In this document: positions 1 through 64,000 of the stretch, piece by piece
How positions within the stretch are numbered: position 1 is the stretch's first letter
How the letters are laid out: the number at the start of each line of letters is the position of its first letter
Source: Candidatus Hecatella orcuttiae
GTDB taxonomy: Archaea; Thermoproteota; Bathyarchaeia; Hecatellales; Hecatellaceae
Assembly (NCBI GenBank): GCA_002011035.2
Contig: MTLY02000003.1
Coordinates: 544,001 to 608,000, forward strand
Length of the DNA stretch: 64,000 bases
Direction of reading: 5' to 3'
The notes under the pieces: generated by a model
Databases searched by the model: none
The model's input: the letters and a program-made list of their open reading frames with translations, nothing else
What the model was told of the DNA's origin: nothing
Made by a program: the position numbers and the translations under genes

Positions 1-959
1 CTCGTGTTGGTGTCGTTGACCGTATAGAATTTTATATCAGGATTAACAACAGACACAGCTGTACCTGTAGGTAGCAAGGGATCCATTATTCGGCCGTCCA
101 GAACACTCTGATCATGAAAATACAGCCGGCCTTCGGTGTCCACTGCCGCTGAGCCGGCTGTTTCGACGTTTAAGGCTGCTTCGCTCTGTTCGGCAAAAGC
201 CACTATTCCAACTTCGGTTGTAGCTGTTACGAAGTTTCCCTGAGGAGCCCCTACGAAAGATGCGTTGAATGTTATGGTTGTGCTTTCTCCTGGAGCTTGA
301 AACTTATACCTGAAGACCGCGGTGCTGTCCTTAGGCAGAAGGCTGATGCTTGCCGGCGTAGGTCCCTCCAAAAGCGTGGCCCCGTCTGTGAACGATAAAG
401 TTGGTTGCAGGTTGTATACGAAATTGGCAGATGTGTCATTGTTGGTGTAGATTAAAACCACATTTATCTGCTCGTCGGTAGGAACAAAACCAGGGGCCAC
501 AATACCGAGATGCATCTTCACTTCAGGAACTAAATTGTAGCTTGCAATATTCCCTCTTTCCGTTACAACACGTATCGCGTAGTCCTTCCCAAAGGTCAAA
601 GTGACCTTGGTGGTGTTGCTGAGGGATTCTCCTGGCTCTAGGTAGAGCGGTGGATTTGTGAAATTGTAGCTATAGTGCATATTATCCGTTTGGTTGATTA
701 TCCACAACCTTATGGGGTGGACGGTTACCGTCCCTCGGTTAGTCATGTTGATGACGAGTTTTCCTTCCTCATTCAGGTAAGCGCTGGTTATTACAAGTTT
801 TTCATGAAGTCTGTTTATGTCAAATTCACTTGCAGCCTGCACAGCCGAATGGTATTCGTTAATCTTGTAGGTGAAATAGTATATGGTGCTGACGGAAGCC
901 ATTAAAAGTACGAGAAAGAAAATTATACCTAAGACGGTTGCCTGACCTTTTCGTCTCAT
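1..959 (-). CDS. Large pilin-like surface protein with class III signal peptide (runs off the window edge)
   Basis: Not in the ORF track; manual translation from ATG at 959 gives MRRKG|QATVLGIIFFLVLLMASV..., open to position 1. Contains N-x-G and 'VVTERGN' segments typical of archaeal minor pilins and many N-x-S/T sequons. Confidence 0.8.
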   Translation of the reverse strand, partial: MRRKGQATVLGIIFFLVLLMASVSTIYYFTYKINEYHSAVQAASEFDINRLHEKLVITSAYLNEEGKLVINMTNRGTVTVHPIRLWIINQTDNMHYSYNFTNPPLYLEPGESLSNTTKVTLTFGKDYAIRVVTERGNIASYNLVPEVKMHLGIVAPGFVPTDEQINVVLIYTNNDTSANFVYNLQPTLSFTDGATLLEGPTPASISLLPKDSTAVFRYKFQAPGESTTITFNASFVGAPQGNFVTATTEVGIVAFAEQSEAALNVETAGSAAVDTEGRLYFHDQSVLDGRIMDPLLPTGTAVSVVNPDIKFYTVNDTNT

Positions 960-960
960 T

Positions 961-1413
961 TTACACTTTCCATGTACTTCGGTGAACATTCCCCAGCTCA
1001 CTGAACACCTCAACTACGTAAACCCCCCCTTCGGTCCACCCCTCAGGGAAAGGGCTGTCTACGGCGATACTCACCCATTGGTCTATCCCGATGGTTACCT
1101 CCTCAAATGGAGATATATCCGTCCCATTGAAAGAGATAGCTATTATCGTAACAGGGACCCCCCCAACGTTGCCCACTGAAACAATAGCATTCGTGGAGGA
1201 GTTAAACCAAACATCATCCACCACGAATCTTTCCCGGATTTTCACCTTACTTACGTCGGTGAAAGTTCCAATGGAAACTTGGCTTTCAACGAGCATCGAC
1301 AGCCCAGCCTGAACAATGATGATTCCCACTGTTGCCACCACACCTATCATGAGGATTACAGTGACAACAGTGCCAGCCGCTTTCCTCTCACGGACCCAAC
1401 CCTTCCAAGGCAT
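961..1413 (-). CDS. Minor type IV pilin-like protein
   Basis: RERKA|AGTVVTVILMIGVV class III signal-like N-terminus; 'NVGGVPVTI' and 'VFSELGN' segments. Confidence 0.75.
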   Translation of the reverse strand: MPWKGWVRERKAAGTVVTVILMIGVVATVGIIIVQAGLSMLVESQVSIGTFTDVSKVKIRERFVVDDVWFNSSTNAIVSVGNVGGVPVTIIAISFNGTDISPFEEVTIGIDQWVSIAVDSPFPEGWTEGGVYVVEVFSELGNVHRSTWKV

Positions 1414-1440
1414 GGAGCCATCTATCCTTGTTCGAGGCTT

Positions 1441-1917
1441 TCAAAGCTTTCGACGTTTTTCCACACTTGCTAGGCTTTCCTTGATGGCTTGGAGGGCTTC
1501 CAGATGTTTCTCATGAAGCTTTCTGCGTCTCGATATCTCTTCCCTCAATATAGGCATGACAACGTTGAAGAGGCGTATGGTTGCCTCCGGGTGGTATTCC
1601 CTCAAATCTTGGAAAGAGATCTCCCCCTCTTCTTCTCCTTCCTTTTTACCTTTTCTCTTAATCACCACTATACCTGAATGGTCTAGTACGGCTGATTCGA
1701 TTTCTTTTCCCTTAATCTTTGGCAGTTCACCATAAGCTGAGGGCGGAATCTCGACCTTGTCCAGTTCGGCATTAGACATGACAACCCGTAGCAAGTCAAT
1801 GATGTCCGATTTTAATTTATAGATCATCTGCTTGGTCGTGTGGACTTGTTCAATGTCCTCCACCACCGTCTTCATGTGGCCTAGAAGCGCCTCAAATTCA
1901 GCTTCATACGTAGCCAT
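1441..1917 (-). CDS. Hypothetical protein with predicted helical/coiled-coil termini
   Basis: 158-aa ORF, co-oriented between the vWA and pilin genes, GAAGGT upstream. Confidence 0.7.
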   Translation of the reverse strand: MATYEAEFEALLGHMKTVVEDIEQVHTTKQMIYKLKSDIIDLLRVVMSNAELDKVEIPPSAYGELPKIKGKEIESAVLDHSGIVVIKRKGKKEGEEEGEISFQDLREYHPEATIRLFNVVMPILREEISRRRKLHEKHLEALQAIKESLASVEKRRKL

Positions 1918-1960
1918 AGAGTCTACCTTCTAAACCTGTGTGAATTATCTTCCTCCTAAG

Positions 1961-3631
1961 TTACTTATTAAAATATTCGTTAAGAGCGCCTTCAACCAAC
2001 GATTCTCCAAGGCTGACTTCATGCACGGTGGCAAAAGAGGCGATGGCACGGCCGCTTTCGTGCAGATATTCAACCTTGTCCCCTACGAGGAAAAGGTAGA
2101 TCTTCCCGTATCTGGCTAGGATTTCTAGTAGTCCTTGAGCGGTCTCGCCGTCCCACACTCCTCCATCGGTGAAGATGTAGGTGCTCTGGTAGCCTCTCTC
2201 CTCAGCGGATCTGATGGCCGTCACCAAAGCTGGAGTGATGTTGGTGTAACCCTGAGGCTCAAGGCTGATGACCAAGTCTTCTATGGTATCGTAGTCCTTG
2301 GAGTGCATCTTCACGAGATCGAAGTTCACACCCGTGCTGAAAGGTATGAATGTAATGCTATCGGAGCCAAATCGGCAGGCTTCAACCAGGCAGAAGACAG
2401 CCTCCCTTATGCTGTCTATCTTGTTGTCTATCGCCGTCGACCCGGAAACGTCCATGAGAATGCAAATGTCGGCGAATTCTCTCCGCTGCCACCACTCCCA
2501 GCGTTTCATGGCGAAGATTCCGGGAATGAACATGCCGTAAACCCTGTAGGTGTCTGGTATGGACAGTGCTTTGATGTGGTCGCCGATCCTCCAAGCTCCC
2601 ATGGGCGGCGGTGTATAGTGCTTTCTAAACCCTCGAAGCTCATGGGCTACTTCGATGAACACGTTACTGAGGTAGAGCTTTGTCGTCATCCTGAGAAGAT
2701 GGGATTTTTCCCTTCCAGTGAGTTTGATGTATCTTCCCTTCATCGAGTCGAGAACCTCTTGGAAATGTCTTGTATATTTTATCCTATCCTCCACCGTCGC
2801 CTTTACGCCTTCCTTCTCCAGTTCATGAATGTATTCAGAGACCAGCCTCTCTATCAACTCCGCAGTGTCTAAAACCATTCTACTGGGTTGGAGGATTGAT
2901 TTTCGCAGATAGCCGATTTGGCTCTTGATGTAGTCGTCGAATTTCTTTCTTTCTTCCTCAAACTCCAGCGACGAACTCAAGCAGAGGTGTACGTCTTCCC
3001 AGAAGGATCTAAGCTTAGTGGGCGTTGCGCCCATGGACAGCAGCGACCGTAGCAGTTTTTCCATCTCATCCGAGGATATTGCGAAGGAGGGGGTGGATTC
3101 TGAAATGGAGCCGTAGACCAAAAATTCTCGGGGAGCTTCCTTCGGCTGGGAAAGCATCTCCTTCGGTAGCAAGTCCAGCAGAAGCCTGAGGCGGGTTGCG
3201 GGATCAAGGGGTCTTTCAAACACTACCTCTCTAACCTCTGCTGCTATGCCGCCGATTTTATAGCTACCCCCCATGAGAGACTTGGAGGCCTTGAAAAAAA
3301 GCTCTGCCAAAGGGTTTTTGGAAGCCTTTAAGCCTTCAAGCCTGTATCTGAAAAACTTCGAATAGAGAGCGGGTTCCTCCGCCAACAAAGTTTTATCAGC
3401 CAAAGCATTGGAAAAGAGGCCTACTAGGGTTCTCTGATTTTGCACGCCGGAGTCCCAAGCTAGGTAGATCCAGCTCATGAGTCTTTCCAAAGTTCCAGGA
3501 TAGGATGCTCTCAGTTCAACCTCTGAAAGCAACCAGCCTTGGAGGATGTCTTCCGGATGTTGAAGGTCTTTTTTGAGGACGGTGATAGTGTCCCAGGGGG
3601 TAGGGTCTGGAATTTCCTCAGCTATATTCAA
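1961..3631 (-). CDS. vWA-domain protein (MoxR partner); start may lie further upstream at 3682 or 3687
   Basis: C-terminal MIDAS residues DVSGS...T(NIT)...FTDG; directly downstream of the MoxR gene. Confidence 0.85.
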   Translation of the reverse strand: MNIAEEIPDPTPWDTITVLKKDLQHPEDILQGWLLSEVELRASYPGTLERLMSWIYLAWDSGVQNQRTLVGLFSNALADKTLLAEEPALYSKFFRYRLEGLKASKNPLAELFFKASKSLMGGSYKIGGIAAEVREVVFERPLDPATRLRLLLDLLPKEMLSQPKEAPREFLVYGSISESTPSFAISSDEMEKLLRSLLSMGATPTKLRSFWEDVHLCLSSSLEFEEERKKFDDYIKSQIGYLRKSILQPSRMVLDTAELIERLVSEYIHELEKEGVKATVEDRIKYTRHFQEVLDSMKGRYIKLTGREKSHLLRMTTKLYLSNVFIEVAHELRGFRKHYTPPPMGAWRIGDHIKALSIPDTYRVYGMFIPGIFAMKRWEWWQRREFADICILMDVSGSTAIDNKIDSIREAVFCLVEACRFGSDSITFIPFSTGVNFDLVKMHSKDYDTIEDLVISLEPQGYTNITPALVTAIRSAEERGYQSTYIFTDGGVWDGETAQGLLEILARYGKIYLFLVGDKVEYLHESGRAIASFATVHEVSLGESLVEGALNEYFNK

Positions 3632-3696
3632 GCGTAAGCGAACGTTTTTCTTAAGAGTTATGCGTTTAAAAAAACCCTCCAGTTCATGGTCGGGCT

Positions 3697-4944
3697 TTAT
3701 GGCAGTCTAACCTCCCAGCCTTTTTCCCCGGATTCAACCCACTCGTAGAGGTCGGCGACGGCGAGGCATTTCGTTTTCAATTCAGCCAGCTTTTCTTTTG
3801 CAGCTTCATCCCCCTTCATCGCCGGCTCCAAGAGGCTTAAGGCTTCATTCCAGAGGTTTTCCTTAAGAGCTACAGCCTCTTTCACCCTGTGAAGCACCCA
3901 TTCAGCTTCGTTGGCGTACTTGGTGAAGACGCTTTGCTTCAGCTCAAGGCGGTGGGGCAGCGTATACTGCATAGCCCAGAGGACGTCGTCGAAGGAAATG
4001 GTGTCCCTGCCCTCGATCCAAGCATGAGCCTTAGAAAGCCTGATGGACGAATCTATCCACCGATGGGCTATGGGCCGGTCCATTTCGGAGCATATTTCCC
4101 CCATGTAGGGGCAGCCTCCGCAGGACATCCTGTATCGGGCGGAGGTTATGGACCTGTCGGTTTTTATACACTTTCTCAGCAGGGCGGCTACCAGTGTGGT
4201 TTTGAGGAAAACTTCGTTGGGTACGCCTACCTTTTCCACGTCCCGCCATATTTCCGTCATCTGCTCCGTCGTCAAAACGGGTTCAGCTAAGGTTCTGAGG
4301 TCATCTACATGTCGCTTATGGTACTTGGTGAGTAGAAGTTTGTGGGTTTCTTTAACTCCGAGAAGCTTTACATTGAGGAAGAAATCTATTCTGTCCATCA
4401 AGGCTCTGACCAGGCCTACGGTGCCGATGTCGTGAGGATTCATGTCCAAAAAGCAGATGTAGTCGGGGCTGCGGGCGTGAACGTCAGCGAAGATGACACT
4501 TTTCTCGGAGAGCAGTTCGAGGAGGGAGTTTTGACACTGGGTGTTGAGGCGTTGGATTTCGTTGATGAACTTGAAGGGGGCGGTGACGAGGCTTCGGGGT
4601 GTCACAGCCCCGATTTTGGACTGGATGAACTTCTGGATGTCCAAGGCCCAGAGGATGTCGAAGGTTGTCAGTTCTTGGTGGCATCGGACGATGCCTAGGT
4701 CTCCGCCGTAGAACATCTTGGCTGCGATTTCGATGAAGGTTGTCTTTCCGGTGCCGTAGCCTCCGGACAGCAGGGTTTTGGCGTCCCTGCAGATGAGGCA
4801 GCAGGCGAGGAAGTTTCTAGAGTCTTCATCCGTCATGAAGAGGGAGAAGATGCTTTCAATCCCCTTCAGATACCTGTCTCGGTGGATGAAGGCGGGTTTA
4901 GGTGAGGGTTTAACCTCTTCGACGGCTGCCAGTTTGGTTTCCAG
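3697..4944 (-). CDS. MoxR-family AAA+ ATPase with Cys-rich insert
   Basis: Walker A GGYGTGKT, Walker B-like FKFINEIQR, QNSLLE, ALMDRI, LPHRL. The frame is open upstream of the track ATG (4836) to a CTG at 4944 that is preceded by GAGGT. Confidence 0.85.
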   Translation of the reverse strand: METKLAAVEEVKPSPKPAFIHRDRYLKGIESIFSLFMTDEDSRNFLACCLICRDAKTLLSGGYGTGKTTFIEIAAKMFYGGDLGIVRCHQELTTFDILWALDIQKFIQSKIGAVTPRSLVTAPFKFINEIQRLNTQCQNSLLELLSEKSVIFADVHARSPDYICFLDMNPHDIGTVGLVRALMDRIDFFLNVKLLGVKETHKLLLTKYHKRHVDDLRTLAEPVLTTEQMTEIWRDVEKVGVPNEVFLKTTLVAALLRKCIKTDRSITSARYRMSCGGCPYMGEICSEMDRPIAHRWIDSSIRLSKAHAWIEGRDTISFDDVLWAMQYTLPHRLELKQSVFTKYANEAEWVLHRVKEAVALKENLWNEALSLLEPAMKGDEAAKEKLAELKTKCLAVADLYEWVESGEKGWEVRLP

Positions 4945-5296
4945 TTTTTACAAACCTCTTTTTAAATTTACGGTGGCTAATTTTCTTTTTATTTGGCGGA
5001 ATTCTTAAGGATATCGGTTTATGCTCTTGCTGTTGTTTGTCTTCAGCGGGCTGGTATTTTTGTGGGGTATAGTAAAGCATATTAATATGTTCATGTACAT
5101 AATTATAATAAATCCCAACGGACGGCCTGTAAAATGACCTTTCATGTGTATAACGGGTTTTCTGTTTTCCAATCTATTTTCACAAGTATGTCTATAAATT
5201 CTGCTCGAAGCTGGAAAGACAGGCTGAGCCGAGGCAATAAAGAGGCGAAAATAATATATTAACCAACGAGGGATATTAAAAGGAGAGGAATATCGC

Positions 5297-5935
5297 ATGA
5301 GAGGACATTTTTCAAACAAAACGCTGAAGAAATGGCTTAAACAGAAAAAAGCGGTATCCCCCATCATCGCTACCCTGCTGATGATCGTCATATCCGTGGT
5401 GGCTGGTGTCATGATCTACGGTTGGATCTCCGGTTTCATATCTACGGGTGTTCCCTCCGTACCCACAGCATACATAGTCACAATCTCCTCGGTTACTGTT
5501 TCTGATGTTGATACTTCTTCAGCTACTACGCATAATTCGACGGTTCTTAAAGTAAAGATCAGCAATCCTGGGGCGAAGGATGTTTCTGTCACTGCTGCTA
5601 ACTTCATCGTAACCAATTCTTCCGGCTATGTCTACGACTACAATGGCACGGGCGGCAGCTTGCATGTGCTGGTGTACCAGGTGAGTAGCTCTTCTATAAC
5701 TGCCACAGCTCAGAACCTAACTACTCAAGTAGGTCTTACCGGTGCAGCGAACACTGTTACATTGACCGGTGGAACCACGACGACCCTATATATCGAGCTT
5801 CTAGGACATGAGTCTGGGGCGGATACTGGGGCCTTGGACAAAGGAGACACCTACATCCTCAACACCCAAGACGCAACAACCTACGACGGCATATCGGTTA
5901 CCTCAGCCGAATACACCTTCAAAGCCAACAAATAA
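5297..5935 (+). CDS. Archaeal type IV pilin (major pilin candidate 1)
   Basis: KKA|VSPIIATLLMIVISVVAG signature of archaeal pilins/archaellins. Confidence 0.9.
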   Translation: MRGHFSNKTLKKWLKQKKAVSPIIATLLMIVISVVAGVMIYGWISGFISTGVPSVPTAYIVTISSVTVSDVDTSSATTHNSTVLKVKISNPGAKDVSVTAANFIVTNSSGYVYDYNGTGGSLHVLVYQVSSSSITATAQNLTTQVGLTGAANTVTLTGGTTTTLYIELLGHESGADTGALDKGDTYILNTQDATTYDGISVTSAEYTFKANK

Positions 5936-6581
5936 ATTGAAAACATCAATAACTCTACGGCTGGAGATCAGGTAAGATTGAAATGGCCTAAGTGTCTCAG
6001 AAATAGAAAGGCTGTATCTCCGATTATCGGCGTCTTACTGATGATTGTCATCGCAGTCGTTGCCGGTGTCATGATCTATAGCTGGGTCACTGGTTTCATA
6101 TCTACAGGCATCCCCTCCCCGCCCAAAGCATACACCATTAGTATCGACATGGTTACTGTTTCTGATGTTGATACTTCTTCAGCTACTACGCATAATTCGA
6201 CGGTTCTTAAAGTAAAGATCAGCAATCCTGGGGCGAAGGATGTTTCTGTCACTGCTGCTAACTTCATCGTAACCAATTCTTCCGGCTATGTCTACGACTA
6301 CAATGGCACGGGCGGCAGCTTGCATGTGCTGGTGTACCAGGTGAGTAGCTCTTCTATAACTGCCACAGCTCAGAACCTAACTACTCAAGTAGGTCTTACC
6401 GGTGCAGCGAACACTGTTACATTGACCGGTGGAACCACGACGACCCTATATATCGAGCTTCTAGGACATGAGTCTGGGGCGGATACTGGGGCCTTGGACA
6501 AAGGAGACACCTACATCCTCAACACCCAAGACGCAACAACCTACGACGGCATATCGGTTACCTCAGCCGAATACACCTTCA
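5491..6581 (+). repeat. Perfect 431-bp direct repeat (5491-5921 = 6151-6581) between the two pilin genes
   Basis: Line-by-line identity at a 660-bp offset; both flanks diverge. Confidence 0.95.
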
Positions 6582-6595
6582 GGGCTAACAAATAA
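5978..6595 (+). CDS. Archaeal type IV pilin (major pilin candidate 2)
   Basis: RKA|VSPIIGVLLMIVIAVVAG; globular domain identical to pilin 1. Confidence 0.9.
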   Translation: MKWPKCLRNRKAVSPIIGVLLMIVIAVVAGVMIYSWVTGFISTGIPSPPKAYTISIDMVTVSDVDTSSATTHNSTVLKVKISNPGAKDVSVTAANFIVTNSSGYVYDYNGTGGSLHVLVYQVSSSSITATAQNLTTQVGLTGAANTVTLTGGTTTTLYIELLGHESGADTGALDKGDTYILNTQDATTYDGISVTSAEYTFRANK

Positions 6596-6731
6596 GCAAC
6601 TTAAATTTTTTACATCTCTTCGGTTATTTTGTTAATTTTTTCTTTACAGTAGCTTTCAGTTTGGTTTCGGCTTCACTGTTTTCGGTCTCTGACTGTCAGC
6701 TGGAAGGTTTTTGGGATTAAGGCTTGGGAGT

Positions 6732-6775
6732 GCTATGAGGACGCTGGAAATCCAGCCGAGGTCCTAGACCTTGGC
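6732..6775 (-). pseudogene. Decayed duplicate of the 3' end of the 7492-8463 gene (42/44 nt match to 7613-7656; weaker similarity over about 6650-6800)
   Basis: gctatgaggacgctggaaatcc(a/g)gccgaggtc(c/g)tagaccttggc at both sites; the copy has a TAC->TAG change. Confidence 0.7.
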
Positions 6776-6848
6776 AGATAGGGTGAGAATCGGATGGTTT
6801 CAGCAAAGGTTATATCCCACTCTAATTATCCCACTTATAGGTGGGATT

Positions 6849-7067
6849 TTGGAAGTGGAACTTAAAGACAAAGGAAGAGTCACCATCCCGTCGGAGATAA
6901 GGAAAGCCTTGGCCTTGGAGGAGGGAGATCGTCTTTTCATCGAGCTTGGTGAAGGCGTGATCAAGCTAAGGCCCAAGAAAATCGTCACCGCCGAAGAGAT
7001 AAAGGGTATAGCCAAAATCAAGAAGGTGAAGCTTGAGGAGGTTGAACTTTCTCTAGCGGGTGAATGA
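6849..7067 (+). CDS. vapB: AbrB/MazE-type antitoxin
   Basis: KGRVTIPSEIRKALALEEGD motif; TTG start after AGGTGGG; ATGA overlap with the PIN gene. Confidence 0.85.
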   Translation: MEVELKDKGRVTIPSEIRKALALEEGDRLFIELGEGVIKLRPKKIVTAEEIKGIAKIKKVKLEEVELSLAGE

Positions 7068-7474
7068 CGGTGAGGTTCATCGACTCCAACATCTTCATCT
7101 ACCATCTAGCAGGTGATGAACGGTATGGCGAAACCGCCAGTAGGATTGTCTATAGAATAAGTAAAGGGGAAAAGGCAGCGGCATCCACCCTAATTTTTTC
7201 ACAGGTCTTGGCATATCTCCGATGGAAGAACAGAGCTTCCATCATCCCCAAATTCATAGACTTTCTGAGGTCCTTACCGACGATTCAAAAGGTTGAAACC
7301 AATTTCGACGACCTTATCTTAGCTCGGAAGCTACAGGAAAAAGCCGGGGTGGACTGGAAAGCATGGGACGACCTAATCGTAGCCGCCCAAATGTTAAGAA
7401 TGGGGGTGACGGAGATATATTCCAACGACAAGGACTTCGACGCCATCCCCAACGTAAAAAGAATATTCTTCTAG
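7064..7474 (+). CDS. vapC: PIN-domain toxin
   Basis: FIDSNIF...WDDLIVAA...IYSNDKDFD PIN motifs. Confidence 0.9.
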   Translation: MTVRFIDSNIFIYHLAGDERYGETASRIVYRISKGEKAAASTLIFSQVLAYLRWKNRASIIPKFIDFLRSLPTIQKVETNFDDLILARKLQEKAGVDWKAWDDLIVAAQMLRMGVTEIYSNDKDFDAIPNVKRIFF

Positions 7475-7491
7475 AAAGCTAAGCATCCAGT

Positions 7492-8463
7492 TTAGGCTTT
7501 TTGCAGTATTGTCTTCAGCTTTGTCACAGCTTCTTCGCTGTCTCCCGCCTCTATGACCGTGATCTTGTACATGGCTGCCAGCTGGGAGGCAGTATGACTC
7601 AGTCGGGGTAGCGCTATGAGGACGCTGGAAATCCGGCCGAGGTCGTAGACCTTGGCGAACATGGTGATGATGGGTTGCTCGCCCACGGTTTCTTTCTCTT
7701 GAACGATTTCGACAACGAGTTTTTCGTTTTCTCCCCTGACAGCTAGGATGTCGAATCTGTGGTCTACCCCCGAACTGCCTTTAACGATCCCCGGACTCTC
7801 CACCTTGTAGTTGGAGGATTCGAGGAAAGAGCGGACAGAGGAAATAACCCCCACAACTTTCCTCACCTCCGCTGTTCCTCCCAAAGTGTAGGAGTAGCAT
7901 TCTTTCAGCTCCGCATCCCTTATCGTAAACTGGCGTCCGCAGCTCCTACACTGATGAGGGGAGTAGGGTTCATCGAATTTTCTTTTACACGCGTGGCAAA
8001 CAAACCATATGCCCACCTTTCTTGAATCCTTGCCCGCGGGGTCTAAGGGCGTTTTACATTTAGGGCATACGAGTTTCCCCTCCGTCCGATAACGGTCCTC
8101 GGTGTCGATGTGGCCGCATTTGAAGTGTTCCAGCAAAATCTTCTTCTCTATGTCGTAGGACTTGCAGCGGGGGCAAAGGGCTAGGGTTCCCACGTTGGGC
8201 GAATGGCAGTGGGGACAAGTGGGGTGCTTGCCAAAAAGCTTCCTGGCCAAAAGCCCTTCTGCGGTTAGCTTCTCTAGAAGGCTTGAAACTTCCTCGGAGT
8301 CCCCTAGGACTTCCTCCACTTCTGGATACCTACACCCTTTAACAGGGTCGAAGACAGGCCTCAGTTCAGGGTATTTTCCGGAAAGCAGCTCCACCAAAAG
8401 CTTTCTAGGGTCCTCTGGAAGTTTAGCCTTTTCTTCAGGGGTGATCTTGCTACCGGCTGACAA
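7492..8463 (-). CDS. Multi Zn-ribbon (TackOD1-like) protein with C-terminal Mrr/restriction-endonuclease-like domain
   Basis: Six CxxC/HxxC pairs followed by GSSGVDHRFDILA...VVEI. Confidence 0.7.
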   Translation of the reverse strand: MSAGSKITPEEKAKLPEDPRKLLVELLSGKYPELRPVFDPVKGCRYPEVEEVLGDSEEVSSLLEKLTAEGLLARKLFGKHPTCPHCHSPNVGTLALCPRCKSYDIEKKILLEHFKCGHIDTEDRYRTEGKLVCPKCKTPLDPAGKDSRKVGIWFVCHACKRKFDEPYSPHQCRSCGRQFTIRDAELKECYSYTLGGTAEVRKVVGVISSVRSFLESSNYKVESPGIVKGSSGVDHRFDILAVRGENEKLVVEIVQEKETVGEQPIITMFAKVYDLGRISSVLIALPRLSHTASQLAAMYKITVIEAGDSEEAVTKLKTILQKA

Positions 8464-8663
8464 CCTTAGGGCGCCTTTACGTTAATTATCTAGTCAATAC
8501 GGCTTATATTTGGTTATCCCGCAGGAGGGCTGGGATGCACTGTCTAACCTCTCATTTCAGCTATTTAAATCTCAAGTTCTTATCCCCAAACAGCTGGAGA
8601 ATCCGGTGGAAACCAGAAAACCTTAATCCTTCCGTGTTGAAGAATCGGTGAAGGCTGAGCCTG

Positions 8664-9443
8664 ATGGCCTCCGAGCAGCTGGACTACGCAGCCGTCATCT
8701 TGGTTTTAACTTTCTTAGCCTACTCCGCTTGGAGCGACTGGCGGACTAGGGAGGTGACCAACCGCGTTTGGATGATCCTCGCCCCTTCTGGGGTTGCTCT
8801 CACCCTTCTCCGAATTCTGCCTACGCACAATTGGACGCTCTACTTAGGATGGGGCCTCATCATGGGGGTTATGACCCTCATTTCCTTCACACTCTTCTAC
8901 CTAGGCCTCTGGGGCGGCGCTGACTCCAAAGCCTTCCTCAGCCTAGGCCTCATCCTCCCATGGCCGCCTCGTGCTCCAGACCCTTGGCTGGGAATTCGGC
9001 TGCCGGTTTTCCCTCTCACCGTTTTAAACAACACCATCCTCCTTTCCACTTCCGCTGTCTTCTACATCTTGGCGAGGAATATAGCTTGGAAGGCGTTTCA
9101 CCACCAAAGCCTCTTCCAAGGCTTCGCCCATGAGTCTCGGTGGAAAAAGCTTCTAGCCCTCCTAGTCAGTTACAAGGTTAAAAAAGAGAAGCTTCAAGGA
9201 AAGCGTTTCCTCTCCCTTGCCGAAGAATCCGAAGCCGAGGAAAGCGGAGGGACTCCGCCTCCGAAGCGAAGCTTCAAATTCCAAATAAAAGAAGCCCCTC
9301 CCATTGAAAGATGGGAAGAGCTGCCGGAAGAAGTCTGGGTTACGCCTCAACCGCCCCTGATGGTGTTTATATTCCTCGGCACAGCCGCCGCCCTCTGGCT
9401 GGGAGACCTCCTTCTCTGGCTTATAGCTCAATTCTTCCCCTAA
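8664..9443 (+). CDS. Prepilin/preflagellin peptidase (A24, PibD/FlaK-like)
   Basis: SDWRTREV and GGADSK aspartate motifs, multiple TM helices, C-terminal WVTP.PP. Confidence 0.9.
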   Translation: MASEQLDYAAVILVLTFLAYSAWSDWRTREVTNRVWMILAPSGVALTLLRILPTHNWTLYLGWGLIMGVMTLISFTLFYLGLWGGADSKAFLSLGLILPWPPRAPDPWLGIRLPVFPLTVLNNTILLSTSAVFYILARNIAWKAFHHQSLFQGFAHESRWKKLLALLVSYKVKKEKLQGKRFLSLAEESEAEESGGTPPPKRSFKFQIKEAPPIERWEELPEEVWVTPQPPLMVFIFLGTAAALWLGDLLLWLIAQFFP

Positions 9444-9609
9444 TCCATCCACTCTTGACCAAGAGCTCCCAGCCCAAGGAAAAAAGGGTGGGAAATCTGC
9501 CGCCGTTTCACACCTTTCTTTTTTGCGCCGCGCTTCTCTGCGAAGTTTGCTTAGGCCTCAAGGGTGGATAAAAAATTTATTTGAAGGAAACCCTATCCTC
9601 TAATTAGGT

Positions 9610-9811
9610 GGGACCGTAGTCTAGCCAGGCAGGACGACTGCGCTGCAAGCTTCCCCAAAAGGCTTCAACGCAGTCAAGGGCTCCAGCTCAGTTCAAAAGT
9701 TCACCGACCGCCCCGAGGGCTGAATGAGGAGGAGCTGGAGCGGGGAGAAACCCGTAGACGGCTGAAGCAAGCCGGTGGAAGTCGTCGGTTCAAATCCGGC
9801 CGGTCCCACCA
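9610..9811 (+). tRNA. trnW: tRNA-Trp(CCA) with three introns (9639-9677, 9687-9749, 9758-9780) and an encoded CCA end
   Basis: Acceptor stem GGGACCG/CGGTCCC-A-CCA, D stem GTCT/GGAC, T arm GTCGG-TTCAAAT-CCGGC. Removing the three inserts gives a 77-nt cloverleaf with anticodon arm ACGGG-CTCCAGA-CCCGT. Confidence 0.88.
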
Positions 9812-9818
9812 TTTTTTT
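9812..9818 (+). terminator. Oligo-T archaeal terminator after the tRNA
   Basis: T7 run directly after CCA. Confidence 0.6.
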
Positions 9819-9827
9819 CTAGGCTGG

Positions 9828-10253
9828 CTAGTAGTAGTAGAGGTTTGCGAAGGCGTCGTAGGCGTAGTCTTCCCCGCAACCGTTTCCGTAGCCCACGTTG
9901 ACGTAGACAGGCTGGCCTTTTTTGATGTAGAAGTAGTCTCCCGGGGGAAGGAAGATGGTTTGGGTTAGGTCGTTGGGGCCGGTGCAGTAGGTGTAAACGT
10001 CTCTTTGCATGTAGAAGAGGAAATCCTTCTTCATGTTGACGAAGTAAGGCTCAAACCTGCCTATCTTCTTCCTAGTTATGGAGATGTAGAGTTCGAAGTC
10101 CCCTTGCGCTTCCTTGACGCATAGGAGGCCCATGAAGGCTCCGATAATGTGAATATCTCGGTTAGGCCTCCAAGTTTCCAGTATGTAGGTTTTAGCCGTC
10201 CGCTTCTTGGCCACGTCGATGGTGTGAAAACATTTCGTCCGTATGTTCACCAA
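9828..10253 (-). CDS. Hypothetical beta-rich protein
   Basis: 141-aa ORF with consistent codon usage and GAGGGG upstream; no recognised motif. Confidence 0.6.
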   Translation of the reverse strand: MVNIRTKCFHTIDVAKKRTAKTYILETWRPNRDIHIIGAFMGLLCVKEAQGDFELYISITRKKIGRFEPYFVNMKKDFLFYMQRDVYTYCTGPNDLTQTIFLPPGDYFYIKKGQPVYVNVGYGNGCGEDYAYDAFANLYYY

Positions 10254-10425
10254 CCAACCCCTCTACAGCTTTAACCGTATTTGTAACATTTCAATAGATT
10301 TTTCAAGACTATTTAATTCCTTCCTCATCACGGCGTTGAAGAATGCGCCAACAAGCCTAGAAAGCCATCTGCAGCTTCAGCTCTCCCATCTGAAAATCGT
10401 CTGAACTCCTACAAAAATGCAACAC

Positions 10426-11439
10426 TCATTCCACCGTCCATCTTCTGCTGAGCATGTTTTCAACTTCTTCGCTGTCTCCAAGGTGATCAGGCTCTGACGC
10501 CCAGTGGAAAAGGAAGACCCCGGTTAAATTGTAGCCTCTGAGAACATCCAAACCGGCTTCATATCCTTCCGCCCTGATAGTTGCGTTAGGCCAAGCTCCT
10601 TGCCATACATCCATACCTAGGGTTGCGACGAATCTGCATTCGACGCCGTATTTTTCTGCCAAGTAATCTATTATCTCTGCGCGCTCTTTCACGTCCTCCC
10701 TGTAATCTTCAAGACTTCTAATGTCCCATGGGCTGTCTTCGTACTTCTTCCAAGGAAAAACAGTCATGCTGATGCAGTCGTATCCTTCAAATGCGCCGTG
10801 GCTGTCTAAAACCTCCCACATTCCAACATATGGATGTTCAGCGATAGCGACCCTGCCGCTGTAGACCTCCCGAATCTTCGGCAATATTTCTCTGTACCAT
10901 TCTCCGGCTTCATCCCCACTTAGGATAAGGCTCATCTCAATCCCCGGAGCGAACATCTCCACGTTGTTTTCTTCAGCAAACACCGCTCATCTTAAAACAA
11001 CATCCGTCCAGTTTTTCTCATCCAGCTTCCATTCTTTTGTGATCCAGTAGTCTCTTGACTCAACATAAGGTACGAGGAAGACTCCGAGCTCAAAATCGTG
11101 GGCTGTTGCAATGGCTTCTCTCAAATATGTTGCGGCTTCGTTGTAGTCTCCTATTACACCTCCGTCCTCGGTGCCATTGTAGAACGCTCTGATGTAAAGA
11201 TAGTTGGCTCCAACGTTTTTTGCCTTTAGAACCAGTCTGAGGTTGCTTTCCGGACTGTATATTTCCTCGTAAATGCCCGGATGATAATAATAGGAAACAG
11301 TTCTCCAAGTTAAACCTTGAATCTCAAATTCTCTCCTACTCTCTGGAAAACTGTACTCTCCTTTTTGTTGAACATACCCACTAGCTAGAAGGATCCCGGC
11401 TACCAACCCGATGACCAGCACGATCAGTATCTTTCTCAA
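10426..11439 (-). pseudogene. Membrane-anchored TIM-barrel glycoside-hydrolase-like gene (GH113/GTA-TIM-like) interrupted by one in-frame TGA at 10989-10987
   Basis: The two track ORFs share a frame: ...VVLR-TGA-AVFAEENNVEMFAPGIE...IREVYSG; N-terminal signal/anchor. Confidence 0.65.
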
Positions 11440-11595
11440 CTTCCCACGACATAATACTGGTGATGCTCATTTTAAATAAACGCTCGGTAAATTCGTGCGC
11501 CGAGTTGCATTTTGTTGAAGTCGTTTAATGGGTAATTTAATAAGCTCTTTTCACCTAACTTATTGCCGCACAGGGAATAGGTAGGTGAACCAACG

Positions 11596-11997
11596 TTGGT
11601 GAGAAAAAACAGTTTCAAGTCAAAGCTTGAACATTCCATTTCTCTTGAAAGCGACTTGGCTGAGTATTACCTTCAAAAATCCCTGAAGGCTGAAAACCCG
11701 GTACTGAAGCTGGTGTTCCGGCAGCTGGCGTTGGACACCATGGAGCACAGCGACATTCTGGAAACCGTCAGAGACATGCTCTCCGGCAGGATTCCCAAAA
11801 GCAAGGAGCGTATGAGAACAAAGGAGCTGGAAGAACATTCGAAGATCGAGAAAGAGTTGATGCTCTTCTACAAGGAGGCGGAAAGAAAAGCCGGAGAAAA
11901 GGAAGTCAAACTGCTGTTTCAGAAACTAGTGTCAGATGAAGACCGACACCATAATATGCTGGAGACCCTGATTAAAACCCTTCGGCATCGAAAATAG
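11596..11997 (+). CDS. Ferritin-like/rubrerythrin-family protein
   Basis: Two E...DxxxH half repeats (DTMEH, DEDRH). Confidence 0.75.
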   Translation: MVRKNSFKSKLEHSISLESDLAEYYLQKSLKAENPVLKLVFRQLALDTMEHSDILETVRDMLSGRIPKSKERMRTKELEEHSKIEKELMLFYKEAERKAGEKEVKLLFQKLVSDEDRHHNMLETLIKTLRHRK

Positions 11998-12075
11998 CCT
12001 GAGCTAATGTTGACTGAGGGTGCGTTTTGAACGAAATCCATATAATGGATGTTTTTTATTATAATTAGGAGTCTT

Positions 12076-12291
12076 ATGGAAGATAAATGCCCAGGTTCCG
12101 CCTTCGTCAAGATCGAAACAACCCAATGCCCCAAATGCGGTGAAGAAGTGGAACTGTTCAGCGACGAATACAAGACTAAGTGTCCTAACTGCGGGGAGAC
12201 CGTCTTCCGAGACCTAGCTTCCTGCATCGACTGGTGCCCCTACTCCCAAAAATGCTTAGAGGACCGGCAGAAATACCAAAGTAAAAGCTAA
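12076..12291 (+). CDS. Small Cys-rich Zn-ribbon protein
   Basis: CPG, CPKC, CPNC, CIDWC...C; ATG at 12076 after AGGAG. Confidence 0.75.
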   Translation: MEDKCPGSAFVKIETTQCPKCGEEVELFSDEYKTKCPNCGETVFRDLASCIDWCPYSQKCLEDRQKYQSKS

Positions 12292-12368
12292 AACTACTTC
12301 CAGCTTCGTAGCAGCCATTTTGCCAGCGAGCCGGTTTTTTAAGAAAAACGAACTCAGCTAACCTTCTA

Positions 12369-12719
12369 TCAGACTTGGATCCTGCGTGTGGAGAGGTTGT
12401 TCTGCACGTTGACCGACGGAATCTCCGCGCCGCTTCTGCTCAGCTTCCCGTATCTCCCCACGTTAAGCCTCAGAGAGCTTTTGAAGACGGAGATGTAACC
12501 GTTTTCTATCCGGAGGACATCGCCGCTCTTCACCTGGTCGATGACCTCGTCCCAAAGGGTTAGAATGATGCAGCCTGACTCATCGCCCACCAGAACGTCG
12601 GCTACCCGGTGCTGGGAGCCGTCGGCTCTGAAGGTGACCACCCTCTCCTCCAACTTCTCCACGACCTTTAAGTCTATGTTCACCCTCTGGGATCCCACGC
12701 GGAGTTCATGAACTTTCAA
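12369..12719 (-). CDS. ssb: Single-OB-fold ssDNA-binding protein (crenarchaeal SSB type)
   Basis: VGDESG.I.LTLWD, IENGY, LNVGRYG. Confidence 0.85.
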   Translation of the reverse strand: MKVHELRVGSQRVNIDLKVVEKLEERVVTFRADGSQHRVADVLVGDESGCIILTLWDEVIDQVKSGDVLRIENGYISVFKSSLRLNVGRYGKLSRSGAEIPSVNVQNNLSTRRIQV

Positions 12720-12783
12720 TTTTTTCAGCCTTGATGAAATCCGTTGCCGAATATTTTATTTTAGCGGTGAAAACATATAAAGC

Positions 12784-13338
12784 TTGACGGCGGTCATACC
12801 GGCTTCCGGTGGAGTTGTGATGGGAGAAAAACCTCAAGTTTTAGTCATCGGCTACGCCGATGACCACTGCCCTGACAGCGCCCGCAAGCTGGCCTATGAG
12901 GTAGGCTGCGAAATCGCTCGGAGGGGCGGTATTCTGATAACAGGCGGCTTAAAAGGCGTCATGGAAGCTGCCAGCCGTGGGGCGAAGGAAAACGGGGGTT
13001 TGGTGGTGGGCATCATTCCCCAAGAAGACAAGGCCTACGCCAACCCCTACTGCGATGTAGTGGTGTGCACAGGTATGGGTTGGGCTCGGGATTTCATCAC
13101 CGCCTACACTGCCGACGCCGTCATCATTGTGGGAGGCGGGGCTGGAACCCTCATCGAAGCCATAGCCGCCTACTTTAAGCTCAAGCCCATTGTTGCCCTC
13201 CGGGGCAGCGGAGGCACTGCGGACAAATATGCGGGAGGATACCTCGACGACAGGAAGGCAGTGAAGGTTTGGGGAGAAAACACTCCGGGAAAGGCAGTGG
13301 ACCGAGCTTTCCAGCTTCTGAAAGGGGAACACCGTTAA
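12784..13338 (+). CDS. LOG/SLOG-family Rossmann protein (TIGR00725-like)
   Basis: TGGLKGVMEAASRGA, GGGAGTLIE; start may be at about 12817-12820. Confidence 0.85.
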   Translation: MTAVIPASGGVVMGEKPQVLVIGYADDHCPDSARKLAYEVGCEIARRGGILITGGLKGVMEAASRGAKENGGLVVGIIPQEDKAYANPYCDVVVCTGMGWARDFITAYTADAVIIVGGGAGTLIEAIAAYFKLKPIVALRGSGGTADKYAGGYLDDRKAVKVWGENTPGKAVDRAFQLLKGEHR

Positions 13339-13409
13339 ACATGGTTCTGTCGGTTAAAGAATTTTCAGGTAAAAACTTGCTACCCAGCTTGTAAGGCTGT
13401 TCTATCAAG

Positions 13410-14294
13410 ATGAGGTTCACTTTCCATTACGGCTTGCTCGTCCTAGTGGCTGTTGTGCTAGCTTTTCCTCTTCAAAGTTTAGCTTGGACGCTTAAACCTC
13501 TGATCCCCGGCTTCCTCTTCGTTCTCATGCTCTTTGCCAGCGCCGGTTTTGACCCTGAAGAGCTGCGGAGGGTGGCTGAATTCAAGCGGCAGGTGGGAGC
13601 ATGCTTGCTGGTCAACTACGGTCTTCTCACAGGATTTCTGGTGGCCGCTGCCTTCCTTTTCTTCGGAGAAATCAGAAACGGAAACCTGGTCATAGCGGCC
13701 ATGCCTCCCGCCATAGCCGTGGTTGCCTTGGTCTCCCTCACCGATAAGGAAAACCTGCCTATGGCCTTGGTCTCAGAGATTTTGACTTACGTGGCTGCCC
13801 TCGGTTTGGCTCCCTTGATTCTGCTGTCTTTCGCCACGAAGGTTTTCAACCCTCTTTTCCTCCTTCAGATTCTCTTCTTCTTCATCCTCTTACCCTTGTT
13901 CGCTTCCCAGCTTTTGAGAAAGGTCGAGTTTCTGGTGAAGGAGAAGGAGCTTCTGTCCACCTCCGCCTTTTCCCTCATAACCTTCACGGTGGTAGGCATA
14001 AACGTGAGTTTTCTTCTGGAAGGGAAGCCTTCCATGTTGGCTCTCCTAACCTTGATTCACGCTGTGAAAACCTTCGGCTTAGGCTTCCTCCTTCTAAAGC
14101 TCACCGGAAACAGAACCTACGCCTTCTTTGCAAGCTTCAAGAACATGGGCGCTGCGGCAGCCGTCAGCCTGCTTCTCTTCAGCGACCTCGCCAGCCTCCC
14201 CGTGGCCGTAGGCATCATCCTAGAAAGCTTCCTCATAGCCTACTCCCTATCCTACTGGAAGCCGGGAAAACCTAGCGGCGGGGTAAGAGGCTAA
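13410..14294 (+). CDS. Bile acid:Na+ symporter-family membrane protein
   Basis: About 9-10 TM helices, MPPA and FKNMG motifs. Confidence 0.7.
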   Translation: MRFTFHYGLLVLVAVVLAFPLQSLAWTLKPLIPGFLFVLMLFASAGFDPEELRRVAEFKRQVGACLLVNYGLLTGFLVAAAFLFFGEIRNGNLVIAAMPPAIAVVALVSLTDKENLPMALVSEILTYVAALGLAPLILLSFATKVFNPLFLLQILFFFILLPLFASQLLRKVEFLVKEKELLSTSAFSLITFTVVGINVSFLLEGKPSMLALLTLIHAVKTFGLGFLLLKLTGNRTYAFFASFKNMGAAAAVSLLLFSDLASLPVAVGIILESFLIAYSLSYWKPGKPSGGVRG

Positions 14295-15784
14295 GGGACT
14301 AGGGCTTCCATCACACGGCTGAGAAGCTGGTTTAAAAACTGAGGATAAACTCCCGTCGCCACCGTCAAGACGGTTAACACCATCAGGGGAACTATGAAAA
14401 GGTTTGACGCCTCCTTCACCCGGCTTAGGCGGCTGGGAAGCTGTCTGAAGAGAACCCTCCGCACCGTCCACAGGGAATAGCTCAGTGTCAGGGCTGTGGC
14501 CATCACCGCGGCCACGGCTAAGACAACCCTCACAGCTCCCCCCTCAACAACTCCGTGGAGGAAGAAGCCGAGAAAGATCATCCACTCGCTCTGAAAGCCG
14601 TTGAGGGGCGGAACGCCGGAGAGGCTTAGGAAGCCTACCACCATGGCCACGGCTGTGTAGGGCATTTTGGAGGCTAAACCCCCCAGCTGCCTGATGCTTC
14701 TCGTCCCAGCCTGCCGCGTGAGGACTCCGGAGATCATGAAGAGAGCCGCCTTACTGGTCGCATGGCTGAAGTAGAGGAAGATGGCGCCCACCAGCCCTAG
14801 GGCTGAGGAGGACGCAAGGCCGAAAAGCAGGTAGCCCATCTGGCTGATGCTGGAGTAGGCCAGAAGCCTTTTGATGTCGTCTTGAGCCAAGGCCATGAGC
14901 GCTCCGTAGACCATGGTCACCAAGGCCATGGCCGCCAGCCCCGGGCTGAACTCTAGGATGGTCTGGGGGAAGGCGGTGAAGACAATTCGGAGAATGGCGT
15001 AGCCGCCTATGCCGCTTGTGGTCGCGGAGAGGAGGGCGGTGATGGGCGTCGGCGCCTCGACGTAGGTGTCCGGAAGCCACGCGTGGAAGGGGAAGATGGC
15101 AAGCTTCACCATCAGCCCCACCAAGAGAGCTGCGACGATAAGCCTCGCCGCCGTGGAGCCCACAGGCTGCCCCTGGGCGGAGGCTTCCTCGATAGCGAAC
15201 AGGCTGAAGCTTCCGTAGGCGGCCCCGGTGGCCAATATGCCTAGGAGGAACAGGAGGGCTCCCATGTGGGTGTAGATGAAATACCGGAAGGCTACGCGTT
15301 CTCTGTCTCCGGTTCCCCAGCCGTGGACTAGAGCCCAGGAAGGCAGAAGCATCAGCTCGAAGAAGAGGTAGAATTCGATGAGGTCTGAAGCTAGGACGCT
15401 GCCGAGCATTCCCGCGGTGTAGAGCAGATACAGCCCATAGTAGAGGGGCATGTTCTGTTCCCCGTCCATGTAGCGGATGGAGTAGGGGGCTACGATGCTG
15501 GCCAGCAGGGCTATGGTTAAAGCCATGGTAACCCCCAATCCGTCGGCGTGGAAGCCGAAGGTCAACCCCAGCGAAGGGGCCCAAGGGACTTGAAACACGT
15601 AAGCCTCCACCGTGCCGGTGAAGATGCGGGTAGCCAAGGTTAGAAGGAGGGCGGAAATGTAGGCTGTCACGGCGAAAGCCGCCCACCCGGCTTGTTTACC
15701 CATGCGCTTGGGCAGCAGGGCTAGAAGAGGTGAGACCAGCAGAGGCAGAAACACCGACTGGATGAGAAGCTGTTCAGGGCCCAT
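14291..15784 (-). CDS. Antiporter-like subunit (NuoM/MrpD family)
   Basis: FFELMLLP, PFHAWLPD, DIKRLLAYSSISQMG, GVPPLNGF. Confidence 0.9.
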   Translation of the reverse strand: MGPEQLLIQSVFLPLLVSPLLALLPKRMGKQAGWAAFAVTAYISALLLTLATRIFTGTVEAYVFQVPWAPSLGLTFGFHADGLGVTMALTIALLASIVAPYSIRYMDGEQNMPLYYGLYLLYTAGMLGSVLASDLIEFYLFFELMLLPSWALVHGWGTGDRERVAFRYFIYTHMGALLFLLGILATGAAYGSFSLFAIEEASAQGQPVGSTAARLIVAALLVGLMVKLAIFPFHAWLPDTYVEAPTPITALLSATTSGIGGYAILRIVFTAFPQTILEFSPGLAAMALVTMVYGALMALAQDDIKRLLAYSSISQMGYLLFGLASSSALGLVGAIFLYFSHATSKAALFMISGVLTRQAGTRSIRQLGGLASKMPYTAVAMVVGFLSLSGVPPLNGFQSEWMIFLGFFLHGVVEGGAVRVVLAVAAVMATALTLSYSLWTVRRVLFRQLPSRLSRVKEASNLFIVPLMVLTVLTVATGVYPQFLNQLLSRVMEALVP

Positions 15785-15790
15785 GGCTGT

Positions 15791-17860
15791 TCACCCTCCT
15801 AAGCCAAGCCAGACTAGGAGAACTATCAGAAGCGTCAGGCCTCCCATCAAGCCTACCGCGTAGTCGTTGAAGACTCCTGTGTGGGTTTTTCTGAGGCGGC
15901 TGTAGAGGGTGGTAACCCCTGAGGCCACGAGGCTGCTGAACCTGAGTAAACCGTGGAACTCCAGAACCCTGTGGGCTCGGTCGCTGAGCTTGAGGGCGGG
16001 GTCTACAAAAACCCGGTAGTAGGCTTGGTTTATGTACCATCTTCTGAGAAGGAAGACCTGAAGAGCCTTAAGTTCAGGCCGCCTTTCCACCCAAGCTTTC
16101 ACGTTCCACCTCCCCGCTACGTAGGCGTAGTAGGCAGGGATACCGCCCAAAGCCAGCATGAGGGTGGAGGTCAAGAGAACCAGCCACTCCCCCAGCGGAG
16201 AATGAGCCTCCATGGCTTCACCTCCCTCTAAGTGGGCGAGGGTTGAGAGAGAGGGGGAGAACATGGAAAGGAAACCCTCCAGCAGTAGGGGTGCAAGGGC
16301 TCCGATGGCCACGGTTATCAGGGCCAAGGCTAGGTATGGAATCCACATGAGGGGCGGAGCTTCATGGACATGGTGGCCCAGCTTTTCAGCCTTCTGAAGA
16401 TGGGCGCTCTTGCCTCCGAGGAAAACCAAGCCTACGACCCTTAGGCTGTAGAAGAAGGTTAACCCCACCGTCAGGGCTGCCAGAGTGTAGAGGAAGGGAG
16501 CTTGGGCGCTGGCTTGGAAGGCCTCCACCACAGACTTGAGGATTCCCTCCTTGCTCCAGAAGCCGCTGAGGGGAGGAACCCCGGCGAGGGCTAGGGCTCC
16601 GATGAACATGCTCAGGAAGGAGAAGGGCATAAGCCTCCTAAGCCCACCCATGTCGTCCATGAACCGGGACTCGCAGGCATGGGAGACGGAGCCGGAGGAA
16701 AGGAAGAGGGTGGCCTTAAACAGGGCGTGGCTGACTAGGTGGAAAAGAGCCGCAGCGAAGGCGGCTACCAAGGCGTCCCCTGTCAGGAATCCTGCTATGC
16801 CCAAGGCCAGCATCATGTAGCCTATCTGGCTGACGGTGGAGTAGGCCCATACCTTCTTGATCTCCCGGGAAACCACCGCTTGGGTTGCGGCTACAAAGGC
16901 GGTCAGAGCCCCTGCCCAAGCTACCGCTTGGAAGAAGACGATGAGGCTGGGCAGACCGGAGTGCATGGCTGAAAAGAATATGGGGAAAACCCTCGCCACC
17001 AAGTAAACTCCAGCCTTAACCATGGTGGCCGCGTGGATGAGGGCGCTGACCGAAGCCGGCCCGGCCATGGCGTCGGGAAGCCACTCCATGAGGGGAAGCT
17101 GCGCCGACTTACCCAAGGGCCCGCCGAGGAGAAAAAGGGCCGCAGGGATCAGCAGCCCCATTTCAGCCAGGCTTCGAGCCCACGCTAGGTTTCCTTGAAG
17201 CTCGAGGAAGCTGAAGGTTCCAGCCTGAGAGTAGATGAGGAAGATGGCGACTAGGAGGAAGATGTCTCCCACCTTGGTGGTGAGGAAGGCCTTCATGCCG
17301 CAGTGGGAGGGCGGATACTCCTCCGCTCCTTCACCGACCCACCTGGTTTTCCTGTCCTCAGGGCTGTCCCTGTGCCAGAACCCTATGAGGGCGTAGCTGC
17401 ACAGGCCTACGCCCTCCCAGCCGATGAAGAGGAGGAGAAGGTTATCGGCTAGGACGAGGAGGACCATGTTGCCGATGAAGAGGTTCATGAAAAACCAGTA
17501 CCTTGTAAGCGCCGGGTCCCCCCGCATGTAGCCGAGGCTGTAGACCATGATGAGGAGGCCTATCCAAGCTGCCACGTTGGCCATGAGGACGCTTAAGGGG
17601 TCCACCAGCATCCCTGCTTTAACCTGAACTCCCGCCACCCTGATCCACTCCACTGAAAGAGGGTAAAAGCCGGCGGAAGCCTCACCCTTCAACACTTGAG
17701 GATACCCGAGGAACATCAGAAAGGCCATGAAGGCTCCTAGGCCGGAGAAACCCACGGCGGCGTAGTCCCTGACCCGGGGGTGAATCCTAGCCAAGGCCGG
17801 GGTGAGAAGGGCTCCTAGGATGGGGAAGACCCAGCTAAGCCAAGGCGTATACTCCAACAT
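15791..17860 (-). CDS. Antiporter-like subunit (NuoL/MrpA family)
   Basis: GWEGVG, KSAQLP, WLPDAMAGP, HAATMVKAG, HALFKA. Confidence 0.9.
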   Translation of the reverse strand: MLEYTPWLSWVFPILGALLTPALARIHPRVRDYAAVGFSGLGAFMAFLMFLGYPQVLKGEASAGFYPLSVEWIRVAGVQVKAGMLVDPLSVLMANVAAWIGLLIMVYSLGYMRGDPALTRYWFFMNLFIGNMVLLVLADNLLLLFIGWEGVGLCSYALIGFWHRDSPEDRKTRWVGEGAEEYPPSHCGMKAFLTTKVGDIFLLVAIFLIYSQAGTFSFLELQGNLAWARSLAEMGLLIPAALFLLGGPLGKSAQLPLMEWLPDAMAGPASVSALIHAATMVKAGVYLVARVFPIFFSAMHSGLPSLIVFFQAVAWAGALTAFVAATQAVVSREIKKVWAYSTVSQIGYMMLALGIAGFLTGDALVAAFAAALFHLVSHALFKATLFLSSGSVSHACESRFMDDMGGLRRLMPFSFLSMFIGALALAGVPPLSGFWSKEGILKSVVEAFQASAQAPFLYTLAALTVGLTFFYSLRVVGLVFLGGKSAHLQKAEKLGHHVHEAPPLMWIPYLALALITVAIGALAPLLLEGFLSMFSPSLSTLAHLEGGEAMEAHSPLGEWLVLLTSTLMLALGGIPAYYAYVAGRWNVKAWVERRPELKALQVFLLRRWYINQAYYRVFVDPALKLSDRAHRVLEFHGLLRFSSLVASGVTTLYSRLRKTHTGVFNDYAVGLMGGLTLLIVLLVWLGLGG

Positions 17861-17866
17861 TCAGCT

Positions 17867-19405
17867 CTAACCTCCCAACACCTGCTCAACGTAGTTGCCC
17901 GGATGTAAAGCCGCCTGCACAGCCGGCTCCACGAAGTTCAAGCCAAGCTGGGGGAACACTCCGAAAACAACAGCCGCCACCATCAGAGCGAGCATGGGAA
18001 CCAGCATCAGAGGGCCGGCTTCCCGAAGGTTTTCATGCTCCCGCCTAAGCTGGCCTAGGAAGACGCTGCGGAAGGCGTTCACTATGTAGGCTACGGCGAT
18101 AACGCTCATAACGGCTCCTAGGAGCACGTAGAAGATGAAAAGCGGCTGCCCTGTTTCAATGGCCGCCTTGAAGATGATCCACTTGCTGACAAAGCCGTTG
18201 AGGGGGGGAACCCCGGCTATTCCAAAGCCTCCGACGGCGAAGGCGCCCATGGTGAGGGGCATCTTCCTCCCCAGCCCGCCGAGCTTGGACATGTCCCTAA
18301 CTCCAGTTTGGTGGACGATGACCCCTGCGGCCAAGAAGAGAAGAGACTTCAAAACCGCGTGGTTGAGGAGATGGTACAGGCCCCCGGTGAGGCCTAGAAG
18401 GCTTCCGATCCCCACGCCGAAAAGGATGTAGCCGATGTTCATCACGCTGGAGAAGGCGAGCAGGCGTTTGATGTCGGTTTGGGCTAAAGCCATAAACCCT
18501 GAGAAAACCATGGTTACCACGCCTAGGGTGGAGAGGAAAATCAACAGCGCTTCTCCCGGCTGAACATGGTAGGCGGTGAACAGAACCCTGACCATGGCGT
18601 AGAGGCCGACCTTGATGTAGACTCCCGAAAGAATGGCGCTGATGGGGCTGGGAGCCGCGGGGTGAGCGTCGGGAAGCCAGGTGTGCATGGGGACAACGGC
18701 TGCCTTAACTCCGAAGCCCCAGATGAGAAGCGCCACGGCCAAGGGAGCCACTAAGGCGTTTCCCTCCAAGGTTCCAGGGAGAAACCTTTCCCCCGCGAGC
18801 CTCTGAGCTATGTCCGCCATGTTGAGGGTTCCTAGGGCGCCGTAGAGGAGGGCGATGCCGAGGAGAACCATGGAGGTAGCCGTAGCCCCCATGATGCAGT
18901 ATTTTATGCCGGCTTCAAGGCCTTCGTGGTCGAGGTTGAAGGCTACGAGGGCGTAGGTGGCGACGCTGGACAGCTCCAAGAAGACGAAGAGGTTGAAAAG
19001 GTCCCCGGTTAGGGTTATTCCCATCATGCCGCTTAGGATCAGCATGAGAAGCGCGTAGTAGTAGGTCTGCCCTCCCTCATGTTTCATGTATTCGATGGAG
19101 TAGAGAGCCGCCAGCATGGTGATCCCGGCTACCACCGCGGCTACAAACCCGTTGAGGGAATCCACAGCTAAAACGATGCCGAAGGGCGGCCTCCACCCAG
19201 CCATCTGGTGGGTGACAACTTGCCCGTCCATCACCGCGAAAAGGAGGGAGACCGTTAAGCTGAAGGTCACAGCCGTGGTTGCGAAGGCTGACCAAGCCTG
19301 AAGCCTAACTGGGACGAAGGAGCCCACGGCGACGAGGATAAATCCCGCAGCCAACGGGAGGATGATGGAGAACACTGGAAGCCATTCTAGGGGGATCACC
19401 GTCAA
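17867..19405 (-). CDS. mrpD: Antiporter subunit MrpD/MbhH
   Basis: GWRPPFGI, GDLFNLFVFLE, WLPDAHPAAP, GVPPLNGFVSKW. Confidence 0.9.
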   Translation of the reverse strand: MTVIPLEWLPVFSIILPLAAGFILVAVGSFVPVRLQAWSAFATTAVTFSLTVSLLFAVMDGQVVTHQMAGWRPPFGIVLAVDSLNGFVAAVVAGITMLAALYSIEYMKHEGGQTYYYALLMLILSGMMGITLTGDLFNLFVFLELSSVATYALVAFNLDHEGLEAGIKYCIMGATATSMVLLGIALLYGALGTLNMADIAQRLAGERFLPGTLEGNALVAPLAVALLIWGFGVKAAVVPMHTWLPDAHPAAPSPISAILSGVYIKVGLYAMVRVLFTAYHVQPGEALLIFLSTLGVVTMVFSGFMALAQTDIKRLLAFSSVMNIGYILFGVGIGSLLGLTGGLYHLLNHAVLKSLLFLAAGVIVHQTGVRDMSKLGGLGRKMPLTMGAFAVGGFGIAGVPPLNGFVSKWIIFKAAIETGQPLFIFYVLLGAVMSVIAVAYIVNAFRSVFLGQLRREHENLREAGPLMLVPMLALMVAAVVFGVFPQLGLNFVEPAVQAALHPGNYVEQVLGG

Positions 19406-19761
19406 CCGTGAAGCCTCCTAATTTTTCTCATGTCTAAGGTTCCGAAACGCTGGTAGATTTTCACAGCCAAGGCCAATGCGAAGGCGGCGATGCTCATGTT
19501 GATGACGATGGCGGTTAAGACCAGAGCTTGAGGCAGAGGGTCTACCGCCGCGGCTGTGAAGGCTGAGAAGTGTTCGATGCGTTCTTCGGTGAGGACGGGA
19601 GATATACCCCCAGCCCTGTAGCCTAGGCTGATGAAGAAGAGGTTCACTCCGTCGGCTAGGACGCCCATTCCCAAGATTATTTTGATGAGGTTTCTTTTTC
19701 GGAGGATGCAGTACAAGCCAAGCAGAATGATTACCATGGACACAGCGTAGGGAAAGTTCAC
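19402..19761 (-). CDS. mrpC: MrpC/MbhG subunit
   Basis: DPLPQALVLTAIVI motif. Confidence 0.92.
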   Translation of the reverse strand: MNFPYAVSMVIILLGLYCILRKRNLIKIILGMGVLADGVNLFFISLGYRAGGISPVLTEERIEHFSAFTAAAVDPLPQALVLTAIVINMSIAAFALALAVKIYQRFGTLDMRKIRRLHG

Positions 19762-19765
19762 CTCA

Positions 19766-20200
19766 TCACTTCCTCGCGAAGCAGTAGAACACTATCAGAA
19801 ACGCGGCGGCTACGTGGATGGCTTCCCCGATGTCGTAGAGCAGGAGGTTCCCTGAGCTGAAAAACTCGCTGGGAACCCCGAACAGGTAGACAGCCTCGTT
19901 TCTGAAGGGCCAGGAGAAAAACCAGAAGCCGAAGGTCAGCCCCAAAAGGCCCACCAGCAGAATCATCGCCGCGCCCAAGCCTCTGAGGCTGTCTCCAAAC
20001 CGGAAACCAAGCTTGCCCTCCATGAAGTCTAAGCCGAAGGCTAGGAGGAGAAGGAGGAAGGTGCTGCCCAGCATGACGCCGCCTTGGAAGCCTCCTCCCG
20101 GCGTGAGATGCCCGTGGAGGGCTACGGAGACCCCTACCAGCAGCATGGCCGGGGCGATAAGCCTGACCACGGTTTTAACGATGATGCTCATTCCTCTCAC
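19766..20200 (-). CDS. mrpB: MrpB/MbhF subunit
   Basis: HGHLTPGGGFQGG motif. Confidence 0.9.
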   Translation of the reverse strand: MRGMSIIVKTVVRLIAPAMLLVGVSVALHGHLTPGGGFQGGVMLGSTFLLLLLAFGLDFMEGKLGFRFGDSLRGLGAAMILLVGLLGLTFGFWFFSWPFRNEAVYLFGVPSEFFSSGNLLLYDIGEAIHVAAAFLIVFYCFARK

Positions 20201-20465
20201 TTTTTACCATCCTCCTAAAGAGGGTGACAACCCCCAGCACAGCCGCGAAGAGCACAGCTGTCTCCCCTAGAGTGTCGTAGCCTCGGTACTCCCAGATGAT
20301 AGCCTGCACGCTGTTCCAGGCTTTGACCTCCTCAAGACTCCGCTCCACATAATACTGACCCACCGGAAAGGGATGCGCGCCGAAGGGGGGAAGATAGAAG
20401 GCTGCGATCAGGATCAGAGTGAAGCTCACCGCTGCCAGAAAAGAAAACTCCACAAGCCTCCTCAA
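20175..20465 (-). CDS. MbhE-like subunit
   Basis: N.V.AI..EYRGYDTLGE motif. Confidence 0.85.
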   Translation of the reverse strand: MRRLVEFSFLAAVSFTLILIAAFYLPPFGAHPFPVGQYYVERSLEEVKAWNSVQAIIWEYRGYDTLGETAVLFAAVLGVVTLFRRMVKSERNEHHR

Positions 20466-20467
20466 AC

Positions 20468-20722
20468 CTACTCCTCCTCCATTCTCGAAGTCCTCATCAG
20501 CACAGCCACGAAAAGAGCGGTGAGAATGCCGGCTCCGATGGTAACCTGGGTTAGGGCGATGTCCGGGGCTTTCAGCATGAAGAACAGGAAAGCCAGCAGA
20601 ATGCTTTGAACAGCCGCCACGACAACCGCGTAAAGCAAGTCTTTGAGCTCGATGAAAACCAGTATGAGGAAAACCATGACGATGAGGAGAAAGTTGAAGA
20701 CTACGCCCGGCGGCTCAAACAT
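20468..20722 (-). CDS. MbhD-like (DUF4040) subunit
   Basis: APDIALTQ motif, 3 TM helices. Confidence 0.85.
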   Translation of the reverse strand: MFEPPGVVFNFLLIVMVFLILVFIELKDLLYAVVVAAVQSILLAFLFFMLKAPDIALTQVTIGAGILTALFVAVLMRTSRMEEE

Positions 20723-21059
20723 CTTTCTCCCCCTCCTTCAGCATGTCGCACACCGACCTAGGCCAGAGGGGCACCCTGCTTTTATGGGCGGCTCTCAGAA
20801 TCGCATGGGACCCAACCGGGGAAGTGAAAAAAATAACCGCGGCGATGATGAGGACTTTCAGGCTGGAGATGGGGTTTGAGGCTCCGAGGAAGAGGGCGAG
20901 GCCGAAGACGGTTACCACGGCTCCCCCGATCACGCTCACCGTGGCCGCGTGCATCCGAGTGTAGGCGTCGGGAAGCCTGAGAAGCCCCAGGGCTCCTACG
21001 AAGGAGGCGAAGATCCCCAAGGAGATTATTCCGCATCCCAGGGCTTGAAGCCAGGTCAG
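20715..21059 (-). CDS. mrpG: MrpG/MbhC subunit
   Basis: GLLRLPDAYTRMHAAT, PVGSHAI; frame extends to a CTG overlapping the mrpF stop (CTGA). Confidence 0.88.
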   Translation of the reverse strand: MTWLQALGCGIISLGIFASFVGALGLLRLPDAYTRMHAATVSVIGGAVVTVFGLALFLGASNPISSLKVLIIAAVIFFTSPVGSHAILRAAHKSRVPLWPRSVCDMLKEGEKDV

Positions 21060-21331
21060 TCTCCCAGCCCCCTTTTTTCAAGGTACTTGGAAATCGCCAG
21101 CGTCCCGATGAAGGAAAGGAAGACGAGGAGAAGAGCCACGTCGAGCATGATGGCTTCCTCGTGGTAGACGCCCAGCAAAACCATGAGGGCCACAATCATG
21201 CTTACAGCCGTGTCCCCGGCTAAGACCCGGTCGGGGGCGGTGGGGCCTCGGAGAACCCTGTAGAAGACGAGGCAGAGGCTTACCACCAGGCCGAACAGAG
21301 CTGCCAGCAGGAAGGTTTGAAAGGCGTCCAT
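21056..21331 (-). CDS. mrpF: MrpF/MbhB subunit
   Basis: RVLRGPTAPDRVLAGD, LSFIGT. Confidence 0.9.
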   Translation of the reverse strand: MDAFQTFLLAALFGLVVSLCLVFYRVLRGPTAPDRVLAGDTAVSMIVALMVLLGVYHEEAIMLDVALLLVFLSFIGTLAISKYLEKRGLGD

Positions 21332-21867
21332 CAACTGAAAAACCTCTTGGTGTATTCCTCGAATTTTGAGCTGATTTCCCTCCGGCAGACTTGGGGGTCG
21401 AGGCTTAGGACGTCGATCCAGTGGACGTAGTAGCATTTCTCCGCCTCGTCCACCTCCACCGTCACTGTTCCCGGAGTATTGGTGATGGAGTTTGCCACGC
21501 AGACTATCCCGCAGTCAGACTGGGTGGTGTAGGGAACCTTAACTATTCCCGGCCGAATGGGTAGGCTGGGGCTGAGTATCCGCTTGATGACGCTGAAGTG
21601 CGCCTTCACCTCCGCGTAAAACCAGTAGTAGACAAAGTAGACAACGGCCCAAAACCACTTGGCAGGGTCAACCTTATCGCGGACGCCGCCGGAAACCATC
21701 AGGCGGGAGGTGAAAAAAGCCACCAGCAAGCTGGAGAGGGCGCCTACCAGCAGCTCATCCGCAGCGAACACGCCCACCAAGGCGCACCACAATCCGAAGA
21801 GGACGATGAAGACGAGGAAAAGACGGGTTAAGCCTTGGAGTCTCCCAGCCCCATAGGTTCCCTTCAA
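21331..21867 (-). CDS. mrpE: MrpE/MbhA subunit
   Basis: PGIVKVP, ANSITNTPGT, VHWID. Confidence 0.9.
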   Translation of the reverse strand: MKGTYGAGRLQGLTRLFLVFIVLFGLWCALVGVFAADELLVGALSSLLVAFFTSRLMVSGGVRDKVDPAKWFWAVVYFVYYWFYAEVKAHFSVIKRILSPSLPIRPGIVKVPYTTQSDCGIVCVANSITNTPGTVTVEVDEAEKCYYVHWIDVLSLDPQVCRREISSKFEEYTKRFFS

Positions 21868-22073
21868 CAGTCACCCCAGCCACGCGGCGAATTTGGACTT
21901 TAATAGCTAGTTCAAGGTAAATTAAAATTTGCCCTTATAACTCTGATGGACTAAAGAGTTCGACCGGTTTGTTGTCATAAAAATTTATATTATTATCTGT
22001 CATTCGCTGATGGGAACTTCCCTAAAAGAATAAACCCGGAAAAATCACGCTGAAGTTTTTTATAAAAAAAAGT

Positions 22074-23879
22074 TTAGGGTGTTTTTAGGAGAGCGAGGGA
22101 GCGTTTGAGGATGGGGGCGCTGATCTTGCCGGCCGTGAAGGTGTTTCCTGTCTTCACGTTGTGGAGGGTGATCTTGGCGGGCGCGAAGAGGCCGGGGTCT
22201 ATCTTGTAGAAGTCGCCTCCCGCCTCCTTGAAAGTCTCATAGAAGGGTTTCCCGTAGTCCCTGGAAGCGATGGAGGGAGCCTCGTCGATGATGTTGATGA
22301 TTTCGTCGTCGGTTTTGCAGGCTACCTCATAGTAGACGTCGCCGCCGTAGAGGATCATGTCGTTGGTGATGCCCATGGCCACCTCGCTCTTGGGGTGCAC
22401 GGGGGCTATGGGAGCTGAGCCTTTCCCCTTTAGGATTTTGTTGGGGTTGAAGCCCAGTTCGGTGAGTTTGTGGATGCCTGTCTCCACCACCCTCCCGGCT
22501 ATCTGAACTGAGCCCACGAGGCTGGAGGTGGAGGCTATGAGCACGTACAAGCCCTCCAAGGGGACGTTGCAAGTTTCAGCCATCAGCTTCAACGCTGACT
22601 CCGTGGGAAGGCTGTCGGCTTCCAGCAGGATCACAGCAACCTTGGCTTCATCCTTGTAACAGAGCTTCTGGTAGAGCTTTTTAGGCTGGAGGGAAAGCGC
22701 CCTCGCCGGGCCGGAGCCCATGGCGAAATAGTCCTCCGTCTTGATGGCCCATCCTGCAAACTGAGCCCCCAGCGTGGCTACGGCCGGGTGGCCTGTGGTC
22801 GTCTCGTAGAGAGTCGGCAGCTCCAAGTCTTCACCGTATTTCTCCCTGCCGATGGATATCTCAGCCAAGTTGCCTAGGCAAATGAGGGTCACGATCTTCC
22901 CCGCTTCTTCGCTGCCTTTGGCTTTAAGGCCTACGTCCACCACCACGGCTCCTGAACTGTGCTTGGTAACTTGGACTCCCAGCCTCTCCGCTTCGTTGAT
23001 GAGCTTCTCCACCAAGGGAACGGTCAGCTGGTTGACGCTGACTCCTTCGGGGAAGACTTCCCCTTCAGGGTTGAGGCGGCGGTTTCGACATCGTGAAACG
23101 AAGAGCTTCCCGCTGCCTCCTTCGAGGCTGTCCCCGGTGTAGACGTAGAAGGACGCGGGAATCTTCTCAGCTCCCACCTTGGCTTTGTCCTTTATCTCCG
23201 TGTAGGTGAAGCTGGGAAGAATCTCAGCGACCTCTCCCTGAACGATGATGCGCCCTCCTTTCATGGCAGCGCCGACGCGGGGGCCGCAGTTTCCCTTGAC
23301 GAGGATAACTCCGTCCTGCATCCTGTGGCCTAAAAACTGGCCTGCATTCCCATCCACGGAGATGACTCCGCCTCTCATCCAGAGACCCGCATGGGTGCCG
23401 GTGTTGCCGTGGACGATGATGGAGCCGTTGAGCATGCCTTCTTGAACCCCTCGGTAGGGGGCTGCCAAGTAGTCGCCGGTGTTACCGAAGACTTCAATCT
23501 GGCCGCCGGCCATCATGGAGCCAGTCCAAGAGGCAGCGTTGCCCTTCACCGTTATGGAGCCGCCGGCCATCTCCTCCCCCAGATAGAAGCCGACGTTTCC
23601 CTCCACCACAAGCTTGCCGCCGTCCATTCCCTTCCCCACATACCTGAACTTGGAAAGGTCCCCTTTCAGGGTGACATCGCATTGGCTGGAGTCGGCGGCA
23701 GGCTCACCTTGGACTTTCACATCGAAGAACTCTCCCAGCTTAGCCGACCGTCCGCCTTCTAGGAGAGGAAGCTCCTCAATTTCTCCGCTGGATTTTCCGG
23801 CGAAGGCTTTCGGCGACAAGGCCTCCGCGAACACGGGAACTTTTGGGGCTTTTTTCAGTTGAAGTTTGATCTCCACCAA
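22074..23879 (-). CDS. fwdC-mch: Fusion of formylmethanofuran dehydrogenase subunit C (N-terminal) and methenyl-H4MPT cyclohydrolase (C-terminal)
   Basis: About 270 aa of GxxMxGG beta-helix repeats with PYRG, then Mch motifs SVN, SGPARAL, ETGIHK, TND, YGKPF, DFYKIDP..FAP. Confidence 0.92.
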   Translation of the reverse strand: MVEIKLQLKKAPKVPVFAEALSPKAFAGKSSGEIEELPLLEGGRSAKLGEFFDVKVQGEPAADSSQCDVTLKGDLSKFRYVGKGMDGGKLVVEGNVGFYLGEEMAGGSITVKGNAASWTGSMMAGGQIEVFGNTGDYLAAPYRGVQEGMLNGSIIVHGNTGTHAGLWMRGGVISVDGNAGQFLGHRMQDGVILVKGNCGPRVGAAMKGGRIIVQGEVAEILPSFTYTEIKDKAKVGAEKIPASFYVYTGDSLEGGSGKLFVSRCRNRRLNPEGEVFPEGVSVNQLTVPLVEKLINEAERLGVQVTKHSSGAVVVDVGLKAKGSEEAGKIVTLICLGNLAEISIGREKYGEDLELPTLYETTTGHPAVATLGAQFAGWAIKTEDYFAMGSGPARALSLQPKKLYQKLCYKDEAKVAVILLEADSLPTESALKLMAETCNVPLEGLYVLIASTSSLVGSVQIAGRVVETGIHKLTELGFNPNKILKGKGSAPIAPVHPKSEVAMGITNDMILYGGDVYYEVACKTDDEIINIIDEAPSIASRDYGKPFYETFKEAGGDFYKIDPGLFAPAKITLHNVKTGNTFTAGKISAPILKRSLALLKTP

Positions 23880-23885
23880 AACTTT

Positions 23886-25568
23886 TCACCCCGCCTTCAA
23901 AACCTGCGGTCGAGCTAGGGCGTCCTCAGGGATGATGAAGTTGTCGAACTCCACGGTGTAGTATTCCCTGAATTTGGCTTTCAAATTCGCCGCGGCCAGC
24001 CGGAGGACATCTTCCTCGATGTCAGGCTTAACCCAGAAAGTCTTCCCCCGAGGCGCAGTCTTGATCTCGCCTTTCTCCACCACCACTTGGCCCTCTTTCA
24101 CAACCCAGACCGCGTTTCCGAAGGCCTTCCTCACTTTCTTGTAGTCTTTGGACGGGTCCACCTCCCGGGGGTTAAGAGGATAGACGGCGACGTCGGCGTC
24201 AGCTCCCACACCTAGATGGCCTTTGTTTTTAAGGCCCAGCGACCGGGCTGTTCCCGCCCGGGTTACGACGGCTATCTCCGAGAAGCTGTACTCCCTGTCC
24301 AAGGAGCTGAGGTTAGACCTCTTCCTAGCCATCCGGGGGATTTTGGAGAGAACCCTCTCCCTAGCCTTCCGGCTCATCAGCCAAGCTATTACCTTCGGAT
24401 AGGCTGTGAAGGGCCCTGCGTTGGGGTGGTCGGTGGTCAGGAATACCCTCCAAGGGTCTCGGACGGCCAAGGCCAGCTCCAAGCCCACGGTCCACTGGAT
24501 GGCGTTGACGTAGTTGGACCTCTTGTAGAAGTAGGGGACAACCCCTGCGCTAGTCTCCACCTCCACATCGGAGTTAGTCCACTTGTTGCCGGTGAGCTGG
24601 TAGAGCTGGAACTGGAAGGGTCCATCCGCAGTCATGGTGGTGGCGTTTCCGAAGACAAGCTGACCTAGGTCGATGCTGACATGGCCGTGTCTGTTGACGT
24701 AGTTGGCTATCTCCACGCCTTCGGAGCTCATGGAAAGCCAGTCTCGGCCTCCGTAGCCTTCAAACTGCACGTGGGTGAGGTGGATGACAGGCTTCTCCCC
24801 GGCTAGGTCCCTCACGCAATCCATGGTCTCGATGGTGGTCTCGTAGTTGCCGGGGCGGCCTAGGTTGTTGGGATGAAGGTGAATAGGGTGAGGAAGGTTC
24901 AGCATCTTACTGATCTTACAGAGGCTTCGAACTATCTCCCTAGGTGTAATGCCGAAATTTGGAACTTCCTCATCCAACCCCAGTACGTTTCCACCCCAGT
25001 TCCAAGCCTCCAGCCCTCCGGGGTTGACGATTTTTATGGCATAGCCCTTGACAGCTTCCAGCATCCAAGCCACGTAGCCGGCTGCCTCCTCGATTCTCCC
25101 CGCCTTCAAATACTCCAGCAAGATGACGTCGTTGCCGAAGAGGGGGAAGCAAGCCTTATCCAAGATGGGTATATCGTCCAGCTCATCGTGGGTATGCCTT
25201 GCCTTCAACATGGGGGTAGCCGGCTCGAACACCGTGGTGTAGCCCATCTTGGCATAACGGTAGCCGGTGGTGAAGACCGAGGGCACGGTGCTCCCCACCC
25301 CAGACCGGGTGGTAGGCGTCTTAGCCTCCGGGTCCCTGAAGTGGTCCTCAGGCCTCATCAGCCGCCCCGCGTTCACCTTAGACCCAGCGATGTGGGAGTG
25401 AAGGTCCACTCCCCCAGGCATGACCATAAGGTTGGAGGCGTCGATAACCCGGGCTCCGCTGCTCACCGACTCCACCACTTTGCCGTCCCTGATGGCTATG
25501 TCCATCTTCTGGCCGTCGATCCCGTTGAGGGGGTCGAAGACGATGCCGTTTTTGATCAGAAGCTCCAC
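23886..25568 (-). CDS. fwdA: Formylmethanofuran dehydrogenase subunit A
   Basis: VDLHSH, GRLMRPEDH, KIVNPGG, HLHPNNLG.PGN, TTDHPNAGPF. Confidence 0.97.
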   Translation of the reverse strand: MELLIKNGIVFDPLNGIDGQKMDIAIRDGKVVESVSSGARVIDASNLMVMPGGVDLHSHIAGSKVNAGRLMRPEDHFRDPEAKTPTTRSGVGSTVPSVFTTGYRYAKMGYTTVFEPATPMLKARHTHDELDDIPILDKACFPLFGNDVILLEYLKAGRIEEAAGYVAWMLEAVKGYAIKIVNPGGLEAWNWGGNVLGLDEEVPNFGITPREIVRSLCKISKMLNLPHPIHLHPNNLGRPGNYETTIETMDCVRDLAGEKPVIHLTHVQFEGYGGRDWLSMSSEGVEIANYVNRHGHVSIDLGQLVFGNATTMTADGPFQFQLYQLTGNKWTNSDVEVETSAGVVPYFYKRSNYVNAIQWTVGLELALAVRDPWRVFLTTDHPNAGPFTAYPKVIAWLMSRKARERVLSKIPRMARKRSNLSSLDREYSFSEIAVVTRAGTARSLGLKNKGHLGVGADADVAVYPLNPREVDPSKDYKKVRKAFGNAVWVVKEGQVVVEKGEIKTAPRGKTFWVKPDIEEDVLRLAAANLKAKFREYYTVEFDNFIIPEDALARPQVLKAG

Positions 25569-26870
25569 TCAAGCCACCTCCTTGAGGCTTCTAACCTTGT
25601 GAAGTATATTTTCCAACACCTCCACATCTGGAAGGCAGTTGGGCGGAGGCTCCACGAATTTTCTGGTCTTCAAAGCCACTCCATCCATCCGGTAGACTGT
25701 TCCTCCATATTCGATGCCGTTGAAGGCCGCGGGAATCCGCACATCCGCCAAAAGGCTTGTGGCCGTGAGGGTTGGGTCCACCACGGCGACGGGTATGTTG
25801 GCTAGGTTTTTCACAGCTGCCCAAGGCATGTGGGAAGCAGGGTCGGAGGCCACCACCAGCGCCGCGTCTACTTCCCCCCGAACCAGCAGGTCGGCGGCGG
25901 AGGTTTCTCCCGGGTTAAACCGGGGATAGCCGTGGCTGAAATCCACGGCGAAAGGATAGCCCGTCTGCCATAAGGCAACCTTGTTGGCTCCTGTGACGTT
26001 GTAGTGGCCTCGCATGGGCAGCATGAGGAATTTGGTTTTGAGGTTGAGGTCCCTCACCAAGGAGATGGCGGCGGCGATGTTTTCGTTTTTTGCACTGGAC
26101 TGGGTTAGGCCGAGGCCGAAGAAAAGCATCCCAAACTCGCAGCTCACCATCATTTCAGCCAGCTCCTCGATTTTTTCCACCGGAACCCCGGCCACGGCTT
26201 CCGTTTCAAACTCCATGTCCCTCACAGCCATCCTCAGGGCTGAGAGCAACTCGTAGTCCTTTCCGGGGTCAATCTGAAGGAACAGGTCCGCGGTCTTGGA
26301 GGTAACGGTCTTCCGTACGTCCACCACCACGATTTTCCGGTCTTTTCTCTGGCTTCTGAAAAGACCCTTGGTGAAGGCGGTATAACGGGTTGTATGCCTG
26401 ATGTGGGCTTGGGAGGGATTGCAGCCCCAGTAGATGATGAGGTCCGCCCTATGCCTAGCCTTTCCCAAGGTGCCTGTGGGCTCCCCCACGTCCTGTATGG
26501 CCTCCAAGCCGACTCCATGGCAGACGGTAGCAGTGTTGTCGAGGACCCCTCCCACCTCCTCTGTCAATTCTATGCCGACCTTGATGGCCTCGCAGCTGGT
26601 GTTACTCCACCCGTAGAGAAGCGGATACTTGGCCTCAGCCAGGATTCTAGCAGCCTTGTCCAAAGCTTCCTCAAGGCCGACTTTCCGAAAGCCTCCGTCC
26701 GCCCTCATGAGGGGATCCGGGTTTCGTTCTTCTTGAGAATGTAGAAATTTCTCGGTGGCTAGGGCGCAGGCGTATTTTACGCCTGTGATTTTGTTGTCCT
26801 CCACGGAAACTTCCAGGTCGTCGCAGACGCAGCCGCAAAAACTGCATAAGACATTCTTAACCACTACCAT
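25569..26870 (-). CDS. fwdB: Formylmethanofuran dehydrogenase subunit B (Cys form)
   Basis: CSFCGCVCDD, TVCHG, WGCNP, PMRGHYNV, GTVYRMD. Confidence 0.96.
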   Translation of the reverse strand: MVVVKNVLCSFCGCVCDDLEVSVEDNKITGVKYACALATEKFLHSQEERNPDPLMRADGGFRKVGLEEALDKAARILAEAKYPLLYGWSNTSCEAIKVGIELTEEVGGVLDNTATVCHGVGLEAIQDVGEPTGTLGKARHRADLIIYWGCNPSQAHIRHTTRYTAFTKGLFRSQRKDRKIVVVDVRKTVTSKTADLFLQIDPGKDYELLSALRMAVRDMEFETEAVAGVPVEKIEELAEMMVSCEFGMLFFGLGLTQSSAKNENIAAAISLVRDLNLKTKFLMLPMRGHYNVTGANKVALWQTGYPFAVDFSHGYPRFNPGETSAADLLVRGEVDAALVVASDPASHMPWAAVKNLANIPVAVVDPTLTATSLLADVRIPAAFNGIEYGGTVYRMDGVALKTRKFVEPPPNCLPDVEVLENILHKVRSLKEVA

Positions 26871-27259
26871 TTTTCATTTCCCCCTCTAGCTTCAGCCATG
26901 AGTTCCTCCAGGTCAGGAACCTTCTCCCCCGGAGCAGGTTCAACTTCAACCTCCAGACCCTTATAGCTGGGAGTGCCTGTCCCTCCGGTTTCCGGCCCGA
27001 CGAGGCGGTTGGCCCAAGGGCCCACGGGAATGAAAACCAAACCCGGGCGGGGTTCCCTAGATTTAGCCGCCTTAACGGTTATGCTCCCGTAGGGTGACGT
27101 AACCTTCACGGTCTGCCCCGGCTCGATCTTGAGGGCGGCCATGTCGCTTTCATCCATCTCGCACACGGCCACGCTGTCCTTGTACTTGGCGGAGAGTTTT
27201 CCATGTTCCTTCCCCTGAGCTTGAGCTATGGAGGTCCCGGTTATCAAAACTGCTTTCAA
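26864..27259 (-). CDS. fwdD: Formylmethanofuran dehydrogenase subunit D
   Basis: LITG.SIAQ, FIPVGPWAN, TGGTGTPSYKG; TTG start after AGGTGGA. Confidence 0.9.
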   Translation of the reverse strand: MKAVLITGTSIAQAQGKEHGKLSAKYKDSVAVCEMDESDMAALKIEPGQTVKVTSPYGSITVKAAKSREPRPGLVFIPVGPWANRLVGPETGGTGTPSYKGLEVEVEPAPGEKVPDLEELMAEARGGNEKW

Positions 27260-27321
27260 CTCTCTTCCACCTTTTCTGTTATTCTTCTTGCAGGAATTTA
27301 AGTTTCCGTTTAAACCCCCCA

Positions 27322-28167
27322 TCAAAGCTTTTGAGGCTTCTCCATGAGCTTCCGCTTGGCCATGAGGCTTCCGTCCTTGTGGTGCGGCTTCCTCAGGAGA
27401 ACATCAGGGGCCTTCTCGATCTCCCTCGCCTCGTCAGCCATCTTGGAGGCCGCCCTAACCATTTCGTGGGCCGCTGCCACCAAGGGAATGTAGCGTTCTC
27501 TTTCCTGAACCACAAAGCAGCCTTCCACATCTAACTCCGCCACCTTCCTCAGCATCTCGTAGGCGGCTAGGGCTTTCACTTTGGCGTAGGGGTTCTGAAA
27601 CTCCGCTGCCTCCACGGCCTTTTCCTTGTTCACCACTATCTTGGGGAGCTCCGGCTTCTCTCCCTTCTTCACAGCCTCCACCACCCTATCCAGCTCAGTG
27701 TACAGGAGGTGGAAGCTGCCGGTTATGGCCAGAACCTTGATGATGTCAGCGTTGAACACCGCCATCTCCACGGGATCGAGGAACTCCCTCCTAGCCCCAA
27801 TCATGGCGTCCCCCTCCACGATGATGTAGCCGAAGCCTTTCTCCCCCAGTTCTTTGGCTATCTTCTTGGATGGACCGTCGGAGACCACGATGGTAGGCAC
27901 CCCGGCTCCAGCCATCTTCTCCCGAACCTTGGCGGGACCCGGCAGGGCAGCGTTGGGGCTGGCCACCACCACGAAGGCAGGTTTGAAGCTTAAGATGCTG
28001 TCAGCCACTTCCCCCGCTTGCTCCGGCCCCAGTTTGGCTCCGGAGCTTACCACTCTCACGTCTATGTCTTCCCTGTCAGCTCTTTCGTCCAGAAGCATTT
28101 CGAGAAGAGGGGCGGATGCGATGTTTCCTAATTTGACGAATCCGATCTTCACAACCACAACCATCAC
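27322..28167 (-). CDS. mtd: F420-dependent methylene-H4MPT dehydrogenase
   Basis: KLGNI, LDERADREDI, MIGARREFLDPVEMA.FN. Confidence 0.96.
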   Translation of the reverse strand: MMVVVVKIGFVKLGNIASAPLLEMLLDERADREDIDVRVVSSGAKLGPEQAGEVADSILSFKPAFVVVASPNAALPGPAKVREKMAGAGVPTIVVSDGPSKKIAKELGEKGFGYIIVEGDAMIGARREFLDPVEMAVFNADIIKVLAITGSFHLLYTELDRVVEAVKKGEKPELPKIVVNKEKAVEAAEFQNPYAKVKALAAYEMLRKVAELDVEGCFVVQERERYIPLVAAAHEMVRAASKMADEAREIEKAPDVLLRKPHHKDGSLMAKRKLMEKPQKL

Positions 28168-28354
28168 CTTTAGGGAAAAAATAAGGCGAAAAGCCTCTTT
28201 AAACTTTCCATTACCTTCCGGTTATCCGATTTAAGTAAAATTTCATCATAAAAATACCAATCTCCCGTAAATAAGCGAGCACAAGGGCTCTGTGGAAAAT
28301 CTTTTAAACTTTCCGCGGCTAAAAAAGAGAATAAACAAAAAGAGAGGAGGAGCG

Positions 28355-29260
28355 ATGTCCAAACAAGTGGAAATTGAAGACACCTTCGCCGAAGCTTTCC
28401 CCATGTGGGTGAGCAGGTTTCTGATAACGGCGGAAAACGAGAAATGGGCCTTAACCTCCGCTAGGGCAGCCACAGGCTTCGCCGTCTCCATAATCATGTC
28501 CCCTGCTGAAGCTGGGGTTGAAAAGACGGTGAGCGGGGATGAGACCCCTGACGGAAGACCTGGGGCTATCGTTCATATCTACCACAGCAGCGGCCACGGC
28601 CTCAAAGACCAGTTGCTGAGGAGGATCGGCCAATGCGTCTTAACTTGTCCCACCACCGCTGCCTTTGACGCCTTAGGCAGCCAAGCGGTGAAGAGGCTGA
28701 AGATAGGAGCCAGCATCCGATACTTTGGAGACGGCTTCCAGAAAAAGGACACCGTGAAGGACCGAACGGTCTGGCGGATCCCCGTCATGGAGGGAGAATT
28801 CCTCATCGAAAGCCGGTTTGGAGTGAAACTGGGTGTAGCCGGAGGCAACTTCCTTGTGCTGGCGGAAAACGCCAAAGCCGGACTTGAGGCAGCTGAAAGG
28901 GCGGTGGAAGCCGTGGTGGGTAAAGTGGACGGAGTGGTCATGAGCTTCCCAGGCGGCGTCTGCCGGTCGGGCTCTAAGGTCGGCTCCATGAAGTATAAGC
29001 TTCCAGCCTCCACCAACCACCTCTACTGCCCTGTCCTCCGGGATGTGGTCTCCGACACGCTGATCCCTGAAGGCGTCAAATGCGTCTACGAGCTCATCTT
29101 CAACGGCATCAACTTGGCTTCAGTCAAGGAAGCTATGAAGAAAGGTATCGAAGCCTCCGCAGCCGTTCCAGGGGTGGTGAAGATTTCAGCCGCTAACTTC
29201 GGCGGCAAACTTGGCCCCTACAAGATATACCTGAAAAAACTGGGATTATCCCTTCCGTGA
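28355..29260 (+). CDS. ftr: Formylmethanofuran:H4MPT formyltransferase
   Basis: IEDTFAEAF, TPDGRPG, RIGQCVLTCPT, SGSKVGS, ASTN, NFGGKLG; ATG after GGAGGAG. Confidence 0.96.
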   Translation: MSKQVEIEDTFAEAFPMWVSRFLITAENEKWALTSARAATGFAVSIIMSPAEAGVEKTVSGDETPDGRPGAIVHIYHSSGHGLKDQLLRRIGQCVLTCPTTAAFDALGSQAVKRLKIGASIRYFGDGFQKKDTVKDRTVWRIPVMEGEFLIESRFGVKLGVAGGNFLVLAENAKAGLEAAERAVEAVVGKVDGVVMSFPGGVCRSGSKVGSMKYKLPASTNHLYCPVLRDVVSDTLIPEGVKCVYELIFNGINLASVKEAMKKGIEASAAVPGVVKISAANFGGKLGPYKIYLKKLGLSLP

Positions 29261-29269
29261 GGCTGAGGA

Positions 29270-29298
29270 TGTAGGGTGACAAAATAATTAACCCTACA
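29270..29298. terminator. 8-bp inverted repeat between convergent ftr and metF-like genes
   Basis: TGTAGGGT-N13-ACCCTACA, 10 nt after the ftr stop. Confidence 0.4.
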
Positions 29299-29372
29299 CC
29301 TAAAACAAAGCGTGTATATCAAACGGGCTGGAGGATGTTGCTGCAGTCTAGACTTCTGTTGGCATCTATCCT

Positions 29373-30107
29373 TCAGCGGCTTCTGAATTTCTGAAGCCTT
29401 TCCAGCAGCTCTTTGTCGCCTTCGTAGTCTCCAGCGCAAGTTGCGATGATGCCGTCCACAACCCCCTCAAGCTTCGCTGCGAATTCTTCAGCGCGGTCCA
29501 TGGTGGCGGTGACAGGCCACCCGATCATTTTAACCATCTCCGCATTTTTGGGAGTCCCCACCAAGAAGTAGGAGTAGATAGGCTTGTTCAAGCGTTTGCA
29601 CTCTTCAGCTATGACCTTCAACTGGTCGAAGGATTTATCGTCAAGCCTCATGAAGAAGACAAAGTCCCAGTCTCCCCTCACACGGGCGAGGGTACTCTCC
29701 ATGCTGGCGGCCAGCCGTGCACTGAGCAAACAGCCCAGCTTCAGGTTTTTGAGACGCACCGTCTTCTTGAGGAAATCCCGAGCCTCCTCCGAGTTTTTCA
29801 ACATCTTGATGGGTTCACCGTATTTTGGAATATCGCCCATGGTAAGCACCAAGCCGTCCAGGGGCACAGCGTCCGCCGCCAGGGCTAAACCGCCCACCTC
29901 AACAGGGCCCTTATAGTGCAGGATGAAGATGGGTATGACTATCTTTTCCGGGTATCTGGTCTTGAGCAGGCAGCTTATGGCGGTGCCGCTGGGCGCAGGC
30001 ATTCCTGCAGCGCTGTCGGTGACGTTCCAACCGTCAACTAGGTTCTTGGTTTCTTCGGCAAGTTTCAAAAACTTACGGGTTGGAACAAACTCGTGCAGTA
30101 TTTTCAA
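29373..30107 (-). CDS. Short MetF/MTHFR-like flavin TIM-barrel protein
   Basis: HEFVP, NVTDS..G.P, LVLTMGD.P motifs of the MTHFR fold. Confidence 0.7.
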   Translation of the reverse strand: MKILHEFVPTRKFLKLAEETKNLVDGWNVTDSAAGMPAPSGTAISCLLKTRYPEKIVIPIFILHYKGPVEVGGLALAADAVPLDGLVLTMGDIPKYGEPIKMLKNSEEARDFLKKTVRLKNLKLGCLLSARLAASMESTLARVRGDWDFVFFMRLDDKSFDQLKVIAEECKRLNKPIYSYFLVGTPKNAEMVKMIGWPVTATMDRAEEFAAKLEGVVDGIIATCAGDYEGDKELLERLQKFRSR

Positions 30108-30179
30108 GGATAATACCTCAATTTAAACAAAACCATTCAGTATTAAAATTTTTCCCAAACAGCGACGGAATGCGAAATG

Positions 30180-30202
30180 TAACATATATGTCATATGTGT
30201 TA
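30180..30202. promoter_or_regulatory. Palindromic candidate operator upstream of the metF-like gene
   Basis: TAACATATATG-T-CATATGTGTTA (10 of 11 positions symmetric). Confidence 0.45.
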
Positions 30203-30293
30203 TACTTTTTCAGCCGAGCTACTTCGGCCTACATAAAGGCCCGTTGGCTTAAAATTTCTCCGCCAGCCGGCCCCTTATCCAAGTCCGCCAGAA

Positions 30294-31079
30294 TTATGGG
30301 TTGAGCTTTTTCAAGCTTTCTTCAAGGTTTTTTATGGCCTCGACAGCAGGGCACGAGGGTGAATAGTCGAGAGGAGCCTTTCCCACCCTGTCCGCCTCAG
30401 CCAATTTCAAGTCATAGGGGATCATTTCCAGCAAAGGAATGCCGCATGCGGAGAGGGTTTGGCGGATGAAATCCTCCTCCTCTTTGCTCCTTAACTTGTT
30501 CCCCACGCCATAGAGTTTGGGTATCCCCAAGTCTTGGGCCAAGTGTTCTATCCGTTTGGCTGTTTCCACCGCTTGGCCTCCCGGCTCCACCACCACCAAG
30601 AGCGCTTCCACCCCGCGGACGGTGCCTCTGCCCAAGTGCTCCAAGCCGGCTTCCATGTCCATGACCACCGCTTCTCCCCTTTCGAGAAGCAGGTTTCTAA
30701 GAAGAGCGCGGAGGAGAGCGTTAGCCGGGCACATGCAGCCTGTGCCTCCCAGCTTAACCGTTCCCATGACCAGAAGCTGAACTCCGTCAGGGGCTGGGAC
30801 GCCGAACTTTTCCGCTAGGTCGCTGACTTTGGGGTTAAGCTTGTAGACGCCTGTGCTCGCGTCGAAGGCCGTCCTCTCCCGGATGAGTTCCGAGTTTTCG
30901 GACAGAGGCACGATCTTAGCGGCTGCCTCCGCTGGGAGCCCTAGAGTGTAGGCCAGGTTCATAGCCGGGTCGGCGTCCACGGCTAACACCCTATAGCCCT
31001 CCCTCGCCAGCAGTCGGCTTAGGGTTCCGGCCACTGTGGTCTTGCCGACTCCTCCCTTACCGGCCACGGCTACCTTCAT
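30294..31079 (-). CDS. cooC: CooC/AcsF nickel-insertion ATPase
   Basis: GKGGVGKT, DADP, GCMCP, DMEAGLEHLGRG. Confidence 0.93.
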   Translation of the reverse strand: MKVAVAGKGGVGKTTVAGTLSRLLAREGYRVLAVDADPAMNLAYTLGLPAEAAAKIVPLSENSELIRERTAFDASTGVYKLNPKVSDLAEKFGVPAPDGVQLLVMGTVKLGGTGCMCPANALLRALLRNLLLERGEAVVMDMEAGLEHLGRGTVRGVEALLVVVEPGGQAVETAKRIEHLAQDLGIPKLYGVGNKLRSKEEEDFIRQTLSACGIPLLEMIPYDLKLAEADRVGKAPLDYSPSCPAVEAIKNLEESLKKLNP

Positions 31080-31081
31080 GG

Positions 31082-31864
31082 TTAGCTCCTTTCCAGCATG
31101 GGTTTCTGAAGTTTCAGCAGCCTCCCGGCTACCTCTTCAACAAACCGGTAGGTGGTGGAGGCTTCAGGCAGCTTGAATATGGGTGCCCCTTCCAAGTCCA
31201 ACCGTTGGATCTGAGGGTCTGGGGGTATCATTCCCAAACTGGGTAGACCTATAGTTTTGGCTTCCTCCTCCAACTGGCCGCTGAACTCGGGGGGTATCCT
31301 GTTTCCGAGGATAAAGAGGCTGCGGAAGCGGAGGTCCAGCTCTCCCACCAGCTCTTTGATTCTTTCCACCGTCGTCAGGCCTCTCTTGGTCGCGTCGGTG
31401 AGGATGAGGAGGACGTCTAGGTCTCGGGTGGTTCTGCGGCTGAAATGCTCTAGTCCCGCCTCGCAGTCCACCACCATGAAGGCGTATCTGCCTTCCAGGG
31501 AATCCAAAAGTCTTCGGAGGATGGTGTTGACGTAGCAGTAGCAGCCCGGCCCCTCGGGTCTGCCCATGGTAAGCAGGTCGAAGCCCTCCGCCTCGACGAT
31601 GGAGGACAGAATCATGTAGTTGAGGTATTCATCCTTAGTCTGCTCTGGAGGAAGCCGGTCTTTCTCCCTCAGAAGGTCTTCCCTGATGTCGCCCACCGTC
31701 TTCGACGGGCGGACTCCTAGAAACTCTCCCAAGTTGGAATTCGGGTCAGCGTCCACGGCTAAGACCAGTTTCCCTGTTTTCTCCCACAGAATCCTCGTCA
31801 GTAGGGCTGCTATGGTGGTTTTGCCTGTTCCTCCTTTGCCTGAAACCGCCACGGAGAAGGTCAA
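31082..31864 (-). CDS. cooC: CooC/AcsF nickel-insertion ATPase (AcsF-like)
   Basis: GKGGTGKT, MGRPEGPGCYC, EAGLEHFSRR. Confidence 0.93.
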   Translation of the reverse strand: MTFSVAVSGKGGTGKTTIAALLTRILWEKTGKLVLAVDADPNSNLGEFLGVRPSKTVGDIREDLLREKDRLPPEQTKDEYLNYMILSSIVEAEGFDLLTMGRPEGPGCYCYVNTILRRLLDSLEGRYAFMVVDCEAGLEHFSRRTTRDLDVLLILTDATKRGLTTVERIKELVGELDLRFRSLFILGNRIPPEFSGQLEEEAKTIGLPSLGMIPPDPQIQRLDLEGAPIFKLPEASTTYRFVEEVAGRLLKLQKPMLERS

Positions 31865-32205
31865 CCTGCCTTATCCCCTGCTTTCACCCTCAGGGAGCGT
31901 ATCAGCTCCTCGCCCTTGGCCTTAACCTTCCCCCACGCGGATTCCAGCTCCTCCAAGCTCGCCTGACAGGTTTCCCACCGGCTGTAGGAGTCGATGAAAC
32001 CCAGCAGCTCTTGGAAGAGGGGCGAAGGAGTCAGCTTCATAACTTCCCCGCCCACGTCCACCTCGCTGATGAAGACTCCCCCCACCTTCTTCCAGTTCCC
32101 TATGACGTCGCGGAGAACAGTTCCCCCCTCTTCCATACAGGCGTAGAGTATGTCCTCAGCGATTCTTTCTTCACGGTTTTTCAGGTAGACTTTAAATTCG
32201 CACAT
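31861..32205 (-). CDS. cooT: CooT-family nickel-binding protein with helical C-terminal extension
   Basis: N-terminal MCE..VY, LRDVIG. Confidence 0.75.
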   Translation of the reverse strand: MCEFKVYLKNREERIAEDILYACMEEGGTVLRDVIGNWKKVGGVFISEVDVGGEVMKLTPSPLFQELLGFIDSYSRWETCQASLEELESAWGKVKAKGEELIRSLRVKAGDKAG

Positions 32206-32207
32206 GG

Positions 32208-34043
32208 TTAGGTTTCCTCTCCTCTGGATTTTTTAGGCGCCAAGAGGTCCATGAGCATTTTTTCCTCAGGCACCAGTTTCAAACCTTCCCTCCGCCTGAG
32301 CTTGACGTAGTGGGAGAGAATCTCTTCCACCTGGGAAGGTTCAAGTTTCCCCAGCGATGTTTCCCCCTCAAAAAACCTCCCGGGAACATCCTTGAAAGAA
32401 GGCCTGAAGCCCTCTTGGAGTTTAAACTTGTAGAGGTTGTGGAAAATCTTCCTGCCTAAAGCCTTAAGCTCCTCGACGGTCGTTTCCACCCCCTCCGCCT
32501 TCAGAGCCTTGACCACAGCTTCCTCGGTGTAAACTCTCCTAGAAAAGTAGCAGGCTCCGAGGGAGTAGAGGACGTAGAGCCAGTTTTCCTCAGCCACCAG
32601 CCGCTCCGCCATCTCCCTAGGAGTCAGGGGCTTTTTCAAAGCCCTCTGGTCCACGGAGTAGCCTGCGTTGCTGAGATGGGAATGCCGAGCTCCCACAAGG
32701 CCTCCCACGATAAAGGCGGGGCCGGTCATGTAGCCTGCCGGCCCGTTTTTCCCCAGGTTCATGGCGAAGTCCAGTCCCCCGTACTTCTCAGCCGCCGCCT
32801 TCACTCCTTGAGCCAGCTTGGCGTAGAAGGGATTTCTGGTTTCCACGATGTTTTCCAGCATCCGAGCGTAGCTTTCCCAGTCCCCCCACCGGGGGACAAC
32901 GCCTAAACTGTCTTCCCTGCTCACCAAGCCTTTCTCATAGGCTTCAGTAGCCCAAGCGAGGACGTTTCCCGCTATCATGGCGTCTAGGGCGTGATATTCG
33001 CAGAGGAAAATGAGGCGAAGCAGCCCCTCAGGGTCGCTGATCTCCAAATTGGAGCCCAAGGCATACATGGGCTCGTAGTTATAGGGCACCTGAAACTCTT
33101 CCGTGAAGATTTCCCGCCTAGCCTTCTCATGCTCAGGGGCGAAGGGCACCGCCAGCCGGGCTACATGGATGCAGGCGACGGGACATCCGGGGCAGGAGAT
33201 TTTTCTCCTCAGAAAGGCCTCCGCGTAAACGTCTCCGGAAATTTTCTCCACACCCTCAAACCGGGGCTTCTGAAAGTTTCTGGTGGGCAAGGCGCCCATC
33301 TCGTTCAGGACGAGGAGGTTTTCCGGGGTTCCTAAGTTGTGGTATTTAGCCATCACCTCGCCTTCCACTATCTTCCGGTGGAACTCCTCGTAGAGGGCTT
33401 TGGCCTCATCCGCCTTTTTCAGAGGCCGCTCTCTGGTTCCGGTGACCTGCAAAGCTTTAAGCTTCTTACTTCCCAGCACAGCCCCCAAGCCCAGTCTGCC
33501 AAAGTGATGGTAGCGGTCTACCAGAGCCCCTGCGTAGTAGACGAGGTTTTCTCCCGCCCGGCCGATGGACACTACGCTTCTCATCCCCTCAGGGGAGCCT
33601 CTCAAAGTTTTTTCCACCTGAAAAGTGGAAACCCCCCAAAGGGATGAAGCCTGCTCCAGCTTCACCTCCTCATCCGAGATCCTGAGGACCGAGGGCTTCT
33701 CGGCGGCTCCCTTGACCACCACAGCCCCATAGCCGGCTAGGGTGAGAGCTGTGGCCAGATGGCCGCCGGCGTGGCTTTCGCCTAGGTTGCCTGTCAAGGG
33801 TGATTTGAAGAAGGCGAAGGCCTTGACCATGCAGGGGAAAACAGCCGTCAAAGCCCCGACGGTAAAGATTACAGGAGCCTCGGGGGAGAAGGGGTCAACG
33901 CGAGGTGGGCATTCTTCTAAAAGTAGTTTAGAACCTACACCCGGGCCTCCCAAGTATTTTTTGAACAGCTCCCCGCCTTCCACCACCTTGGTGCTTTGCT
34001 CCGTCAAGTCGATGTAGAGAATTCTTTCGCGCATTTTCCTCAC
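32208..34043 (-). CDS. Tungsten aldehyde:ferredoxin oxidoreductase-family large subunit
   Basis: KSPLTG, IGRAGE, GRLGLGAVLGSKKLKA, LPTRNF, CPGCPVAC, YEP. Confidence 0.9.
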   Translation of the reverse strand: MRKMRERILYIDLTEQSTKVVEGGELFKKYLGGPGVGSKLLLEECPPRVDPFSPEAPVIFTVGALTAVFPCMVKAFAFFKSPLTGNLGESHAGGHLATALTLAGYGAVVVKGAAEKPSVLRISDEEVKLEQASSLWGVSTFQVEKTLRGSPEGMRSVVSIGRAGENLVYYAGALVDRYHHFGRLGLGAVLGSKKLKALQVTGTRERPLKKADEAKALYEEFHRKIVEGEVMAKYHNLGTPENLLVLNEMGALPTRNFQKPRFEGVEKISGDVYAEAFLRRKISCPGCPVACIHVARLAVPFAPEHEKARREIFTEEFQVPYNYEPMYALGSNLEISDPEGLLRLIFLCEYHALDAMIAGNVLAWATEAYEKGLVSREDSLGVVPRWGDWESYARMLENIVETRNPFYAKLAQGVKAAAEKYGGLDFAMNLGKNGPAGYMTGPAFIVGGLVGARHSHLSNAGYSVDQRALKKPLTPREMAERLVAEENWLYVLYSLGACYFSRRVYTEEAVVKALKAEGVETTVEELKALGRKIFHNLYKFKLQEGFRPSFKDVPGRFFEGETSLGKLEPSQVEEILSHYVKLRRREGLKLVPEEKMLMDLLAPKKSRGEET

Positions 34044-34046
34044 AGG

Positions 34047-34481
34047 TCACTCTTTCATTTCTTCGTATTTGAAGACGTTGTGGGGGCAGAACTTGGCGCA
34101 GTCTCCGCATCGGTCGCAGACAATGGGGGAAGGTATCTTAGCCTTGAAGTCTATGGCCAAGGCCCCAAGCTTACAGGCGTGAACGCAGTCGTAGGTTTTA
34201 CATCCCTCACATTTGGCAGGGGTCAGCGATATGCCTCCCTCGGGAAGAGCGCTGAGGGCCTCCTGCGGACAGGCTTTGACGCATTCAGGGTCTTTGCAAA
34301 ACCGGCATGCTATCACATGGTAGGGGTTCTCTAGGCTTCCAGTTTCTCGAACGAAGACTGCTGTGCGGTTGACATCCACGGCATTGTAAAGATGCCTGGA
34401 GCAGGCGTAGACGCAGTTGTAGCAGCCGATGCACCTGTTGGGGTGGAGGACTTCTATGTGAAAACGCATCCCGATTACCAT
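34047..34481 (-). CDS. Multi-[4Fe-4S] ferredoxin-like small subunit
   Basis: CIGCYNCVYAC, CRFC..PECVKACP, CEGC...CVHAC, CDRCGDCAKFCP. Confidence 0.9.
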   Translation of the reverse strand: MVIGMRFHIEVLHPNRCIGCYNCVYACSRHLYNAVDVNRTAVFVRETGSLENPYHVIACRFCKDPECVKACPQEALSALPEGGISLTPAKCEGCKTYDCVHACKLGALAIDFKAKIPSPIVCDRCGDCAKFCPHNVFKYEEMKE

Positions 34482-34492
34482 GTATCAGATTT

Positions 34493-35947
34493 TCAGGTTT
34501 TTCGACCCTCTGGAGGCCGGGCCTCAGGAACTTGCCAGCTTTTCGACAGGAAATCCTTGATCTGGGATGAATCCTGAGGGCCTACCATAACCTCCCAGTG
34601 AGTGTCATCTTCCACATCTCCCCTCAGCCTAGCCGCTTTTCCAGGGAGGATCAGCTTCCTATGCTCCACTTTCTTTTCGATACCTGAAGATTCAACCACC
34701 TGTTTTACACGGGCGGAAGTGAACTGGCCGCCGGCCACGGAAACCTCCACAGCCAAGCCTTCTGTGTCGATCACCAGCACGTAGCCTGAAATCCCCGCCG
34801 ACTCCAAGTCGCCCAACACCGTGTAGGCAGTCAGGGCGAAGTTGGTGGTCACGAACACGGGGGACAGTCTATCAGGTTTACCCACCTCCCTTAAACCCGG
34901 CTCTATGGCCACAGGCTTCCGAGGGTCAGTGTAGATGTTCTGCCTCAGGGAGACGAGAGGGAGAAGGGTCCAAGGCTCCAAGGCGTGGAGGATGAGGATG
35001 TCTGAAAACCTGACGAGGAAGAGCGACGCCATGTAGGCTTCTTTAAAGGCAAGAGCCTGAGGATCCCCAGGGTTCTCCCCAGCCATCCAAACGGTGAGGG
35101 GCGCTGCCAAGAGGGGGTAGCCCAGCTCTTCGTCTTCCTGCTCGATGGCAGCCCGCCGGATCATGGTGAAGTTGTTGAAGGTCTCCCCGAGAAGATGCCC
35201 TTCGGTGTAGGTTCCGGGGTCTAAGACCAGCTCTCTCAGCCCCATGGCTTGGAGGGTTCGGCTTAGGGATTTGAGAAGCGGGAGATTGTTGGGGGCGAAA
35301 ACAGCCAAAGGCAGCTTATATTGAAGAGCTAAGGTGGCGACTTCCCTCCAGTTATCCTTGGTAGCCGCGTAGAGAAGCGGCCTCCGGTCGAAGACTCCCT
35401 TCTGCTCCACCGCCAGCCTCAAAGCTTCAGGGTTGAAGGAGCATAGAATCATGGGGAGGCTGCAGTTTTTAGCCGCCAAAGCCACGGCCTGAGCGAACCT
35501 TTCAGGGTTGTCGGAAGCGCAGCGGATGGCCACCATATCCAACCTAAGAGGCATTCCCATCCGTGTGACTTGGTATTCCTCCACCTTTCTGCACCGTTCC
35601 ACTATCTCAGAGTCTTCCAACTTATCGCTGACATCGACGGCTAAGGCGGTGGGGTTGTGGTAGGTTAACTCATGCCTATACATCACTTCCTTCCCGCCCA
35701 CTTTGACAGCTCTGTCCCCGACGCCTATGACAACCTCCCGAACCGGCGGGGCGAGGAGCTTGACCAACTGCTGGTGTTGCTTCCCGTACTTGGAAGCCTC
35801 CTCGATGAGGGGTTTACACTCCTCCACCGCCGCCTTCCTGTCCAGTAGCTTGGCGGCGAAGGACATGCAGCTTACTTCACCGCACTTGCCGCAGTTGGTT
35901 TGGGGAAGCAGCTTATAGACCGTGAGCATGGTAACCTTTTCCGGCAT
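34493..35947 (-). CDS. cdhE: ACDS gamma subunit (corrinoid Fe-S protein, large)
   Basis: LPQTNCGKCG..SCMSFA, EVMYRHE, IYTDPRKP, TTNFALT. Confidence 0.97.
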   Translation of the reverse strand: MPEKVTMLTVYKLLPQTNCGKCGEVSCMSFAAKLLDRKAAVEECKPLIEEASKYGKQHQQLVKLLAPPVREVVIGVGDRAVKVGGKEVMYRHELTYHNPTALAVDVSDKLEDSEIVERCRKVEEYQVTRMGMPLRLDMVAIRCASDNPERFAQAVALAAKNCSLPMILCSFNPEALRLAVEQKGVFDRRPLLYAATKDNWREVATLALQYKLPLAVFAPNNLPLLKSLSRTLQAMGLRELVLDPGTYTEGHLLGETFNNFTMIRRAAIEQEDEELGYPLLAAPLTVWMAGENPGDPQALAFKEAYMASLFLVRFSDILILHALEPWTLLPLVSLRQNIYTDPRKPVAIEPGLREVGKPDRLSPVFVTTNFALTAYTVLGDLESAGISGYVLVIDTEGLAVEVSVAGGQFTSARVKQVVESSGIEKKVEHRKLILPGKAARLRGDVEDDTHWEVMVGPQDSSQIKDFLSKSWQVPEARPPEGRKT

Positions 35948-35954
35948 GGCTCCA

Positions 35955-37154
35955 TCACCCTAAGGCTGTGATCCAGTTTTCGATATTCTGCTCAGCCTTC
36001 CTTTCTCCCCAAAAACATTCCACCAGCTGCTTCATCACCAGAAGGGCAGCGGGGTGGCTCATCAAGAAGATGTCGCAGCCGGCTGAGAGAAGAGTGGTGG
36101 CTGTGACGACCTCCCACAGAGGTCCTCGAACCTCTCTAGGACCCCAGTCTTCGATTTTAAGCCAAGCTTCCCGGGCTCCCCAAGCGTTGGACACAGGGCC
36201 TACCAGCGGCATCTGAAGCTCTGGGTCGCCTTTGAGAGCCGCCTGCCTCATCCGCTCCATGAAGCTGAAGGTGTACTCCAGACCGTAGCCTAGGGCCGCC
36301 GTGGTAGGGTCCATGACGATCTGCTCGGGGGTGAGGCCTTCGTCCAGCAGAAGCCTGTTGAGCTTTTTCTGGTTGTTGATGTCCATGGAGGTAAAAGAGA
36401 GCACCACGTGGCCGTGTTTCTTCACAGCCTCCGCCACCCTTTTGTAGTCGATGTCCAGCATGGCTCCGTTGATGATGCAGCGTTCCCCATGGGCTGCTTC
36501 CGCAGCCGCCTCCAAGACCAAAGGGTCCTTCTGCTTGTTTCCCGACCCCCCAATCATGAGGGGGACGTCAACGGCCTGCAAGACTTCTTCGACCACCTTG
36601 GTTGCTTCTCGAGGGGAGGCATCCTTCAACCCCGGGTCTGTGCTGACCAAGTTCAAGTCCACCATATCAGCGCCGAACTCTTCCACGCATTTTTTAGCCC
36701 ATTCCCCAGGGTCGTCCATTACATCTTCGTAATGTTGCCTAACCGGCTTGGCGAGGGTGAGAGGCATGTCGAAGATGTCGATAGCGAAAACAGGCCGGTG
36801 GGGGTTTAGCCCCTCGAAGCCGTAGAGAGGAGGATATTTTTCACCTCCTACTTTCAGCACTTTCCCTCGGCTGCCCCCCTCAGCTTTCGTGGCGCCCAGT
36901 TGAACCTCCACTACTTGGCCTTGATACTGGTGAATTGGGGGAGTGAAGGAAGCTTCCATAAGCTGCGTGACGGCTTCAGGTTTGGGAGCAGCAGCTTCGA
37001 CGGGGGGACGTACAGCCGCTGTGAGGGTGGGCTGAAATATTAGGGTTAGCTCTTCAGCAGTTATTTCCACTCCTTCTATTTCAATTTCTCCCAGCTTCTC
37101 CAGTAGCTCATGAAGTTTCCGTCCGAGAATCTGAACCTCGGAGTCTTCGCCCAT
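35955..37154 (-). CDS. cdhD: ACDS delta subunit (corrinoid Fe-S protein, small)
   Basis: IGGSGN..KDP, MDPTTAALGYGLEY, NAWGAREAW. Confidence 0.97.
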   Translation of the reverse strand: MGEDSEVQILGRKLHELLEKLGEIEIEGVEITAEELTLIFQPTLTAAVRPPVEAAAPKPEAVTQLMEASFTPPIHQYQGQVVEVQLGATKAEGGSRGKVLKVGGEKYPPLYGFEGLNPHRPVFAIDIFDMPLTLAKPVRQHYEDVMDDPGEWAKKCVEEFGADMVDLNLVSTDPGLKDASPREATKVVEEVLQAVDVPLMIGGSGNKQKDPLVLEAAAEAAHGERCIINGAMLDIDYKRVAEAVKKHGHVVLSFTSMDINNQKKLNRLLLDEGLTPEQIVMDPTTAALGYGLEYTFSFMERMRQAALKGDPELQMPLVGPVSNAWGAREAWLKIEDWGPREVRGPLWEVVTATTLLSAGCDIFLMSHPAALLVMKQLVECFWGERKAEQNIENWITALG

Positions 37155-37155
37155 T

Positions 37156-38553
37156 TTACTTCTTTTCCTCCCGCTTGATTATCACTTTCTCAGCGATGAT
37201 CTTGGCGTTTTTCAAGATAATCCTAAACCCTCCTCCTGTGGGGGAAACAGCGGTGAGGTAAGCCTCAGAGGGAAGAGGCACCGTTTCCATGGGCGCCGCT
37301 TCTAAGCCAGCCTCCACCTCCACCTCGGCAGCCGGCTTTTCCGGGGCCTTCCACCGTTGAACCACCGGATGGTCGACTTTTTGGAGGAAAACCTTTAACT
37401 CTTCTATGTTGCCGGCTTCCTTCTCTGTGGCTATTCGGCTCCGCAGGTCTTCGGGGATGGCGTCTAAAATTCTTTCCTTAATCTGCGAAGGCAGCCATAC
37501 CACCCGCTCCCAGCCTCCGTCGGCCTTGAGAAACTTTTTAGACCTGAGGTACTCGATGGCGATTCCTAGGAAACCTTCGTTCTGAACCCCGCCGCTGGTA
37601 TGCCCTGCCAGCGTGGAGAAGCTGAGGCCGTTGACCGCGGAGCCTTTGAACTCTCTGTGAACCACTCCGATACCGTCGACCTCCGGAATGTAGAAGGCGA
37701 TGGCCTCGAAGCAGCCGCATGAAGTGTGGGGGTGATGGAAAAGGGTGTGAAGCCAAACGTCTTGGATGGCTCCCAAAGACCTTTCGTTCACCGTCTTAGT
37801 AACTCCCTCGTAGGCGCCTTTCACCGGGTCAAGGCATTGCCCCTTGGGAACTGGAAAGTTGGGGCCTTTCGGGTCTATTCGGTAGGCTGCTCGGGCGTCA
37901 AACCAGCTTATGGAGCCGCAGCCGCCCATCCTGTTGGGGGTTATGATGCAGACGTGGGAGGGAGCGAAGGACTGGCACATGAGGCAGCCGTAAAACTCGT
38001 CCACATCCTCCTCCATCATCCCCCGGGCTTTGGCGTCTCTGGCCGCGTAGGTGTCCAAGGCTTTTGGGTAGAATTCCTCCACCTTCTCCGGGTCTGTGAA
38101 GAAGGTGACCTGAATCTTTTCGATGATGGGGAAGGTTTTCTTGAAAAGCATAATAAGCGCCCGCCCGATCCAGTTGAGGGAGTTCAGTCCCTTGGCGTAG
38201 GCCTTCTTGCTGATGCGGATCCATATGTCCGACCTCTGGTTAAGGTGCATCACACCCTCAATGTAGTTGAGAAAATAGTGGGTTCGACGCTCGAGAACAC
38301 CTTCCAGATCCTTTTCCACCTTCTCCCCCGCTACCTCTATGAGGATTCCCAGCCTGTAGCTTCGCCCCTCCTCTAATTGGGGAAGGTCTGGTCCTACGAT
38401 GGTTATTTTTCCATCTTCCACTTGGCCGGGAGGCTGGACTAGGGCTACTTCAAATTTTTTATCCACATTTAAGCCCCCGAACTCCAGCCGCATTTCCGGT
38501 TTCCGAATTCTTTCCCCTTCATGGATCTCGCTTATTTCTACAGGGAACTCCAT
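37156..38553 (-). CDS. cdhC: ACDS beta subunit (acetyl-CoA synthase)
   Basis: EGERIRK, CLMCQSFAPSHVC, CGSISW, HTSCGCFE. Confidence 0.97.
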   Translation of the reverse strand: MEFPVEISEIHEGERIRKPEMRLEFGGLNVDKKFEVALVQPPGQVEDGKITIVGPDLPQLEEGRSYRLGILIEVAGEKVEKDLEGVLERRTHYFLNYIEGVMHLNQRSDIWIRISKKAYAKGLNSLNWIGRALIMLFKKTFPIIEKIQVTFFTDPEKVEEFYPKALDTYAARDAKARGMMEEDVDEFYGCLMCQSFAPSHVCIITPNRMGGCGSISWFDARAAYRIDPKGPNFPVPKGQCLDPVKGAYEGVTKTVNERSLGAIQDVWLHTLFHHPHTSCGCFEAIAFYIPEVDGIGVVHREFKGSAVNGLSFSTLAGHTSGGVQNEGFLGIAIEYLRSKKFLKADGGWERVVWLPSQIKERILDAIPEDLRSRIATEKEAGNIEELKVFLQKVDHPVVQRWKAPEKPAAEVEVEAGLEAAPMETVPLPSEAYLTAVSPTGGGFRIILKNAKIIAEKVIIKREEKK

Positions 38554-38564
38554 TCGGCTTCACC

Positions 38565-38909
38565 TCAAGTTTTTTCTTCCCACCCCTTCAATCGGCTTTC
38601 TTTATACCTCCTAATCTGACGCAGTAACTCGCTTTTCAAGTTTTGCAGGACTGTTCGACCTAAGGGGGTCAGAACGTAGACTTGGTGAATGTAGGATTTC
38701 ACTATCAATTTCCCTTCCGCCAAGGTGTTCAAGTTGTCGCTGAGCACTTTGGGGTTGTCTTTCATTTTCTTCAAAAGTTCGGTGAAGGTAGCGGAGTTTT
38801 TTTGAAGATGAAACAGGATTCGCAGTCTTTTTGGGTTGGCTAAAGTTTTAAATAACCCAGCTAACTCCTCGCACTCTTTGGACTCCTCTTGGACGAGCTG
38901 TTCCAACAT
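38565..38909 (-). CDS. ArsR/HxlR-type winged-HTH regulator heading the cdh operon
   Basis: FKTLANPKRLRIL, Y.LTPLG; 11 nt upstream of cdhC. Confidence 0.85.
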   Translation of the reverse strand: MLEQLVQEESKECEELAGLFKTLANPKRLRILFHLQKNSATFTELLKKMKDNPKVLSDNLNTLAEGKLIVKSYIHQVYVLTPLGRTVLQNLKSELLRQIRRYKESRLKGWEEKT

Positions 38910-39116
38910 TTTCGCCTTTTATTAAAGGTAATTACCCCTCTGTAATAAGTGAAGGAGGGCTGAAAAGAAAACACATGTTTACTATTTAAGACTTTTGTAG
39001 GATGAAAGGAATACCTAAAATTAAGTATGTAAAGAAACAACCCTAAAAACGTACAGAAATGAAAAATTTAAATATGATTAGTAAAAAACTGCATTATATA
39101 TCTGCATAAAACCGCG

Positions 39117-40331
39117 GTGGAAACTACGGTGGACACAGAAATGGACCCGGAGGAAGATTGTTTCCTTAGTCCATATACCAGAGAGCCGAACCTAAACGGC
39201 CAAATCCAAATCTGCGACACAACCCTAAGGGACGGCCATCAGACACCCGGGGTAGTCTTCACCGTCGAAGAAAAGGTGGAGATAGCCAAGCTTCTGGATG
39301 AAATAGGCATTCACCAAATAGAGGCAGGTGTACCGGTCAGCTCCCCCCGGGAAGAGGAAGCCCTCCGACGGATAGTCAAGGAGGTAAAACATGCCAGCGT
39401 CATGGGGTGGTGTCGAGCTGTCCCTAGGGATGTGGACTCCGTGGTCCGCTGCGGCGCTGACGCCGTAACTGTCTCCATGGCCACCTCAGACCTCCACCTG
39501 AAACATAAACTGAAAATCTCAAGGCAAGAGGCCATAGAACGGATGAAGCAAAGCGTCCTCAAAGCGAAATCCGCCGGCCTTTACGTTTCGGTGACGGCGG
39601 AAGACGGCACCCGTACGTCCTACGAGGCTCTGCTTCAATTCACCCAAGCCGCCAAGGAGGCGGGAGCCGACCGTCTGAGGCTGGCTGACACTGTGGGGGC
39701 CATGCATCCCACCGCTGTTTCATCCTTGGTCAGGAGGCTTTTGAAGGACGGAGGCCTGCCCATTGAGATCCACGCTCACAACGACTTAGGGCTGGCGGTG
39801 GCCAATTCCTTCGCAGCAGTCGAAGGGGGGGCCTCGTGGATTAGTACCACCGTCAACGGTTTAGGGGAAAGAGCCGGTAATGCCGCTTTAGAGCCTGTGG
39901 TGGTGGGGCTGAAGTTCCTCTATCGGAAGGATTTGGGATTAAACCTCAAACGGCTGCCGGAGCTTTCCAGCCTCGTGGAGAAGGCTTCAGGGATACCTGT
40001 GGGGCATTTCGCCCCCATCGTAGGAGCCAACATGTTCAACCACTCCAGCGGCATCCATGTTCACGGGCTGATAAGCCATCCTCGCACCTACCAGCTGGTG
40101 GTTCCGGAGGATGTGGGGCGGGAGATGAACATCACCATCGACAAATACAGCGGTAAGGCAGCTGTCCAAGCCAAACTGGAACGGCTGGGAATAAGCTTCC
40201 CTGAAAAACTGGTAGACCAGCTGCGGGAGAGGCTGGTGGAAAAATCCTATCAACTCAAAAGAGGTTTAACGGACAGGGAGTTTGAGGACACTCTTCAAGA
40301 ATTCACCGGAGACATCCGCCTTCAGAGGTAG
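39117..40331 (+). CDS. Homocitrate synthase / AksA-like DRE-TIM acyltransferase
   Basis: [28 protein letters not shown]; no LeuA regulatory domain. Confidence 0.85.
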
Positions 40332-40335
40332 CAGG

Positions 40336-40818
40336 TCAGCTTCTGCCCCGAAGGCGGAAGCCTGCCTCTGAAACCCAGTAGGCGGTTCCGTTTTCCAGTA
40401 TTTCCTTCTTGTAGATGGGTACCTCCGCCTTCATTCTGTCGACGGTTGCTTGAAGGGTTGGGAAGACATCCTCCCGAGAGCTCCCAGCCACCAGCACGTA
40501 GACGATGTCCTCCCCAAGGTTGAGGTCGTCCACCACGTGGTGAATCTGAACCTCGATGACGCTGGGCTTGGCGAGGGTTTCTTTTCGAATTTTCTCCATG
40601 GCCGCAGGGGCTTCATCCTCATAGGCTTCGTAGCTTAGGCTTCTGACAGGTTTGCCTTCGGAGGAAAACCCGCGGACGATGCCTATGAAAATTCCTATGG
40701 CTCCTACCTCGTGAAAACGAGGGTTCTCCCTCAGTTTCTCCAGCATTTTTTCCACTGAAATCTCCCCCTTCTTATGGATGCCGACCCAGCCCAAAGTTTC
40801 CACCTCGGTTAACAGCAA
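40336..40818 (-). CDS. moaE: Molybdopterin synthase catalytic subunit
   Basis: GAIGIFIGIVR, L.YEAY, K.EVPIYKKE. Confidence 0.9.
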   Translation of the reverse strand: MLLTEVETLGWVGIHKKGEISVEKMLEKLRENPRFHEVGAIGIFIGIVRGFSSEGKPVRSLSYEAYEDEAPAAMEKIRKETLAKPSVIEVQIHHVVDDLNLGEDIVYVLVAGSSREDVFPTLQATVDRMKAEVPIYKKEILENGTAYWVSEAGFRLRGRS

Positions 40819-40988
40819 AAAAGCCGCTGGAGGTAGGTAAACTTTTCCTAAAGCAACCGTGCATATGTGGATTCTGCTTTTTCTCTTGTAAAAGCAATCT
40901 GGCTATGTCCGTCGGCTTCCCTATCGATGATGCCTTCATTCTCCTCCCTGATCCCGTGGAAGAGTGTTTCTCACGCAGGGTTCTAGAG

Positions 40989-41318
40989 CTATTTCTGCAT
41001 GTAGCTTTTTATGGCTTCAACCTTGTCTTCCATGGTTCGAGGTTTATCTCTCCGGTCGTCGATTCTCAGCGTTGACTCCATCCTTTGGACTCCCATCTTG
41101 GAGACCGCCTCATGAGCCGCCTTAACCGCCTCCAATATGACTTCCAGCTTCTCCGCCTCAAGGATGGTGCCCATGGCAGTTACCTGACAGCGGACGCCTT
41201 CCACTTTGTTCATGGCGTTGACAGCCTCTCCGATGTACCTCCCCAAACTGGTCGTTCCCAGCCCGATGGGTGTGATGCTGAAATCGGCTATGACGGAAAT
41301 TTTCTTGGAAACAGCCAA
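40989..41318 (-). CDS. MTH1187-family thiamine-binding protein
   Basis: FSITPIG..TS, TAMGTILE, RIDDRRDK. Confidence 0.88.
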   Translation of the reverse strand: MAVSKKISVIADFSITPIGLGTTSLGRYIGEAVNAMNKVEGVRCQVTAMGTILEAEKLEVILEAVKAAHEAVSKMGVQRMESTLRIDDRRDKPRTMEDKVEAIKSYMQK

Positions 41319-41428
41319 ACCCGTTCACCGACCATCTAGGGTCAACGAAGGCTTAAATCCTTTTTGCAGGTTAACTCCCTTCACCAAAAACTCCGAGAGA
41401 CAGGAAAACAGCAGGGACACCGACCTGT

Positions 41429-42628
41429 TTAAAACTCAGGGCACGGCTCTCCCAGCTTTCTGAAGCGGGCTATAAAATAGCCTGAGCCGTGAAGATGAGG
41501 GTGAAACCTCTGCATGAACGCTGCCTCTGGGAAAAGGGATACTTGGCCTCGGCAGCCCAGATGGCAGGGCTGAGGCTCAGGCCTCAAGCCGCAGTGGTCC
41601 ATGGCATATCTGGCCACTTTCTCACATTCCAGCAGCGTCACGGTGCAGACGCTGTAGACAAGCACCCCGCCGGGTTTAAGCATCTTGGAGGCTGCTTTCA
41701 GAAACTGTTTCTGATATTCAGCCAAAGCTTGAAGGTCCTCCTCAGTTTTGCCGTCGTAAAGCTTGGGCGTAACTCCCAAGGCGCTGCAAGGAGGGTCGAC
41801 GAGGCAGCGGTCAGCCTTGAGCTCGGGGAGTTCCAAATCCAAAAACCGAGAGTCCTTTACCATCAATTTCACCCCTCTGCATCCTAGCCTGTTCAAGTTT
41901 TCCTTGGTGGCGGAAATTTTCCTAGCGTTTCTGTCCACCCCTAGGATCTCTCCAAGACCTTCCATCAACTGGTAGATGTGAGAAAGCTTTCCCCCCGGCG
42001 CGCAGTTAAAGTCCACCACTGTCTCCCCGGGTTTTGGATCTAGAACTCTAACTGTAACCATGGCGGGCAGCGACTGAGGGTAGATGAGGCCCTCTTTAAA
42101 CTCCTCCGTCTCCCTGAGGCTGGGAACAGTGTAAACCGGATGAGTAAGCTTAACAGCCAAACCTCTCCGGAGAGTCAGCACCTCTGTCTCCCCCATGGCG
42201 GCCACGCCTCCGCCTACCAAGTTGCCGTTGACGTCTACGATGGAAACCTCCTCCCCTTTCTTCAGCCCTCTGCAGCTCACGATGCCGGGTGCATACACGC
42301 TGGCTCCGGTTAAGACAGATTCCGCGGTGAACTTGTCCACAACCACCTTGAGAAGTCGAGGATCCACCGGGAAAGGTCCCTCCGCAGGAAGCCAAATCGC
42401 CTCCGCCACCGAAGGATGCTGGAAGGCTTGGATGCCTTTCCCCCTCAGCCTTTTCACAACGCCTTCAGGGGTCTCCTTTAAAGTGTTAACCCTGAGATAG
42501 TACCGTTCAGCCGGTCTAGCCATGGCTGAGAGAACTTGCTCAACTTGGCTTCCGTAAACCTCTTGAAGCTGTCTGAGGATGTCGGGGGAAAGAAAAGCCC
42601 TGAGAGGGTTTGAAAACGGCTTCATCAT
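41429..42628 (-). CDS. PUA-domain RNA m5C methyltransferase (RsmB/NSUN6-like)
   Basis: RVNTLK, GASVYAPG, CAPGGK, DPPCS, YSVCT. Confidence 0.9.
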   Translation of the reverse strand: MMKPFSNPLRAFLSPDILRQLQEVYGSQVEQVLSAMARPAERYYLRVNTLKETPEGVVKRLRGKGIQAFQHPSVAEAIWLPAEGPFPVDPRLLKVVVDKFTAESVLTGASVYAPGIVSCRGLKKGEEVSIVDVNGNLVGGGVAAMGETEVLTLRRGLAVKLTHPVYTVPSLRETEEFKEGLIYPQSLPAMVTVRVLDPKPGETVVDFNCAPGGKLSHIYQLMEGLGEILGVDRNARKISATKENLNRLGCRGVKLMVKDSRFLDLELPELKADRCLVDPPCSALGVTPKLYDGKTEEDLQALAEYQKQFLKAASKMLKPGGVLVYSVCTVTLLECEKVARYAMDHCGLRPEPQPCHLGCRGQVSLFPEAAFMQRFHPHLHGSGYFIARFRKLGEPCPEF

Positions 42629-42684
42629 CGAAAAGAATGATCCCTTCGAGGAAAAAGGGTCTTCAGGAGCCCGGAGAAGGGCTG

Positions 42685-43317
42685 TTATTTTTTAAGGGGC
42701 GTCATGTTGAAGAGAGCCTTGACAGGCACCCCGGATATTTCGCCGCCCCCCCTCTTATCCACCACCGTTACCACGCCCACAGGCTCCGCGTTGATCTCCC
42801 GCAGGTAGTCTAAGACTTCCTTGACGATCAATCCTCGACTAATGACGTCGGAAACCACAAGGACTTTGCATCCTTCAACCGGGGAGAAGTTGAGGGACAG
42901 AATACCTCCCGCTGGCAGAGGTTCACCGCCCCCCTCAGGCCGGGAAAACCGCACCAATGAGAAGGGCTTTCCCAAGTCGTCGGCAACGACCAAGCCTAGG
43001 GGACCTCCCGGAAGATCCATGCCCACGACCACGTCGAAGTCGTCGAACTCCCTGTTTTCAAGAGCTTCCTTCACCATGTCGGCTAGAGCCCATCCTATCA
43101 GGCTCAGTCTTCGAGTACTTCGGCCGACGGCGGACCAGTCTACGCTGTAATCAAAGGGGACAGGAGTTTTTTTCCTCTCTTTTTCTCGGAGGGAAAGCCA
43201 AAGGACGGTGTCTATTTGAAGGTTTAATTCGTTGGCTATCTCGCTGATCGACAGTCCTTTGGCTTTGAGCTCCTTGGTTCTCTCTACGAGTTTCTCAAGC
43301 GCTGAGGTTTTGGTCAA
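42685..43317 (-). CDS. HTH + orotate-phosphoribosyltransferase-like regulator (GfcR-type)
   Basis: N-terminal GLS..EIANELN HTH, VDWS..G, degenerate PRPP loop VVSDVISRG. Confidence 0.8.
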   Translation of the reverse strand: MTKTSALEKLVERTKELKAKGLSISEIANELNLQIDTVLWLSLREKERKKTPVPFDYSVDWSAVGRSTRRLSLIGWALADMVKEALENREFDDFDVVVGMDLPGGPLGLVVADDLGKPFSLVRFSRPEGGGEPLPAGGILSLNFSPVEGCKVLVVSDVISRGLIVKEVLDYLREINAEPVGVVTVVDKRGGGEISGVPVKALFNMTPLKK

Positions 43318-43402
43318 TCAATTCACCTCATCCAAGTTTGAGACTTCGTTCTCTCCTTTACGGTAAATAAGACCTCCTCCAAGACTTATAAGCTAAACTG
43401 GT

Positions 43403-43441
43403 AAGTCTCCCATAACCGACGGGCGAGATGGTAGGAGACTT
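43403..43441. other. Intergenic hairpin (possible terminator or leader structure)
   Basis: AAGTCTCC...GGAGACTT 8-bp inverted repeat just past the stop of the 43452-43871 gene. Confidence 0.35.
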
Positions 43442-43451
43442 CGGCCCTCTG

Positions 43452-43871
43452 TTAAGAGTTGACATACTTGTATTTGCCGTTTTCCTTAATCCTTTTTATG
43501 CCCAACTCGGGATGCCGCAGTATCGCCTTCTGGATCATGTCCTGCTTATGATACCAGCCTTTAACCCTTAGCAAGTCTTCTATCTCCCCCAAAGTTTTAG
43601 GTTCGTTAAAGACCCCCTCCTCCTTCAAAACCGGGAGCCTCGCCAGCAGTTCCTTGGTTTCCCCCGTTCTCTTTGCCATCCTTTCCCCCGCTCTTTTTTC
43701 GTCTTTGGCTGTTCTCTGTTTCTCCACTTGGCTGCTGACCGCTATCTTCGGGAAATCTTCCAGCAGGCTGGAAAGCTTGTATTGCTCCACCAGACCTTTC
43801 ACAGCTTCTTCCGTTCCCTTGATCTCCAACTCGTTTTCCCCGATCTTTATCCTCAGGCTTGTTTCACTCAT
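43452..43871 (-). CDS. Hypothetical protein with probable C-terminal winged helix
   Basis: ATG at 43871; EGVFNEPKTLGEI...GWY...RIKENGKYKY pattern. Confidence 0.65.
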   Translation of the reverse strand: MSETSLRIKIGENELEIKGTEEAVKGLVEQYKLSSLLEDFPKIAVSSQVEKQRTAKDEKRAGERMAKRTGETKELLARLPVLKEEGVFNEPKTLGEIEDLLRVKGWYHKQDMIQKAILRHPELGIKRIKENGKYKYVNS

Positions 43872-44005
43872 TTTGGAAACCTTTTCCAGACGGCTTTCCT
43901 TTAAGCCAAAGGTAAGAAGCGCAGTGATATAAAAAGCAGAGAGAACGATGAAAATATTGACTTTCCTCAAAAGTTAGAGCTATATCGGACGGAAACGTTT
44001 TCCTG

Positions 44006-45094
44006 TTGAAGTCTCTCATGGGGAGAGTCATCTTCCACGTCGACATGGATTCCTTCTTCGCATCCGTGGAGAAGCGGAAAAACCCTGCCTTAGAAGGCCT
44101 ACCGGTCATCATCGGAGCTGACCCTAAAGGGGGAAAAGGAAGAGGCGTAGTCTCAACATGCTCCTACGAGGCGAGGAAGTTCGGAGTTCACTCAGCTCAG
44201 CCCATTTCCAAGGCATACAAGCTTTGCCCTCACGCGGTTTTTCTTCCCGTCAACATGGAACTCTACCAGAAAGTCTCCGAAAGGGTCATGGCCCTTCTGA
44301 GGAGTTTCTCCGATAGGTTCGAACAAGTCAGCATCGACGAAGCCTTTCTGGACGTTTCAGAGAAAGTAAAACAGTACACCAGCCCCCAGCAGCTGGCTGA
44401 GAGGATCAAAGACGAAATCCGTCGAAAGGAGGGGCTGAGCTGCTCCATAGGGGTGGCGCCCAACAAATCCGCGGCGAAAATAGCCTCCAGCCTCCGGAAG
44501 CCCGACGGCTTGACGGTGGTAAACCCTGAAAAGGTGAAAGAATTCCTCAACCCCCTCCCAGCATCAAAAATCAGCGGGGTTGGGAGAAAGATGCAGGAGC
44601 GTCTCGCTTCGCTGGGGATTAAAACCATCGGGCAGCTTGCCCGGCAACCCTTAGACAAGCTGACTGAGCATTTCGGCCGATGGGGGCTCCGCCTCTGGGA
44701 GGTGGCCAACGGGCTTGAAGAGGATGAGGTTGAAGACTCTTACCCCATAAAATCCCTCGGCACCGAACACACTTTCGAAGAGGATGTGGGTGACTGGGCG
44801 GTGGTGGAAGACTGTCTGAACTCCCTAGTCGAGAAAGTGCACCGCCGAGTTTTGGAGGAAGGCTTTCTCTTCAGGACTGTAGGCGTCAAAATCCGCTTCG
44901 AAGATTTCGAAACCTTCACCCGGTCTAAAAGCCGCCAGATACCCACCAACCAGAAGGAGGTCCTCCACGAATACGCGGAGTTGCTTCTTAAGGAATTTAA
45001 AGACGACTCGAGGAAGCTGCGCCTCATAGGCGTGAAGGTATCCAACCTCCAAAAGGTAGGTAAAACACGTAACCTCCTAGAGTGGTCACGTTGA
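44006..45094 (+). CDS. dinB: Y-family DNA polymerase IV
   Basis: HVDMDSFFASVE, SYEARKFG, SIDEAFLD, KPDG. Confidence 0.96.
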   Translation: MKSLMGRVIFHVDMDSFFASVEKRKNPALEGLPVIIGADPKGGKGRGVVSTCSYEARKFGVHSAQPISKAYKLCPHAVFLPVNMELYQKVSERVMALLRSFSDRFEQVSIDEAFLDVSEKVKQYTSPQQLAERIKDEIRRKEGLSCSIGVAPNKSAAKIASSLRKPDGLTVVNPEKVKEFLNPLPASKISGVGRKMQERLASLGIKTIGQLARQPLDKLTEHFGRWGLRLWEVANGLEEDEVEDSYPIKSLGTEHTFEEDVGDWAVVEDCLNSLVEKVHRRVLEEGFLFRTVGVKIRFEDFETFTRSKSRQIPTNQKEVLHEYAELLLKEFKDDSRKLRLIGVKVSNLQKVGKTRNLLEWSR

Positions 45095-45155
45095 AACGCT
45101 GAGGAACCGGAGCTAAAGGGGTTGCTCCAAAGGACTGAAGATTTTTCCTGTCAGT

Positions 45156-46205
45156 TTATGATAGGTTGACAATCACCTTAATCGGATTCTCTTTTCTATT
45201 TTTTTCAGGATTGCTGAATATTTCAAACGCCTCGTTTATGTTTTCGAGCGCAATTTCATGGGTTACGAAGTCTAGCAGATTCACGTTACGAGTTTTCACA
45301 AGTTCAAGAGCTCTTCTTATGTGGTTCGTCGACCCTGGGTTTAGAACTCCGATAATAGTTCTTTCTAAGGATGTTACGTAGCTGAGGTTTATTTCCACCG
45401 GTTTACTTACAATCGCTACTTGAACATATCTCCCAGAAGGTTTGATAGACTCGAGTGTTGATGTCACAGTGGCTGGAACTCCAGCAGTTTCTAATCCCAC
45501 GTCCACGCCAGCTCCCTCGGTCAAATTCATAACCTCCTTTACCACGTTTACTTCTCCCTTGGCATTAATTACATGGTCTGCTCCGAATTTTCTAGCCAAT
45601 TCCAAGGGTTTTTCCCTTATGTCCACACCTATCACTTTGGAAGCTCCGGCTAGTTTTGACGCGATAAGCGCTGATAATCCTATAGGGCCTAGGCCTGACA
45701 CCAGCACGGTGAAACCTAAGCTTACTCCACCTCTTTCAGCAGCATAAAACCCTGTAAGAAACATGTCGGGGACCAATACCGCCTGCTTAGGATCCATGTT
45801 TTCAGGGATTTTCACCAGAACTCTCTCGGCATGGGGAACCCTCATGAATTGAGCAAAGGCCCCATCATAATTCAAGCCGAAGAGTATGCGACGCTCACAT
45901 AGTTGCTGTTTTCCAGCTGTGCAGTATTTGCAGACGCCGCATGAAGCCACATAAGAGCCGATGACATTGTCCCCCACTTTAAACATCCTTACGCCCTGAC
46001 CTACTTGGAAAACTTTGCCTGCGTACTCATGTCCAAGGATCAGAGGCGTCTTGGCCGGTATGTGGCCGAGGTAAGCATGCAGATCGGTTCCGCATACAGC
46101 GCAATGCTTGACTCTGACTATAACTTCTCCAAGAGATGGAGGGCCAGGAGTGGGAGTCTCCTCAACTCTGAGGTCATTTGGATTGTGAAGGACTGCTGCT
46201 TTCAA
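45156..46205 (-). CDS. Zn-dependent medium-chain alcohol dehydrogenase
   Basis: CGTD, GHE, CGVCKYC...C, GLGPIG. Confidence 0.92.
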   Translation of the reverse strand: MKAAVLHNPNDLRVEETPTPGPPSLGEVIVRVKHCAVCGTDLHAYLGHIPAKTPLILGHEYAGKVFQVGQGVRMFKVGDNVIGSYVASCGVCKYCTAGKQQLCERRILFGLNYDGAFAQFMRVPHAERVLVKIPENMDPKQAVLVPDMFLTGFYAAERGGVSLGFTVLVSGLGPIGLSALIASKLAGASKVIGVDIREKPLELARKFGADHVINAKGEVNVVKEVMNLTEGAGVDVGLETAGVPATVTSTLESIKPSGRYVQVAIVSKPVEINLSYVTSLERTIIGVLNPGSTNHIRRALELVKTRNVNLLDFVTHEIALENINEAFEIFSNPEKNRKENPIKVIVNLS

Positions 46206-46232
46206 GGCACAGATTAATGGAATCTGAGATGT

Positions 46233-47471
46233 TTATATATTTTTTCTAAGCGCCTTCATGGACGGAGCTATGGTCTTCGGTTTTTTTACCATTTTCGAGT
46301 AGGTTTCCACCGTTTTGAGGCCGCTGCCGGTCAGCATGCAGAGGACTCTATCATTCTTATCTATTAATCCCTCATCCAACATTTTTTTGGTACCGGCAAC
46401 TGACGCCGCGGAAGAAGGCTCCACGAAGAGGCCCTCTATTTTAGCTATCCACGACGCAGCTTCAACGATCTGCTGGTCTTTAATGGTTTCAGATAAACCG
46501 CCTGTTTCTCTCAGAGCTTTCAAAACAAGCTTCCCTTTTAGTGGATATCCGATCATCAAACCTTCAGCTATGGTTTTAGGCTTTCTAACATACCTTATTT
46601 CATTCCGACCTTTTTTGTAAGCTTTTGCAATGGGTGCGCATCCTTCAGGCTGAATGCATACGAGTCTAGGAATCTTTGAAATCCAACCTATCTGAGCAAC
46701 TTCACTGAAGCCTTTTCTGCAGCCTAGCAACCCGCTGCCTGTCCCTACGGGGTGAACCACCCATTCAGGTGGGTCGTTGTTGAATTGCTCGCAGATTTCA
46801 TGTCCGATGGTTTTCATTCCTTCTGTCACGTAGGGATTCGTTTGGAAACCGCAATAATACCATCCGAACTTCTGACAGGCTTCCCTAGCGATATCGTAAG
46901 AATCTTTCCTAGTCCCCTTTACTCGGAAGACGGATGCTCCATTCATCATGGCTTGGATAATTTTGCCGAGGCTGGCGTAGGAGGGTGTGAAAATGTAACA
47001 TTCTAATCCCGCCTTCGCTGCATAGGCTGCGACGGATGTTGCAGCGTTACCTGAGGAATCTATCGCCAAGGTGGCGGCTCTAAGCTCGCTAGCCCTTGAA
47101 ACCATCAGGGCTGAGCCGCGGTCCTTAAAAGAGCCGGTAGGAAACATGTAATCCAGTTTGAAAAAAAGGTTTTTGATGCCTATCTTTTCGCTTAATTTTT
47201 TCGCCTTATAAATAGGGGTCAGTGTCTCCCCCAAACTTACCTTGCGACTAACATCGATAGGGAGAAACTCGGCGTAACGCCACATAGTCTTCGGTCTTCT
47301 GAGTATGTCGGCGATCTTCACTCTGTTTTTTATGGACTCGTAGTCTAACATGACATCAAGCAGTCCACCGCACTTAGAGCAAAAATACGTGGTTTCTCTA
47401 AGGTCATGAACAGCGTCGCAATTCAAACACCTCAACGACACTGCATAATTCTGCCGGCATCCACCTGTCAC
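46233..47471 (-). CDS. Threonine-synthase-like PLP enzyme with N-terminal Zn ribbon
   Basis: PTGSFKDRG, SSGNA, PVGTGS, EPSSA, LTGSGLK. Confidence 0.88.
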   Translation of the reverse strand: MTGGCRQNYAVSLRCLNCDAVHDLRETTYFCSKCGGLLDVMLDYESIKNRVKIADILRRPKTMWRYAEFLPIDVSRKVSLGETLTPIYKAKKLSEKIGIKNLFFKLDYMFPTGSFKDRGSALMVSRASELRAATLAIDSSGNAATSVAAYAAKAGLECYIFTPSYASLGKIIQAMMNGASVFRVKGTRKDSYDIAREACQKFGWYYCGFQTNPYVTEGMKTIGHEICEQFNNDPPEWVVHPVGTGSGLLGCRKGFSEVAQIGWISKIPRLVCIQPEGCAPIAKAYKKGRNEIRYVRKPKTIAEGLMIGYPLKGKLVLKALRETGGLSETIKDQQIVEAASWIAKIEGLFVEPSSAASVAGTKKMLDEGLIDKNDRVLCMLTGSGLKTVETYSKMVKKPKTIAPSMKALRKNI

Positions 47472-47630
47472 TTTCAGAAATCCCTCAACATATTTTTTGT
47501 CCAGAGAATTTATACTCTTTCACGGAGACCTTAACTCTAAAATTTGACCTTTTACCGAATGGCTTTTGTTTGCTTTTGAAGCATCTTTATCTACCGAATC
47601 CGGAAAAGGCTTTTAAGAAAGCTGGTTCTC

Positions 47631-48938
47631 TCAGCTTAAAGCCTTCAGCGAATCGTCAAGTCTCTCCAATACGGTTTTTATCTGTTCCTCCGTTATGCAG
47701 AGGGGCGGCTGCAACCTTATGACGTTACCGTAGACTCCGCCTACGTTCACCAGTACGCCTTTTTTCGCCATGTTTACTCTGATATTATTCGCCTCCTCTT
47801 TTGCAGGCTCCTTGGTTTTCTGGTCTCTAACAAGCTCGACTCCGAGCATCAAACCTCTTCCTCGCACATCCCCGATCAACGGATATTTTTCTGCAAGTTC
47901 TCCGAGTCCTTCCATAAAGACTCTTCCTCGTTGAGCACTCTTCTCCACCAATTTTTCTTCGAGCAAAACGTTGATGTTTTCCAGCGCTCCGGCACATACG
48001 ATAGCGTTGCCGCCGTATGTTCCACAGTGGTCAACAGAAACGAAGACTTCAGCTACTTCGTCAGTTACTATGGTTGCTGCGATGGGTAAGCCGCTTGCAA
48101 TGCCCTTGGCAACAGCCATTATGTCCGGCTCTACGTTGAAGAGTTCCACAGCGAACATTTTACCCGTTCTACCGAAACCGGTTTGTATTTCGTCGGCGAT
48201 ATAAAGGGCGCCATGTTCCTTGAAAATCTTCACTACCACTGAAAGGTATTCATCGGGCGGAACGATGATTCCCCCCTCCCCGAATATTGGCTCAGAAATG
48301 AAGGCGGCGACATCGCCTGTGGTTTCGTACTTAATCAAGTTTTCCACGTAACTTGCGCATTGGAGACCACATTCAGGGTATGTCAGCCTGTAAAAGCAAC
48401 GATAACAGTAGGGAGCTGGAGCGTGGATCACGCCCGGATGCACGTAGGTGCTGAGGCCTTGCTTGTACTTATTTTGGCCTGTCAGAGCCATGGCGTAGGA
48501 TGTTCTCCCATGAAAAGACCCCGTTAACGCAACAATTTCAGCGCCGCCTCTTCCACGTTTTTTGAAGGCGTATTTTTTGGCGAGCTTCACAGCGTTCTCA
48601 ACAGCCTCAGCTCCCGAGCTGACGAACATGGTTCTATTTAAGTTTCCCGGAGTTATCTGCGCCAGTTTCTCGGCCAGCAGAGATGTAGGTATCAAATAAT
48701 AGTCCCAGGAGACATGCCATATTTTGGCTACCTGCTCCTGTATGCTCTTAACGATACGAGGATGACAGTATCCAACGTTTGTAACTGAATATCCGCCATG
48801 GCAGTCGATGTACTCTTTACCGTTGACGTCGGTCAGCACCGCGTTCTTTCCTTTCTCAAAAACTATAGGATGTCTTCCCGTCGTATCTCCAGGCAAAATA
48901 TACCTTGTTTGTTTCTTAATAATCTCCTCACTAGACAT
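47631..48938 (-). CDS. Class III (omega-amino acid) aminotransferase
   Basis: SGAEAVENA, SFHGRT, DEIQTGFGRTG, AKGIASG. Confidence 0.93.
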   Translation of the reverse strand: MSSEEIIKKQTRYILPGDTTGRHPIVFEKGKNAVLTDVNGKEYIDCHGGYSVTNVGYCHPRIVKSIQEQVAKIWHVSWDYYLIPTSLLAEKLAQITPGNLNRTMFVSSGAEAVENAVKLAKKYAFKKRGRGGAEIVALTGSFHGRTSYAMALTGQNKYKQGLSTYVHPGVIHAPAPYCYRCFYRLTYPECGLQCASYVENLIKYETTGDVAAFISEPIFGEGGIIVPPDEYLSVVVKIFKEHGALYIADEIQTGFGRTGKMFAVELFNVEPDIMAVAKGIASGLPIAATIVTDEVAEVFVSVDHCGTYGGNAIVCAGALENINVLLEEKLVEKSAQRGRVFMEGLGELAEKYPLIGDVRGRGLMLGVELVRDQKTKEPAKEEANNIRVNMAKKGVLVNVGGVYGNVIRLQPPLCITEEQIKTVLERLDDSLKALS

Positions 48939-49030
48939 GGTATCATCCTATTGAAATATGGTAGACTGATACGTTATTAAAATATTTTTATACAGATTTC
49001 GTACTAAAAAATGGCGGGTGGCTGGATGAG

Positions 49031-50287
49031 ATGGAGGTCAAAAAAAAGATTCTTCAACATATTGATCAACATAAAAACGAAATCGTGGAGTTTCTGCGAA
49101 GTCTGATAAGAATACCCAGCGTAACCGGCTCGGAGAAAGAAATTTCAAATTTTATCGCAAAAAAACTTGATTCTCTCGGTCTTGAAGTTGATGTTTGGGA
49201 GCCGAACTTAAACGAGCTGAAGAAACATCCAGGATACGTATCGGTGGAGATGGACTATAAAGACCGGCCTAACGTGGTAGGCGTATGGAAGGGTGCCGGC
49301 GGAGGAAAATCTCTGCTTTTCAACGGGCATCTGGATGTGATTAACGCTGATCCCAGCGTATGGAAACATAACCCTTGGGGCGGAGAGATCGAAAATGGCC
49401 AACTGTATGGTAGAGGAGCGTCTGACATGAAAAGTGGATTAGCCGCCATGACAATGGCCTTAGCCTGCATAATCGAAGTAGGAATCAGACTCAAAGGCGA
49501 TGTAATCTTGGAATATGTGGTAGACGAAGAGTTCACTGGCCACGGAACATTAGACTGTATCTTGAGAAACTATAAGGCGGATGCGGGAGTAAGCTGCGAG
49601 GCAAGCGACCTTGAAGTTCAGCCAGCAGCCACGGGCAGTATGTGGTTTGAAATAAAGGTCGACGGCAAATCAGCTTCCATGTCGAGGATATGGGAGGCGG
49701 TAAGCGCCATCGAAAAGGGTCATGTGGTCCACAAGGCAATTCAAGATTATCAAACTGTCAGATTCGAGAAACGTCATCCCTTATATCCGGATCCAAAGGG
49801 TGCTCTTGCCTGTTTTGCAGGCATTTTTCAAGCTGGGTCTTATCCTAGTTCTCCTCCTGATACTTGTACAATAAAAGGGAGGATGGGGGTTCTGCCTAAC
49901 GAGGATCCCGCCGATGTTAAACGGGAATTCATAGAATACATTGAAAATGCCGCGAAAAAGGATCCTTGGCTCAGGGAACATTTACCTAGGGTGGAGTTTA
50001 CAGGTTATTATGCTGAGCCAGCGGAAATTCCAGCAGATCATCCCATCTGTACCACTGTAATTAGCTCTTTCGAGGAAGCGACCATGAAAAAGCCTGTTGT
50101 ACGCGGTCATGAAGGCGCAGCTGACACTCGATTCCTGATAAAGTATGGTGCAACGCCTACTGTCATTTTTGGTCCTGGAACCATAACGCAGATGCATGCC
50201 ACAGACGAGTGGGTGAGAATAGAGGATTTGATAACCTCGGTAAAAGTTCTAGCTTTAACGATTCTCAACTGGTGTGGTTGGGAGTAA
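49031..50287 (+). CDS. ArgE/DapE-family M20 deacylase
   Basis: NGHLDV, GRGASDMKSG, VDEE, MHATDE. Confidence 0.92.
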   Translation: MEVKKKILQHIDQHKNEIVEFLRSLIRIPSVTGSEKEISNFIAKKLDSLGLEVDVWEPNLNELKKHPGYVSVEMDYKDRPNVVGVWKGAGGGKSLLFNGHLDVINADPSVWKHNPWGGEIENGQLYGRGASDMKSGLAAMTMALACIIEVGIRLKGDVILEYVVDEEFTGHGTLDCILRNYKADAGVSCEASDLEVQPAATGSMWFEIKVDGKSASMSRIWEAVSAIEKGHVVHKAIQDYQTVRFEKRHPLYPDPKGALACFAGIFQAGSYPSSPPDTCTIKGRMGVLPNEDPADVKREFIEYIENAAKKDPWLREHLPRVEFTGYYAEPAEIPADHPICTTVISSFEEATMKKPVVRGHEGAADTRFLIKYGATPTVIFGPGTITQMHATDEWVRIEDLITSVKVLALTILNWCGWE

Positions 50288-50462
50288 AGCGGTATACGCT
50301 CAATTAATCTTACATAGAGCTGAGTGCTGTAGCAATTTCTGAGACAATCATAAGCTGACTGATTTTTCATAAATTTTCTATCAACAGCCTTTTTGATTTT
50401 TTTTAGTTATCAAGGAGTTAGTGAACAATAAATTTAATTAATGGAATCCCTTAATTTTTATC

Positions 50463-51782
50463 ATGAGTCGCGTAGCCATTTCGAAACTCGTTTCACCTGT
50501 CGATGAAAGCAAAATATTTGATGCCGTCAAGTCAGTACTCGACAAGCTTGGAGGCATAGAGAAGTTCGTCAGTCCAGGGGAAATGGTTTTAATAAAACCG
50601 AATTTTGTAAGTCCCAGACCACCACCGGTCACAACTGACATCCGCGTTATTAAAGCATTGGCCCTTCAGATAAAAGAAACTGGAGCTAAGCCCATAATCG
50701 GCGAGGGATCCTCAGCTATGACTCATTGGTGGCGCGAAGGAATGACTACAGAGGATGTCATGGACCTCTTGGGCGTTTCAGACATGGCCAAAGAGATAGG
50801 GGTTGAACTCATACCTTTCGATAGAAAAGGTGTATTCAAAAGCCGAATGACGCTGATACCCGACGCTGTTTTGATGAAAAAGGCGGAGATAGCTGAATTG
50901 GCGTTGGAAGCTGATAAAATAATACCTTTGCCGGTTTTAAAAACAAGCATGGAAGGCGGGGGTATAACCTGTTGCATAAAAGTTTTGCATGCACTTACCA
51001 ATGCTCAGAGTGACAGGCTGCGTTGGCATCGTTCAGACCTATGGCAAAAGCTGATTGATCTCTTCAGACTTGTAAAGCCGAAAATACCTTTCTGCTTGGT
51101 CGACGGCCTTGTAGGCATGGAGGGCGATGGGCCGATCCACGGTACGCCCGTGAACATGAATTTGATTCTGGCAGGCGATGACCCTGTATCCACAGATGCC
51201 ATAGCTGCTAAGATTATAGGTTTTGAATATCCCCATCGAGAGATAGGACCGATAGCGTTGGCGCATTCTCAAGGATTAGGAATGGGGGATCCTTCTCAAA
51301 TCGAGGTGATGGGAGAGAAAGTCGATGAGGTTAAAAAGAGGTTTCTGATGGCTTCATGCGAAATAATCACTCCCCCCTTTGAAAACGTTCTAGTCTACGA
51401 AGGTGCAACTTGCAGGGGGTGTAAAGCTTGGATAAAATTCTTGTTATACATGTTGAGAGACACAGGGATCTTCGAAGACTTGAAGAGGCTGGATAAAAAA
51501 CTCTTCTTCTTTACAGGGCTTGAACCGCCCTTCCCAACAGATTTGGAGGAACTTCGAGAACTTTCTAAAAAAGGAGTGATACTGGTGTACGGTGACTGTT
51601 CAACGAATACCACAAAACATTCTTACTGGGTTCTGAAGCAAGGAGAATTGAAAGGGAAAATTATCCTCATACCGGGTTGCCCGCCTTTTGATAGCGCCCA
51701 GCAAGCAACACAAATCAGGGACGCATTAGGTCTGGAAACCACGGAAAAGGAAGAGGAAGCCTTCAAATACGTTCCAACATGA
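50463..51782 (+). CDS. DUF362 Fe-S protein with C-terminal CxxC...GDC...GCPP domain
   Basis: LIKPN, LPVLKT, DGLVGMEGDGP, DPVSTD. Confidence 0.85.
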   Translation: MSRVAISKLVSPVDESKIFDAVKSVLDKLGGIEKFVSPGEMVLIKPNFVSPRPPPVTTDIRVIKALALQIKETGAKPIIGEGSSAMTHWWREGMTTEDVMDLLGVSDMAKEIGVELIPFDRKGVFKSRMTLIPDAVLMKKAEIAELALEADKIIPLPVLKTSMEGGGITCCIKVLHALTNAQSDRLRWHRSDLWQKLIDLFRLVKPKIPFCLVDGLVGMEGDGPIHGTPVNMNLILAGDDPVSTDAIAAKIIGFEYPHREIGPIALAHSQGLGMGDPSQIEVMGEKVDEVKKRFLMASCEIITPPFENVLVYEGATCRGCKAWIKFLLYMLRDTGIFEDLKRLDKKLFFFTGLEPPFPTDLEELRELSKKGVILVYGDCSTNTTKHSYWVLKQGELKGKIILIPGCPPFDSAQQATQIRDALGLETTEKEEEAFKYVPT

Positions 51783-51863
51783 AGTTTCCAAAATACGTCG
51801 AAAACAAAATCTTTATTAAAATTTAGAAAAATTCTCATTGGTGGGAAAAAGGGATTCGCATCG

Positions 51864-51980
51864 ATGGCTAACAGCACCATGAGATGCGCCGGATGCGGCA
51901 GAGAAATAGCTAAGGGGCAGGAGTTTATCATACGCGGTAAAGCATACTGTTTAAACTGCCGATTTCCCATCGGAGGGTAA
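51864..51980 (+). CDS. 38-aa zinc-finger microprotein
   Basis: Below the ORF-track cutoff: MANSTMRCAGCGREIAKGQEFIIRGKAYCLNCRFPIGG. Confidence 0.6.
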   Translation: MANSTMRCAGCGREIAKGQEFIIRGKAYCLNCRFPIGG

Positions 51981-52188
51981 ACCTCTGTATCGTCTTTACT
52001 TTTATACTAAGCTCACCATTAATTTTCTCTTTTAAGCTGAATATTACCTAACGATCTTGCGGCCATCCACCTTATTTGTGGATAACCGGGGAAGTTAACG
52101 TCGGAGTGGAATGGGGGATCCGAGGCCAGCTTGAAGACTTGTTTACGAACCGTAAAACTTAAATTCCCTGTGTAGTGATCGCATCCCT

Positions 52189-53058
52189 ATGAGGAAGTTT
52201 TTTAGACCTAGAGAGTATTTTAAACCCGAAACCCTCGAGGAGGCTTTGAATTTACTTGCTAAATATGGGGAATCGGCGAGACCTATTGCAGGCGGCACCG
52301 ATCTGCTGGTTAAGAAGCCGCCTGAAGTTGAGTATTTAATAGACATCGCTTCCTTGCCCTTGGATTACATCAAAAACGATGGGGAATACCTGAAGATCGG
52401 CTCTTTGTCCACCTTCCACAGCATAGAGACTTCCAGTCTGTTTAAGGAAGGCGCGTATCGGATATTGGCGGAATCGGCTCATGATTTTGGCCAAGCCACC
52501 GTTAAGAATATGGCGACCATCGGGGGTAACGTGTGCAGCGCTGTTCCTTCCGCGGATTTTCCCCCGGTTTTGATGGTCTTAGACGCTAAAGCTAAGATAG
52601 TCAGTCTGGCTGGGGAGAGGATTGTTTCCATGGAAGAATTTTTTGCGGGCGTAAGGAAAACCGTTCTGAGGAGCGACGAGTTGCTTGTAGAGTTTCAGAT
52701 ACCTAAACCTCCGCCCCATACAGGAGCGGCATTCTACAAGCTGGGAAGGACCAGCGTGGACATCGCCCTTGTGAACGCGGCCGCACGAATAACCTTAAGG
52801 TCGGACGGTGTCTGCGAAGATGCGAGGATAGCTCTAGGCGCAGTCGCTCCTACCCCTATCAGAGCCAAGGGGGCAGAAAAATTACTTCGGAAAAAGGAGA
52901 TAGACGAGGCTCTTGTGGAAGAAGCAAGTCAAACAGCGTCCGAAGAGACGAAGCCTATAAGTGATGTTCGTTCCTCAGCCGAGTATAGAAAGGAGATGAG
53001 TAAGGTTTTGGTAAAGAGGGTATTACAAAAATCCCTGAAAAGGGCGAAGGGAGAGTGA
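52189..53058 (+). CDS. Xanthine-dehydrogenase-family FAD subunit (CoxM-like)
   Basis: AGGTDL, ATIGGN, PSAD, SDVRSSAEYR. Confidence 0.93.
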   Translation: MRKFFRPREYFKPETLEEALNLLAKYGESARPIAGGTDLLVKKPPEVEYLIDIASLPLDYIKNDGEYLKIGSLSTFHSIETSSLFKEGAYRILAESAHDFGQATVKNMATIGGNVCSAVPSADFPPVLMVLDAKAKIVSLAGERIVSMEEFFAGVRKTVLRSDELLVEFQIPKPPPHTGAAFYKLGRTSVDIALVNAAARITLRSDGVCEDARIALGAVAPTPIRAKGAEKLLRKKEIDEALVEEASQTASEETKPISDVRSSAEYRKEMSKVLVKRVLQKSLKRAKGE

Positions 53059-53065
53059 AGAAAGA

Positions 53066-53551
53066 TTGGGGGATTCTTTGATCAAATTAAATGTGAACGG
53101 GGAAATCCACGAGGTGAGGGTAAAGCCGTATTGGACGCTGCTCCGCGTTCTCAGAAACGAGCTGGGTCTAACTGGGGCAAAGCTGGGCTGTGGCAGAGGG
53201 GAATGTGGCGCTTGCACTGTCCTCATGGATGGGAAGCCGATTCTTTCCTGTTTGACACTGGCGGCTAGGGCTGAAGGTAAGAAAATAGTCACCATCGAAG
53301 GATTGGCGGAAGGACTCAAACTACATCCTTTACAGGAGGCTTTTATTAAAAACGGCGCAATCCAATGTGGTTTTTGCACATCTGGAATGATACTTTCCGC
53401 CAAAGCCTTGTTAGACCGGAATCTCAACCCAACCGAAGAAGAGGTAAGAGAAGCCCTTTCAGGTAACCTCTGCAGGTGTACCGGCTATGTTAAGCCGGTT
53501 AAAGCAGTACTGGAAGCCGCTGAAATAATGAGGAAAGGTGGAAGTAGGTGA
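53066..53551 (+). CDS. Xanthine-dehydrogenase-family 2x[2Fe-2S] subunit (CoxS-like)
   Basis: GCGRGECGACT, QCGFC, NLCRCTGY. Confidence 0.95.
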   Translation: MGDSLIKLNVNGEIHEVRVKPYWTLLRVLRNELGLTGAKLGCGRGECGACTVLMDGKPILSCLTLAARAEGKKIVTIEGLAEGLKLHPLQEAFIKNGAIQCGFCTSGMILSAKALLDRNLNPTEEEVREALSGNLCRCTGYVKPVKAVLEAAEIMRKGGSR

Positions 53552-55824
53552 GCGAGAAAGAGCTGTCAGTAGTCGGAAAACCTCTCCCAAAGATAGATGC
53601 CTATGAGAAAGCTGTTGGAAAAGCGAGATATACAGTAGACCTAAACCTACCAGGAATGCTTCACGCTAAAATCCTGAGAAGTCCCTACGCTCATGCGAGG
53701 ATCTTAAAAATAGACACAAGTAAAGCTGAGAGACTGCCGGGCGTGAAAGCCGTTCTTTCTCACAAGGAGGCTCGCATAATTTTGGGGGATGAAGCTGTCT
53801 TAGACGATAAAGTACGGTATGTGGGTGATAAGGTAGCCGCTGTAGCGGCCACAAGCGAGGAGGCAGCGGAAGAGGCATTGGAGTTGATAGAGGTGAAATA
53901 TGAAGTTTTACCAGCGGTCTTCGACCCTGAGGAAGCTATGAAGCCGGAGGCGCCCATAATTCACCCAGATGTGCCTTTGGTAAAGGGCAAAGGCAACCTG
54001 AGGGATCCTGTATTTGACTATGGTGTAGGTGACGTGGAAAAAGGGTTCAAAGAGGCTGATTACGTATTTGAGAACAGGTACACGACTCAGCGGCAAGCTC
54101 ACTGTTGCCTTGAACCAGACGTGGGTATAGCCAGCTGGGATCCCAGCGGAAAGTTAACATACTGGACATCGGTGCAAGGCGCGTTCATTGTGCGCGGCAT
54201 CCTAGCCAGAGGTCTAAACATGCCTGAGAACATGATCAGAGTTATTGTGCCTCCTGTCGGTGGAGGTTTTGGAGCTAAATACGGCCGTTTGGAGGATGTT
54301 CTTTGCGCTTTGCTAGCTAAGAAGACTGGCAGACCCGTGAAGCTGGAGTGCAGCAGAGAAGAAGAATTCGTCACCACCCGAGTACGTTCCTACAGTGTCT
54401 TCTGGACTAAAACAGGCGTAAAAAAAGACGGCACTTTCACCGCGAGATATGTGAGAGCCATCATAGACATGGGAGCTTACGCCTACGGCATCTACATGGC
54501 GCAGAGAGCCGGAGCTTGGCTGATAACTCCCTACAGCTGTCCTAACTGCAGATATGAAGGCTACGCTGTCTACACCAACACGCCCAGCTCTGGGGCGTTT
54601 CGAGGATTTAGCAGTGTGCCTATTCACTTCGCTTTGGAATCGGAAATAAACAGAATCGCTGAAGAGCTGGGGATAGATCCTCTTGAATTTCGGATGAAAA
54701 ACCGTAGAAAAACAGGCGAGATAAACCCTTATAACAACGTCCCAATTGACGCAAAAGGTTTTGATGAATGTATGGTGAAGGGAGCTGAGCGCATAGGGTG
54801 GCGGAGAAAACGTGGGAGAAGGGAGAAGGTTGAAGGCGTAAAGAGGAGAGGCGTGGGGATGGCCATCTCGGTTCATTTCGCCCCTGCTCTCCACCCTGAT
54901 ATGCTAGTTCCCGGGGTCGCTGAGATAAACGTTAACGCTGATGGTACAATTCACTTGTTGATAGGAGTAACGGATATAGGTCAAGGAATAAACACAACCT
55001 GCGCTCAAATTGCAGCTGAAGAGCTGGGAGTCCGCTTAGAAGATGTAACTGTCTCAAACATAGACACAGATGTCAATCCTTGGGGCTGGCTGGTGGCTGC
55101 TAGCTCCACTCTGATGCAGACAGGAGGAGCGGTGAGGGCTGCTGCTGCGAAGGTCAAAAAACAATTGTTCGAGCATGCCGCTAAAATGTTGGAAGTACCC
55201 CCTGAAGAGCTTGAGGCCAAGGATCGGAGAATCTATGTCAAAAAGGAGTCTGAAAGGGGGATAGAAATCTCAGATGTGATCAGGCAGGCGGGTGCTCCCT
55301 CCATTTCTCCCTATTTCGTCGACGCCAAGGCAGCTTATACTTTTGGCGCAAAGGCCACCTATACCGTGCCTATGTACATTCCTCCTTGGGGCGCCCAGTT
55401 TGCCGAAATAGAGGTGGACACTGAAACCGGCCAAGTGAAGGTATTGAGGTTGGTGGCTGCTCATGACGTTGGCAAGGCAATAAACGTCAGCATCGTAGAA
55501 GGGCAGATCGAAGGCTCTCTGCAAAACAGCATAGGTTATGCCCTGACCGAAGAACTTATGCTGGATAAAACTACAGGACAGGTGTTAAATCCTGACTTCT
55601 TAGATTACAAGATCCTTCATACTACTGATATGCCTAAAATCGATGTAATCCTTGTTGAAACAAACAGTCCCGCCGGGGTCTTTGGAGCTAAGGGAGTCGG
55701 TGAGATGGGCCATATTCCCACAGCCGCTGCTATCGCCGACGCTGTATACGATGCAGTGGGCGTGCGGATCAAGGAGCTTCCGCTAACCCCTGAAAAAATC
55801 CTTAAGGCATTGAGAGAAAGATAG
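53548..55824 (+). CDS. Xanthine-dehydrogenase-family molybdopterin subunit
   Basis: GGGFGAK, AFRGF, IGQG, EGQIEG, AKGVGE. Confidence 0.93.
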   Translation: MSEKELSVVGKPLPKIDAYEKAVGKARYTVDLNLPGMLHAKILRSPYAHARILKIDTSKAERLPGVKAVLSHKEARIILGDEAVLDDKVRYVGDKVAAVAATSEEAAEEALELIEVKYEVLPAVFDPEEAMKPEAPIIHPDVPLVKGKGNLRDPVFDYGVGDVEKGFKEADYVFENRYTTQRQAHCCLEPDVGIASWDPSGKLTYWTSVQGAFIVRGILARGLNMPENMIRVIVPPVGGGFGAKYGRLEDVLCALLAKKTGRPVKLECSREEEFVTTRVRSYSVFWTKTGVKKDGTFTARYVRAIIDMGAYAYGIYMAQRAGAWLITPYSCPNCRYEGYAVYTNTPSSGAFRGFSSVPIHFALESEINRIAEELGIDPLEFRMKNRRKTGEINPYNNVPIDAKGFDECMVKGAERIGWRRKRGRREKVEGVKRRGVGMAISVHFAPALHPDMLVPGVAEINVNADGTIHLLIGVTDIGQGINTTCAQIAAEELGVRLEDVTVSNIDTDVNPWGWLVAASSTLMQTGGAVRAAAAKVKKQLFEHAAKMLEVPPEELEAKDRRIYVKKESERGIEISDVIRQAGAPSISPYFVDAKAAYTFGAKATYTVPMYIPPWGAQFAEIEVDTETGQVKVLRLVAAHDVGKAINVSIVEGQIEGSLQNSIGYALTEELMLDKTTGQVLNPDFLDYKILHTTDMPKIDVILVETNSPAGVFGAKGVGEMGHIPTAAAIADAVYDAVGVRIKELPLTPEKILKALRER

Positions 55825-55944
55825 ATCTGCCAACGTTTATCATCTATCATCTTTAGCAGCGAAGTTTCCCTCGCAGAGTTCAGCAAGAAGCTGATATACA
55901 GCGGTTATGATCGAATTTGCCGCGCCTTCCCTTTTCAAGAGCTG

Positions 55945-56754
55945 TTAACGAGTTCTTTTTTCGAGAAGCCCTATGAAGACGCTTAAACCGATGGTTTTGC
56001 TTATGATGAAAATCAGGATAGTGTAGATGAGAATCAAAAAGATCGAAGCAGCTGCGAAGGTTGGGTCAACTTGCTCTCTCATGAAGGTTAAAAGCACCAC
56101 TGGCAGAATTAACGCATCGCTACGGGAGAGAAACACTGAAGCGGTTACCTCGTCTAGAGAGATCACAAAGGCAAAGACTGAAGCTGCTATGATGCCGGGC
56201 TTTATCATGGGGAGAGTAATTCTTCTGAACGCCCGTAGACCGCTCGAACCTAGGACTTTTGCCGATTCCTCTAAGGTTATGTCAAACCCGCTTAGAGTGG
56301 CTGCGATTGCGCGGATAGAAAAGGGTATTGTCAAAATCACGTGAGCTATGGTTAGGTTGAAGAAGCTTATGTAGATTCCCAGGATTCCTCTGAGAAGAAA
56401 AAGTAACGCCGACCCTGTGACAACAGCGGGAACTATTAATGGCATAAAGAATAACATATTCAAAAAATCTTTCCCTCTGAAATTATAACGAACCATACCG
56501 TAGGAGGTTAAAAGCCCTGTTACCACGGATATCGAAACTACCACAGCAGCCAAAATAAGGCTGACTCTGAAGGCGTTGATGAAAACCTCTTCCTGGATAA
56601 ATTTATTGACCCATTTCAGGGAAAAGCCTGGAGGAGGAAATGTGGGCGTGGTCTCCGGGCTGAAAACGATTCCCACCGTCAAAGGCAGAGGAATGAGAAG
56701 GAAGACGACGCTGAATGCTAATACGATTTTAACTAAAATTTTGTGAAGTTCCAT
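55945..56754 (-). CDS. ABC permease (PotC-like)
   Basis: LEESAKVLGS EAA loop, SLDE. Confidence 0.88.
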   Translation of the reverse strand: MELHKILVKIVLAFSVVFLLIPLPLTVGIVFSPETTPTFPPPGFSLKWVNKFIQEEVFINAFRVSLILAAVVVSISVVTGLLTSYGMVRYNFRGKDFLNMLFFMPLIVPAVVTGSALLFLLRGILGIYISFFNLTIAHVILTIPFSIRAIAATLSGFDITLEESAKVLGSSGLRAFRRITLPMIKPGIIAASVFAFVISLDEVTASVFLSRSDALILPVVLLTFMREQVDPTFAAASIFLILIYTILIFIISKTIGLSVFIGLLEKRTR

Positions 56755-56763
56755 CTTTTCTTC

Positions 56764-57669
56764 TCACCTGCCGCCTACGGTCAATCTCGCTGGCATTTTT
56801 TTGCTTGTGAAATAGTTAACTCCGTACCATATTGCCAGAGTATAGGTGAGAAGAACGAAAGCCATGGCAGCGCCCAGTGGATAATTAAGAGTGAACATGA
56901 ATCTCTCGTATATGAAATTGGCTATGAGTGTCACTACCCCGCCGCCTACTATCATGGGAGTGACAAAAGAAGCCACGTTCCACGCGAAAAGAGCTGAGAA
57001 CACTCCGATGACTCCTGGAAGACTGAGAGGCAGAGTGACCCTGATAAAAGTTCTCACAGGGTCTGATCCCAAGGTTTTTGCAGCGTCTTCTAGCGTGGGG
57101 TCGATGTTTTGAAGGGGTCCTATCAGGAAAAGAACAGCGAATACAGCACCCCATTGGCCTAAAGCTATAGTCACAGCGGCTTCATTGTACAGCAGTATGA
57201 CTCTCGACATTCCTAAAAGGCTGAAAAGGTTGTTGATGGTTCCATAATATCCGAGGAGGACTATCCAAGAATAAAGGCGAATGAGGAACGATATAAGAAA
57301 TGAAATGGTCACCGCTACGATGACGAAGCTTCTAGTTTTGGAAGGTTTTGCTCTGACGATCCAAAAGCTTAAGGGATACCCTAAACCTAGGGCGATGAGT
57401 GTCGCTAGGAGAGCTACTCTCAACGTAACTATCATGACCCTTTGGTAAGCGGGTTCAGTGAATATCAGTATATAATTTTCTAGAGTAAACGCTTTCTCTA
57501 TTTGTAAACCTACTAAATGCCTATAAAAACTGAGTTCTCCCATCATAGCTAAGGATACTATGAAAAAACCCATTATAATAAATACGGGGAAGAAAACCAT
57601 GAATTTTAGTTTTTGAAAACTGAATATCGCCTTCAACCTTCCAGTATTAGAGAATCTTCGCATTGCCAT
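56764..57669 (-). CDS. ABC permease (PotB-like)
   Basis: IRLYSW, LEDAAKTLGS, LPLSLPG. Confidence 0.88.
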   Translation of the reverse strand: MAMRRFSNTGRLKAIFSFQKLKFMVFFPVFIIMGFFIVSLAMMGELSFYRHLVGLQIEKAFTLENYILIFTEPAYQRVMIVTLRVALLATLIALGLGYPLSFWIVRAKPSKTRSFVIVAVTISFLISFLIRLYSWIVLLGYYGTINNLFSLLGMSRVILLYNEAAVTIALGQWGAVFAVLFLIGPLQNIDPTLEDAAKTLGSDPVRTFIRVTLPLSLPGVIGVFSALFAWNVASFVTPMIVGGGVVTLIANFIYERFMFTLNYPLGAAMAFVLLTYTLAIWYGVNYFTSKKMPARLTVGGR

Positions 57670-58703
57670 TCAACGACCACCGTTTCACCTGGAGGAAAGA
57701 ACTCTTCTTCAATGCTGACCGCTGAAATCGGAGTGTCCTTCACATCTATACAATAGGTTTTGAACATTCCCTTGAAAGATGCGCTCTGAACACTGCCTAT
57801 GAAACTGTTCTTTTCTTTGACTTCCCCTTTACACCTGATCTTAATTCTTTCCGGCCTTACAACCACTGTGACCTTATCGTTTTCTTTAAGCTTTGAACCT
57901 GAATTTAACATGGAATGTAGAATGAGACCTTTCTCCGTTCGGACGCACACGTAGGGCGCTTGTATTTTTGTCACTCTCCCTTCAAAAAGATTCGCCTCAC
58001 CGATGAAATCAGCTACAAAGCTGGATTTCGGCAACTTATAAATCTCATGCGGATTTCCAACCTGCACTATCTTGCCTTTTCTCATCACTGCGATGACGTC
58101 GGACATGGTAAGGGCTTCCCCTTGGTCGTGGGTGACATAAACAGCGGTTACGCCTATCTGGTTGATGATCCTTTTTATCTCCAACTGCATGGCTAAACGC
58201 AGCTTCAGATCGAGGTTGCTGAGGGGTTCATCAAGTAGTATTATTTTAGGTTCAACAACCAAAGCTCTTGCCAACGCTACCCGCTGCTGTTCTCCCCCGC
58301 TCAGTTGGTAGGGGTACCTCTGTTCATAGCCGGGAAGCTTTACTATTTCTAAAATTCGTGCAACTTTGTCTCTAATTTTGTCTTTGCTCAGCTTTCGTTC
58401 CTCTAATCCGTAAGCTATGTTCTTGAAGACGGTCATATGGGGGAAAAGCGCGTAATTCTGAAATACCATGCTGAGGTTTCTTTTGTAGGGAGGAAGGTTG
58501 TCGACCCGGCGGCCGTCCATGTAAATACTGCCACTATCCTGCTTGGTTAAGCCAGCTATTATCCTAAGCAACGTCGTCTTTCCACAGCCGCTAGGCCCCA
58601 AGAGGGTGAGAAACTGTTTTTCTTTCAAGCTGACGGAAACGTCGTCGAGCACTTTAACTCCATCATAATATTTGACGATACCTTGGACACGCATTGCCTC
58701 CAA
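57633..58703 (-). CDS. ABC ATPase (PotA-like, with TOBE domain)
   Basis: GPSGCGKT, VFQNYALFPH, LSGGEQQR, LLDEP. Confidence 0.93.
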   Translation of the reverse strand: MEAMRVQGIVKYYDGVKVLDDVSVSLKEKQFLTLLGPSGCGKTTLLRIIAGLTKQDSGSIYMDGRRVDNLPPYKRNLSMVFQNYALFPHMTVFKNIAYGLEERKLSKDKIRDKVARILEIVKLPGYEQRYPYQLSGGEQQRVALARALVVEPKIILLDEPLSNLDLKLRLAMQLEIKRIINQIGVTAVYVTHDQGEALTMSDVIAVMRKGKIVQVGNPHEIYKLPKSSFVADFIGEANLFEGRVTKIQAPYVCVRTEKGLILHSMLNSGSKLKENDKVTVVVRPERIKIRCKGEVKEKNSFIGSVQSASFKGMFKTYCIDVKDTPISAVSIEEEFFPPGETVVVEWQCEDSLILEG

Positions 58704-58957
58704 TTTCTGCTCTCCTTTTTATAAATTCTTGAAAGCAAATTAAAAAGCTTACTGCTATTTGACGGTGTGAAATGATCAAATTTGACACAAATACATCTAC
58801 CTAAACGAATTACGATGAATTTTGTATGCTTTTTCTTAACGAAAATTCAAAAACCGGCTGCTCTTTTTCATTTAAAGCTTCTTTACGGAAAACCATTAAA
58901 AACTACAGAATGGAAAAAATGGGCAGGAATAAATATCATAAAAAAAGGGGGAGAGAT

Positions 58958-60100
58958 TTAACCTTTCACTCCTAGAAGTGGACGGATTTCTTCGTCAAAC
59001 CGTGCAGTCCACTCTTCCATTTTCTCCCGCGCCACCAGCGGATCGTATGCATACGCGTATTTTTCAATCTCTTCCTTGGTCAAGGCGTAGGGATACGCAG
59101 CGGCCTCTGCATTTATGTTTGTTGGGAACTGGCCTAGTCGTGCAGCTGATTCTTCGTTTATCTCTCGGTCCAAAGCTAGGTTCACGTATTTGAAGGCCCA
59201 TTCTTTTCTGGGACTGTTTGTCACGTGCAGAGTCCATTCTCCTAAGTGAACTGGATGCTTCTCGGAGGCGGCGGCGAATGCCACGGCAACCCCTCTCTCC
59301 AGTAATGGTAGGAGGCTGTCGTTTGTTGAACCTAGGTGCACGTTGATTTCTCCCCTTTCGATAGAACTGATGATGTCCCCTACTGTTGGGGTGATGAGCG
59401 TGATGTTCGGCGCTATCTTTTTCAGCAATTCCCATCCGGGCTCTGGATTATATTCGTCTCCACCCATAGCATAAGCCAGCCGCAGCAAGGTTACTCCGCC
59501 ATAATAGCCAATGGGAACTATTCCTATCCTGTATTGAGGGTCAGCAAGGTCTTCCATGGACACCGGCTCGTCAACTAGATCGGTACGATATAGTGTTCGT
59601 ACGTGAGACATGAAATTGGCTACACCGTAGATTTTACCATTGTATACCGTCATGTATTCGTCGGGGATTTCTTCCAAATTCGGCATTTCCTCCACCGGGA
59701 AGGGGGCTATGATGTTGTCTATAGCGGCTTCCAAACCTGCGACATGGGTAGCACCCCAGACATCGTTGAAATAGTTAGGTAGGTCAGCTCTGATCTTGGC
59801 CAGCCCCTCTGTGGAATAAGCCTCTACCTCATACCTTACAGGAATACCGAATTCTGCTTCGAACATTTCGTTAATATATTCAAACGCTGCCCTGGATTTG
59901 GGGTCTCCCCAAGCTAAGAGTGTTATAAAGTCCGGCTTCGGTACTGGCGTAGGCGTGGGTGTAGGCGTCGGTGTTGGAGCCGGGGCTGGGGGCCTTGTGG
60001 CCTGCCAGGCGGCGTAGCCGCCCACACCAGCCACCACCACAGCCACAACCGCAGCAACACCGTATTTTAGGGCGCTTCTACGAGATTCGGAAGATGTCAA
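58958..60100 (-). CDS. ABC substrate-binding protein (PotD/polyamine-like) with twin-Arg-like anchor and Pro/Thr linker
   Basis: SRRSALKYG, a TM helix and (PT)n linker, then LAWG and A.KYVN; heads the Pot-type cassette. Confidence 0.82.
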   Translation of the reverse strand: MTSSESRRSALKYGVAAVVAVVVAGVGGYAAWQATRPPAPAPTPTPTPTPTPVPKPDFITLLAWGDPKSRAAFEYINEMFEAEFGIPVRYEVEAYSTEGLAKIRADLPNYFNDVWGATHVAGLEAAIDNIIAPFPVEEMPNLEEIPDEYMTVYNGKIYGVANFMSHVRTLYRTDLVDEPVSMEDLADPQYRIGIVPIGYYGGVTLLRLAYAMGGDEYNPEPGWELLKKIAPNITLITPTVGDIISSIERGEINVHLGSTNDSLLPLLERGVAVAFAAASEKHPVHLGEWTLHVTNSPRKEWAFKYVNLALDREINEESAARLGQFPTNINAEAAAYPYALTKEEIEKYAYAYDPLVAREKMEEWTARFDEEIRPLLGVKG

Positions 60101-60252
60101 GAACTTTCACCGGTTTAGTCTATTACCAGATATCTTATATATAAAAGTTTCGAGAAAAAATAGATGGAAATATTAATCAGCATCCCCATTAGAAAATCTT
60201 ATATAGATAATGAAATGAAAATTATATCCCCTCATAATTTGGGGGATTTCCT

Positions 60253-60900
60253 TTGTCCAAAGAAGAAGTTTTGGAAAAGCTACGCAGAAGTTTTCTCAGC
60301 TACGATGAGGAAGCCACTCGAAAGGCTGCGGCGGAGGCTCTCGCTGCGGGAGTAGACCCCTTGGAGGCTGTAAGCGTCCTTACAGAGACTATCAGAGAGC
60401 TAGGTGAGAAATTTTCTAAGATGGAAATCTTTCTCCCCGACTTGATGCTGGCGGCAGATGCCATGAGAGCTGGATTAACCGTGTTGAAGCCGGAGTTGAT
60501 GAAAAGAAAGGCGGAGACCAGAACTCTAGGTAAGATTCTAATAGGTGTGGTGAAGGGGGACATCCACGACATCGGTAAAACCATTCTGGTCACGATGCTA
60601 GAGGCCGAGGGTTTCGAAGTGATCGACTTGGGAAAAGATGTTCCCATAAGAAAATTTGTGGAAGAAGCTCAAACTCACAACCCTGACATCATTGCCGCTT
60701 CCGCTTTGATGACGACGACGAGGCCTGAGCAAAGAGGACTTATTGAATATCTTAAACATCTGGGCTTCAGGGACAAATATAAGGTTATGGTGGGAGGCGG
60801 TGCGGTGACAAGTCAGTATGCCGAAGAGATAGGCGCTGATGGATACGGTGAAAACGCCCCTGAAGCTGTGGAAGTTGCAAAAAAACTGATTTCTAAGTGA
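60253..60900 (+). CDS. Methyltransferase corrinoid protein (MtmC/MttC family)
   Basis: GDIHDIGK, DLGKDVP, SALMTTT, VGGG, IGADGY. Confidence 0.95.
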   Translation: MSKEEVLEKLRRSFLSYDEEATRKAAAEALAAGVDPLEAVSVLTETIRELGEKFSKMEIFLPDLMLAADAMRAGLTVLKPELMKRKAETRTLGKILIGVVKGDIHDIGKTILVTMLEAEGFEVIDLGKDVPIRKFVEEAQTHNPDIIAASALMTTTRPEQRGLIEYLKHLGFRDKYKVMVGGGAVTSQYAEEIGADGYGENAPEAVEVAKKLISK

Positions 60901-60914
60901 AGGGGAGTTCAGTT

Positions 60915-62303
60915 TTGTCGAGGTCTAGGGTGTGGGAGCTTTGGCGGAGGGCTGAGACGGGTCCTCTCTGCCCGGAGCGGGAGTTTGACCTGAAGAGGTT
61001 TTATCCGGCTGTGAAGAGGCTGGTGAAGGAGTACGACATAACATACGACCCTGAAACCGTCATCCCCACCGACAACACCCTCATCGACGACGTTTTCAAG
61101 GCGGGGATCGATCTACTGACCGAAGTGGGGGTGCTTTGCCCGGATACCGAGAAGATTATTCAGTTGGAGGAGCGGGAGGTCAAAGAATCCTTAGCTACCC
61201 TCTCCGGTGAAATGACGGTAGGGGAAGGAAAGGACGCCTGCCTTCTGAAACATAGAAAGATGGAAGACCATGAGCCTGCACGCGTCTTCGCAGGGCCTTC
61301 AGGAAATCCCATATCCGAGGAGATGGCTATCCCCATATACCAGTCTTGCGCTCAAGAACCAACCGTCGACCTGCTTATGTACGGTACACCTACCACAATT
61401 GCGGGTATGGTGTCAAAGGACGGTTCGCCCATGGAGATGTACGCGGAGGTCGCCAATGTACGCTGGCTGAGGGAGGCTGCCAGAAGAGCAGGAAGACCGG
61501 GTATGTTCATTATCGGTTCTGGAGCAGTAGGTGTGGCACCCGCAATACTGGCCAGCTTGGTAGAGAACGGCTATAGGAAAACCGACGGAATACAGCTCGC
61601 AGGACTACCGCAGTTAAAAATACCTTACTTTGAACTTTGCAAGGCTGAATTCTGCATCGAGTACGGGTGCAGAGGCTGGGTTACCTCCCCAGCTTACATA
61701 GGGGGGTTACCGGGCGGACCTGAAGCGGCTGCCGTCACAGAGGTAGCTGAGTGCATAGCTGCCAATCTTGTGTTTCGCACACCTTGGGTCTGTGTGGACA
61801 TTCACGACCTTCTGTATCCGCCCGGCACGTCGAGGAGGGATGTAATGAGCATGGTGAACTTGGTTACAGCTGCTCTTGCAAAGCATACCAAGTTGATTGT
61901 CTCCACCCTCTGCGACCGCGTTTATGCAGGATGTTGCACGGACATGGCTTTCTATGAATTTGCAGTGGCAGCCCTTGGAGCTGCTGTTGCTGGAGGAGAC
62001 CCTATGAGTGGATGTTGCAGAGAAGGCAGGTACACCGACTACGTAACCGGTATGGAGGGAAGATGCACAGGTGAGATTGCTAAATCGGTTACAGGAATGA
62101 GGAGGGTGGATGCAAACGACATAGCGAAGGCCATCTTAGCCAAGTATGAAGACCGCCTTCCACCGAAAGGGAAACCACCCATTGGGAAGGAGTTTCGAGA
62201 ATGTTACAATCCGAAAACGGTTACACCTAACAAAGAATATGTAGAACTTTATGGGAAAATTAAGAAAGAACTGGAAGATATGGGGATTAGCTACAAATTT
62301 TAG
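60915..62303 (+). CDS. Monomethylamine-methyltransferase (MtmB)-family protein without pyrrolysine, paralogue 1
   Basis: RAETGP, GRPGM, GGPE, GKEF.ECY...TVTP; uninterrupted ORF; TTG start at 60915 after AGGGGAG. Confidence 0.9.
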   Translation: MSRSRVWELWRRAETGPLCPEREFDLKRFYPAVKRLVKEYDITYDPETVIPTDNTLIDDVFKAGIDLLTEVGVLCPDTEKIIQLEEREVKESLATLSGEMTVGEGKDACLLKHRKMEDHEPARVFAGPSGNPISEEMAIPIYQSCAQEPTVDLLMYGTPTTIAGMVSKDGSPMEMYAEVANVRWLREAARRAGRPGMFIIGSGAVGVAPAILASLVENGYRKTDGIQLAGLPQLKIPYFELCKAEFCIEYGCRGWVTSPAYIGGLPGGPEAAAVTEVAECIAANLVFRTPWVCVDIHDLLYPPGTSRRDVMSMVNLVTAALAKHTKLIVSTLCDRVYAGCCTDMAFYEFAVAALGAAVAGGDPMSGCCREGRYTDYVTGMEGRCTGEIAKSVTGMRRVDANDIAKAILAKYEDRLPPKGKPPIGKEFRECYNPKTVTPNKEYVELYGKIKKELEDMGISYKF

Positions 62304-62509
62304 GTTTGTGACGCTGAGGGTAGGTGTGGAGTTGTCGAGGTCTAGGGTGTGGGAGCTTTGGCGGAGGGCTGAGACGGGTCCTCTCTGCCCGGAGCGGGAG
62401 TTTGACCTGAAGAGGTTTTATCCGGCTGTGAAGAGGCTGGTGAAGGAGTACGACATAACATACGACCCTGAAACCGTCATCCCCACCGACAACACCCTCA
62501 TCGACGACG
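60915..62509 (+). repeat. Perfect 178-bp direct repeat (60915-61092 = 62332-62509) at the 5' ends of the two mtmB-like genes
   Basis: Direct comparison at a 1417-bp offset; the remainder diverges extensively. Confidence 0.93.
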
Positions 62510-63726
62510 CCTTCAAAGCCGCCATCGACCTACTACTGGAAGTAGGTGTCCTTTGCACGGACACAGAAAAAATAATCAAGCTTGAAGAAGGAGAGATCAA
62601 GGAAGCTCTTGCCACTTTCCCAAAGGAGATCACCGTCGGCGAAGGCAAGGATGCTGTTACTCTAACTCATAGGAAGATCGAAGACGATAAGCCTCCTAGG
62701 ATCATGGGAGGACCCAACGGTAGCCCTATATCCGAGGAGATGGCGATTCCCATCTATCAAAGCTACATCCAAGAACCTATGCTCGACATACTTTTTTATG
62801 GGACGCCGACGACGGTGGAGGGTATGGAGGTGAAAGCCGGCTCCCCCGTGGAGTTGTACGCTGAAATAGCCAATGTCTACTGGATGAAAGAAGCTGCGAG
62901 GAGAGCTGGAAGACCCGGCATATGCACTCTTGGAGCCGCGGGGGCGACTGCGGCTCCCCAGATACTGGCCAGCTTAGTGGAGGGTGGTTACAAAAAAACC
63001 GACGCTATGCAACTCAGTCCTCCTCCTCAATTGAAGGCTCCTTACTTCATGCTCTGTGAAGCAGCCCATTGCATTGAATATGGGTGCAGAGGCGTAGTCA
63101 TCCCCAGTTCCATCATAGGCGGCCTAGCTGGAGGGCCTGAGGGCGCCGCCATAACCAACATTGCTGAATGCATAGCCTTCGCCATACTTTTCAACACTCC
63201 TTGGGTGCATCCCTTCATGCCTGAGGCACTCCATGCCCCTGGATGCTCCGCTTATCCTCCGGAAATGGCTATGGAACTTCTGTCAATAGCCGCTTTAGTC
63301 AAACATGCGAATCTCATAATTACCAGTGGTGCGAACTCTAGGACCTTCTCAGGACTTTGCACTGATACGACCTTCTATGAGATTGCAGCACCCGCTATAG
63401 GCAAAACAGTGATAGGCGCCAACCTCCATGCAGGTTCAGCGAGGAAAGGCTACTACACCGATTACATGGCAGGCATATCAGCTCGGTGCACCGGAGAAGT
63501 AGGGTGGGCCGCTGTGGGGCTGAAACGGGAGGATGCCAACGAGATGGTTAAAACAATTATGGCAAAATACGAAGATATACTGCCACCCAAAGGAACGCCG
63601 CCCGTTGGAAAGAAATTTCAAGAGTGCTACGACGTCCAAACTGTCACACCGACAAAGGAACATGAAGACTTATATAAGAAAGTGAAAAAAGAGCTTGAAA
63701 ACATAGGGTTAGCCTTTAAATATTGA
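62332..63726 (+). CDS. MtmB-family protein without pyrrolysine, paralogue 2
   Basis: Same motifs, GGLAGGPEG, GKKFQECYD; TTG start at 62332 matching paralogue 1. Confidence 0.9.
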   Translation: MSRSRVWELWRRAETGPLCPEREFDLKRFYPAVKRLVKEYDITYDPETVIPTDNTLIDDAFKAAIDLLLEVGVLCTDTEKIIKLEEGEIKEALATFPKEITVGEGKDAVTLTHRKIEDDKPPRIMGGPNGSPISEEMAIPIYQSYIQEPMLDILFYGTPTTVEGMEVKAGSPVELYAEIANVYWMKEAARRAGRPGICTLGAAGATAAPQILASLVEGGYKKTDAMQLSPPPQLKAPYFMLCEAAHCIEYGCRGVVIPSSIIGGLAGGPEGAAITNIAECIAFAILFNTPWVHPFMPEALHAPGCSAYPPEMAMELLSIAALVKHANLIITSGANSRTFSGLCTDTTFYEIAAPAIGKTVIGANLHAGSARKGYYTDYMAGISARCTGEVGWAAVGLKREDANEMVKTIMAKYEDILPPKGTPPVGKKFQECYDVQTVTPTKEHEDLYKKVKKELENIGLAFKY

Positions 63727-64000
63727 TTTCTTAATCCTTAAACGGGGTCTGTTTAAAAGATAGACTGAAAAGCTGAAGCTTGATTTGTGGAAATAGCTTT
63801 TTCATTCTCATGAGTCTTGCAGGAGACGCTTTAATCTGTCCCTAAATATGCTATATCGCCCCAAAAAAATGACGGCTACTCCCTTTCCAGCATTAGTTTC
63901 TTTGAGTAGCCTATAACTGCTTTGGTTGAAATCAGCGTAATCTTGGTTTTTTAACGTTGTTCACCAGAAGTTTAATCAGTTCTTTTTCTTGGGATCTAGC

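Follow-up and report, generated by a model that had tools for sequence, protein, structure and literature searches.

A corrinoid protein, two pyrrolysine-free MtmB homologues and a Pot-like importer beside a conserved molybdenum hydroxylase cluster in Candidatus Hecatella orcuttiae

The MtmB pair and its importer compared with described systems

In MtmB of Methanosarcina barkeri, the defining residue for monomethylamine activation is pyrrolysine 202 (Pyl202), and PotABCD of E. coli is a spermidine/putrescine importer. The non-Pyl MttB superfamily includes MtgB, the glycine betaine system; like the genes described here, MtgB and its relatives pair a methylamine methyltransferase homologue that lacks Pyl with a corrinoid protein, use RamA and a second methyltransferase, and feed C1 units of methylated amines into the Wood-Ljungdahl pathway, as the present genes may do, but they belong to PF06253 rather than PF05369. 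Within PF05369, MtqB, a non-Pyl MtmB of Methanococcoides methylutens Q3c, demethylates tetramethylammonium and choline (PMC13044021), which makes the statement of the first-pass annotation that no substrate is known for a non-Pyl MtmB outdated.

We analysed a window, that is, a whole stretch of 64,000 nt from Candidatus Hecatella orcuttiae (C3:544001-608000), in which 15 genes had been described in a block of 18.5 kb. All 15 were recovered at the coordinates given for them using ORFs and Pfam and NCBIfam profiles. A contig of 13,050 nt from another run covers 44427-57476 with 0 differences, confirming the layout, which is therefore not an assembly artefact. No RNA run was found to contain this DNA. 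The right-hand part of the block, unit B (55945-63726), and the genes that follow it are:

55945-56754, minus strand: PotC-like permease (BPD_transp_1; PotC 136.8 bits, cut-off 326)
56764-57669, minus strand: PotB-like permease (BPD_transp_1; PotB 115.1 bits, cut-off 348)
57633-58703, minus strand: PotA-like ATPase (ABC_tran, TOBE_2; TIGR01187 potA subfamily 370.7 bits, cut-off 355.6)
58958-60100, minus strand: solute-binding protein SBP_bac_8, predicted to be membrane-anchored (PF13416 33.8 bits)
60253-60900, plus strand: methyltransferase-cognate corrinoid protein (B12-binding, B12-binding_2; TIGR02370 223.4 bits, cut-off 215.3)
60897-62303, plus strand: MtmB-1, pyrrolysine-free (PF05369 323.5 bits, profile positions 3-450)
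62251-63726, plus strand: MtmB-2, pyrrolysine-free (PF05369 328 bits)
63932-64000, minus strand: 3' end of a 4Fe-4S ferredoxin gene (Fer4), converging on MtmB-2
beyond the window, minus strand: aldehyde:ferredoxin oxidoreductase (AOR) gene (AFOR_N, AFOR_C), converging on MtmB-2

The importer operon is parted by an AT-rich spacer of 152 bp from the divergent operon of the corrinoid protein and the MtmB pair. This divergent arrangement, the passing TIGR02370 score and a DxHxxG motif at residues 103-108 of the corrinoid protein uphold the proposal that these genes form a substrate:corrinoid methyl-transfer unit, and at 6 of the 10 related loci scanned the MtmB homologue has a corrinoid gene next to it. 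Neither MtmB of the window has an internal stop, and each covers the full Pfam profile. MtmB-1 resembles MtmB1 of M. barkeri (1L2Q/1NTH) in aligning with it over residues 13-465 (E 1.1e-61 against PDB 1L2Q) and in its pairing with a corrinoid protein, as in MtmB1/MtmC, but Pyl202 is replaced by Ile in MtmB-1 and Leu in MtmB-2. The two are 63% identical tandem paralogues and sister sequences in the tree (support 1.0), and a 178-nt stretch of MtmB-2 (62332-62509) is identical to 60915-61092 in MtmB-1. MtmB-1 likely starts at 60915 or 60930 (the database gene call has 457 aa), and MtmB-2 likely between 62326 and 62347. The ferredoxin and AOR genes, which extend past the window edge (C3:607932-610268), perhaps belong to unit B; they are the ORFs 932-1429 (Fer4) and 1430-3268 (AFOR_N and AFOR_C) of locus L016.

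The designation of the importer as Pot-type holds for the ATPase, which passes the potA subfamily model and, as in PotABCD, has a TOBE domain, but only in part for the remaining components: PotB and PotC are the best matches of the permeases, with scores under the cut-offs, and the binding protein has no NCBIfam match and is not PotD/PotF-like by sequence. Its N-terminus consists of a hydrophobic helix followed by a Pro/Thr-rich linker, and its top PDB match is 4EDP (E 1.5e-7). A word-index search of 5.8 billion proteins for close relatives returned the protein itself alone, and matches of 31-32% identity were found in 3 of 400 genomes of the phylum, along with one paralogue in its own genome. 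In a low-confidence structural model (pLDDT 60.6), the match to PotD is no better than those to iron-, sugar- or GABA-binding proteins.

A conserved cluster around a molybdenum hydroxylase

The left-hand part of the block, unit A (45156-55824), contains the following genes:

45156-46205, minus strand: Zn-ADH, threonine-dehydrogenase-like (ADH_N, ADH_zinc_N)
46233-47471, minus strand: ThrC-like PLP enzyme (PALP 259.6 bits; NF006050 358.4 bits, cut-off 303)
47631-48938, minus strand: class III aminotransferase (Aminotran_3 398.7 bits)
49031-50287, plus strand: M20 ArgE/DapE-family deacylase (Peptidase_M20, M20_dimer; TIGR01910 275.5 bits, cut-off 217.6)
50463-51782, plus strand: DUF362 protein (PF04015 140.5 bits)
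51864-51980, plus strand: putative 38-codon ORF with two CxxC pairs, read from the sequence in the DUF362-XDH spacer
52189-55824, plus strand: three-subunit XDH-family molybdenum hydroxylase (Pfam domains), made up of
52189-53058, plus strand: FAD subunit
53066-53551, plus strand: 2Fe-2S subunit
53548-55824, plus strand: Mo subunit

The M20 gene is parted by 92 bp from the divergent aminotransferase operon. Several of the enzymes score below the models for specific functions: the Zn-ADH is under every equivalog cut-off (TIGR00692 208.6 bits, cut-off 458), as is the aminotransferase for all NCBIfam equivalogs, and the molybdenum hydroxylase reaches 636.5 bits against 780 for XdhA (NF043082) and 610.8 against 994.55 for the alpha subunit of 4-hydroxybenzoyl-CoA reductase. 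DUF362 occurs only once in the genome, whereas the window operon is one of at least six XDH-type operons, and the ThrC-like gene has three paralogues (38-41% identity), one of them adjoining another MtmB pair.

DUF362 is the best marker of this cluster. Of 400 genomes sampled from the phylum, 8 had orthologues of 55-62% identity; five of these yielded related loci, all from families other than Hecatellaceae, the other three being left out because of short contigs. The M20, Zn-ADH, DUF362, XDH-type and aminotransferase genes are clustered in all five, with identities to the window proteins of 48-62% (M20, 51-52%; Zn-ADH, 49-55%; DUF362, 57-62%; aminotransferase, 48-53%) and of 37-58% for the XDH subunits. 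Reciprocal searches with the M20, ADH, DUF362 and aminotransferase proteins of these loci gave the window copies as best matches. The XDH-type operon adjoins DUF362 in 5/5 loci, but the reciprocal search gave the window operon 408 bits and another paralogue 461 bits, so that, on sequence comparison, the window operon is no clear orthologue of the XDH genes in the related clusters.

The left half of the window block is thus comparable to the archaeal cluster (L111-L115) in four orthologous genes and an XDH-type operon, and differs from it in the rearranged gene order, in the insertion of the ThrC-like gene, which has no counterpart in the five loci, and in the position of the Mo-cofactor maturation genes, about 37 kb off in the window, whereas XdhC, a MobA-like transferase and MoeA border L113 and L111, the two related loci with scanned flanks. 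We found no account of this archaeal cluster in the literature, and no paper that names both DUF362 and xanthine dehydrogenase. No homologues of MtmB, the corrinoid protein, the Pot-like components or the binding protein lie within about 10 kb in the five loci, and PF05369 is absent from all five host genomes (92-99% complete). Unit A would thus appear to work without any MtmB in other archaea, and it is probably a separate conserved catabolic cluster around the molybdenum hydroxylase, with a nitrogen compound, probably unmethylated, as substrate.

Two adjacent units or a single island

We consider it fairly probable that the 18.5-kb block consists of two independent units that came to lie side by side by chance. 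The first-pass annotation had instead proposed a single catabolic island, with import and demethylation by MtmB, after which the backbone would be deacylated, transaminated and oxidised, and had expected its genes to be co-conserved and the same families to recur around non-Pyl mtmB in other genomes. In these other families the expected co-conservation failed: the M20/ADH/DUF362/XDH-type/aminotransferase cluster is kept in 5/5 loci, MtmB, corrinoid and Pot-like genes are missing from all of them, and the genomes have no MtmB-family gene. Within the family, none of 13 genomes gave an MtmB match at E <= 1e-60. Conversely, 10 loci that hold the nearest MtmB homologues (37-47% identity) were scanned, and none has an XDH, M20, DUF362 or Pot-type gene.

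A single pathway, for which the Hecatella lineage would have brought the conserved unit A next to unit B, is in our judgement unlikely, but several observations point towards it. The units are convergent and only 120 bp apart (55825-55944), and their adjacency in the Hecatella genome could reflect a recent functional link, which counts against two independent units. So do the GC of both units, below the genome mean, and the ThrC-like insertion, found only in the Hecatella version of unit A and with the paralogue beside another MtmB pair noted above. A class III aminotransferase and ferredoxin-AOR genes also occur at another non-Pyl MtmB locus of the genome (L019), and at three of the nine non-Pyl MtmB loci an AOR gene lies no more than 5 kb away (random-placement mean 0.40, P ~0.01, with the 5-kb threshold picked after the data were seen). 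However, the aminotransferases of the window and L019 share only about 25% identity, and comparison of the spacers revealed no common operator-like repeat. Moreover, since at least six XDH-type operons and nine non-Pyl MtmB loci share a genome of 1.75 Mb, one chance adjacency is unsurprising.

Base composition gives a weak island signal. The block had been called visibly more AT-rich, which is true relative to its unusually GC-rich neighbours (0.56-0.58), the source of the impression, but its GC of 0.4725 is only at the 8.2nd percentile of 1693 same-length genome windows (mean 0.519, sd 0.036), and the corrinoid-MtmB operon reaches 0.512.

Candidate substrates and fate of the methyl group

As part of the two-unit reading, unit B would be a substrate-specific, corrinoid-dependent methyl-harvesting system, with steps proposed from family membership. 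The predicted membrane-anchored binding protein and the Pot-like ABC transporter would import a small methylated compound, most likely a cationic N-methyl or quaternary amine. MtmB-1 and MtmB-2 would each transfer a methyl group from this compound, or from successive demethylation products, to the Co(I) corrinoid protein. The methyl-Co(III) protein could then give up its methyl group to any of six MtaA/MtbA-like methyltransferases or to a stand-alone MtrH. From there the group would arrive at H4MPT, either without a further carrier or by way of methyl-CoM and a reversed Mtr complex, to be oxidised or made into acetyl-CoA by the neighbouring Wood-Ljungdahl/acetyl-CoA synthase genes, while a single RamA would re-activate oxidised corrinoid. 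The genome encodes six MtaA/MtbA-like (URO-D-family) proteins, one RamA, an MtrA/F/G/H operon and a lone MtrH. In agreement with the first-pass annotation, none of the six URO-D, one RamA and two MtrH matches falls within the window, and the H4MPT and CdhCDE genes are in it, separated from the block by about 6.5 kb of housekeeping genes. Transfer of the methyl group into the H4MPT/acetyl-CoA synthase pathway is thus within the capacity of the genome.

MtqB offers a more specific possibility: the pair could be of the MtqB type and act on tetramethylammonium and choline. The paralogues would remove methyl groups in turn (from choline, then from dimethyl- and monomethyl-ethanolamine), and AOR would oxidise acetaldehyde from the C2 backbone. 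MtqB is promiscuous and the sole characterised non-Pyl MtmB, and MtqB/MtqC share with the window a Pyl-free PF05369 protein encoded beside its cognate corrinoid protein and an MtbA-type second methyltransferase encoded separately (PMC13044021). The cation/polyamine-like type of the importer, the ferredoxin-AOR genes convergent on MtmB-2 and a 45%-identical homologue followed by an EutQ-like gene and an AOR gene (L044) also fit. Still, we regard this identification as quite unlikely. In its published description MtqB branches close to the Pyl-encoding MtmBs (PMC13044021), whereas the window pair, 32-33% identical to the genome's own Pyl-MtmB, falls in a separate 24-member clade (support 0.999) of a tree sampled from matches to MtmB-1 only; the paralogue C1:334240, not the pair, belongs to the clade that is sister to the Pyl clade. 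The pair thus appears to lie in another clade than MtqB, which is placed by its published description rather than its sequence. A search of the genome for EutB found none. The window genes also differ from MtqB/MtqC in their host, a McrA-less archaeon and not a methanogen, and in their layout, with two tandem paralogues to one corrinoid gene and a dedicated ABC importer.

Action on non-amines (such as halomethanes or methylated sulfur or oxygen compounds), or a biosynthetic direction, seems very unlikely. It is conceivable because a non-Pyl MtmB-superfamily protein showed the strongest induction of all proteins (log2 fold change +11.87) when the bacterium 'Ca. Formimonas warabiya' was grown on dichloromethane (PMC9768040), and the residue at the Pyl position varies within the clade of the window pair (I, L, E, R, W, F, T, V, Y). 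Against this, the importer of unit B is dedicated and depends on a binding protein, which fits a polar or charged solute better than a volatile halomethane; amines are the substrates in the family's only biochemical result (PMC13044021), and the other C1 methyltransferases beside the genome's non-Pyl MtmB-type genes are the methylamine enzymes Pyl-MttB, Pyl-MtbB and Pyl-MtmB.

The wider interest lies in the size of the family here: the archaeon, which encodes pyrrolysine and lacks McrA, carries 11 non-Pyl MtmB paralogues in five clades, against three non-Pyl MttB genes. Of the nine loci that hold the paralogues, at least six lie next to an ABC importer, and catabolic genes are found close to most of them. 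In support of unit B, one of these loci, L019, repeats its layout, in that a Pot-like ABC importer and a non-Pyl MtmB diverge, and its binding protein is 45% identical to that of the window over the N-terminal half.

Layout and composition of the block

The block at 45156-63726 resides in an archaeal genome of 1.75 Mb in three contigs that is 97% complete. An ORF listing combined with Pfam and NCBIfam scans confirmed every gene named in the first-pass annotation, each at the position it had been given. The block comprises five transcription units, the last of which carries the two pyrrolysine-free (non-Pyl) homologues of MtmB, MtmB-1 and MtmB-2.

Transcription units of the block 45156-63726
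Transcription unit 1, leftward: class III aminotransferase, ThrC-like enzyme and Zn-ADH; starts at a 92-bp divergent spacer
Transcription unit 2, rightward: M20 and DUF362 proteins; starts at the 92-bp spacer common with the aminotransferase operon
Transcription unit 3: FAD, 2Fe-2S and Mo subunits of an XDH-type enzyme; 406-bp gap after DUF362
Transcription unit 4, leftward: binding protein, ATPase and two permeases; convergent on the Mo subunit
Transcription unit 5, rightward: corrinoid protein, MtmB-1 and MtmB-2; 152-bp AT-rich spacer common with the importer

A repeat search and the reading of nine spacers revealed no common operator among them, with AT-rich TATA-like boxes present. The 406-bp spacer between the DUF362 and XDH genes contains a candidate 38-codon ORF (51864-51980, + strand) with two zinc-ribbon-like CxxC pairs. 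Just beyond the window end, genes for a ferredoxin and an aldehyde:ferredoxin oxidoreductase (AOR) converge on MtmB-2, followed by an Lhr-type helicase gene. Upstream of the block lie Mrp-like antiporter genes, genes of the H4MPT pathway (Mch, Mtd, Ftr and formylmethanofuran-dehydrogenase-like subunits) and CdhC/D/E. The H4MPT/ACS cluster previously described as neighbouring is thus present upstream, but some 6.5 kb of unrelated housekeeping genes separate it from the block.

The description of the block as an AT-rich island held only weakly. Its GC content of 0.4725 lies below the genome mean of 0.519 (sd 0.036), at the 8.2nd percentile of 1693 equal-length genome windows, but the apparent contrast was with neighbours at GC 0.56-0.58. 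Individual sub-blocks range from 0.45 to 0.51, and the corrinoid-MtmB operon, at 0.512, compares with the genome mean of 0.519. Integrase and transposase families are absent from the 15 block ORFs and the flanking ORFs, and a repeat search detected no flanking direct repeats around the block. Four further DNA runs, each from a different study but possibly all from one campaign, contain contigs with the same arrangement. One of these contigs, 13,050 nt long, covers the stretch between the left border and the permease genes with 0 differences. No RNA run was listed for 58958-63726. In run X4, one contig has an apparent 'skip' joint (49077 -> 56798), which was dismissed because one of its sides is only 20 letters long.

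Separate conservation of the Mo-hydroxylase cluster and the MtmB genes

We investigated the conservation of the first three transcription units, referred to here as the Mo-hydroxylase cluster, through the DUF362 protein, which is single-copy in the genome. Sampling 400 genomes of the phylum gave an orthologue in 8 of them, with 55-62% identity. Five of the corresponding loci, on long contigs, were fetched (L111-L115, from genomes G298, G402, G304, G111 and G235), and three on short contigs (G351, G414, G293) were left out. All five showed the same arrangement, M20 <> Zn-ADH - DUF362 - XDH Mo - small ORF - FAD - FeS - class III aminotransferase.

Identity to the window protein in the five cluster loci
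M20: 51-52%
Zn-ADH: 49-55%
DUF362: 57-62%
Class III aminotransferase: 48-53%
XDH FeS subunit: 55-58%
XDH FAD subunit: 40-45%
XDH Mo subunit: 37-39%

XdhC, a MobA-like nucleotidyl transferase and MoeA flank the cluster in L113 and L111, the two loci with scanned flanks. In the reciprocal search, the window copies of M20, ADH, DUF362 and the aminotransferase were the top matches in the genome under study; for the Mo subunit, the window copy scored 408 bits, less than a paralogue at C3:710817-713096 (461 bits). The XDH-type enzyme has all three subunits, with FAD (FAD_binding_5, CO_deh_flav_C), 2x[2Fe-2S] (Fer2, Fer2_2) and Mo-cofactor (Ald_Xan_dh_C, MoCoBD_1/2) domains. It did not reach the XdhA, XdhB and XdhC equivalog cut-offs (636.5 bits against 780, 203.9 against 310 and 181.8 against 217, respectively), and models for 4-hydroxybenzoyl-CoA reductase and glyceraldehyde dehydrogenase scored similarly to the Xdh models on this enzyme. 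A literature search found no published description joining DUF362 with xanthine dehydrogenase. The genome carries at least six three-subunit XDH-family operons, together with six AOR and four ThrC-like genes in its 1.75 Mb, an unusual load of Mo/W enzymes.

Within approximately 10 kb in these five loci, there were no BLAST matches to MtmB, the corrinoid protein, permease, ATPase, binding protein or ThrC-like enzyme, and PF05369, the MtmB family, was found in 0 of the 5 genomes (92-99% complete). We also scanned 10 of 11 chosen loci around MtmB homologues (37-47% identity), covering 104 of 117 ORFs, with L089 (11 ORFs) and two end fragments excluded. None of the 10 contained an XDH-family, M20, DUF362 or SBP_bac_8/Pot-type gene; RamA was present in three, AOR in two and a class III aminotransferase in one, and a corrinoid gene adjoined the MtmB gene in six. 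Of the homologues flanked by long sequence, the closest (47% identity) is encoded on an 18.2-kb metagenome contig (L049), a methyltransferase 'supercluster' in which four MtmB homologues and five corrinoid proteins are joined by two URO-D genes, by RamA and MtrH, and by one amidohydrolase and one DUF1989 gene.

The Mo-hydroxylase cluster is thus maintained without the MtmB unit in 5/5 loci, and MtmB homologues elsewhere occur without XDH-family, M20 or DUF362 genes in 10/10 scanned loci; therefore, the block is not co-conserved as a whole, and its earlier interpretation as one pathway is not supported. The core of that proposal, a corrinoid protein paired with MtmB, stands. What remains is a new, uncharacterised pyrrolysine-free MtmB subfamily with its own corrinoid protein and importer, next to a conserved Mo-hydroxylase cluster unrelated to it. 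Because this cluster occurs independently, the M20, aminotransferase, ADH and Mo-hydroxylase genes, which had been taken to constrain the substrate, no longer do so, and guesses such as an N-methyl polyamine or an N-heterocycle no longer follow from the gene neighbourhood.

The MtmB pair, its corrinoid protein and its importer

Both MtmB proteins match PF05369 over its full length (323.5 bits for MtmB-1 and 328 bits for MtmB-2, where the cut-off is 25; the matches span positions 3-450 of the 450-position profile), and residues 13-465 of MtmB-1 align with M. barkeri MtmB1 (1L2Q, E 1.1e-61). Neither ORF contains an in-frame stop, and Ile in MtmB-1 and Leu in MtmB-2 are located opposite M. barkeri Pyl202, which places both outside MtmB proper. 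We built a midpoint-rooted FastTree phylogeny of 170 sequences, namely, the 12 paralogues from this genome and 158 database proteins of 420-520 aa, with sampling biased to MtmB-1 hits and with fragments and the window's own database copies removed. In this tree, MtmB-1 and MtmB-2 (63% identity) are sisters (support 1.0) within a 24-member clade (support 0.999), inside which the residue at the Pyl position is variable. P0125 (207 aa, 48% identical) was considered as a Pyl-containing close relative and rejected, as it has Glu at that position.

Among 5.8 billion proteins, the nearest outside this genome are 12 metagenomic sequences at 44-47% identity, and a search of 1.84 billion representatives for the whole family gave 991 sequences at E <= 0.001, of which 203 reached E <= 1e-30. 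MtmB matches at E <= 1e-60 were detected in 3/40 related genomes (best identity 36%) and in 0/13 genomes of the same family. The 5' ends of the two genes share an exactly identical 178-nt stretch (60915-61092 in MtmB-1, 62332-62509 in MtmB-2), outside of which their DNA identity is only 50-68%. This repeat has the look of a gene-conversion tract of recent origin, and it is here that contigs of other runs break off.

The adjoining corrinoid protein scored 223.4 bits with TIGR02370 (cut-off 215.3) and contains the His-on DxHxxG motif as DIHDIG (residues 103-108). For the importer, the Pot-type assignment applied to the ATPase at the level of TIGR01187 (370.7 bits, cut-off 355.6), but not to the permeases, which fell under the PotB and PotC equivalog cut-offs (115.1 bits against 348 and 136.8 bits against 326); the PotA equivalog NF006987 was likewise not reached by the ATPase (377.5 bits against 482). 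The binding protein is extracytoplasmic, with an N-terminal anchor and a Pro/Thr-rich linker. It had zero NCBIfam matches, and a word-index search of 5.8 billion proteins found none close to it other than itself. In the PDB, the sequence matching it best is 4EDP (E 1.5e-7), PotD and PotF being absent from the six matches. The AlphaFold model, from a 5-sequence alignment, is poor (pLDDT 60.6, pTM 0.54), and with this low-confidence model Foldseek returned generic matches (TM 0.32-0.53), PotD one of many. Two of three loci with distant homologues of the binding protein were scanned (L095 and L096) and hold only ABC parts, plus a carbamoyltransferase in L095; MtmB is absent from both, the loci being only 3.5-4.2 kb long. 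Contigs of other runs diverge at 59982-59991, inside the linker, suggesting linker-length variants within the population.

The features of the MtmB unit that are directly supported are family membership, the corrinoid DxHxxG motif, the divergent operons and the anchored extracytoplasmic binding protein. A methylated compound, probably a cationic amine, would be imported, and MtmB-1 and MtmB-2 would pass its methyl group(s) to Co(I); the two paralogues may perform successive demethylations or act on two related substrates. Candidates for the second methyltransferase lie outside the window, namely, six URO-D-family MtaA/MtbA-like genes, one of which adjoins the genome's one RamA gene. The genome also has an MtrA/F/G/H operon (L092, at C2:110374-112574) and a stand-alone MtrH (C1:454250-455095). 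Because a search for the C-terminal McrA family was negative in this genome (97% complete), the probable fate of the methyl group is oxidation or incorporation into acetyl-CoA, not release as methane.

The layout of the MtmB unit is repeated elsewhere in the genome, at L019, where a Pot-like ABC importer is divergent from a non-Pyl MtmB gene (ATPase 44.5% identical to that of the window; binding protein 45% identical across the N-terminal half). L019 also holds a class III aminotransferase and a Pyl-MtbB with a corrinoid protein, with ferredoxin and AOR genes nearby. AOR lies within 5 kb of 3/9 non-Pyl MtmB loci against a random-placement mean of 0.40 (P ~0.01), at a threshold chosen post hoc; at a wider threshold, one AOR is common to two loci.

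The MtmB family across the genome and its possible substrates

Of the 12 MtmB-family genes in the genome, only one has an in-frame TAG, the true Pyl-MtmB (C1:354100-355452, 1 TAG). It belongs to a locus (L017, C1:347390-356225) in which a complete pyrrolysine cassette, with a tRNA-Pyl with CUA anticodon and pylS/B/C/D-like genes, is situated between Pyl-MttB and Pyl-MtmB, each with a corrinoid protein. TAG is not depleted, ending 26% (278/1054) of the stop-to-stop open frames of at least 250 codons. The MttB family has only four genes here, one with TAG.

The 11 non-Pyl MtmB genes fall into nine loci and five clades. An ABC importer is located near the MtmB gene in at least six of the nine loci (two Pot-like, one NMT1, one with both NMT1 and Bmp/PnrA types on its flanks, and two Bmp/PnrA), and a corrinoid gene lies inside the fetched locus in six, directly adjacent in three (the window, L021a and L024). 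Several are surrounded by cyclic amidohydrolases, dihydropyrimidine-dehydrogenase-like genes, carbamate kinase, carbamoyltransferase and PLP enzymes. The largest clade, with seven paralogues, is found mostly amid nucleoside-type (Bmp/PnrA) importers and cyclic amidohydrolase, dihydropyrimidine-dehydrogenase-like and carbamate-kinase/carbamoyltransferase genes. Three non-Pyl MtmB genes share a region of about 30 kb (C1:504800-535545, L022 and L020) with Bmp/PnrA-type ABC importers. The same region encodes at least four cyclic amidohydrolases, subunits resembling dihydropyrimidine dehydrogenase, a carbamate kinase, carbamoyltransferase-like proteins and two PLP enzymes, and it contains ferredoxin and AOR genes and a URO-D gene accompanied by a corrinoid protein; it has the appearance of a system that couples demethylation to the anaerobic degradation of N-heterocycles.

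The earlier statement that no substrate was known for non-Pyl MtmB has been overtaken by MtqB, the only characterised member (2026), which demethylates tetramethylammonium and choline, and monomethylamine weakly, and is placed near Pyl-encoding MtmBs (PMC13044021). In our tree, which lacks the MtqB sequence, the paralogue at C1:334240, and not the window pair, belongs to the clade sister to the Pyl clade; a look-up of 10 cluster representatives turned up no Methanococcoides entry. At L044, a 45%-identical MtmB homologue is followed by a EutQ-like gene and an AOR gene; EutB was not found in the genome under study. A substrate of MtmB-1 and MtmB-2 that is not an amine at all appears improbable to us, though in 'Ca. 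Formimonas warabiya' grown on dichloromethane no protein showed stronger induction than a non-Pyl MtmB (PMC9768040).

Tentatively, and with the odds against it, the MtmB family of this archaeon, which encodes pyrrolysine and lacks McrA, could have radiated onto many N-methylated substrates, much as MttB did on quaternary amines. The window pair, as a new subfamily, may then act on a substrate other than monomethylamine, tetramethylammonium or choline, and the paralogues of the largest clade may demethylate methylated nucleobases or other N-heterocycles ahead of ring breakdown. If true, such a radiation would point to a large unrecognised pool of methylated nitrogen as a C1 source in anoxic sediments. 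The 11 non-Pyl MtmB genes, the importers in at least 6/9 loci, the pyrrolysine system, the Wood-Ljungdahl pathway and the lack of McrA together suggest that non-methanogenic archaea of marine and subsurface sediments may tap more methylated nitrogen compounds for C1 than currently assumed. The literature on non-Pyl MtmB is thin and, beyond MtqB, family members are without assigned function. The MtmB unit offers a compact testable set (binding protein, corrinoid protein and two methyltransferases) that could reveal a second substrate for the family; the locus is of moderate interest alone and of higher interest within the genome-wide set of MtmB genes.

In the 400-genome phylum sample, the MtmB family occurs in 55 genomes. 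By first-look candidates, the genome under study has 14 and every other listed genome at most 4, with only 4 candidates per genome scored. In one taxonomic family of the sample (f29), 27 of 32 genomes have MtmB-family matches; those listed mostly have a pair of stop-free (non-Pyl) copies, side by side in each case for which both coordinates are given, and a TAG-containing copy is present in only three.
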